From Elusimicrobiota bacterium (GTDB lineage: Bacteria; Elusimicrobiota; Elusimicrobia; Elusimicrobiales; UBA9959): a stretch of DNA of 20,549 bases. The stretch covers positions 1-20,549 of the forward strand of contig JBAXKK010000044.1 in assembly GCA_037137395.1 (NCBI GenBank), in the 5' to 3' direction. The translations under genes and the position numbers were made by a program. The notes under the pieces are model-generated. The model ran no database searches and had not been told where the DNA came from. It saw only the letters and a list, made by a program, of their open reading frames with translations. Each line of letters starts with the position of its first letter. Positions within the stretch are counted from its first letter, which is position 1. This document shows, one piece after another, positions 1-20,549 of the stretch.

Positions 1-191
1 CCCCCACTTTGACCGTGTATGACAGTTTATGATGGACCGGGTTGCCCGTGTGGCACCATAAGTTGTGGGGTCAAATCGGGGGCCGGCAATGTTCTTACAG
101 ATACACCAAAACCTATACTTCGAAGTTGGCTAACGCCTGAGAGAATGCTATTGTGGGGCAAAGTTCTGTATAATGTTTTTGGGGCTAAATA

Positions 192-225
192 TTGCATTTT
201 GAAATCTGTTTCTCTCATTTTGGAG
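192..225. promoter_or_regulatory. Pair of degenerate TYTCATTTTGARA boxes over the regulator's leader/RBS (putative autoregulatory operator)
   Basis: ttgcattttgaaa (192-204) and tctcattttggag (213-225), 21 bp apart, downstream of a TATAAT at 169-174. Confidence 0.55.
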
Positions 226-232
226 GGGTTTT

Positions 233-1618
233 ATGGACAAACTGAAGATTCTGGTAGTTGAAGATGAAAATCCGGCACAGGCGGTCATGGCGGCCCAGTT
301 GACAGGCCATACAGTGGACTTCGCAAAAGATAAAAAGACCGCCCAGAAAAAACTGGCTGGCGGTTCTTATGATCTATGCTTCCTGGACTTAATGCTGGGA
401 CTTGATGATGATTATTCGGGTTTGAAACTTATCGCGGACGCCAGATCAAGAGGGTTTTACTCCGTGGTTATGACAAGCTCGGATTCAGACGATATCATAA
501 ATAAGGCCTATGAACTCGGCTGTGACGATTTCTATATCAAAGGCAACGAAAAAGCAAATATCAGCGCCGTCATCGCCAAATACCTGCAGCGCGGGACAAG
601 CGGGAACCTTAACAAAGTCTTCTCCGAGGAGTTTATAACCGAAGACCCGGCAACGCGCGCCAACGTCACCGAAGCGCTTAAATACGCGGCCTCCGGCTCC
701 CCCATCCTTATTCTTGGCCCGACCGGCACAGGCAAAACCTGCCTGGCCCGGATAATACACAAGCATTCAGGGCGCGCTGGTGAATTCGTTTCCATGAACT
801 GTTCGGCCTATACCGAGGACCTCATGGAAGCGGAACTCTTCGGCTACCGGAAAGGCGCATTCACCGGAGCCAATGAAACCAGAAAAGGCCGGTTGCTCCA
901 GGCCAGTAACGGAACCTTATTTCTGGACGAGATAGGCTCCATGAGCCTTAACATGCAGACCAAGCTGCTTAAAGCCATTGAGGAGAAATCCTTTTACCCA
1001 CTTGGCTCCGATAAACCGGAACATTCCGATTTCAGAATCATCAGCGCCACTTTGGAAGACCTGCAAGCACTTATAACGCAAGGCAAGCTCAGGTTGGACT
1101 TCTTTCAGCGCATACACGGGTTTACCGTAACTTTGAAACCGCTGCGGGAACGCAAAGATGATATTTTCCCCCTCATACGGCAATTCACGCGCGGCGCGAG
1201 GCAGCTTTCATTCGCGCCGGACGCCAAAACTTTCATGCTTCAGTATGAATGGCCTGGCAATATACGGGAATTGAAGAAGCTGGTAGACCTGCTTGTTTCG
1301 GGCGCGGAAAACCGCGTCACGCTTGAAGCCATCCGTAAGCACCTTTCACAGGAACTTAAGCCCCTGCCGCCCGGCGGCTTCCTTACGGACGCGCAGTATA
1401 AATATGCCGTGGAAAACGGCCTGGACAGCGCGTCTGAACTGTTTACCTACGAGATAATCCGCCGCAATATGCAGGAATACAACAGTAACAAAAGCAAGGT
1501 AATGACCAATCTTAAGATCTCCACTAACCTGCTTTATGCCAGGTTAAAGAAATTCGAGCCAAACAAGGGGACTGAATCAGATGGAATCAAATCTTGTGGA
1601 AAGAAAACTGCTTCATAA
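233..1618 (+). CDS. NtrC-family sigma-54-dependent response regulator (REC + AAA+ + C-terminal HTH)
   Basis: N-terminal REC (ILVVEDE, FLDLML); Walker A GPTGTGKT; ELFGYRKGAFTGA with intact GAFTGA loop; Walker B LFLDEIG; WPGNIREL; Fis-like C-terminal helices. SD GGAGGGG precedes the ATG. Confidence 0.95.
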   Translation: MDKLKILVVEDENPAQAVMAAQLTGHTVDFAKDKKTAQKKLAGGSYDLCFLDLMLGLDDDYSGLKLIADARSRGFYSVVMTSSDSDDIINKAYELGCDDFYIKGNEKANISAVIAKYLQRGTSGNLNKVFSEEFITEDPATRANVTEALKYAASGSPILILGPTGTGKTCLARIIHKHSGRAGEFVSMNCSAYTEDLMEAELFGYRKGAFTGANETRKGRLLQASNGTLFLDEIGSMSLNMQTKLLKAIEEKSFYPLGSDKPEHSDFRIISATLEDLQALITQGKLRLDFFQRIHGFTVTLKPLRERKDDIFPLIRQFTRGARQLSFAPDAKTFMLQYEWPGNIRELKKLVDLLVSGAENRVTLEAIRKHLSQELKPLPPGGFLTDAQYKYAVENGLDSASELFTYEIIRRNMQEYNSNKSKVMTNLKISTNLLYARLKKFEPNKGTESDGIKSCGKKTAS

Positions 1619-1772
1619 AATCCGTTCGCAATCCGCAAGCCTTAAAACCATTGCGGAAATGTTCAAGACCGGCACCGCTGAGAAAAAGCTGGAATTGCTT
1701 GCCCTTATGAAGGAAGCAGGGCAGGATATAATGGATTGCCTGTCCCGGCTTGAGAAGGATTTAAAAGCCTAA
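1581..1772 (+). CDS. 63-aa helical microprotein resembling a stand-alone HisKA/DHp domain
   Basis: SD-like AAGGGG upstream; overlaps the regulator's 3' end. LLHKIRSQ...EKK...DI...LEK parallels the kinase's VAHDIRSP...EKK...DI...LEK. Confidence 0.65.
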   Translation: MESNLVERKLLHKIRSQSASLKTIAEMFKTGTAEKKLELLALMKEAGQDIMDCLSRLEKDLKA

Positions 1773-3925
1773 CTCCAGGGCGGAGTTTTGTCTATCACTT
1801 TAAGCCAGGGTAAGTGAGCGAAATCTTCCGGCATGTGGCCGGTCTCAAGCGTTATATTGTTATAACCTTTATTGTGCAAATCCTGCGCGATATTCTCGCC
1901 TTTAACGCCGTCCTCCTCGTCGTCCAGCTCTGAATCAAGATAAATAGGCGTCTCTTTGGGGAATTCTTCTATCCGGGCGAGAAAATCGGTCGGATTGTCG
2001 AAGATAACGAGCTTTACGCCTTTTGCTTCCGCGACTAATTCCCAACTCATGCGGGCCACTTTATCATCATCCACTAAAATGGCGTCCACCTGGCCGGGGA
2101 CAGAAACAGCTTCCGGTTTTGCATCAGACTTTTGAATCGTTATCGGAACCAAGCTTGCCAGGCCCTTGTGTATCATCCGCACTTTTAAGCGTTTGCATTC
2201 GTCAATTATGCGCTTCTCTTCGCAGCGACTGGTGACCAGTATTGTTTTACCACACAGGTTTAATTCCTCGGCAAGGCTCAAGCCGGTTTCTTTATAACCT
2301 ACAAGCTCATAGTCAAAAAGACAAACGGCGGTTTGAGCTTCGGCCGCATTGTTTCTTATCCATTCGCGCAATTTGTCCGGCTCGCTGAAATGAATGGCTT
2401 CAATACCGTGCTCCTTAATTCTTGCCGATTCAAACCGGCCATCCCATACCTGATGAATAGTGGCGTCATCATCCAAGACTACCACAGGCCGGCCCGGAGG
2501 AAGCTTAAGCACAGCCACAAATCCTTCCGGCGCCGACGCTTTGGGCAGTTTTATCGTAACCGTCGTCCCTTTCCCCAGCTCTGACGTTATGTTTAGGTTG
2601 CCGCCCCAGCTTTCCGCCGTAGTCCGCGCATGATACAAACCTAAGCCCGAACCGCCGGCTTTGCCGTGCGTCTCACCCCTTTGGCCCAGTTTGGCCAGGA
2701 TTTCAAGCGGAATTCCTTTGCCGTTGTCGGTTACTGTTAAAACGACATTTCCCGCATCCTGGCCTAACTCCACAGACACCTTACCTTTATCGCCCAATAC
2801 TTCAACGGCATTATTCACCAAATTAGACACCATGCGTCTGAATTCAACCGGCTGTATCCTAGCGAATAGGCCGTAGGATTCCTGTGTTAACTCAAAATCG
2901 ATATTGATGCCGGGCTTTGATTCAAATTGCAGGCGTTTCTCGGTGATAACCGGATCTATTATGCTTGAAAGCAGGCGCGTTGCCGACGATTCTTTGTTTT
3001 CGGCCGCGGGAGAACCATCAATCGCGACAGTTTTGGCCTGTTGCCGGTTTTTTTCAAGCAGATTATTGGCGATATCGTGTATGCGGTTAACGGCATGACG
3101 CACCATAACACGCTTCTTTTCCGGCAACTCCGCCGTATCTTTAAGCGCCACGTCCAACGCCACCAGGGGAGAACGTATGTCATGCGCCACCTGCGCGGCC
3201 AAATCTGATGTGGCTTTTGAAACGGCCAGTTCGCTCTCGAACTGAGCAGCTTGGCTAAGCGCTACGCTCATGCGGTCCGTCATCTGCGCGAAAGGCGTGC
3301 CAATGATGCCAGCAGGCAAGCTGTTGATGTGTTTTTTTATGGAATCACGGATTATATTGCTTTGACCGGAGGATGTTATAGCGTTTATCTCGTTAACAGA
3401 TCGCTCTATGGCTAATAAAGTCTGTATAGCACCAAGATTAGAAATAGCAAGCAAACCTAGGAAGAATAGAACCACGGTGATGAATAGGACATAATTTTGA
3501 GCAAACACCGAGGCATTAACGTCAACCAGATCTATAACATATTCAAGCCGTCCCAGCTCCGCGCCATTGGAAACAAAAGGCATATTATGAGCCATCTGTA
3601 CGCGGGGCCGGTCATAGAGATTACCGATTACAGCTTCTTTAAATATCCATTTACTGCCTTCAAACCCAATGGGACGGAAAGTGATGCGCTTTATATTGTC
3701 GTTCTTTATGCGCCACATTATACGTTGGGTCTCAAAAACATCGCCCTCAAGAAAAGCTTTTTCAAAATAGGCCGCATTCTGCCGCATCGCAGTCAGAAGC
3801 TTGTCATCGGCCACCCGTACTGCCGAGAATACCGAGAATATCTGCCAGAAAGCTACAAACGCCAATACTGACACGGCATAATGCCGCCAGTTATAAGCAA
3901 GTATCCGCACAAAAAATTTTACCAT
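1769..3925 (-). CDS. Membrane hybrid sensor histidine kinase with two C-terminal receiver-like domains
   Basis: Two hydrophobic TM segments flanking a short extracytoplasmic region; H-box VAHDIRSPL; N-box NLVNNA; DNGKG; GSGLGL; REC-like VVVLDDD..LFDYEL and ILVDDD..YLDSEL. Confidence 0.93.
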   Translation of the reverse strand: MVKFFVRILAYNWRHYAVSVLAFVAFWQIFSVFSAVRVADDKLLTAMRQNAAYFEKAFLEGDVFETQRIMWRIKNDNIKRITFRPIGFEGSKWIFKEAVIGNLYDRPRVQMAHNMPFVSNGAELGRLEYVIDLVDVNASVFAQNYVLFITVVLFFLGLLAISNLGAIQTLLAIERSVNEINAITSSGQSNIIRDSIKKHINSLPAGIIGTPFAQMTDRMSVALSQAAQFESELAVSKATSDLAAQVAHDIRSPLVALDVALKDTAELPEKKRVMVRHAVNRIHDIANNLLEKNRQQAKTVAIDGSPAAENKESSATRLLSSIIDPVITEKRLQFESKPGINIDFELTQESYGLFARIQPVEFRRMVSNLVNNAVEVLGDKGKVSVELGQDAGNVVLTVTDNGKGIPLEILAKLGQRGETHGKAGGSGLGLYHARTTAESWGGNLNITSELGKGTTVTIKLPKASAPEGFVAVLKLPPGRPVVVLDDDATIHQVWDGRFESARIKEHGIEAIHFSEPDKLREWIRNNAAEAQTAVCLFDYELVGYKETGLSLAEELNLCGKTILVTSRCEEKRIIDECKRLKVRMIHKGLASLVPITIQKSDAKPEAVSVPGQVDAILVDDDKVARMSWELVAEAKGVKLVIFDNPTDFLARIEEFPKETPIYLDSELDDEEDGVKGENIAQDLHNKGYNNITLETGHMPEDFAHLPWLKVIDKTPPWS

Positions 3926-5394
3926 CTAAACTCCGCCACCTCGGGATATTCCGTAAATCCTTTCCCGACAATTAAATTTTTAATATTCTCCGGGTAATAG
4001 AATTTTTCCACTTCCTGGAAAAGCGGCAAAACAGCGTATCTTTTCCCCAGCCCATCGGCGATCCTTTCAGCCATCCCCGCCGCAACAGGCCCCTCTTCCT
4101 CTTTAACCATCTTTTCGAGCAAAGCGGTCAACTCCGGCATATTAAAATCCACCAGACTGTCCTTCACAAGAAAATCCCTGAAAAAAATGTCATATTCGGG
4201 CTGCACAACGCTGAAATTTATCAAAACCATATCATATGGGTGCGGGCGGACAAAAAGCGTTTTAACGAGTTCCTGCACCTCATATTGCTTTATCTTTATT
4301 CGTATCCCGGTCTTACTGTGAAATTTTGCGGCAAACGCTTCCAGCGGGACCCGGCTTTCTTTCCTCCAATTCGCTAATATGAACGGTTTTAGCGTTTTGG
4401 CTCTTTCCAGGTAGGAATTACGGCATTCCTGCTGAGGCCTGCCGGAGTGCCCGCCGGGAATACCCATAGGTAGGAGCGTTTGAATATCATACAACTGTTT
4501 GGAATTAGGAAAAGCCGCCTGCCTGAATCCAGAGATATCGAAACAGTTATACAGAATCTCCCTGGATGTTTTATCCGGACTCGTCAAGATCAACCCCGAG
4601 GATTTTAACGGGACACTTTCAAACGATAAGAACCGTTCGGAAACCGTTTCCGGCAATACGCCATAAGGAACCCGGTTGAAATCGCTTAAATCTTTTCTCT
4701 CAAGGTTCCCTGAGAAATCCACATACTCCCATAGGCTTATTCGTTCATAACCCTTAGCGACAGATTTCTTCCGCTTCAAGACAATCTCGTTTTTTCCGAT
4801 GTTTTCTACCGAGAAAGGCCCCAAGCCCAGTTCCACATTCTCGCTGACTCCGAGAGTCGGCGCATTGACATACCGGGTCAGAAAATTCAAATAGCCTGTT
4901 TTCTTTTTTTTAAAGCTGACATCAAGACATTCTCCGGAGCGCACAATAGAAAAGTCAGGGGAGTATCTCCGTGTTACCGTCAGCAGGTATGTTTCGAAGT
5001 AGTCCAGAGAAAAGTTTTGCTTTTCATCGAATTTTTGACCCGTATCGGGGCAAAACACATATTTTGAGGAATCGACGCTTCGGGACCATTTTTTAAGGAT
5101 TCGCGATGAAAAGTTTTCACCGTCGTCCATCCTGAACAACGGCTCATGCGTCTGCTTGAGTATATAGAAAACCGCGTCCTCGTCAGCCAATGATGTAGAC
5201 ACTTTTTTTGGCAACCCGGGAAGATAAACGCCCCAAACTGGTGCCCCGGCTGCGGCCGAAGAATGCCCCGCCATAACCGAAAACATAACCATACAGGCGA
5301 CATATGCCCACGTTTTATTTTTCACGCTACTGAAATATATCGGCATAGTTTTTGCGGCCAGCCACGGCCGGCAAGCAGCATAAAATCGTATCAA
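3919..5394 (-). CDS. Family-5 (OppA/DppA-like) extracellular solute-binding protein; start uncertain
   Basis: Signal-peptide-like N-terminus; HEPLF..D...S.ILKKW, GLGPF.V, L.R and C-terminal VLPLF motifs typical of SBP_bac_5. Overlaps the kinase start; no ABC permease/ATPase nearby. Confidence 0.7.
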   Translation of the reverse strand: MIRFYAACRPWLAAKTMPIYFSSVKNKTWAYVACMVMFSVMAGHSSAAAGAPVWGVYLPGLPKKVSTSLADEDAVFYILKQTHEPLFRMDDGENFSSRILKKWSRSVDSSKYVFCPDTGQKFDEKQNFSLDYFETYLLTVTRRYSPDFSIVRSGECLDVSFKKKKTGYLNFLTRYVNAPTLGVSENVELGLGPFSVENIGKNEIVLKRKKSVAKGYERISLWEYVDFSGNLERKDLSDFNRVPYGVLPETVSERFLSFESVPLKSSGLILTSPDKTSREILYNCFDISGFRQAAFPNSKQLYDIQTLLPMGIPGGHSGRPQQECRNSYLERAKTLKPFILANWRKESRVPLEAFAAKFHSKTGIRIKIKQYEVQELVKTLFVRPHPYDMVLINFSVVQPEYDIFFRDFLVKDSLVDFNMPELTALLEKMVKEEEGPVAAGMAERIADGLGKRYAVLPLFQEVEKFYYPENIKNLIVGKGFTEYPEVAEFRW

Positions 5395-5402
5395 ACAGCC
5401 AC

Positions 5403-7001
5403 CTAACCTACCCGGTCAAATAAAAGGTCTTTTACCCGGCCGGCCCCAAGCTTAAACCCGGCGCACCTGCCGGCTCTTTCCCCAGAAAAACGCAGAGAGA
5501 GCCAACCCGCCGAAAACAAGTCGCCCTGAAGAAGTCGAATTTCCTCTTTTGGGGCATTCTTTCTTTCCAAGAACAGTTTTCCTTTTTCCGGCACAATGTT
5601 GTATTTAATATCCAACTCTTTACTGTAATACTGGCCGGCACAAGCCCGGCTTTTTTCCCCCGAAATAGCCGGTGGGGTTATTTTTTTATAAGTCTCTTCC
5701 TTTCCTGTGCGCTCCTTGACCAAAGCCGTTCCGGCGCCCTTATTCCTTCCAGCGCAGAATGTTATATCAAAAGCGCCTCCCGTACGGGTAAAATGATATG
5801 GACCCACCGGCTCAAGCATATAGTTCCCGCCACCTGAACTATAAAACAGATTCCCGTCCTTTGTTAATATTTCCAGGAAATCCTCGCTTTCGGTGTTTAA
5901 GTAAACGCCTTCGATCTCTTTCATTTTACCTATTGAGGCCGGAGAGGCGCGTTTTGCGACCGGCCTAAGCGGAATACCGGTCATTTCCCCGCCTAGACAG
6001 ATATCCGTTATCTGCCAGGCAATACGCGCAGGGTTCGCCTGACTGAAATTGGAAAGGCAGATCACGGAAAAATTTTTCTGCGGAAATCGCAGAATTTCAG
6101 TTCTATAACCTATCCACGCTCCTCCATGAGTTATCGTTTTAAGGCCCCTGTACGTGCCGAGAAACAAGCCGTGCGCATAATTTAATTCTGTGCCGTCATC
6201 AAGACGACCTGTTGTAGTTATTTTTTCTATCAGTTTTTGGCCGCCTCCGGCCAGCTTGTTATGGTAGAAATTCTGGTCCCAAAGGAACAAGTCCTCCACC
6301 GTGGTATTCACACCCCCGTCCCCGACCACGTCAAAAATGGAGAAATCCGCCCTGACCCCGTCCAGCTCGACAGAATAGCCGGAGGCCCGGTTCTTCACAA
6401 TCGAGGTAAACACATCGTGGAAATGGGTATTCTTCATACCAAGAGGGGAAAAGATATTTTCTTCAGCAAATTCCCGCAGTGACTTTCCGGAAACGCGTTT
6501 TACCACCACGCCGAGCAACAGATAGCCGGAGTTGCAATACAGGAATTCCGCGCCCGGCCTGAAATTCGGGTCGCGTTGTTTTGAAATAAGCCCGATTATC
6601 TCTTCTTCCGGGTACTCATTTTCATACCGCATCCCGGCAAGGTCCATAAGGGTCAAATAATCCCTTATACCGCTTATGTGATGTATTAAATGCCGTAACG
6701 TGACAGGATACTTGTACAAACGCATTTCCGGTATATATTTCTGCACAGGGTCTTCAAGATTAAGCCGTCCCTTTTTCTCAAGGATAGCTATACAGAACGC
6801 AACAAATTGTTTCGAGGTGGATCCGATATCAAACACCGACCTGGAAGAGATCGGGATATTGTGTTCCAGATTGGCCATTCCATAGCCGTGTTTATAAACA
6901 ATTTTTCCGTTATCCACTATCCCCAAAGCATATCCGGGAGAGCCGGGCTTATCACATTCAGAAAATAAACTGTCAATTTTATCGATATCCACTGGTTTCA
7001 T
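5403..7001 (-). CDS. Serine hydrolase, beta-lactamase/PBP-like (peptidase S12) with C-terminal extension
   Basis: SxxK (IGSTSKQF), YxN (YCN), HGG motif, LIHHISG. Start reassigned to ATG 7001, which forms an ATGA overlap with the upstream rSAM stop. No signal peptide evident. Confidence 0.9.
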   Translation of the reverse strand: MKPVDIDKIDSLFSECDKPGSPGYALGIVDNGKIVYKHGYGMANLEHNIPISSRSVFDIGSTSKQFVAFCIAILEKKGRLNLEDPVQKYIPEMRLYKYPVTLRHLIHHISGIRDYLTLMDLAGMRYENEYPEEEIIGLISKQRDPNFRPGAEFLYCNSGYLLLGVVVKRVSGKSLREFAEENIFSPLGMKNTHFHDVFTSIVKNRASGYSVELDGVRADFSIFDVVGDGGVNTTVEDLFLWDQNFYHNKLAGGGQKLIEKITTTGRLDDGTELNYAHGLFLGTYRGLKTITHGGAWIGYRTEILRFPQKNFSVICLSNFSQANPARIAWQITDICLGGEMTGIPLRPVAKRASPASIGKMKEIEGVYLNTESEDFLEILTKDGNLFYSSGGGNYMLEPVGPYHFTRTGGAFDITFCAGRNKGAGTALVKERTGKEETYKKITPPAISGEKSRACAGQYYSKELDIKYNIVPEKGKLFLERKNAPKEEIRLLQGDLFSAGWLSLRFSGERAGRCAGFKLGAGRVKDLLFDRVG

Positions 7002-7891
7002 AAACGCGTAACCTCTTGATTCTTTTTTGCCGAAGACAGTATCCCGGGGACGATATACTCGCATAACGCGCAGGGCGCGGAGTGTTCCCGAGACAAGCTG
7101 TCTTTTGATAGTCCGGCCATCCGTACAAGCTCGCCGAATGTGTGGCGGGAAACTAATTTATAGAACCGACTGCGCAAATGTGCCGCTATCGTCCGGTGCA
7201 CATACCTACTGTTCCCGGGCTTAGAAGCAAGAAAACCACAGCAGATGGTGAATCCGCGTCCGCAATTATAAACGAGCCGCCCGATATTCGGACATTTTTT
7301 CCGCAGCACCTTCGCCTCGAAAGCGGGGTATGAATAGTTAAGAGCGCTATACTTGGCGCGGCCTATAGGTAAAATCTTCTGGGTCGTAACGGGCACGCCT
7401 ACAAGCTTTAATTTGTTCAGGAAGATCAGGTCCAACGGCGCCTGTATGGCGCATACGAGGCCAAAAGAAAGGTTTAATTCGCGGCATGCTGCCTGCAGGT
7501 TATGGATACAGGTTTCGGGAACAAATTCCGCGTGGAATTTGTCATATGACATTTGCACACTGTTCAGCGCTTTAAAAGACTTGAGGGTTTTTACGGCCAA
7601 TGCAGGGGTAGAGGCAAAATAACCGTTCGTGATGATACTTATATGAATTTTATCCGTCCTATCTATTGAGGAAAGTATGCTGTTTATTTCTCCGGTAAAA
7701 AGAACCGGCTCCCCTCCCGTAAAGATCAGTTCCCGCGGCTTATTTCTATTTATCGCCGAAACCAGAAGCTCTATCTCTGATTTTGTAATTCTGCGGATGC
7801 CAAGATTTTTATCTACAAGACAATGTCGGCACCGAATATTACACGCGGTGCCGACTGTTATCCCCAGATCAAGCTTATGCTTAAGACTCAT
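6998..7891 (-). CDS. Short radical SAM protein with Cys-containing C-terminal (Twitch-like) region
   Basis: CNIRCRHC (CX3CX2C), FTGGEP, ITNG, SYDKFH; C-terminal CPN..C..CC..CALC. No N-terminal RRE. Confidence 0.9.
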   Translation of the reverse strand: MSLKHKLDLGITVGTACNIRCRHCLVDKNLGIRRITKSEIELLVSAINRNKPRELIFTGGEPVLFTGEINSILSSIDRTDKIHISIITNGYFASTPALAVKTLKSFKALNSVQMSYDKFHAEFVPETCIHNLQAACRELNLSFGLVCAIQAPLDLIFLNKLKLVGVPVTTQKILPIGRAKYSALNYSYPAFEAKVLRKKCPNIGRLVYNCGRGFTICCGFLASKPGNSRYVHRTIAAHLRSRFYKLVSRHTFGELVRMAGLSKDSLSREHSAPCALCEYIVPGILSSAKKNQEVTRL

Positions 7892-8073
7892 CCATGCTTC
7901 ACGACGCGAAGAGGCTCCGAGTCTCCAATTTCCTGAAGATCATTCGAAGCTAAAATACTGAGCTCCGTTTTTTGCACATCTGAAAGAGCCTTTACATACT
8001 GCATAGCATTGCACACGGAAAAAAGCCCCACTGAAACCAGGAAAGCCGCTATTACTTTATCTTTGTTTGTCAT
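7888..8073 (-). CDS. 61-aa small protein with signal-peptide-like N-terminus
   Basis: SD AAGGG; basic N-terminus, hydrophobic core and CNA cleavage-like site; ATGA-coupled to the rSAM gene. Confidence 0.7.
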   Translation of the reverse strand: MTNKDKVIAAFLVSVGLFSVCNAMQYVKALSDVQKTELSILASNDLQEIGDSEPLRVVKHG

Positions 8074-8095
8074 TTTATTTTTCCCTTAATATCTA

Positions 8096-8124
8096 CATTC
8101 TGCCATTTTTACGGCTGCACTTCA
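8096..8124 (-). promoter_or_regulatory. Putative sigma-70 promoter overlapped by a degenerate -24/-12 variant site
   Basis: Minus strand TTGAAG-17 nt-CAGAAT with extended TG; overlapping CAGCCGTAAAAATGGCA (8101-8117). Confidence 0.4.
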
Positions 8125-8228
8125 ACTCTCTCTTTTGTCTCTTTTATCACTCTGGCCTAAGCGCCCCGGATTAATGAAAAGCGGACAATATAGATTACCC
8201 GAAATATCCCCGCTCTGTAAGGGCCTTT

Positions 8229-8251
8229 GGACCCAGAACCAGAATGGGTCC
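8229..8251 (-). other. Stem-loop just after the 60-aa peptide gene
   Basis: GGACCCA-N9-TGGGTCC, 10 nt after the stop codon. Confidence 0.5.
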
Positions 8252-8261
8252 TTGTATACTT

Positions 8262-8444
8262 TTATTTTTCCGCATAGAATAACTGCGAGCCGGGAAAGGT
8301 TCCGGCACACGCATATTGCGCCGAGATCGTGACCTGCTGTTTACCGACATCCACGGCGACCAGATGTTGTGGCCTTGATAGAACCGCCAGTATAAATATG
8401 GCTGATATACCCACCAACACCGCTTTAATTGTTCTCCGTTTCAT
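8262..8444 (-). CDS. 60-aa secreted-type peptide (candidate precursor or signal peptide, module C)
   Basis: SD GGAG 5 nt before ATG; directly downstream of the conserved promoter; MKRR plus hydrophobic stretch; single Cys in YACAG. Confidence 0.8.
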   Translation of the reverse strand: MKRRTIKAVLVGISAIFILAVLSRPQHLVAVDVGKQQVTISAQYACAGTFPGSQLFYAEK

Positions 8445-8466
8445 TGTTTCTCCACTTCGTTATATT

Positions 8467-8501
8467 TGCCTACGCCTCGTACGGAGCAATTTTTATAGCA
8501 G
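8467..8501 (-). promoter_or_regulatory. Variant -24/-12 promoter, module C
   Basis: Minus strand CTGCTATAAAAATTGCTCCGTACGAGGCGTAGGCA; near-identical copies at 12042-12076 and 16803-16837. Confidence 0.8.
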
Positions 8502-8577
8502 ATATCAAATTTAATTGCCTTCATTGGGAAAATTCGAAAATCCGGGATGCAAAGAATTTAAAAACCAGACAAAAACG

Positions 8578-8610
8578 CTTCGTTTTGAGATAACTATTCT
8601 CATTTTGACA
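8578..8610. promoter_or_regulatory. Tandem palindromic enhancer (UAS) pair, module C
   Basis: cttcgttttgaga (8578-8590) and tctcattttgaca (8598-8610), 20 bp apart; spacer taactat identical to the module A pair. Confidence 0.75.
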
Positions 8611-8617
8611 AACCATA

Positions 8618-9331
8618 TCAATGCAAACTTGCGGCATCTCCTTTCTTGGAAAAGTATAAATACCGGTCAACTTGCTTAAAACCCAATGATTTATAGAGTC
8701 CAAGGGCAGCAGTGTTTGTTGCCCAGGTTTGGATAAAATAAGTTTTACCAGGGGCTTTTCTCAACAGATTAGCGAGAAACCATCGCCCGATTCCGGCGCC
8801 CCGGAATTCCTTAGCAATAAACAAATCAAATATCCCGATAAAACGCTTAAACCTCAGCAAATTAATTCTCCCGACCAGCGTTTTTCCTTTCAGCAGTCTT
8901 ATCGGCGAAAATGCCCCGACTGAAAAATCCCGGTTCAGGTCGTACTTATTATTTTCAATCCACCTTTGCGGCTTAGACTCCTCTATCCTCAAATCATCTA
9001 TGTCAGCATTATGACAGGCGGAATGCCCCAAGCGGCAGGAAGACGTATAAACCAATTGCACATCATCACAATCGCCTTTTTTAAATCCCATCCTTATCAA
9101 GCTCCGCGACAAAACTCCGGTTTTGTCATCGGATCGGCGAATCTTCACTATAGGATATTTCACAACCTCTGAAGGCCTGTGCTCCAGAAGGAAATAATTG
9201 AAATCCTCGGAAACATTATGCAGACTGGAAACAGTAATACCGGAGTCGGTTTTCACGAGTTTACAACCGATGTGTTTGAGCCACACCTCTTCAAGCTTAT
9301 AAATATTTTTCAACACGCTTTCATTGGACAT
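8618..9331 (-). CDS. GNAT-family N-acyltransferase
   Basis: C-terminal acetyl-CoA motif A (LFIAKEFRGAGIG) and N..ALGLYKSLGF. Confidence 0.88.
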   Translation of the reverse strand: MSNESVLKNIYKLEEVWLKHIGCKLVKTDSGITVSSLHNVSEDFNYFLLEHRPSEVVKYPIVKIRRSDDKTGVLSRSLIRMGFKKGDCDDVQLVYTSSCRLGHSACHNADIDDLRIEESKPQRWIENNKYDLNRDFSVGAFSPIRLLKGKTLVGRINLLRFKRFIGIFDLFIAKEFRGAGIGRWFLANLLRKAPGKTYFIQTWATNTAALGLYKSLGFKQVDRYLYFSKKGDAASLH

Positions 9332-10580
9332 CGGCGACTATCCCCCTGGTCTGTTTCCCGGAGATAAACCCCGCCAGAACTATCCCAATAATAGCCGTGA
9401 ATGTGATAATCCCGATATGAACACTATGGGAAAATATTTTCTCGCCAAAAAACATCCCGATGGGGGCGGCGATAAGCACAACCATATCCACGGCTCCGAG
9501 CATTCTGCCCCTTATCTGCGAAGGCAGGCTGGTGACGAAATAACTGTAATACGGCTGAGTGACAGAATCAGACAACCCATACAGGAAATAAGCCGCGATT
9601 ATTGTCGCGACCGGTGCGATCGGGACAAGGATCATAATCAATGAAACGGCCGTGCCAAATAGGCCATAGATAAAGCATTTCGAGACACGGTGGCCATATT
9701 TCCCCACAATCACGAGGCCCAATACCTCGCCTATGGCGATAGTGCTTCGAAGAATCCCGAGATACGCCGCCCCATAGCCAGAATTCTGCGCGAGCAAATA
9801 CGGGAACACATTCGGGATATATCCATATATCAGATTCAAAAGGAACACATTCCCGCAAAATACCAGGACGAATTTGTTTGACAATATATTTGACTCAACA
9901 AATCCCCATGATTGCCGCCAGACTGCGATGTCCAGATACTTTGCCAAATTAAATGCCGGATGCTGTTTATGCGTCTCTTCAGCCGGGATATCGTTTTTTA
10001 AGCTGTAAAAAACCGCCGCGGAAAACAGAAAACTCGCCGCATCCAGAACGACAGCCCAGTGCATAGGCAAAAAAGCCACCATAATACCGGCCACAGCCGC
10101 GCCAAAAAAATTTATCGTCCTGATACTGCCGGATATTAAAGCCTGTGCCTTGATAAAATCGCTTGGCTTAACATTATCGGCAAAAAAAGCGCTGAAAGCG
10201 TTGCCGAACAAAGAACCAAGGAAAGTTTTGGCTATAAAAAGGAAAATAAAGAATACCAGGTATCCGGACCCAAGGTTATTGAATAATACGAACAACGAAA
10301 CAACAAAGGCTGAGCCGATATCGGTAAGCATAACTATCTTTCGCCGGCTGAAACTATCGGTTATCTTGCCGGAAAAAACGGCGAACATGGACTTCAGCAC
10401 AAAAGAACCGCCAAGGGCGTACACGATGACTTTAAGGTCCTTAAATCTGGCATACATGGCCCAGGTGACGAAGATATCAAAAAATATATCTCCGAAGACG
10501 GACACAATTCTGGCCGTCCACAGCTTAAGGATTATCTTGTTTTCAATTAGCCGCAGCATATCGATATAGAATTTTATCAA
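9321..10580 (-). CDS. MFS exporter (macrolide-efflux/DHA3-like); start may be ATG 10559
   Basis: About 12 hydrophobic segments; motif A GKITDSFSRRK; LW.A..VS.FGD N-terminus; RGR.LG near the C-terminus. Confidence 0.9.
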   Translation of the reverse strand: MIKFYIDMLRLIENKIILKLWTARIVSVFGDIFFDIFVTWAMYARFKDLKVIVYALGGSFVLKSMFAVFSGKITDSFSRRKIVMLTDIGSAFVVSLFVLFNNLGSGYLVFFIFLFIAKTFLGSLFGNAFSAFFADNVKPSDFIKAQALISGSIRTINFFGAAVAGIMVAFLPMHWAVVLDAASFLFSAAVFYSLKNDIPAEETHKQHPAFNLAKYLDIAVWRQSWGFVESNILSNKFVLVFCGNVFLLNLIYGYIPNVFPYLLAQNSGYGAAYLGILRSTIAIGEVLGLVIVGKYGHRVSKCFIYGLFGTAVSLIMILVPIAPVATIIAAYFLYGLSDSVTQPYYSYFVTSLPSQIRGRMLGAVDMVVLIAAPIGMFFGEKIFSHSVHIGIITFTAIIGIVLAGFISGKQTRGIVADVQ

Positions 10581-11757
10581 AGAAATACCAGAGAAGTTCT
10601 TTATAATACACGCAACTGCCGCCGCAAAAAGATTTCTGCGCTCTAAAATGCCCGGCGCGGCAGCCTCCGCCGCAAAGGAATTTTATCTTGCATTTCCCGC
10701 ACCCGGCCATCTCATCCACAAACGGTAACGCCCCGCAACTGCTTTTCCCCGGAATGAACGCCTTCTGCGAATCTTCTGTTAAAAGGCTGCCCATGTTGAA
10801 TTCTTTATCGCAAAGCTTGACACATGGATAAACATCGCCCTTTGGGGACACCGTTATGCTGTTTATCCCGGCCCCGCAGTGAAGGATAGGAAAGCCAGGC
10901 TTTCCAAAAAACATATTGTCGGAAATTTTCACGATGTCAAAAACCCCGAGGATATTTTTTTCCTCGGCAAACAATTTATCCATCAGGCTTTTGATCTGCC
11001 GCAACTCCGGCTTGTGGACATTATTGGCCATATTATCCTTGACGATAAAAAAGCCGGCCGCGATCTTCCTGTTTTTGAAATGCCGGTAAAATCCGAAGGC
11101 GTGCCGGATATTCTCCTTTGTGATAGTCTGCATTACCTTAAGCGGAATACCCGCCGCTTTTATTTTTTGGATATTGGCAAATACTCTTTGAAAAGAACCC
11201 TCGCTTCTGGTGAGCGAATTAACTTTTTCCGTCAGGCCGTCAAGACTTACCTGGATTTTCACTTTATTCTTGGAGCAAAACGCCAGGAGCTTATCCGGCA
11301 GCATCGTCCCGTTTGTCACTATTACTATCTCTTCGAAGGATTTTTTTACCGCGCTTTCCAGGATTCCAAGCAGATTCGGATGGCAAAAGGGCTCTCCGCC
11401 TATTAAGGTTAAGGACTTCACTCCCAGCTTTGCCAGCGATGCGAGTATCTTCTCATTATCATCCATTGATACATGACTTTTTTCCGAAGCCATCGCATAA
11501 CAGTATTTGCACTTAAGGTTACAATGATATGTGATGTTATAATAAGCAATTTTTATCAGGGCATCATTCCTGGCATACTCTTTGACCTCATCAACCGTTT
11601 TAAGCGCTTTCTGCTTTCCAAGTCTGGCTACGGCATCCGTTATCTTGGACTCATCATCGACACATGCCATAAACCGGTTTACGGCATCAACAACCACCAT
11701 TCCTTTTTGGCCGCTTTTTGAGTAGATAAAATATTTGTCGTTATATCGTTTGAGCAT
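10543..11757 (-). CDS. Radical SAM/SPASM peptide maturase (module B)
   Basis: CNLKCKYC, IGGEP, SLDG; SPASM CGAG..GDVYPC..CGKC..LCGGGC..C..C. Start reassigned to ATG 11757 because the longer ORF overlaps the precursor and hairpin. Confidence 0.93.
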   Translation of the reverse strand: MLKRYNDKYFIYSKSGQKGMVVVDAVNRFMACVDDESKITDAVARLGKQKALKTVDEVKEYARNDALIKIAYYNITYHCNLKCKYCYAMASEKSHVSMDDNEKILASLAKLGVKSLTLIGGEPFCHPNLLGILESAVKKSFEEIVIVTNGTMLPDKLLAFCSKNKVKIQVSLDGLTEKVNSLTRSEGSFQRVFANIQKIKAAGIPLKVMQTITKENIRHAFGFYRHFKNRKIAAGFFIVKDNMANNVHKPELRQIKSLMDKLFAEEKNILGVFDIVKISDNMFFGKPGFPILHCGAGINSITVSPKGDVYPCVKLCDKEFNMGSLLTEDSQKAFIPGKSSCGALPFVDEMAGCGKCKIKFLCGGGCRAGHFRAQKSFCGGSCVYYKELLWYFFDKILYRYAAAN

Positions 11758-11764
11758 ATTTTCA

Positions 11765-11798
11765 GGCCTCGCATGGCGCTTCCATGCCATGCGAGGCC
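11765..11798 (-). other. 13-bp perfect inverted repeat between precursor and maturase
   Basis: ggcctcgcatggc-N8-gccatgcgaggcc; no U-tract. Confidence 0.85.
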
Positions 11799-11810
11799 CG
11801 TCCCCTTTCC

Positions 11811-12017
11811 TTACAGAAACATGCAATAGCCGCTGGATGATTCCTGCACGCTTTCCGCTTCCATCTCCATCTCGCACAAGTCGCCTTTTTTCTGGGCGCT
11901 GCACATAAAGAGATTGAATTCATCCTTCTTCTTGGCGCTGCAGGCAAAAAACTCCACCCCTTTAGAACTCCGTGATCCGCACACACCCTTTTCGCTGCTT
12001 AATACTTTTTTGGTCAT
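11811..12017 (-). CDS. 68-aa Cys-containing RiPP precursor (module B)
   Basis: SD AAGGAG; directly after the conserved promoter; Cys at 13, 26, 39, 48 and 65; immediately upstream of the rSAM/SPASM gene. Confidence 0.85.
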   Translation of the reverse strand: MTKKVLSSEKGVCGSRSSKGVEFFACSAKKKDEFNLFMCSAQKKGDLCEMEMEAESVQESSSGYCMFL

Positions 12018-12041
12018 AATTTTCTCCTTTTCAATTTTTGC

Positions 12042-12076
12042 TGCCTACGCCCTCTACGGAGCAATTTTTATGGCAG
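12042..12076 (-). promoter_or_regulatory. Variant -24/-12 promoter, module B
   Basis: Minus strand CTGCCATAAAAATTGCTCCGTAGAGGGCGTAGGCA. Confidence 0.8.
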
Positions 12077-12163
12077 GGAGGATAAACAAACGGTTTCATG
12101 CAGTCCCATTGGAGAAATGAATGCTTGATGATATTTCAGGGATTTAAGAACAAACAAAAAGCC

Positions 12164-12241
12164 TCTCATTTTGATGTAAGCATTTTCATTTTGAAAATCC
12201 TCTCAATGAAGATTCGGCACGATTGCTTTCTCAAAATGAAA
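12164..12241. promoter_or_regulatory. Tandem palindromic enhancer (UAS) pair plus a third inverted copy, module B
   Basis: tctcattttgatg (12164-12176), tttcattttgaaa (12184-12196), tctcaaaatgaaa (12229-12241). Confidence 0.75.
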
Positions 12242-12282
12242 AAGATTCTATTATCCGGTGCTCTCATAAGGCTTTTTAGGCG

Positions 12283-13785
12283 CTACTCCTTCACCAGCTC
12301 TGCTATGTACTGAATGGCATTTTTTCGTTTACAATCCCGGAATATACGCGATATTTTCCAACCGGTCCCTTTGATGAGTTTTCGCATCTCCGCCTCACTC
12401 AAGAAAATATATTCGCGCCATCTCTCCGCAAGATTACGGAAGCGGCAGCGCCCCACACTCATTCCATAGTGCCTGCCACGCGCCGGATTGCCCTTATGGT
12501 ACAGCATATAGGCGCTGAAATCCTGTCCCCGTTCCCGGGGATCACGCACTTTGTGCAGGTCTATGGTTTCGGCCAGTATCCTGCCTGTAGGAGAGGTTGC
12601 CTTATAAAGTTTTCTCAACCGGCGCCGCGCCCTGGCCCCATCGCTTACCAGACCGAAGTTGTTGCCCATCATTATGACGGTATCAAAACTCCCGGCTTTG
12701 AAAGCTGAACACACTTCGTCCAGCGAAACGTTCACGGCTTTCCGCAAACCGCGCCGCCGCGCCACTTCGGCGGCAAGCGGTGAAACATCAATCCCCGTAA
12801 CATCCAAGCCCCGCTTCTGCAGGAAAAGGCCATATCGCCCGGCGCCGCATCCGACGTCAAGAACGCGCCCCGTTGCCGACCTCAGCGCGAACAGCTTGTG
12901 TTTAGGCCATTCCTTTTCGCTGTTAAAATAAACCTCCTTCCCCCAGCCCTTAAGCAATAAACCGTTGTCCAGTTCTGTTATATCCGTATCAGAACCGCCG
13001 TCCAGCCACGACTTGAGCGCCGCGCCGAAGGCGTCGTTCATATCCCTCCGCCTGAGCGCGGTTTTCCTCAGCACCATTACATACTGCGGCCCGCCGGACT
13101 TTATCAAGCGCTCTATCTCCCAGCCGCTGTCCAGCAGCATTCCATTGAGCTCAGCGGTACTGACAAACACATACTCAAACCACGGCGTCGCCATATCCTC
13201 AAACCGGACCCGCAGGCGCATTTGCCCCGCCATACGCCCGCGCAGCCTGTTTCGCTGCTGGTATCGCAAGTGGTCCGGATTATCCGTCAGGTACGGATCC
13301 CCTGTCTCGGCGATCAGCCTTCCTCCCGGCGAAGTTATCCTGTACAACGCCGCAAGCCGCTCCCTGGCGGCCTTGGGCCCGCCCATCAGGCCGAAATTGT
13401 TGCCCATCATTACCACCGTGTCAAAGGAGCCGTCGGGAAAGCGCCCTATCTCGGAAAAACACATTTGCCTGGTTTTTCTAAGCCCTCGCTGCCTGCAGAC
13501 TTTCAGCGACAGCGGCGAACTATCCAAACCGGTAACATCTATTTTTTTACGCTGCAGGTAAAGGGCATGTCGGCCGGCGCCGCAGCCCACGTCCAGCACG
13601 CGGCCTCTTGCGAGGTTGATGGCTTTTTTTTCAAAAGCAGGCCAGTCCTGGTAGTCCTTAAAGTACACTCCACCTTCCGTCTCAATAAAACCGTCGTCGC
13701 GCTCAATAAACGAAACGGTCGTGCCCCCATTATGCTGATGCTGAAGCCACCTTCCGAAAGCGTCTCCGATCTTTGGTTGTTTCAT
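12283..13785 (-). CDS. Tandem two-domain class I SAM-dependent methyltransferase
   Basis: Two copies of DAFG...GRVLDVGCGAGR...DVTG.D.SPL...FDTV.MMGNNFGL. ATG 13785 has SD GAGG; extended -10 TGGTAGAAT at 13828-13836. Confidence 0.9.
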   Translation of the reverse strand: MKQPKIGDAFGRWLQHQHNGGTTVSFIERDDGFIETEGGVYFKDYQDWPAFEKKAINLARGRVLDVGCGAGRHALYLQRKKIDVTGLDSSPLSLKVCRQRGLRKTRQMCFSEIGRFPDGSFDTVVMMGNNFGLMGGPKAARERLAALYRITSPGGRLIAETGDPYLTDNPDHLRYQQRNRLRGRMAGQMRLRVRFEDMATPWFEYVFVSTAELNGMLLDSGWEIERLIKSGGPQYVMVLRKTALRRRDMNDAFGAALKSWLDGGSDTDITELDNGLLLKGWGKEVYFNSEKEWPKHKLFALRSATGRVLDVGCGAGRYGLFLQKRGLDVTGIDVSPLAAEVARRRGLRKAVNVSLDEVCSAFKAGSFDTVIMMGNNFGLVSDGARARRRLRKLYKATSPTGRILAETIDLHKVRDPRERGQDFSAYMLYHKGNPARGRHYGMSVGRCRFRNLAERWREYIFLSEAEMRKLIKGTGWKISRIFRDCKRKNAIQYIAELVKE

Positions 13786-13870
13786 GGTCACCTCAATTGA
13801 AACCTATGTCTCGCAAAGCTTTTAATAATTCTACCATCTTCCTTAGCGGGATCACCCGCGCGGGCATATT

Positions 13871-15175
13871 TCAAATACCGCCTTCAAACGCCGCCGGGTA
13901 TGTTTTTGCGAAATAGCCTTCTGCGTCGCTGTGTTTAAGCCTTAAAAATTCAGGAAAACCCGGGATCAATAGAACGGCCGGCGCTGACAGCAGGATAAGC
14001 CCGCCACCGGCCACAAGCGTCGCGCTCAGGCCTGCGAAAGATATAGCGCTTCCCGCCAGAATCACACCGGCGGGCACAAACATCTGGTTAAAGAACATTA
14101 CGAGCGACAAGACCCTTGAACGGTATTGGTCGGGGACCGCCAGCGTGTTCTGCGTCATAAGCGGGATGTTTATGATCACAAGACCGGCGCCTATAGCGAA
14201 CATTAGCAGGCATTTGGCGGCGGGCGGCGCCCCCGAGCCCAGCGTCAGCAACCCGGCGCCCATGACAGCGATGCCCGCCATGACCAATTGATCACCGTGA
14301 AATCTTCTTGCAAGTTCTCCCATAACCAAAGAGCCGGCGATAATCCCGGCGCTCACTCCGGATTTGAAAAGCCCCATAAGCCATACCGGCGTGGCGCCCG
14401 ACTCTTTGGCCAGCAGGGGAAAGGCTACGGTCATGGACGCGACCACAAAATTCAGAAAAGCGGCTAGTCCGCATATCCATAGCTGAAGAGGTATCCCGGC
14501 CACCAATTTGACGCCAGCTTTCAGTTCAGTCCGCCATACCGGGAAGCTGAACCGGTGATAGCACGCGCGCTGGCCGGAGTATCTCAGTCTGATAAACATA
14601 GTGGCGCCGGCGCCGGCGAAGTATGACAGCGCGTCACAAAAGAACGCTATTTTTATGCCGTATTTAGCGGAAACGAAGCCGCCCACTATTCCGCCGATAA
14701 TCGCCGCCGCCGCAGTCATGGAGTTGGTATGGCGGTATGCCTTCTGCAGGCTGTCAGGCCCCACCATCTGCGGAATTATGCTGTCCGCAACGCTTGAAAA
14801 AAGGGCGGAACCGGCCGAGGACAGGATAAAAAGCGTGATGAGGACCGGAAGACTGAACGAGTCCGTCCAAGCCAGCGCGCATAGCAATACGGAAAAAACG
14901 CCGCGCCAGATGTCGCTGATAATCGCCAGCCATTTCCTGGAATATTTATCTCCCAGCGGCCCGAAAAGAGGAAGGAGAAAAATGCGCACCAGGCTTACGG
15001 GGGCGAAAACAGCCGCTATCTGAACGGCCGAGCCTGTTTTTTCGGCTACCCACCACAGCACGGCTATCTCCGCGCAGGCGTCCCCCAAACCGGAAACAAA
15101 CTGCCCGGCCCGGAATAGCATAAAATCCGCCCCGCAGACGGAACGCGTCCCGCCGGAGCCGGAAGCGTCTTTCAT
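13871..15175 (-). CDS. MFS exporter (module A)
   Basis: About 12 TM segments; GQFVSGLGD; motif A GPLGDKYSRK; ATGA overlap with the rSAM stop. Confidence 0.9.
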   Translation of the reverse strand: MKDASGSGGTRSVCGADFMLFRAGQFVSGLGDACAEIAVLWWVAEKTGSAVQIAAVFAPVSLVRIFLLPLFGPLGDKYSRKWLAIISDIWRGVFSVLLCALAWTDSFSLPVLITLFILSSAGSALFSSVADSIIPQMVGPDSLQKAYRHTNSMTAAAAIIGGIVGGFVSAKYGIKIAFFCDALSYFAGAGATMFIRLRYSGQRACYHRFSFPVWRTELKAGVKLVAGIPLQLWICGLAAFLNFVVASMTVAFPLLAKESGATPVWLMGLFKSGVSAGIIAGSLVMGELARRFHGDQLVMAGIAVMGAGLLTLGSGAPPAAKCLLMFAIGAGLVIINIPLMTQNTLAVPDQYRSRVLSLVMFFNQMFVPAGVILAGSAISFAGLSATLVAGGGLILLSAPAVLLIPGFPEFLRLKHSDAEGYFAKTYPAAFEGGI

Positions 15176-16581
15176 AAAGAGCTCCCTGCGCCGGCTGGCT
15201 GGATGGCGGAAGCCTTATTTGCGGCGGCCCCGCGTCTCTTGTAATACAGATGCGTTTCAATCATCGCTTTTTCTATCGTGGCTTCGGTGTAGTAGCATTT
15301 TCCGGCTAAAAGCCGGTTTTCTCTATCCCTGGCACATCCACCCTGGCAGACGGGCAGGAATTTGCATGACATGCATTTGCTCTCTTTCGCGTCATAGATA
15401 TTTTCGTCCCACGCGCAGGTTTTATTAAAGCTCTCTATCGTCCCGTTTTCCAGCAATCTTCCGCATGCGGTGGAGGCATCGCCTATCAACGTGTCGCACT
15501 TGAAAACAAGCCCGTCGGCGCCTATTATCCACGAGTTCTTTTTCTGGGCGGAACACCAGCCCCCTATCGGATCCGGCACCGGCGCCGTTATCCTGCTCCT
15601 GGTATCCAGCTTGCCCAGCTTGTTGGCCGCGTTCAGGTAATAGTCCACCTGCTTTGAAAGCCCGTCCTCCATGCCGTAGATATCGCTTGCGATGGGCTGG
15701 ATATCGTCCCGGGAGGTGTCCATATTGGAAACCGCCCTGAAATATATTGAAAAACGCGGGTCCGACCCGAAAACCTTTTCATAATCCTCAAGCAACTCCC
15801 GGATCTCCGTATCCTGGCCTTTCATAAAGTTGACACGGATCTTAAAGGTAAAGCGCGCGCCCGCCCCGGCAGTTCGCTGGATGCCGCAGAGGTTCTTCCA
15901 GATAGTGTCAAAAGTCCCGCCCCCGTTGCGCAGAGATCGGACCTTGTCATGTGTTTTCCTGTTGCCGTCAAGTGTAACCTGGAAGAACGTGATACCGGAG
16001 TTAAGGTATTCCAGGAAAACCGGTGCGGACAACAAATAGCCGTTGGTGTATATTCCCGATGAGAACTTTATGCCGCTCCGGCCCAGCAGAAGACCGCGCA
16101 CTTCGCCCATGAACGTCAGAATGCCGTCTTTTTCCAGCGTGGGCTCCCCGCCGAACCAGTTTATCGCAAGCCCCTCCACACCGTTTATTTTCCCCGCGAT
16201 CAGGGCTAACGCCGCTTTATAGACCTCTTTTTTCATGGACATGCCCCTGCGATCGTATATAAAACAATAAGGGCACCTGAAATTACAGTTTTCAGACGGA
16301 AGCAGGGTCAGCCGGAGCTCCTTTTCACTGCGCGTAAAATCCATATATCTTTTTTTCACCTGCGCCGCTTCGTCAAAGCCGGCTTCAATCAGGAATCCCT
16401 GCTTACGCAGGTCATCTGCAAGCGGGGCATCCGAAGCGACATTGACCGAAGACAGCAGTTTGTCGCATTCGCACACGCGTTCACCCGAAAACGCCAGGAA
16501 AGCGCCGGTTCTTGTATTATAAAGAAGCAGGGAACCGTCTTCCGCACAGGTCTTGAATGTATATTTAGATATGTTAAGCAT
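15172..16581 (-). CDS. Radical SAM/SPASM peptide maturase with N-terminal RRE-like region (module A)
   Basis: SKY..LLLYNTRTG..L...GFL N-terminus; CNFRCPYC; WFGGEP; VTLDG; SPASM C..FKC..CMSCKFLPVCQGGC..C. Start reassigned to ATG 16581 (GGAG upstream). Confidence 0.93.
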   Translation of the reverse strand: MLNISKYTFKTCAEDGSLLLYNTRTGAFLAFSGERVCECDKLLSSVNVASDAPLADDLRKQGFLIEAGFDEAAQVKKRYMDFTRSEKELRLTLLPSENCNFRCPYCFIYDRRGMSMKKEVYKAALALIAGKINGVEGLAINWFGGEPTLEKDGILTFMGEVRGLLLGRSGIKFSSGIYTNGYLLSAPVFLEYLNSGITFFQVTLDGNRKTHDKVRSLRNGGGTFDTIWKNLCGIQRTAGAGARFTFKIRVNFMKGQDTEIRELLEDYEKVFGSDPRFSIYFRAVSNMDTSRDDIQPIASDIYGMEDGLSKQVDYYLNAANKLGKLDTRSRITAPVPDPIGGWCSAQKKNSWIIGADGLVFKCDTLIGDASTACGRLLENGTIESFNKTCAWDENIYDAKESKCMSCKFLPVCQGGCARDRENRLLAGKCYYTEATIEKAMIETHLYYKRRGAAANKASAIQPAGAGSSL

Positions 16582-16633
16582 AAGATTGCACGCTCCAGTG
16601 TCCTGTAATATGTAAATTACCGTTAAATTTGTC

Positions 16634-16666
16634 GGCAGCCGGGGCTGATATATTTCCCCGGCCGCC
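16634..16666 (-). other. 11-bp GC-rich stem-loop between precursor and maturase
   Basis: Transcript GGCGGCCGGGG-N11-CCCCGGCUGCC (one G-U pair), 5 nt after the precursor stop. Confidence 0.8.
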
Positions 16667-16671
16667 ACTTA

Positions 16672-16767
16672 CTATCTTACGCAGCATAGCCCGCAAACCC
16701 CTGCGCCATGATCCATCTCCTGCGCTTCCAGTTCTGTCTCCGAAACAGCAATTTTGTAAACTTCCAT
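16672..16767 (-). CDS. 31-aa RiPP precursor MEVYKIAVSETELEAQEMDHGAGVCGLCCVR (module A; not in ORF track)
   Basis: Translated by hand; SD GGAGG 8 nt before ATG; TAG at 16672-16674; acidic leader and Cys-rich C-terminus; lies between the promoter and the rSAM gene. Confidence 0.88.
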   Translation of the reverse strand: MEVYKIAVSETELEAQEMDHGAGVCGLCCVR

Positions 16768-16802
16768 TTTTAATTCCTCCGTTAGTTTTTGCAGTTTTTT
16801 TC

Positions 16803-16837
16803 TGCTTACACCCACTACGGAGCAATTTTCATGGCAG
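16803..16837 (-). promoter_or_regulatory. Variant -24/-12 promoter, module A
   Basis: Minus strand CTGCCATGAAAATTGCTCCGTAGTGGGTGTAAGCA. Confidence 0.8.
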
Positions 16838-16924
16838 ATGGATGCACCGGACGATTTTATGTGTTTCTATTGGGGAAATCAGGAAGTCAGCGGCGACAGG
16901 GGAGTGGGAAGCAAATGAAAATCA

Positions 16925-16957
16925 TCTCATTTCGAGATAACTATTTTCATTTTGAAA
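16925..16957. promoter_or_regulatory. Tandem palindromic enhancer (UAS) pair, module A
   Basis: tctcatttcgaga (16925-16937) and tttcattttgaaa (16945-16957), 20 bp apart. Confidence 0.75.
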
Positions 16958-16971
16958 GCCAACAGCGGGTC

Positions 16972-18030
16972 TTATAGATTGTTGGAAATATTCTTGGACA
17001 ATGATAAATCTTTGCGGTATTGCGCTACGGACTGGCGGGATAATTCTACGCCGTGACGGATTTTAAGCTCGGCGCGCAGCTTAGTGTTGTTCATATCGGG
17101 ATTTTCAACGGCTATGGCGTATAGCCGCTCTAAATTTATGGCTTTGGAACTGGGCAACAGAACCGACATAGGCGCTTCAGTGCCCCAGGGCATTTGTATG
17201 GATTTATTTGAAATAAGCCGATTAAGAACGCTGGGGTGGACTTCAAGTTCTGCGGCCAAAACTTTCTGCGGCAACGGCGCTCTGCGCACAGGTTCTCCGG
17301 TTAACAGGTAATCAGCCTGCCGCTCCATAACTATTTCTAGCGCGCGGTAAAGCGTGGATTTTCGCTTATCCGCCAGTTCCATGCGCCTTACGAGATTTTC
17401 CACGGCGGTTTGTTCAGAGGCAGGGAGACATTTCAACGCTTCTGAAAGTTTTTCCCCATCCACTTTATAACAGCCTTTCCATATTTCCCGATGAAAAAAC
17501 GCCAGGACAGGTTTACCGTTTTCAAGCTCTATGCCGGCCACGGCGCTGAACACTGTTGACGCTGGAGCTTCAGGTGCGCTTTCAAATTCAGCCTGTATGA
17601 ACGCGCGGTTAACGAAATCACGCAGGCGGGCGGCATCTTTGACGGTTATATCGCATTCCTCGGCGCGTTCCACATCGCTCATTACCGCGTCTTTCAGGAA
17701 GCAGGCTTCAAACTTTTCCTGGCCTATGCCTTGCATCAGACCAACCAGATCGCCTTTGCCGTCGGCCAGTTCCGGCAAGTCGCCAGCCGACATTTTAAGA
17801 CCGTAGCCGGCGTATTTCTTTGCGGCGTAACGAGCATTTGGGAATTCCGCCAGCCTGACAGCACCGGATGCTTTCAGTAATTGAAAAAAACGATTATCTT
17901 CTATTTTCTTGAGAAAACTCTCAAACTCTTCCTCAGACATCTCGGCCATCTGCGCTAACTTCATTGCGCCCATTGCCGCCGCTTTTGTTCTTGCGGAATG
18001 GCTAAAACCGAATTTATGGAATTTGCTCAT
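16972..18030 (-). CDS. Short divergent sigma-54 (RpoN-like) factor, ~352 aa
   Basis: Region I-like MKLAQMAEMSEEEFESFLKKIEDN; DBD RKSTL..IV..Q....G...PL....A.EL.VHPSVLNR...K....PWG; RpoN-box-like LSRQSVAQYRKDL. Start at ATG 18030 (SD AGGTGAGG). Confidence 0.85.
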   Translation of the reverse strand: MSKFHKFGFSHSARTKAAAMGAMKLAQMAEMSEEEFESFLKKIEDNRFFQLLKASGAVRLAEFPNARYAAKKYAGYGLKMSAGDLPELADGKGDLVGLMQGIGQEKFEACFLKDAVMSDVERAEECDITVKDAARLRDFVNRAFIQAEFESAPEAPASTVFSAVAGIELENGKPVLAFFHREIWKGCYKVDGEKLSEALKCLPASEQTAVENLVRRMELADKRKSTLYRALEIVMERQADYLLTGEPVRRAPLPQKVLAAELEVHPSVLNRLISNKSIQMPWGTEAPMSVLLPSSKAINLERLYAIAVENPDMNNTKLRAELKIRHGVELSRQSVAQYRKDLSLSKNISNNL

Positions 18031-18046
18031 AGCCTCACCTACGCAT

Positions 18047-18087
18047 ATTATAGCCGTTATGCAAAAATGGGGCAATTTTTACGGCAG
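18047..18087 (-). promoter_or_regulatory. Sigma-70 promoter of the sigma-54 paralog, overlapped by a variant -24/-12 site
   Basis: TTGCCC (18070-18075)-17 nt-TATAAT (18047-18052); CTGCCGTAAAAATTGCC at 18071-18087. Confidence 0.65.
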
Positions 18088-18219
18088 AGTTAGGGGGGCC
18101 AGATGACTTGGATATGAGACTGAGTGCTCGTCTGTATCTGATAGCCTTTTCCCTCAAACAAACATACGAATAGTTTTGCGGCAACGTAAACCGGCTATAC
18201 TGCGAATATGCTTGAGATA

Positions 18220-18250
18220 AAAAATCCCCGATTTCTCGTCGAGGATTTTT
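18220..18250. terminator. Bidirectional terminator-like hairpin
   Basis: aaaaatccccga-N7-tcgaggattttt, flanked by A and T tracts. Confidence 0.5.
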
Positions 18251-18507
18251 AAAAGTAGGCGGGTCGCTGGCTAGACCAAGTTAGAACCTGTTTGATTACG
18301 GTTTAATGCGTTTGTGAGTAGATGCTTCAAAAAAATTGCGGACTGGCTTTGGGATATTAAGATGTCAAGAACCGGCCCCGGTGCGGTTTTAAATAATTAC
18401 AGCTGTAGGCCATCTGCTGCGTTTGTTAGGGGCCTTTCGGCCCTGTCGGTAGATGTCACCGCAACGTAAACTATTGTGCCGGGTTTCTGCATTAGGAGAA
18501 TGAACTT

Positions 18508-19572
18508 ATGAGAGTAGTTGCTGCAGCGGTCTTTCTTGTCGGGATTTTCATTTTATCAGCTGTCTCTTCCAAGGCAGAGAATAAGATAATTTACGGGGAG
18601 GATGACCGCGTGGAATACTATCAGGTACCCGAAAAATTCAGAGCAGCATCCGACTCTATAGTATCAATTTGGATGAAAGATCAAGTTGCGCAGTCCACAG
18701 CCGATGGGGATTATGTCCTATCCGCGCCGCCCATCATGGAGAAGCAGAATCTCTGCCCGGGGGTCAGGTTCAGGGAGCAGCCGTCCGGTCCCTTCTGCTC
18801 CGGCACGCTTGTTGGAGAAGACTTGGTATTGACCGCCGGTCATTGCATAAAAAGTAAAGCTAGCTGCCAAAACAGGGCTTTTGTTTTCGGTTATGCGTTA
18901 AGAGCCGCGGGAGAGCCTGTCACCCTGCGGGCCGGTGCCGATGACGTCTATTACTGTTCCAAGATCGTGAAACTTATGTTTGAGAAAACGACTGTGCCCA
19001 ACAGCGATGGCCAACCACAGACCATTTACGGTCAGGATTTCGCCCTGATAAAACTGGACCGTAAAGTAATCGGCAGGCAGCCTCTGGCCGTGAACCGCGC
19101 GGGCGGAATTTCTGAAGGTGCCCCGGTAGTGTCGATGGGATACCCGCTGGGACTTCCATTAAAGTTTTCGCAGACCGGCACAGTCTTTAAACCGGTTGAT
19201 AATGGTAACGCCTATTTTACGACAAACCTGGACACTTTCGGAGGGAATTCCGGCAGCCCGGTATTTAACGCTGTTACCGGTCTTATGGAGGGAGTGGCTG
19301 TCAGGGCTGACAATGATCATTTCCTTACAACTTCTGAAGGCTGCCAGGTGTACGTAGTTAAGCCGCAGACCAGCGGGACAGGTGTGATCGTTAATAAACT
19401 GGACCTACTTCTCAACGATATTCCTGCCGCTCCGGAAGAAGCGGCGGCTGGGGTGACCCTAGATGGCACCAGCCGTCTGGAATTTCCGGAAGAAGTAACG
19501 GTCGGGGCGGCCCTGGATGCCGCCAATCATCTGGGAGATCCGACGCAGATTGACATAAACTTTGACTTCTGA
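18508..19572 (+). CDS. Secreted trypsin-like (S1) serine protease
   Basis: Signal peptide; IIYGEDDR; catalytic triad motifs LTAGHC, DFAL and GNSGSP; SD AGGAG. Confidence 0.92.
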   Translation: MRVVAAAVFLVGIFILSAVSSKAENKIIYGEDDRVEYYQVPEKFRAASDSIVSIWMKDQVAQSTADGDYVLSAPPIMEKQNLCPGVRFREQPSGPFCSGTLVGEDLVLTAGHCIKSKASCQNRAFVFGYALRAAGEPVTLRAGADDVYYCSKIVKLMFEKTTVPNSDGQPQTIYGQDFALIKLDRKVIGRQPLAVNRAGGISEGAPVVSMGYPLGLPLKFSQTGTVFKPVDNGNAYFTTNLDTFGGNSGSPVFNAVTGLMEGVAVRADNDHFLTTSEGCQVYVVKPQTSGTGVIVNKLDLLLNDIPAAPEEAAAGVTLDGTSRLEFPEEVTVGAALDAANHLGDPTQIDINFDF

Positions 19573-19692
19573 AATCCGGCAGTTAATAATGGGTACTAGG
19601 TACAGTTTAAATAGATTTTGATCTTTCCACATTACTTTGTTTTGGACAATCCGCCAAAATCGTTTCCCCCACTCACATCCTTCCCTTTGCGG

Positions 19693-20214
19693 TTAGAAAA
19701 CGTAACCCATATCTACTGAGGCGCTTATGTCTATCGGCTTGCTCAACGGGGGATTGAGAGTTTTGGTGAGGAATTGGAGTATCCCTTCTGTTTTTCCCAT
19801 TATGGCCTCGTGAGCTAAAAGGGTAATGGTTTCGCCGGGTTTCCAGGGAGTGGTGTCGCTGGGGTGCGTAACGAGGGTGGCACCAACGGGTGATCCTAAA
19901 AGGTCTGTTATTGGGCCATTCTTACCCTTAACGGCGAAGTACACGTGAACGGGTTTTTTGAATGAATATTTAGTGTTGTTGGTGGCCCGTGCTGTTACGA
20001 GAACTTCTCCCACAAAGCCTATTCCCTTTTTATTCTTCCCTGTAAGGAGCAACTCTATCCCAAATGGTTTGCTGGTAGATTTTAGCTCAGCCTGCGCAAC
20101 TTTGTCCATCGAACTGTTTGTGAATGGATCGGCTTTTTTGCAGGACGTGCATAACGTCGTTGCGACCGACAAAATTATCCCGATTAAATAATACCGCGTT
20201 GTTTTTGAGTTCAT
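19693..20214 (-). CDS. Hypothetical lipoprotein
   Basis: Basic N-terminus, hydrophobic stretch, lipobox-like LCTS-C; no recognisable domain. Confidence 0.65.
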   Translation of the reverse strand: MNSKTTRYYLIGIILSVATTLCTSCKKADPFTNSSMDKVAQAELKSTSKPFGIELLLTGKNKKGIGFVGEVLVTARATNNTKYSFKKPVHVYFAVKGKNGPITDLLGSPVGATLVTHPSDTTPWKPGETITLLAHEAIMGKTEGILQFLTKTLNPPLSKPIDISASVDMGYVF

Positions 20215-20317
20215 GTTTTCACCAGTATGTAAAAGGTTATCGCTATTGGGCTATTATAACTCATTAGGTGCACTGAGCATATTAAAGCTTAACACTTCTT
20301 CCCTGCTTATCTCCCCC

Positions 20318-20348
20318 AAAAAAACGACAGTCGAAGAGCGGCTGTCGT
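20318..20348 (-). terminator. Rho-independent terminator-like hairpin
   Basis: Minus strand ACGACAGCCG-N5-CGACTGTCGT followed by a T tract. Confidence 0.55.
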
Positions 20349-20549
20349 AGAGGATAAATGAATCTAGTGGGTGCCTTCCAGGCCGAATTGCGAACCTACT
20401 TCGCCCAACACCCAGAGGAAACGTTGTAGCGAAGGAGTCCCGAGCTTATCCGCGAGATGTCGTCGCAGGCGTGGCCACGCAGCGCGGCCCCGCACTGTTA
20501 ACGCCAGTCTTGTAATGTACCGGTTTAGTCGGTGTTAAGTGTACCAGCC

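Follow-up and report, generated by a model that had tools for sequence, protein, structure and literature searches.

Does the locus described here form a self-contained circuit, in which a modified peptide governs its own production and that of further peptides through a dedicated sigma factor? The stretch of DNA analysed (the window, 20,549 nucleotides of an Elusimicrobiota genome) contains an 18-kb island encoding a sensor kinase, an NtrC-type activator (bEBP), a sigma-54 factor, a family-5-fold substrate-binding protein (SBP) and three peptide/radical-SAM cassettes. An earlier note had read these genes as a quorum-sensing-like loop; every gene that it named was found in the island, including the three radical SAM genes, each preceded by a small ORF. 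Taken whole, the island is best explained as an insulated peptide-signalling unit, an explanation to which we give slightly better than an even chance, and its regulon, consisting of the local sigma-54, the bEBP and their own promoters, is very probably real.

In this genome (2.7 Mb, 98.9% complete) the sigma-54 and the bEBP of the island are the sole copies of each, so the sigma factor is not an extra paralogue, as had been supposed; at least 14 other kinase-like proteins are encoded. Contigs of X1 DNA cover the island at even depth, a coverage that is not independent, as X1 may be the source. The island is bounded by an att-like repeat, whose right half (1..81, plus strand) lies at the contig end and matches the ends of contigs C70, C115 and C142, and whose left half (18220..18308, plus strand) is degenerate. 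An attC identity was ruled out by the lack of a GTTRRRY/RYYYAAC pair, and a search for a host tRNA matching the repeat found none. The island is probably mobile.

The sigma-54 gene (16972..18030, minus strand) codes for a compact protein of 352 amino acids with the C-terminal HTH and RpoN-box DNA-binding domain (PF04552 above cut-off; profile against 5UI5, E 3.8e-23). Region I aligned weakly (2.2 bits), with no Pfam AID or CBD match, and the best 29 fold matches listed were all sigma-54, over at most 426 columns and with a TM of about 0.4. The canonical RpoN box ARRTVAKYRE is not kept: SRQSVAQYR aligns to ARRTVAKYR, and the codon at 17032-17034 places Gln at the position of E. coli R456. The factor is divergent in sequence and not in orientation, being co-oriented with module A. 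Four minus-strand copies of the core TGCyrTrAAAATTGC were identified, at 8500, 12075, 16836 and 18086, each before an island gene; none lies elsewhere in the genome, and the mean in 200 shuffles of the window was 0.0. These belong to promoters C (8483..8500), B (12058..12075) and A (16819..16836), and to the dual promoter of the sigma gene (18047..18086), in which the sigma-54 core (18069-18086) overlaps TTGCCC-17-TATAAT. The promoter sequence proposed to be common to the three modules is also found before the sigma gene. In all four, GC takes the place of the standard -24 GG, while the 10-bp spacing and the -12 GC are retained.

Arg-type relatives have GG at -24. Among 61 genomes, 12 carry the GG motif, at 49 sites in all, and G000 has none; 11 of these 12 have an Arg-type sigma, and G030 (92% complete) has three GG sites, yet its sigma was not found. 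Eight of the 11 GC-motif sites fall on three Gln-sigma contigs, the other three being singletons, against three control matches. Where both sigma types are present (G004 and G032), GC sites are confined to the Gln contigs, and every metagenome GC locus containing a sigma gene has Gln; 16 of the 27 metagenome GC-motif loci, having neither N3 enhancers nor island genes, were taken as chance. At class level, Arg-type genomes have GG in 14 of 15 sites, and two distant genomes have single sites of other kinds, TGACAT (GA) with Gln at the R456 position in G323 and TGTCAG (GT) with Pro in G377. Gln pairs with GC in the island clade but with GA in G323. In the sigma trees (a quick tree and FastTree), the Gln clade of the window is one evolutionary event, and G323 and G377 are lineages separate from it. 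The mis-parsed P0200 was left out of the residue count at this position, and an R456H gene in G269 was rejected, since two TGA codons lie within its reading frame and a search for a promoter to match it found none. The comparison indicates that sigma residue and promoter -24 changed together (R456Q with GG to GC), which makes the case for a dedicated sigma factor stronger than the earlier note could know.

In E. coli, R456 changes shift the -24 preference to GC, GA or GT (PMC12096077). R456Q and R456P were made in that study and are outside the seven mutants losing wild-type promoter activity, so the insulation of the island may be one-way. The same study calls R456 100% conserved, stating that Arg alone has been found at the site, and poses the question why recognition by sigma-54 has not diversified (PMC12096077); the present loci are natural counter-examples to this fixity, with matching promoter changes. 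Our literature search, most subscription papers being beyond its reach, found no description of a natural R456 variant. The engineered orthogonal factors R456H/Y/L (PMC12096077) involve the same residue and the same -24 dinucleotide, with GC, GA and GT, whereas the loci reported here are natural and carry Gln or Pro, the island adding a compact sigma and an altered activator-enhancer pair.

The bEBP (233..1618, plus strand) has the REC Asp (D52), Walker A/B, GAFTGA at 208, Arg fingers and a C-terminal HTH (REC and Sigma54_activat matches, E 1.5e-56); the HTH was assigned by alignment, with no Pfam HTH_8 match, and contains the variant helix ISTNLLYAR. Paired TCA-N3-TGA enhancers, 20 bp apart, precede promoters A (16924-16938, 16944-16958), B (12163-12177, 12183-12197, 12228-12242) and C (8577-8591, 8597-8611) by about 80-170 bp, bearing out the claim that the modules share enhancer sequences; none was seen 50-180 bp from the sigma promoter. 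N3 enhancers accompany nine of 11 GC promoters and N2 enhancers none, as against N2 at 64 and N3 at seven of 84 GG promoters. Enhancer type matches the HTH, ISTNLLYAR going with N3 as against IS[TK]R in others, which points to a change of both the DNA-binding helix and the enhancer spacing (2 to 3 bp) in the Gln lineage. L076 is an exception, with an N-type NtrC and an N3 enhancer, yet a GG promoter. A tandem-enhancer PWM assuming 21-bp spacing scored poorly, because the pairs at A-C have a spacing of 20 bp and the sites of relatives are N2, and was replaced by direct counts. The ntrC gene is convergent to the kinase gene and outside the sigma-54 transcripts; the tandem N3-spaced enhancer over its leader (191..226, unstranded), just 3' of a TATAAT at 169-174, has the top tandem PWM score genome-wide and is a probable autoregulation site.

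The candidate signal belongs to module C, in which the ORFs for pepC2, a radical SAM enzyme, a peptidase, the SBP and the kinase overlap or abut behind promoter C on the minus strand, so that SBP and kinase are indeed co-oriented downstream of it. The 61-aa precursor pepC2 (7888..8073), with a conserved hydrophobic leader and a hypervariable C-terminal core, is the candidate autoinducer. In YydG/EpeE, the second Cys serves as H donor. The YydG/EpeE-like rSAM C (6998..7891), a putative peptide epimerase by profile and alignment, has the radical SAM motif and the twitch cysteines with their CC pair, C17/21/24, C200, C217/218 and C274/277 being invariant in 18 of 18 sequences; it matches 8AI1 at E 3.4e-27 (next family 2e-9) and scores below the TIGR04078 cut-off (68.9 vs 300 bits). 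The S12 serine peptidase (5403..7064), D-aminopeptidase-like and with SxxK, YxN and HGG motifs, matches Pfam Beta-lactamase (E 3.5e-58) and, below cut-off, the NCBIfam D-aminopeptidase as top family; its sequence has no hydrophobic leader, and module C contains no exporter. Compared with the B. subtilis epipeptide system yydFGHIJ/EpeE (PDB 8AI1; PMC13012085), rSAM C is a full-length YydG match with CP, CC and CxxC cysteines aligned, whereas its precursor is unrelated, the partners in such islands are S12, M3, transglutaminase-like or GNAT-like proteins, there is no ABC exporter, and SBP and kinase come after.

Upstream of pepC2 lie pepC1 (8262..8444, minus strand), a 60-aa ORF with a hydrophobic N-terminus seen in GC-type islands only, and a sigma-70-like promoter, TTGAAG-17-CAGAAT (8097..8125, minus strand), whose position is kept in relatives. 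The promoter was read from an alignment by eye, since a regular expression matched none of the 21 module-C loci, and it is absent from the promoter scan list. Next to this promoter, alignment and folding point to a decayed 2'-dG-II riboswitch and terminator remnant (8126..8185, minus strand); an Rfam riboswitch search of the window found none, and the element is intact at the same place in relatives (Rfam matches), many of which have module C behind the riboswitch and a sigma-70-like promoter.

The SBP (3919..5394, minus strand, likely start 5346) overlaps the kinase start. It has no Pfam (including PF00496) or NCBIfam match of its own, and its single-sequence PDB search gave no match. Foldseek confirmed the proposed family-5 assignment (E about 1e-20), with the OppA/DppA/NikA fold of cluster C (E 9e-21, probability 1.0, model pLDDT 68.8). 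The hybrid histidine kinase (1769..3925, minus strand) comprises H248 and an H-box HDIRSPL, a HATPase, two REC-like domains (D538, D664) and two membrane segments flanking an outside domain of about 110 aa. A stand-alone HisKA/DHp-like hairpin of 63 aa (1581..1772, plus strand), missed by the earlier note, has His12 invariant in 18 of 18 aligned sequences. Its HisKA match is weak (8 of 18 sequences, best E 0.004), its alignment to ChpT is not significant (E 1.2), and members of its Atlas match 3 have HisKA in 12% of cases; from its sequence it is a candidate phosphotransferase that probably relays phosphate.

Together, these parts suggest the following course of events. Sigma-70-type promoters would supply basal sigma, ntrC-hairpin and module-C transcripts; pepC2 would be modified by rSAM C, probably through epimerisation, and trimmed by the S12 peptidase, and the core would reach the outside of the cell. 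There the cognate core may be bound by the family-5 protein, which would dock on the kinase at the conserved outside domain, and phosphate would pass from the kinase His to a REC Asp, to hairpin His12 and to NtrC D52, as the anatomy of the proteins suggests. With NtrC-P bound to the N3-spaced enhancers, the GC-type promoters of the sigma gene itself and of modules A, B and C would be opened by the Gln-type sigma-54; these enhancer and promoter sites were identified from sequence and co-variation. Signal, receptor and sigma would thereby be amplified and the cargo RiPP cassettes turned on, and the R-to-Q/GG-to-GC and HTH/enhancer changes would stop Arg-type systems in the same cell from firing the island. 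Peptide autoinduction, the sign of the feedback being left out of the claim, seems to us about an even proposition.

In LuxPQ, the ligand-bound binding protein turns the kinase into a phosphatase. With the same regulon and relay, the feedback may be negative, or the system may serve product sensing or immunity, the liganded SBP making the kinase a phosphatase or reporting RiPP build-up. The Vibrio quorum-sensing relay LuxP/LuxQ-LuxU-LuxO likewise combines a periplasmic SBP, a hybrid kinase, a small His protein and a sigma-54-dependent regulator; other cassettes of relatives (YcaO, other radical SAM) bring their own family-5 SBP and kinase; and the placing of enhancers over the leader of ntrC hints at autorepression. 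We nevertheless consider this reading unlikely, as precursor, receptor, kinase and sigma are each encoded behind an activated promoter, a self-amplifying layout. The island also departs from the Vibrio relay in its family-5 rather than LuxP-type fold, its DHp-like hairpin instead of an HPt bundle, its probable peptide ligand from the same operon, its RiPP operon targets and its own sigma.

The co-occurrence expected from the quorum-loop reading was found: at 25 of the 31 loci sigma and bEBP genes are direct neighbours, and the order peptide, radical SAM, (tailoring gene), SBP, kinase is seen at 21 distinct loci, although L081 has no kinase after the SBP. A sigma-54 site lies upstream in 14 of 18 assessable module-C loci (at least 1.7 kb upstream), the other four having no strict site within 4 kb. 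Between islands about 90% alike elsewhere, the peptide core, the YydG-like enzyme and the binding protein are exchanged (block 3985-7993 against L102). Across 14 module-C sets, mean identities are 18% for the core, 40% for both SBP and rSAM, 60% for the leader and 79% for the kinase outside domain. Core similarity tracks that of the SBP (rho 0.30-0.43, permutation p 0.001-0.008, n=15; 0.21-0.37 as a partial on rSAM), whereas that of the leader does not (0.09), in Mantel tests whose p values are overstated for related, linked genes. The quorum-sensing step itself, comprising export of the peptide, its binding by the SBP, activation of the kinase and a positive sign, gains only indirect support, from the swapping of cassettes and the co-variation of peptide and SBP, beside the co-occurrence and the dedicated sigma, which stand. 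In staphylococcal agr and streptococcal Blp/Com, precursor, processing enzyme, receptor and kinase form one autoregulated operon, and a hypervariable block is exchanged between strains. Module C, with precursor, maturase, receptor and kinase behind an autoregulated promoter and a hypervariable block exchanged between strains amid conserved flanks, appears to behave like such a specificity cassette, with the differences that the variable receptor is a separate SBP, the kinase is conserved, the maturase is a radical SAM enzyme and the output is a bEBP with sigma-54, not a LytTR regulator with sigma-70.

The same data bear on a still less likely reading, in which the SBP senses a metal, metallophore or other environmental solute and the module-C co-variation is linkage only. 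The best profile matches of the SBP are nickel/CntA binders (E 7e-4), its fold matches mix nickel/metallophore and peptide binders with NikA first, SBP and rSAM identities correlate too (rho 0.51), and the 2'-dG-II riboswitch of relatives is a non-peptide input; but SBP identities of 33-55% beside a kinase domain at 79% poorly fit one fixed ligand, and the core follows the SBP more closely than the adjacent rSAM gene. That kinase and SBP are cargo for another regulator, in a real sigma-54 regulon where R456Q relaxed specificity and promoters drifted via gene conversion, is the least probable reading: the genome has many more kinases, the Gln clade arose once and R456Q is outside the loss-of-recognition mutants (PMC12096077), yet the kinase is convergent to ntrC-hairpin in the window and in six loci (L002, L020, L046, L048, L076, L102), 11 of 11 GC promoters took the same base ahead of unrelated cassettes, and further non-Arg lineages lost GG too.

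Returning to the insulated peptide-signalling unit, the island predicts a design of peptide quorum sensing, in an almost uncultured phylum, that combines an SBP relay of the Vibrio kind with a swappable cassette resembling agr, the signal itself being likely epimerised; the literature search, within its mostly non-subscription reach, found no described precedent for this architecture. Tentatively, radical-SAM-peptide quorum sensing in Elusimicrobiota may combine swappable peptide/SBP pherotypes, a compact island sigma-54, and repeatedly arisen -24 codes (GC, GA, GT) with new enhancer spacing, as natural orthogonal channels of transcription that share a cell with Arg/GG systems. Streptococcal SHP/Rgg RaS-RiPP systems resemble it in radical-SAM RiPP cassettes probably controlled by a peptide signal, and differ in that the island has no import step and uses a phosphorelay and an alternative sigma; no Rgg regulator was found among the 19 window proteins scanned.

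The island offers synthetic biology a natural orthogonal sigma/activator set, and its common promoter flags many unstudied RiPP cassettes, among them radical SAM/SPASM, class III lanthipeptide and YcaO types. In the window, all on the minus strand, module A has the 31-aa precursor pepA ending GVCGLCCVR (16672..16767), rSAM A, a radical SAM/SPASM maturase closest to TIGR04463, below cut-off (15172..16668), and an MFS exporter (13871..15175); a tandem-domain SAM methyltransferase lies at 12283..13791. Module B comprises the 68-aa Cys-containing precursor pepB (11811..12017), rSAM B, a radical SAM/SPASM maturase with best matches to StsB/PapB types, below cut-off (10543..11904), an MFS exporter (9321..10580) and a GNAT acetyltransferase (8618..9331), the exporters, methyltransferase and acetyltransferase being assigned by family match.

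The window is an entire contig of a genome that is 2.70 Mb long, 98.9% complete and assigned to Elusimicrobiota by its named homologues; GC content is 52.4% in the genome against 48.7% in the window. The island spans positions 233-18086, with the enhancer-binding protein NtrC and a 63-aa ORF on the plus strand, and sigma-54 followed by modules A, B and C on the minus strand. Module A encodes a 31-aa Cys-rich peptide, a radical-SAM (rSAM)/SPASM protein, an MFS protein and then a double methyltransferase; module B a 68-aa peptide with rSAM/SPASM, MFS and GNAT proteins; and module C pepC1, pepC2, rSAM C, an S12 peptidase, a solute-binding protein (SBP) and a hybrid kinase. The only full Sigma54_DBD gene and the only strong Sigma54_activat gene of the genome both reside in the island. 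All the top 29 fold matches listed for the model of the sigma factor were sigma-54 chains, and the SBP, which has no family match of its own, matched family-5 binding proteins (E about 1e-20) when its structure model was used in a fold search. The locus described in the earlier note, a binding protein, kinase, NtrC and sigma-54 grouped with three peptide/rSAM modules, was confirmed.

The island is bounded by an att-like repeat of ~130 bp, with inverted arms and a 7-bp spacer (window 1-81 and 18220-18308), that also bounds several other low-copy contigs of the same genome (G000 C70, C115 and C142) and is found in two further genomes, G002 and G004. The joined form of the repeat was present on one contig of the sequencing run X2, but the same form occurs on C142 and is therefore no proof of excision. 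Beyond the boundary lie a trypsin-like secreted protease (18508-19572), of which the genome encodes two paralogues, and a 173-aa lipoprotein-like ORF (19693-20214).

A repeat finder returned two families common to the regions upstream of the modules. The core TGCyrTrAAAATTGC occurs four times genome-wide, always in the island, preceding pepA, pepB, pepC1 and the sigma gene (mean 0.0 across 200 shuffles), and a stricter version was recovered in only 2 of 301 genomes of the phylum, with four copies on one contig in each. TCA-N3-TGA pairs precede promoters A, B and C and are also present over the ntrC leader. Since a TTGCCC-17-TATAAT element overlaps the sigma promoter, basal expression of the sigma factor would result. 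The existence of a regulon belonging to the island is well supported, and we regard it as very likely.

The RpoN box of the island sigma reads SRQSVAQYR instead of ARRTVAKYR, with Gln aligned to R456 of Escherichia coli. Among 120 listed homologues, 115 carry RR and four RQ at these positions, the remaining one being truncated, and a quick tree grouped the Gln sigmas as a single clade among Arg types (support 99.8). The -24 element was examined across 61 relatives. The GG motif was represented by 49 sites in 12 of them and by none in the genome of the window (G000). The GC motif yielded 11 sites, eight of them on three Gln-sigma contigs and the other three singletons, against three control matches; in the two genomes with both sigma types (G004 and G032), GC sites were restricted to the Gln contigs. 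A metagenome scan for the GC motif returned 27 loci (16 chance-like, six repeating DNA of the window or of the related locus L002, and five from three further contigs), and Gln was found in every locus with a sigma gene. According to the available text of PMC12096077, changes at R456 shift the -24 preference towards GC (Y, M, W, F), GA (H) or GT (L), and Arg is the only residue found at this position. The same text describes R456Q and R456P as constructed, neither being one of the seven variants whose wild-type recognition was lost, and for this reason the Gln-sigma may still read GG and its insulation may be one-way. A changed sigma/promoter code is well supported, and likely. A 24-codon RpoN-box remnant corresponding to the C-terminus of an Arg-type sigma-54 persists at G000:C24:15007-15078; judging from this remnant, a canonical sigma-54 system seems to have been lost from this genome, which contains no GG-type promoter. 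At one related locus, L003 (G032:C45), 9 kb separate two Gln-type sigma genes, and behind each lie a GC promoter and a peptide cassette that differs between the two.

Substitutions at position 456 were also found outside this clade. Of the 150 best representatives at 50% identity, 147 had a readable box (two were truncated and one mis-parsed), and 8 of these 147 have Q, H, W or S at the position; in 60 further genome loci, Q, P or H was found three times. The Gln-bearing sigma factor of G323 falls outside the clade of the window in the tree, and the G323 genome has a single matching promoter site, TGACATAAAAATTGAC, preceded by two enhancers; the sigma factor of G377 carries Pro, again with a single site in the genome, TGTCAGAAAAATTGAC. 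Of 10 class-level control genomes with Arg-type sigmas, five had sites, 14 of 15 being GG, and 11 of these 14 have the same TGA at -12; the -12 difference thus characterizes the group, and it is the change at -24 that tracks residue 456. G323 and G377 branch side by side close to the base of the tree, and a single origin may account for both. In G269 the His gene is interrupted, and no matching promoter site was found in that genome. The class-level Arg-type promoters of G383, G299, G204 and G440 read TGGCATAAAAATTGAT, the -12 element changing from GC to GA throughout the group. A second, distant group of compact sigma-54 proteins (L055-L059, L063-L065, L067-L071) is encoded in separate sigma - kinase - NtrC operons; in several members R455 is altered and R456 is kept. 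Compact sigma-54 domains also start proteins of 790-914 aa (P0160, P0163 and L197:527-2896), possibly as fusions.

The spacing of enhancer half-sites differs with the promoter type: N3 sites accompany 9/11 GC promoters and N2 sites 0/11, while GG promoters have N2 sites in 64/84 cases and N3 sites in 7/84. The window shares the NtrC recognition helix ISTNLLYAR with loci L002, L076 and L102, and the other close homologues have IS[TK]R. L076 is a mixed case, in which an N-type NtrC coincides with an N3 enhancer ahead of a GG promoter.

Sigma adjoins ntrC at 25 of the 31 loci; it does not at the three Gln-clade loci, two sister loci and one locus at a contig end. Of 61 genomes, 13 contain the SBP family of module C, and a compact sigma-54 match exists in 12 of these 13. 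At all 21 distinct pepC2 loci the next gene is rSAM C; the SBP then follows at 20 and the kinase at 18, the other loci being cut off, and L081, missed by this count, is without a kinase. A same-strand sigma-54 site lies no more than 4 kb upstream in 14 of the 18 pepC2 loci with enough upstream DNA. The slot between rSAM and SBP is filled by an S12, M3 or transglutaminase-like peptidase or a GNAT-like protein, or is empty. Other regulon promoters drive cassettes of the class III lanthipeptide and YcaO types and additional rSAM cassettes, and some of these cassettes include a family-5 SBP and a kinase. The GC promoters of L116 (2252 and 7001) drive unstudied RiPP cassettes, with two precursors resembling class III lanthipeptides and an rSAM-accompanied repeat precursor (TSGFNRAPEL x3).

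Module C is the candidate signal cassette. In 14 complete sets, mean identity fell from 79% in the outside domain of the kinase to 60% in the pepC2 leader, 40% in both rSAM C and the SBP, and 18% in the final 20 residues of pepC2. Locus L102 has the same gene order as the window and is similar in ntrC (92%), kinase (82%), module B (91-95%) and sigma (90%), with SBP and rSAM C at 38% and 41%; DNA similarity ends at 3984, in the conserved SBP tail, and restarts at 7994, in the pepC2 leader, a swap pattern like that of an agr-type specificity cassette. Whichever of four core definitions was used, similarity of the hypervariable pepC2 core correlated with that of the SBP (rho 0.30-0.43), and it did so when rSAM was controlled for, although among linked genes and related loci; the correlation with rSAM was weaker (rho 0.15-0.25), none was seen with the kinase, and the leader was uncorrelated. 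This co-variation is at most suggestive of a peptide signal. The similarity of rSAM C to YydG/EpeE extends along the whole protein and includes the twitch cysteines, and the neighbour of rSAM C in the window resembles D-aminopeptidases, which would fit a signal containing a D-residue. No exporter was found in module C. Peptide autoinduction with a positive sign is, in our estimate, an even prospect.

The 63-aa ORF contains an invariant His within a HisKA-like hairpin, with weak statistical support, and would supply the piece that the hybrid kinase needs to reach NtrC; relay through this candidate hairpin is somewhat favoured. The island would work like the LuxPQ-LuxU-LuxO relay and an agr-type cassette joined together, and belongs to neither family. 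No description of this architecture was found in a literature search covering few subscription papers.

In many relatives, a 2'-dG-II riboswitch (class described in the available text of PMC6847200) and a terminator are found about 130 nt before pepC2, with seven Rfam matches in eight sources and the motif in 12 of the 21 loci; in the window the riboswitch is decayed. As the closing stem of the aptamer overlaps the terminator, the riboswitch would be of the ON type. This riboswitch is common in the family (28/61 genomes over the cut-off, with five matches in G000), often preceding module C (e.g. L012:7970-8040 and L040:11150-11220). Upstream of the riboswitch position (window 8200-8260), inspection by eye revealed conserved direct repeats (GGGCC/GGACC) and, after them, a -10-like hexamer; the arrangement suggests a further activator-dependent promoter.

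Follow-up and report, generated by a model that had tools for sequence, protein, structure and literature searches.

A repeated motif with GC in place of GG at -24 in an Elusimicrobiota peptide island is a likely promoter for the island's own sigma-54-like factor with Gln at the Arg456 position

A contig of an Elusimicrobiota bacterium (JBAXKK010000044.1; the whole stretch analysed, 20,549 nucleotides long, is called the window below) carries one 35-bp sequence in front of three genes for small peptides, which raises the question of what reads this sequence. The original prediction had described it as a promoter motif placed 22-35 nt ahead of peptide start codons with good Shine-Dalgarno sequences. 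All three minus-strand copies were recovered (Table 1), with 28 of 35 columns invariant and 28-31 of 35 positions identical between pairs, and the distances to the ATG were 22, 24 and 35 nt, with GGAG ahead of each ATG. The 15-nt core occurred in the window four times exactly and once with two mismatches against a shuffle expectation of 0.54, and five matches were reached in none of 100 shuffles. The mismatched fifth candidate (8102-8116) was rejected, its core not being kept in the relatives L049 or L090. With a 35-bp weight matrix trained on nine sites outside the window, the three copies scored 51-59 bits and nothing else in the 2.70-Mb genome exceeded 10.8, so that the motif also stood out in a genome-wide matrix scan. 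The proposal that it could be used to find further regulon members held in relatives, but nothing convincing was found off the contig in the island's own genome: matches there reached at most 22.5 bits (core) or 10.8 bits (35 bp) without enhancer evidence, and the exact GC pattern gave three matches in the whole genome, all inside the window, and no further member.

Table 1. Features of the island, with positions in the window.
Feature	Position	Strand	Remarks
NtrC-type enhancer-binding protein	233..1618	+	receiver, AAA+ with GAFTGA, HTH
63-aa protein	1581..1772	+	possibly a stand-alone HisKA-like phosphotransfer domain, a lead only
Sensor histidine kinase	1769..3925	-	last gene after promoter C
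Likely family-5 (peptide-type) solute-binding protein	3919..5346	-	operon C, before the kinase; Atlas score 0.98, SBP_bac_5
Serine hydrolase	5403..7064	-	operon C
Radical SAM enzyme	6998..7891	-	operon C
61-aa ORF	7888..8073	-	operon C
60-aa peptide	8262..8444	-	operon C; hydrophobic signal-like N-terminus; conserved in L049 and L090
Promoter C	8467..8501	-	core TGCTATAAAAATTGC at 8486-8500
Likely enhancer of promoter C	8578..8610	-	two imperfect palindromes from 110 and 90 bp upstream
GNAT	8618..9331	-	cassette B
MFS	9321..10580	-	cassette B
Radical SAM/SPASM enzyme	10543..11790	-	cassette B
68-aa Cys-containing precursor	11811..12017	-	cassette B
Promoter B	12042..12076	-	core TGCCATAAAAATTGC at 12061-12075
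Likely enhancer of promoter B	12164..12241	-	palindromes from 166 and 121 bp upstream; imperfect one at 101
Tandem methyltransferase	12283..13785	-	cassette A, last
MFS exporter	13871..15175	-	cassette A
Radical SAM/SPASM enzyme	15172..16581	-	cassette A
31-aa Cys-rich precursor peptide	16672..16767	-	cassette A
Promoter A	16803..16837	-	core TGCCATGAAAATTGC at 16822-16836, GC at -24, conserved tail
Likely enhancer (UAS) of promoter A	16925..16957	-	two N3 palindromes, starts 121 and 101 bp upstream of core
Compact sigma-54-like factor, 352 aa	16972..18030	-	Pfam Sigma54_DBD above cut-off, alignment to solved sigma-54, fold
RpoN box SRQSVAQYR	17014..17040	-	Q333 = E. coli R456 position, codon 17032-17034
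Fourth core copy and overlapping promoter	18047..18087	-	core TGCCGTAAAAATTGC at 18072-18086 (copy 18070-18087), upstream of the sigma gene

The layout of the motif was that of a sigma-54 -24/-12 element (TGCCAT-N5-TTGC), a feature not named in the original prediction, with GC in place of the usual GG. The TG-N9-TTGC arrangement was present in all four window copies with the spacing of the TGGCA relatives, and all four had GC at -24. By standard sigma-54 numbering, transcription is predicted to start at 16809-16810 (A), 12048-12049 (B) and 8473-8474 (C); for the sigma gene a start near 18040 is predicted. Furthermore, all three copies were preceded, at 90-121 bp, by a second repeat family (D1) consisting of palindromes which are putative binding sites of the GAFTGA activator encoded in the island; the enhancer regions of A and B were identical at 35 of 50 nt, and the palindromes of C, read from the flank and unscored by the strict pattern, lay about one helical turn nearer than those of A and B. 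Canonical sigma-54/NtrC systems likewise have this -24/-12 spacing with TTGC at -12, palindromes some 100 bp ahead of the promoter, a GAFTGA activator with receiver and a kinase. Conservation past -12, which had also been pointed out before, was pronounced among 12 GC targets and slight in a set of 56 GG targets, and part of it reflects shared ancestry. A promoter pointing away from the activator gene, as relatives have, was sought in 1-232, where only palindrome remnants were seen.

It is scarcely credible that the repeat is instead another regulator's operator, a duplication leftover or a cassette-joining site. The supposedly invariant GG is indeed missing and cassette exchange does occur just 3′ of the motif; however, in relatives the element stands in equivalent places in its canonical form, with TGGCA, and each -24 base tracks its own RpoN-box arginine, as described below. 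We thus regard the motif as a GC-for-GG sigma-54-type element, and it is probably the promoter for the island's own, likely GC-preferring sigma-54 with Gln at the position of Arg456; both the promoter and the shared regulon of the original prediction find support, and the GG-to-GC change and a cognate sigma factor and activator are new to them.

The sigma-like protein encoded in the island scored 45.7 bits with PF04552 (Sigma54_DBD; cut-off 22.8), and its 25 best Foldseek matches were all sigma-54. When aligned to solved sigma-54, Q333 fell on the second Arg of ARRTVAKYR, so that of the invariant pair R455/R456 the Arg is kept at 455 and replaced by Gln at 456; the equivalents of H377, S379 and R383, whose roles are described in PMC9770992, were retained. 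The predicted fold resembles canonical RpoN in Region I, ELH-HTH and RpoN domain: residues 14-352 of the model aligned on residues 11-477 of 8F1K (Z 14.3, rmsd 5.8, 231 residues), which places residue 14 on chain residue 11 of closed-complex structures and points to a Region I. The system differs from the canonical one in having Gln at Arg456, GC at -24 and a sigma factor of 352 aa whose core-binding domain is not recognisable. The equivalog model TIGR02395 gave 42.7 bits against a cut-off of 277.35. Only one sigma-54 DNA-binding domain was found in the genome (bin contamination 7.7%), on this contig, and the activator was the single strong PF00158 match in the genome. Sigma factor, activator and targets are encoded together here, whereas canonical RpoN serves a global regulon.

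Could such a protein bind the -24/-12 element as a DNA-binding adaptor or repressor rather than work as a sigma factor? No Pfam AID match was found in it, and none of the 99 family members (99/99) had a Pfam core-binding or activator-interaction domain. Sequence and fold searches for the core-binding domain gave no clear match; in a separate model (pLDDT 61), residues 55-167 alone matched no known fold clearly (best Z 5.1), and their alignment with sigma-54 201-293 (Z 4.0, rmsd 8.6, 78 aligned) ranked 37th amid unrelated helical folds. The fourth core copy, upstream of the sigma gene itself, has no downstream tail like the other three and was without an enhancer palindrome upstream; its overlap with a sigma-70-like TTGCCC-17-TATAAT (18075-18070, 18052-18047) also fits a repressor. 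Against this, Region I aligns structurally in the predicted model, the search turned up no second sigma-54 for the activator, which retains GAFTGA, and TATAAT 16-19 nt past the core, found at 36 of 42 sigma-proximal sites, was absent from all 56 others, target promoters having phased upstream palindromes instead. We therefore consider a mere adaptor or repressor very improbable and a working sigma factor the better account.

Covariation of the RpoN box with the -24 bases was followed across relatives at 152 non-redundant sites, scored with the -24 bases left free (291 raw matches against about 12 in shuffles). Loci with both arginines (RR) had GG at 109 of 115 sites and RQ loci had GC at 16 of 18. 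In distant relatives without Arg455 the first G was changed and the second kept (15/19 sites), in a mixture of AG, TG, CG and GG with GG retained at two of the 19, and in an RP lineage a candidate site with GT stood at the expected place. Among 56 close sigma matches examined RQ occurred in five, all within four genomes; these four, which carry the Gln variant, were the only ones of 80 family genomes with the GC pattern. The GG pattern was present in 45 of the 80 and absent from G000, and RQ/GC and RR/GG systems coexist in G004, G185 and G226. The two types also differed in palindrome spacer: 13 GC targets gave 20 N3, one N4 and no N2, whereas 96 GG sites gave 92 N2 and three N3. For the RW variant (L260) a poor GT-like candidate alone was obtained, with no genome-wide pattern match in G278, and the linked-site search gave none clear for the QR (L086) and PR (L238) variants. 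Further variants were seen as protein sequences only, namely RQ/QQ in P0136, P0137 and P0128 and RH in P0180 and P0203, for which GA would be expected.

In the tree the RQ/GC clade (7 sequences, support 1.0) represented a single derived event nested inside RR, and all 16 linked true sites within it were GC, none with the ancestral GG; these 16 are not 16 tests, because the clade is one event and its promoters share ancestry. This bears on another reading, in which the Arg-to-Gln change merely removes a base contact, the sigma factor reads G followed by any base, and drift fixed GC while promoter copying spread it; neither GC preference nor insulation would then exist. Besides the single origin and the homologous promoter copies, it draws on an independent RQ lineage (L254) with GA at its single linked site, from which it follows that Gln does not dictate C, on the base mixture once Arg455 is lost, and on a locus of G185 (L197) where a GG promoter with an N3 palindrome lies opposite an activator belonging to the RQ/GC clade. 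A GA site occurs at one RR locus too (L093). Yet none of the clade's sites retains the ancestral GG, the sigma gene's own site is also GC though it lies in flanks with no relation to the target promoters, and cassette B, at 91-93% protein identity, stands behind GG under an RR sigma in L070 and behind GC in the window, with core and tail nearly identical despite the G-to-C change. Since engineered R456 changes moreover give new preferences and not none, we judge simple loss of contact unlikely and retain a sigma factor that probably prefers GC. A broader reading, which we hold tentatively and at somewhat less than even chances, is that compact sigma-54s of Elusimicrobiota repeatedly rewrote the -24 code (RR for GG, RQ for GC or GA, RP for GT, and loss of Arg455 for AG, TG or CG), and that the RQ/GC island is a private, mobile, orthogonal channel served by an activator of its own and an enhancer of different spacing, moving between genera and running beside GG systems within one cell.

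Arg456 has been termed invariant (PMC9770992) and 100% conserved (PMC12096077); the latter study states that none but Arg has been found at 456 and asked why other sigma-54 promoter codes went unexplored by evolution. With a GC motif and a likely cognate sigma factor bearing Gln at this reportedly never-varying Arg, the island probably represents natural rewiring of a promoter code. In the literature searched, which covered few subscription papers, neither a natural non-Arg RpoN box nor an Elusimicrobiota sigma-54 was encountered. In E. coli, engineered R456Y/M/W/F prefer GC, R456H GA and R456L GT (PMC12096077). The island shares with the orthogonal R456H/Y/L the altered residue and the altered base, but it is natural, on a divergent scaffold, and has Gln, a residue not included in that study's screen for preferred promoters. 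Seven R456 mutants are reported there to have lost GG activation and R456Q is not among them, so that R456Q may still read GG, a point that also favours simple loss of contact. An R456Q mutant was constructed by Liu et al., and since the E. coli plasmid and reporter system exist, this question is directly testable. RpoN1/RpoN2 of Rhodobacter sphaeroides and Bradyrhizobium japonicum are likewise paralogs that occur naturally, each with a promoter consensus and activators of its own, but their promoters differ only at -11 or -12 according to PMC3162934, whereas in the island it is the -24 position and the RpoN box that depart. The island and its relatives thus provide natural counter-examples at both arginines, each with a matching change of the corresponding G, and with them a natural map from RpoN-box residue to promoter base and new candidates for orthogonal synthetic-biology parts; they also warn that GG-based scans miss GC-type regulons.

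What was observed directly, namely the layout, the upstream palindromes, the linkage of sigma factor, activator and kinase, and the covariation, would fit the following mechanism. The kinase would phosphorylate the NtrC-type activator, perhaps via the 63-aa protein (Atlas look-alikes 0.96-0.97, with HisKA on 12% of one cluster; present in L197 too), and the activator would bind the palindromes 90-121 bp upstream, loop to the closed complex of sigma factor and RNA polymerase and open it about 12 nt past TTGC, switching on three peptide-maturation operons together. Because operon C encodes a binding protein and the kinase, its products could feed back in a positive, possibly peptide-sensing loop; the gene content is compatible with peptide quorum sensing. 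The solute-binding protein had no Pfam, NCBIfam or PDB sequence match. The fourth site, overlapping a sigma-70-type promoter and without an enhancer, would damp sigma synthesis. In evolution, one Arg-to-Gln change may have arisen in a GG-reading ancestor while every island promoter went from G to C alongside, those of cassettes taken over from GG islands among them.

A known parallel is offered by radical SAM/SPASM clusters for RiPPs in which feedback senses the peptide, in an agr-like logic. Cassettes A and B resemble them in combining a short precursor, a maturase and an exporter (predicted product), and a kinase, a regulator and a peptide-type binding protein are joined to the same promoter type; unlike in such clusters, the output would run through a sigma-54-like factor, and no named maturase family cut-off was reached (best TIGR04463, 190 vs 525). 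Recruitment of dissimilar modules, as originally proposed, is borne out by the slot behind the sigma gene. It holds a radical-SAM precursor here, a 30-aa precursor with an 884-aa enzyme in L090, and precursors of 31 and 41 aa, again different, in L092. Such cassette swapping behind a fixed promoter favours recruited modules.

The three 35-bp motif copies of the original prediction are a real feature: all were found on the minus strand (see the table), 28 of their 35 columns are invariant, and the claimed downstream ATGs, each found to have a GGAG, lie 22, 24 and 35 nt after them. A 15-nt core occurred in four exact copies in the window, compared with 0.54 expected at up to two mismatches, and a second repeat family (D1) was observed upstream of each of these three motif copies. 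The sigma-54 consensus is TGGCAC-N5-TTGC; the motif, TGCCAT-N5-TTGC, has this spacing with the second G replaced by C, and TGGCAT-N5-TTGC was found at the same places in relatives. The window element was thus negative in the GG test for a sigma-54 promoter; it is predicted to work like such promoters, but without GG, and is very probably a sigma-54-type promoter tied to the island's own sigma. The available part of PMC9770992 gives CTGGC and GC for the sigma-54 promoter elements. As for the claimed conservation past -12, it was strong in 12 GC targets but weak in 56 GG targets, so at least some of this tail conservation is due to shared ancestry.

Probable promoters and operons, and upstream palindromes, of the island
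Feature	Position	Content
Promoter A	16803-16837, minus strand	35-bp motif copy
Promoter B	12042-12076, minus strand	35-bp motif copy
Promoter C	8467-8501, minus strand	35-bp motif copy
Fourth core copy	18072-18086	5′ of the sigma gene, which the earlier note had not mentioned
Palindromes of promoter A	start 121 and 101 bp upstream	
Palindromes of promoter B	start 166 and 121 bp upstream	plus an imperfect one at 101
Palindromes of promoter C	start 110 and 90 bp upstream	imperfect
Operon A		promoter A, 31-aa Cys-rich precursor, radical SAM/SPASM enzyme, MFS exporter, methyltransferase
Operon B		promoter B, 68-aa precursor, second SPASM enzyme, MFS, GNAT
Operon C, 5′ part		promoter C, 60-aa signal-type peptide, 61-aa ORF, radical SAM enzyme
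Operon C, 3′ part		serine hydrolase, likely family-5 binding protein, histidine kinase

The window is a complete contig of 20,549 bp from a 2.70-Mb bin (completeness 98.9%, contamination 7.7%), and the names of its homologues indicate Elusimicrobiota. A 352-aa Sigma54_DBD protein is encoded ahead of promoter A, and the gene of an NtrC-type activator with GAFTGA is convergent with the histidine kinase gene; genome-wide, no sigma-54 and no strong activator match was found besides this pair. A 63-aa protein (1581-1772), HisKA-like by look-alike search, overlaps the activator's end and may sit between kinase and activator as a phosphorelay or an inhibitor. One 500-aa protein (12283-13791) has tandem duplicated methyltransferase domains, and a 54-nt tandem repeat (19431-19538) falls within the gene of a trypsin-like protease, in its C-terminal part.

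All 25 Foldseek matches of the sigma-54-like protein at E up to 0.001 were sigma-54, and VIA-align with the full model (pLDDT 73) extended over Region I as well as the DNA-binding half (231 residues, Z 14.3, rmsd 5.8). The middle 113 residues, modelled separately (pLDDT 61), gave no clear match, so core binding is putative. The RpoN box SRQSVAQYR aligned to ARRTVAKYR, placing Gln333 at E. coli Arg456, and the protein was negative in both the Arg456 and the equivalog test. The parts of PMC9770992 and PMC7175178 available describe R455/R456 as invariant -24 readers required for binding; that of PMC12096077 reports that R456 variants were engineered to read GC, GA or GT and that no residue except Arg is known at 456, and that of PMC3162934 has natural paralogs differing at -11 or -12 only. 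No natural -24 variant was found in a literature search of incomplete coverage, and Elusimicrobia are not mentioned in the available part of PMC12316311. In two proteins, P0121 (914 aa) and P0122 (839 aa), the first 345 residues match this sigma family; these are possibly fusions or read-through.

The exact GC pattern occurred in four of the 80 family genomes (3 in G000, the window's genome, 4 in G004, 2 in G185 and 2 in G226), and the GG pattern in 45, G000 not among them. When all 56 close-clade sigma matches were read at positions 455/456, 51 were RR and five RQ, the latter confined to exactly these four genomes; an RR paralog and GG sites are present as well in G004, G185 and G226, which represent three genera. 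No RQ was seen among the 40 of 55 distant matches examined, one of them incomplete. Close proteins with a readable box numbered 119 (115 RR, 4 RQ). In the tree, RQ formed a single clade of seven (support 1.0) nested in RR, and so represents one event; class-level relatives, placed in a further tree, add independent changes. The class-level sample comprised 35 close and 5 distant places (a subset of those listed) plus 15 further loci. A site search with the -24 bases left free reduced 291 raw sites to 152, shuffles giving about 12 matches, with the box assigned by contig for 22 small loci. RR loci had GG at 109 of 115 sites, RQ loci had 16 GC, 1 GA and 1 TT (18 sites), and where 455 is Cys, Ser, Ala or Leu, the loci had 11 AG, 3 TG, 1 CG, 2 GG, 1 GA and 1 TT (19 sites). 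A changed first G thus goes along with a lost Arg455, a changed second G with a lost Arg456. In an RP lineage, one site, TGTCAG-N5-TTGA, was found at the usual spot, pointing away from its activator.

Upstream palindromes of the window have the form TYTCR-N3-YGARA and are putative activator-binding sites. The 13 GC target sites had 20 palindromes with a 3-nt spacer (N3), one N4 and no N2, and the 96 GG sites had 92 N2 and three N3. The enhancer change was probably the earlier step, since the nearest RR relatives (L070) already have N3-like palindromes. The recognition helix of the RQ-clade activator reads STNLLYARL as against STRLLYAT, and the activator of locus L090, of the same clade, is 92% identical to the window's. 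At the sigma gene itself, the fourth core overlaps TTGCCC-17-TATAAT; TATAAT follows the core at 36 of 42 sigma-proximal sites versus 0 of 56 others. None of the four GC sigma-proximal sites had an upstream palindrome, whereas GG sigma-proximal sites do, so the fourth site would damp rather than activate the sigma gene.

The site count is weakened by the single origin and the homologous promoters. Counting against the reading are an independent RQ lineage with GA (L254), one GA site at an RR locus (L093), an RQ-clade activator in G185 (L197) next to a GG promoter whose palindrome is N3, and the absence of R456Q from the seven E. coli mutants without GG activation in the available part of PMC12096077. 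On balance, the GC preference is likely to have co-evolved with the island's sigma; full natural orthogonality of the RQ/GC system is proposed tentatively, its chances being a little short of even.

Compact sigma-54-like genes of another, more remote clade (24-31% identity) are present at loci L158-L192; most have a distant activator nearby, and some have Thr, Gly or Val at 455. Among the relatives at L232-L262 the -12 element is variable too (TTGC, TTGT, TTGA), and so is the residue equivalent to His377 (H, D, E, S, T, L), possibly a third axis of covariation. A minus-strand fragment ORF with an RQ-type box, ending RQSIVQYRR, lies near an RR sigma in another family (L138, G028:C226), which suggests that the RQ module reached this lineage. 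In the window's own genome, C24:14940-15100 is a short RR-type remnant, its start joined to the RpoN-box end, without most of the sigma gene and without a promoter; its intact counterpart is G001:C89.

The claimed recruitment of different modules was supported, the slot after the sigma gene being filled by different cassettes at loci L090, L092 and L049. Versions of cassette B with 87-93% protein identity were found with RR and RQ sigmas, under TGGCAT with the RR sigma (L070) and under TGCCAT with RQ sigmas (window, L049, L193). On one 14-kb contig, L092 (G185:C45) has two RQ sigma copies (2348-3406 and 11743-12801), and behind each lies a GC promoter with a precursor of its own, the two precursors being different. 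At L090 (1758-6326), a GC promoter precedes 30-aa Ser/Cys precursors in tandem as well as an 884-aa enzyme, presumably resembling a lanthipeptide cassette; a second precursor at this locus contains three FxSGFNRAPELE repeats.

Follow-up and report, generated by a model that had tools for sequence, protein, structure and literature searches.

The window, the whole 20,549-nucleotide stretch analysed here, contains a cluster of small-peptide and radical-SAM genes together with a compact sigma-54-family gene, a response-regulator bEBP, a hybrid histidine kinase, -24/-12-type elements and enhancer-like repeats (Table 1). The three radical-SAM genes of the cluster all score under the NCBIfam equivalog cut-offs, and small Cys-containing ORFs lie directly 3' of the promoters. 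A near-identical 31-aa peptide follows the motif in one related locus (L011), and a homologue of the 60-aa peptide follows TGCCAT in another (L010).

Table 1. Coordinates of the genes and putative regulatory features in the window.
Feature	Position	Strand	Remarks
Response-regulator bEBP	233..1618	+	REC and sigma-54-interaction AAA+ domain with GAFTGA, and lid; 191.2 bits
Hybrid histidine kinase	1769..3925	-	Presumed to partner the bEBP as sensor; HATPase_c at 86 bits, HisKA and REC matched weakly
60-aa ORF	8262-8444		Hydrophobic N-terminus; 3' of the 8483-8501 element
-24/-12-type element CTGCTATAAAAATTGCTCC	8483..8501	-	Variant TGCTAT; 41 nt 5' of the 60-aa ORF
Enhancer-like repeat TCAAAATGAGA	8598..8608	-	~100 nt 5' of the 8483-8501 element
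68-aa Cys-containing ORF	11811..12017	-	3' of the 12058-12076 promoter; next comes a radical SAM/SPASM gene (10543-11904)
-24/-12-type element CTGCCATAAAAATTGCTCC	12058..12076	-	43 nt 5' of the 68-aa ORF
Three enhancer-like TCRAAATGARA repeats	12164..12241	.	Two direct, one inverted; ~90-165 nt 5' of the 12058-12076 element
Radical SAM/SPASM peptide-maturase-like gene	15172..16668	-	Best match TIGR04463, 189.9 bits, below the cut-off of 525
31-aa ORF MEVYK...GAGVCGLCCVR	16672..16767	-	Precursor-like peptide; radical SAM/SPASM gene next
-24/-12-type element CTGCCATGAAAATTGCTCC	16819..16837	-	54 nt 5' of the 31-aa Cys-rich peptide ORF
Pair of enhancer-like TCRAAATGARA repeats	16925..16955	-	20 nt apart; ~90-120 nt 5' of the 16819-16837 element
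Compact sigma-54-family gene	16972..18030	-	ATG start, 352 aa; RpoN box SRQSVAQYR, HTH VHPSVLNR
Sigma-70-like promoter TTGCCC-17-TATAAT	18047..18075	-	Consensus match only, 10/12; overlaps the sigma gene's motif at its -12 element
-24/-12-type element CTGCCGTAAAAATTGCCCC	18069..18087	-	5' of the sigma gene, ~41 nt from its start by coordinates

Translation of the sigma gene bore out the sequence-only reading of the locus, which had described an RpoN box SRQSVAQYR, an HTH HPSVLNR and a length of ~352 aa. The segment LSRQSVAQYR forms residues 330-339 of the protein and the HTH is VHPSVLNRLISNK. The sections of PMC9770992 cited here assign roles in sigma-54 promoter reading to H377, S379 and R383 and to R455 and R456, the two arginines R455 and R456 reading CTGGC. 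Alignment to PDB sigma-54 places Q333 opposite E. coli R456. Set against ARRTVAKYR, the box SRQSVAQYR retains the Y and, of the arginines, the first and the last, and does not contain both of the arginines R455 and R456. In the HTH VHPSVLNR, the residues H, S and R, by which the -12 GC is read, are retained.

Pfam Sigma54_DBD (PF04552) matched residues 218-345 with 45.7 bits (cut-off 22.8) and was the sole Pfam domain detected; the curated full-length model TIGR02395 gave 42.7 bits, below its cut-off of 277.35. The protein is a member of a sigma-54 family of compact size (~350 aa) that is restricted to Elusimicrobiota. Sigma54_DBD was matched in 34/34 members of this family, and Pfam AID (PF00309) and CBD (PF04963) in 0/34, even at E<=5, so that of the three sigma-54 domains named by the sequence-only reading for an HMM search, the DBD was recovered and the AID and CBD were not. 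Searched against the PDB, the family profile matched 20 sigma-54 sequences (E 1.6e-12 to 9e-6), with sRRsvaqyr lying opposite ARRTVAKYR at residues 454-462 of PDB sigma-54. An hhalign comparison with a canonical rpoN of the phylum (in genome G111) extended over the C-terminal part only, residues 227-360 of the profile, and did not cover the core-binding domain.

A full-length AF2 model of the 352-aa protein had a pLDDT of 76.5, with values of 84-92 at residues 21-60 and of 54-85 in the core-binding-domain region. The best 30 Foldseek matches of this model in the PDB were all sigma-54 chains. VIA gave a Z of 14.2 over 230 aligned residues (model 14-352 against residues 11-477 of chain 8f1k_M), and 229 residues were aligned with the Aquifex sigma-N chain 5ui5_I (model 112-350 against 103-398). 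The structural alignments take in the N-terminal helix (model from residue 14, chain from residue 11), though PF00309 had no match there. The Sigma54_DBD match and this end-to-end fold match agree with the earlier description of a divergent, short sigma-54 homologue. Folded alone, the N-terminal half gave a poor model (pLDDT 58.3). Since this half folded poorly and neither AID nor CBD was matched, core binding and activator contact rest on the moderate-confidence full-length model. We infer that the product of 16972..18030 is a compact sigma factor of the sigma-54 type, from a family specific to Elusimicrobia, and that it would bind core RNA polymerase.

Four copies of CTGCYRTNAAAATTGCYCC with exact -24/-12 spacing were found in the cluster and no others in the 2.7-Mb genome; the 19-mer CTGCYRTNNNNNTTGCYCC likewise has four copies in the 2,695,951 bases, 4/4 inside the window. 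All four motif copies are intergenic, lie on the minus strand and precede Shine-Dalgarno-preceded start codons by 41-54 nt. The -24 dinucleotide is GC in three of them and the fourth, at 8483-8501, reads TGCTAT. The repeated TGCCATR-AAAA-TTGC promoters of the sequence-only reading, with GC in place of GG, are thus accurate as to the spacing and the TTGC at every copy and as to the GC at three. None of the window elements has the GG at -24 of the TGGCAC-N5-TTGC definition, whereas the sister-clade TGGCAT-N5-TTGC elements do. Looser patterns gave no signal in the window: TGCCRTN5TTGC with 1 mismatch occurred 5 times against 3.7 expected (31/100 shuffles reached 5) and is not enriched, leaving the extended 19-mer alone as informative, and canonical TGGCAC-N5-TTGC with 2 mismatches was at chance level (19 against 18.9 expected). 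A CTGCC...GGCAG inverted repeat surrounding the motif was considered as an operator palindrome and rejected because it is absent from the copies at 8483 and 18069. The element 5' of the sigma gene has the same layout in L010, and autoregulation of the sigma gene through it (18069..18087) is possible. The overlapping sigma-70-like promoter, whose TATAAT is also retained in L010, may give the sigma gene basal expression.

In the window the enhancer-like sequence TCRAAATGARA has 6 copies, where 0.13 would be expected (0/100 shuffles reached 6), and in the whole genome 10. The repeats lie about 90-130 nt 5' of 3/4 elements, namely the three peptide promoters, with none 5' of the sigma gene. The bEBP is the sole strong Sigma54_activat match in the genome, the next-best matches scoring 32.7, 24.1 and 23.5 bits. 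The genome's one sigma-54, its one activator, the enhancer-like repeats and the four promoters are all within the radical-SAM peptide cluster, and we predict that the TGCC-type promoters are activated by this bEBP.

RpoN boxes and -24 elements were compared across the window and 79 related loci. SRRS-box relatives have TGGCAT-N5-TTGC promoters (62 sites) and the subclade of the window, comprising five SRQS proteins, has TGCCAT-N5-TTGC promoters (11 sites), with no crossovers. At the A-rich-spacer sites, TGGC was found at 62/62 in SRRS-type loci, and TGCC at 10/10, plus a single TGCT, in the four SRQS sources; TGGC sites were absent from these four sources and TGCC sites from the 75 other loci. 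Unbiased hexamer counts at N6-N5-TTGC ranked TGCCAT first in the SRQS loci (9 sites in 4/4) and TGGCAT first in SRRS loci of at least 59% identity (61 sites in 33/42). Among 401 phylum genomes, at least two TGCC-type sites were present only in the window's genome (G000) and in G213, G312 and G338, and these are the four holders of a sigma of at least 88% identity among the 61 family genomes searched. Single TGCCGTCAAAATTGCCC-type matches in 10 other genomes were at the level of the reversed-pattern control (9 in 8 genomes). The C is retained at 11/11 sites in four genomes of three genera. The sequence-only reading had proposed that R>Q, T>S and K>Q co-evolved with GG>GC. A change in the RpoN box is indeed paired with a -24 base change across homologues, and R>Q tracks it; T>S and K>Q are family-wide in the Elusimicrobial family, alongside TGGCAT-N5-TTGC (GG) promoters, and drop out of the proposal.

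In a quick IQ-TREE phylogeny the SRQS clade (5 rows, SH-aLRT 100) is nested inside SRRS, showing R>Q to be derived and to have arisen once. Six positions are fixed in 5/5 SRQS proteins and absent from 42/42 SRRS proteins, and R333Q is the only non-conservative change among them at an otherwise invariant site. Four genomes carry the SRQS gene in intact form, with 88-92% conservation. A second promoter position also differs (TTGCTC-C vs TTGCTC-T, 11/11 vs 7/63). The TGCC promoters are paralogous cassettes with long common flanks, so the 11 sites are not independent events; judged from the tree, the R>Q/GG>GC switch is a single evolutionary event. A second, independent covariation was sought in deeper clades (L072-L087, L077), where the hexamer count gave no clear promoter motif. 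These clades have L, C, S or A at the R455-equivalent, or P at the R456-equivalent, and their sigma gene lies inside an operon.

A search of the window's genome found no canonical rpoN, no family-type GG promoters and no other sigma-54 homologue apart from a 3' remnant of the sister SRRS paralogue. Among 151 sampled phylum genomes, one has a canonical RpoN above the TIGR02395 cut-off. Insulation from a housekeeping RpoN, as the sequence-only reading had put it, is not supported for this genome, and the relevant counterpart is the sister compact SRRS sigma-54. Three other genomes hold this sister alongside the SRQS form, and in the window's genome nothing but the 3' remnant is left of it. Two sigma types and two promoter types are found in each of G151, G152 and G153 (4+1, 2+2 and 2+2 sites; 0 in the reversed control), TGCC sites lie near the SRQS sigma in L010 to L012, and in G151 each sigma shares its contig with a bEBP of its own. 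As the genomes are metagenome bins (contamination of G000, 7.7%), co-residence is per bin. This distribution suggests that the SRQS sigma may be insulated from its SRRS paralogue, that is, orthogonal to it.

Multiple rpoN paralogues, giving more than one sigma-54 per genome, occur in Proteobacteria (Bradyrhizobium, Rhodobacter, Ralstonia), where they are not known to depart from the canonical RpoN box or from GG promoters, and where the differences concern regulation or the use of activators. In sigma-54 biology, GG at -24 and both RpoN-box arginines are regarded as invariants. Like canonical sigma-54 (RpoN/SigN; PDB 8F1K, 7QV9, 5UI5, 5NWT), the protein described here has the C-terminal extra-long helix, the HTH, the RpoN domain and the overall fold, and it is associated with a bipartite promoter of fixed spacing and a GAFTGA bEBP encoded nearby. 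Unlike canonical sigma-54, which has 477 aa in E. coli and K. pneumoniae and 398 aa in Aquifex aeolicus, it has 352 aa, with SRQSVAQYR instead of ARRTVAKYR, TGCCAT instead of TGGCAC at -24 and an AID and CBD undetected by sequence; in place of a broad regulon, a single gene cluster is served in the window's genome. The sister SRRS compact sigma-54 (e.g. L013, L014, L016, L042) is 60-80% identical, equal in length and the same in its domain picture. Its box is SRRSVAQYR, with R at the R456 position, and its promoters share the A-rich spacer and TTGCTC and differ by TGGCAT at -24. It drives small peptides, radical-SAM genes and secreted proteins, and often its own gene.

The same residue has been altered by design in E. 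coli sigma-54. In the sections of Liu et al. (Nucleic Acids Res 2025, PMC12096077) cited here, R456Y/M/W/F prefer GC over GG, R456H prefers GA and R456L GT. R456 is stated there to be 100% conserved, with no other residue found at the site, and the authors ask why evolution left the alternatives unexplored. Seven R456 variants almost lost wild-type promoter activity, and R456Q is not among them; a plasmid for R456Q was built according to the supplementary table, and these sections report no partner promoter for it. Since R456Q lies outside the seven activity-losing variants, the Q form may still read GG. The engineered variants and the Elusimicrobia pair have the same residue position changed and the same promoter base re-specified (PMC12096077, in the sections cited). 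The engineered design couples variant sigma, variant promoters and bEBP, whereas the Elusimicrobia pair is natural, carries Q and sits in a compact, divergent background. We infer that the Q form prefers GC.

Taken together, we consider it probable that the locus is a kinase- and bEBP-driven peptide-cluster circuit built on a compact sigma in which R>Q at the R456-equivalent position is matched by G>C in the promoter. In the SRQS subclade, glutamine would have replaced the arginine of the RpoN box by which the second G of the -24 GG is read (R456 in E. coli), with a matching G>C in all promoters of the SRQS factor, from TGGCAT-N5-TTGC to TGCCAT-N5-TTGC. The hybrid kinase (1769-3925) would phosphorylate the response-regulator bEBP (233-1618), which would bind the TCRAAATGARA repeats 5' of the three peptide promoters and remodel closed complexes of RNA polymerase and the SRQS sigma at TGCC-type promoters. 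The three small-peptide/radical-SAM operons would then be switched on. The sigma gene itself would be supplied from its own TGCC element, with the overlapping sigma-70-like promoter setting a basal level.

The Q form could instead belong to a working sigma-54-type factor whose specificity is relaxed rather than switched, reading both GG and GC, or the SRRS paralogue could also read GC. The pair would then not be orthogonal, and G>C would be a tolerated change copied with the promoter cassette. This would fit the common flanks of the paralogous TGCC promoters, the single R>Q event and the fact that R456Q, though built, is not one of the seven variants with near-lost wild-type activity in the cited sections of PMC12096077. 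However, it sits poorly with the strict partition of TGGC and TGCC between the 75 other loci and the four SRQS sources, with a C held at all 11 sites across three genera, and with two-sigma genomes that also carry both promoter types, TGCC lying near the SRQS sigma in L010 to L012. We regard relaxed specificity as unlikely.

It is more doubtful still that the protein is not a sigma factor but a transcription factor descended from the DNA-binding half of sigma-54, acting as an ordinary activator or repressor at -24/-12-like sites and not taking the place of sigma on RNA polymerase. Such a protein could be as short as 352 aa, would be expected to show the 0/34 AID/CBD result and an hhalign match confined to residues 227-360 of the profile, and might well have an N-terminal half that folds poorly alone. 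Against this, the full-length fold matches sigma-54 over residues 14 to 352, the best 30 Foldseek matches being all sigma-54, and the genome's sole bEBP, with its intact GAFTGA, would be left without a sigma-54 partner; the enhancer-like repeats near -100 and the constant motif-to-start distance are likewise in keeping with sigma-54 promoters. The pairing of box and promoter might, finally, be coincidental, with R>Q neutral or inactivating and the TGCC elements either served by another factor or not promoters. A single evolutionary event is beyond statistical testing, which leaves room for such a reading, but we give it very little credence: G000 has no other sigma-54 homologue save the 3' remnant, the SRQS gene has stayed intact in its four genomes, the changed base is the one re-specified by the engineered R456 variants in the cited sections of PMC12096077, and the window has no Rfam family match.

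Returning to the switched SRQS sigma, a glutamine at a promoter-reading arginine together with a matching base change in the cluster promoters looks like a naturally evolved private promoter code. A broader proposal, to which we give slightly less than an even chance, is that sigma-54 and promoter form a natural pair here, with insulation in both directions. The compact Elusimicrobial sigma-54 would recently have been duplicated, and one duplicate would have changed its R456-equivalent to Q and its promoters from -24 GG to GC. Together with the activator and enhancer that belong to it, the resulting private channel would travel as one self-contained control cassette of a peptide cluster, working even where every other sigma-54 has been lost. 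Three genera of one family carry the SRQS cassette, at 88-92% identity. If the proposal is true, nature has rewritten a GG/R456 code of sigma-54 that was supposed to be frozen, and a natural Q variant paired with GC promoters would answer why the R456 alternatives seemed unexplored. Promoter-prediction tools that require GG would miss the whole TGCC regulon, and synthetic biology would gain a pre-tested orthogonal set of sigma, promoter, activator and enhancer. The compact family, in which no AID or CBD can be recognised, also prompts one to ask how small a part of sigma-54 suffices to work with RNA polymerase. The pair would show a biosynthetic cluster carrying its own insulated transcription channel.

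The open reading frame of the window's compact sigma-54-type gene starts at an ATG at 18030 and encodes 352 aa. The window is contig C44 of a metagenome-assembled genome of 2.70 Mb in 174 contigs (98.9% complete, 7.7% contamination), assigned to the Elusimicrobiota from related records. The translated protein carries ...LEVHPSVLNRLISNK... and ...GVELSRQSVAQYRKDL..., as the sequence-only reading had given for the RpoN box and helix-turn-helix (HTH). Its sole Pfam match was Sigma54_DBD (45.7 bits, residues 218-345), so only one of the three domains proposed for an HMM search was recovered; the activator-interacting (AID) and core-binding (CBD) domains gave no match here, and not even a weak one in any of 34 family members. 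The curated rpoN model TIGR02395 has a cut-off of 277 bits; the protein scored 42.7. A large protein collection held 302 homologues at E<=0.001; the best 120 of these are ~320-390 aa long, and every taxon-named one among them is from Elusimicrobia. A profile of 34 homologues matched 20 PDB sigma-54 sequences (E 1.6e-12 to 9e-6) and aligned the family motif sRRsvaqyr with E. coli ARRTVAKYR (residues 454-462), placing window Q333 at E. coli R456. With an AF2 model of the full-length protein (pLDDT 76.5), the top 30 Foldseek matches were all sigma-54 chains. VIA-align paired 230 residues with 8f1k_M (Z 14.2; model 14-352 to chain 11-477) and 229 with Aquifex sigma-N (model 112-350 to 103-398). 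The N-terminal half modelled by itself was unreliable (pLDDT 58.3), and an hhalign comparison with the single canonical rpoN detected in the phylum covered the C-terminal part alone. Weighing the Pfam, profile and fold matches against the missing AID and CBD and the poor N-terminal model, we regard the DNA-binding half as secure; functions of the N-terminal part are predicted from fold-level similarity and genomic context, and the protein would be expected to bind core RNA polymerase. The HTH retains H, S and R, in line with the unaltered TTGC of the predicted promoters.

An rpoN above the curated cut-off was present in 1 of 151 sampled Elusimicrobiota genomes, and compact forms alone in 43 others. 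Members of the window's genus carry between 0 and 2 sigma-54 copies; a search of one congener, G054, found no homologue. A 2011 survey places Elusimicrobium minutum among sigma-54-less bacteria (PMC3162934). Our literature search on Elusimicrobia sigma-54 and the RpoN box found no publication on the compact family or on a natural R456-site variant.

Coordinates of the sigma gene, its predicted promoters and associated features (window positions unless stated)
Feature	Position	Strand	Remark
Compact sigma-54-type gene	16972-18030	-	
CTGCYRTNAAAATTGCYCC element	18069-18087	-	intergenic; serves sigma gene itself
CTGCYRTNAAAATTGCYCC element	16819-16837	-	intergenic; serves 31-aa Cys-rich peptide, 16672-16767
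CTGCYRTNAAAATTGCYCC element	12058-12076	-	intergenic; serves 68-aa peptide, 11811-12017
CTGCYRTNAAAATTGCYCC element	8483-8501	-	intergenic; serves 60-aa peptide, 8262-8444
Sigma-70-like TTGCCC-17-TATAAT	18047-18075	-	before sigma gene; overlaps -12 element
YCCCAATRG..(N)..CAT.AAA box	~16858-16876, 12098-12115, 8515-8530	-	conserved in equivalents of related loci L010-L012
TCRAAATGARA repeats	8598-8608; 12164-12194; 12231-12241; 16925-16955		upstream of three peptide promoters
Response-regulator activator (bEBP)	233-1618		GAFTGA present
ORF without Pfam match	3919-5394	-	491 aa; between kinase and beta-lactamase-fold genes
ORF without Pfam match	19693-20214	-	173 aa
Short open frame ...ALEKRHGVKLSRRSIAQYRKELSLGGKGNRAL	contig C24, 15007-15078 (locus L090, 972-1100)		directly after stop codon
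Two SRQS sigma genes of locus L012	606-1661; 10001-11056 (L012)		one contig, 9.4 kb apart

The 19-mer CTGCYRTNAAAATTGCYCC occurs four times in the genome, all four inside the window; a loose form of the pattern showed no enrichment within the window. The elements lie 41-54 nt upstream of start codons that each have a ribosome-binding site, the sigma gene's distance being taken from coordinates and not scored with the other three. The sigma-70-like promoter, whose TATAAT is retained in the related locus L010, could provide the basal supply needed by a self-activating sigma. The YCCCAATRG..(N)..CAT.AAA box lies 18-40 nt upstream of the -24 element at the peptide promoters only and is absent at the sigma-gene promoter; it may be a site for a bending protein or a second regulator. 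An Rfam search of the window returned zero family matches.

Covariation of the RpoN box with the -24 element was examined in the window and 79 related loci from species-representative genomes. TGGCAT-N5-TTGCTCT is common upstream of the genes of SRRS-box homologues; the window and its closest relatives, with SRQS, have CTGCCRT-N5-TTGCYCC as their element. Scanning the window and all loci for TGNNRY-[A-rich N5]-TTGC gave 62 TGGC sites, every one in SRRS-type loci, and four other odd sites. The scan's 10 TGCC sites and single TGCT site were confined to the four SRQS sources (the window, L010, L011 and L012). An unbiased hexamer count at N6-N5-TTGC ranked TGCCAT first in SRQS loci (9 sites, 4/4 loci) and TGGCAT first in SRRS loci of at least 59% identity (61 sites, 33/42 loci); CGGCAT and TGGCAC ranked first in more distant SRRS loci. 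The second base of the -24 dinucleotide, a position partly fixed by the search patterns, was C in 11/11 SRQS-type and G in 63/63 SRRS-type sites. C precedes TG in 10/11 SRQS-type sites. The base three nt after TTGC (window 16819, 12058 and 8483, for example) was C in 11/11 TGCC-type versus 7/63 TGGC-type sites (T in 54), a difference for which no corresponding protein change was identified.

Among 401 phylum genomes, at least two TGCC-type sites occurred only in the window's genome G000 (3), G213 (4), G312 (2) and G338 (2); single matches in 10 other genomes were within the level of a reversed-pattern control (9 matches, 8 genomes). Exactly these four, among 61 family genomes searched, carry a sigma of at least 88% identity. 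The covariation check proposed earlier thus yielded a strict partition of promoter type by sigma type. The proposed joint change of R>Q, T>S and K>Q with GG>GC was borne out for R>Q, which tracks the promoter; T>S and K>Q are common to the whole family and therefore compatible with GG promoters. In some deeper clades the R455 position is occupied by L, C, S or A (LS[LCSA]RS), and one protein has P at R456 (LSRPS). In L072, L073, L075, L077 and L081-L087, from deeper clades, the sigma genes lie within operons and the promoter motif was not found.

The same residue position and promoter base have been re-specified by engineering. In E. coli, Liu et al. 2025 randomised both R455/R456 and the -24 hexamer; according to the available text, R456Y/M/W/F prefer GC, R456H GA and R456L GT, each orthogonal to wild type (PMC12096077). 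That text reports no partner promoter for R456Q, which is not among seven variants nearly inactive on the wild-type promoter (PMC12096077). The engineered GC-preferring set is Y/M/W/F, whereas the window protein has Q; we infer that the Q form truly prefers GC.

A quick maximum-likelihood tree built from 81 proteins placed all five SRQS proteins in one clade (SH-aLRT 100) nested within SRRS, with L013, L014 and L016 as sister group. Six positions are fixed in 5/5 SRQS proteins and absent from 42/42 SRRS proteins of at least 59% identity: four are variable sites or V>I, the fifth is S/T>N at residue 314, and the sixth is R333Q (R in 42/42 SRRS proteins). These data indicate that the SRQS change is derived and specific. 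The switch from SRRS happened only once and the promoter copies are paralogues of one another, and both points weaken the case. Identity among SRQS proteins from three genera is 88-92%, a hint that the cluster may have moved from genus to genus. The two SRQS genes of L012 are 88% identical to the window's; downstream of each come a TGCCAT promoter and a small peptide ORF, which differs between the two.

Three metagenome bins, G151, G152 and G153 (listed also as G213, G338 and G312), each contain an SRQS sigma plus at least one SRRS-type sigma; all compared genomes are bins, and co-residence is per bin. TGCC- and TGGC-type sites occur together (4+1, 2+2 and 2+2, respectively; reversed control 0), and mutual insulation of the two systems is predicted. 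In G151, every sigma gene shares its contig with a bEBP: the SRRS gene directly adjoins one, and the SRQS gene has one at a distance of 14 kb, as in the window. A canonical housekeeping rpoN had been supposed for the window's genome; a genome-wide search there found no second intact sigma-54 homologue. The C24 frame encodes the C-terminal end of a compact sigma-54 of the SRRS type and is apparently what remains of a deleted paralogue. None of the genome's 18 YGGCAY-N5-TTGC matches had the A-rich spacer and TTGCTC of a family-type GG promoter.

The window's bEBP is the one strong Sigma54_activat protein in the genome, and a hybrid histidine kinase gene adjoins it. Other window genes encode three radical-SAM proteins (two with SPASM-type matches), a double methyltransferase, a GNAT, two MFS transporters and a beta-lactamase-fold protein; this make-up is, as judged from sequence, that of a ribosomal-peptide modification cluster. 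TCRAAATGARA occurs six times in the window versus 0.13 expected (0/100 shuffles reach 6) and 10 times genome-wide. Three of the four promoters have these repeats, mostly pairs 20 nt apart, ~90-130 nt upstream, and the sigma gene has none upstream; across all four SRQS sources, 9/11 TGCC promoters are preceded by them. Enhancers of bEBPs usually sit at such a distance. The repeats are thus likely candidate enhancer sites for the bEBP, and we infer that this neighbouring protein activates the window sigma's promoters.

Collectively, these results most likely reflect a private compact sigma-54/promoter set that arose through R>Q and the -24 change. In one copy of a duplicated compact sigma-54-type factor, an arginine that reads DNA would have been replaced, and the -24 base of that copy's promoters would have changed with it. 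The outcome would be a private set of sigma, activator, enhancer and promoters serving the peptide-modification cluster.
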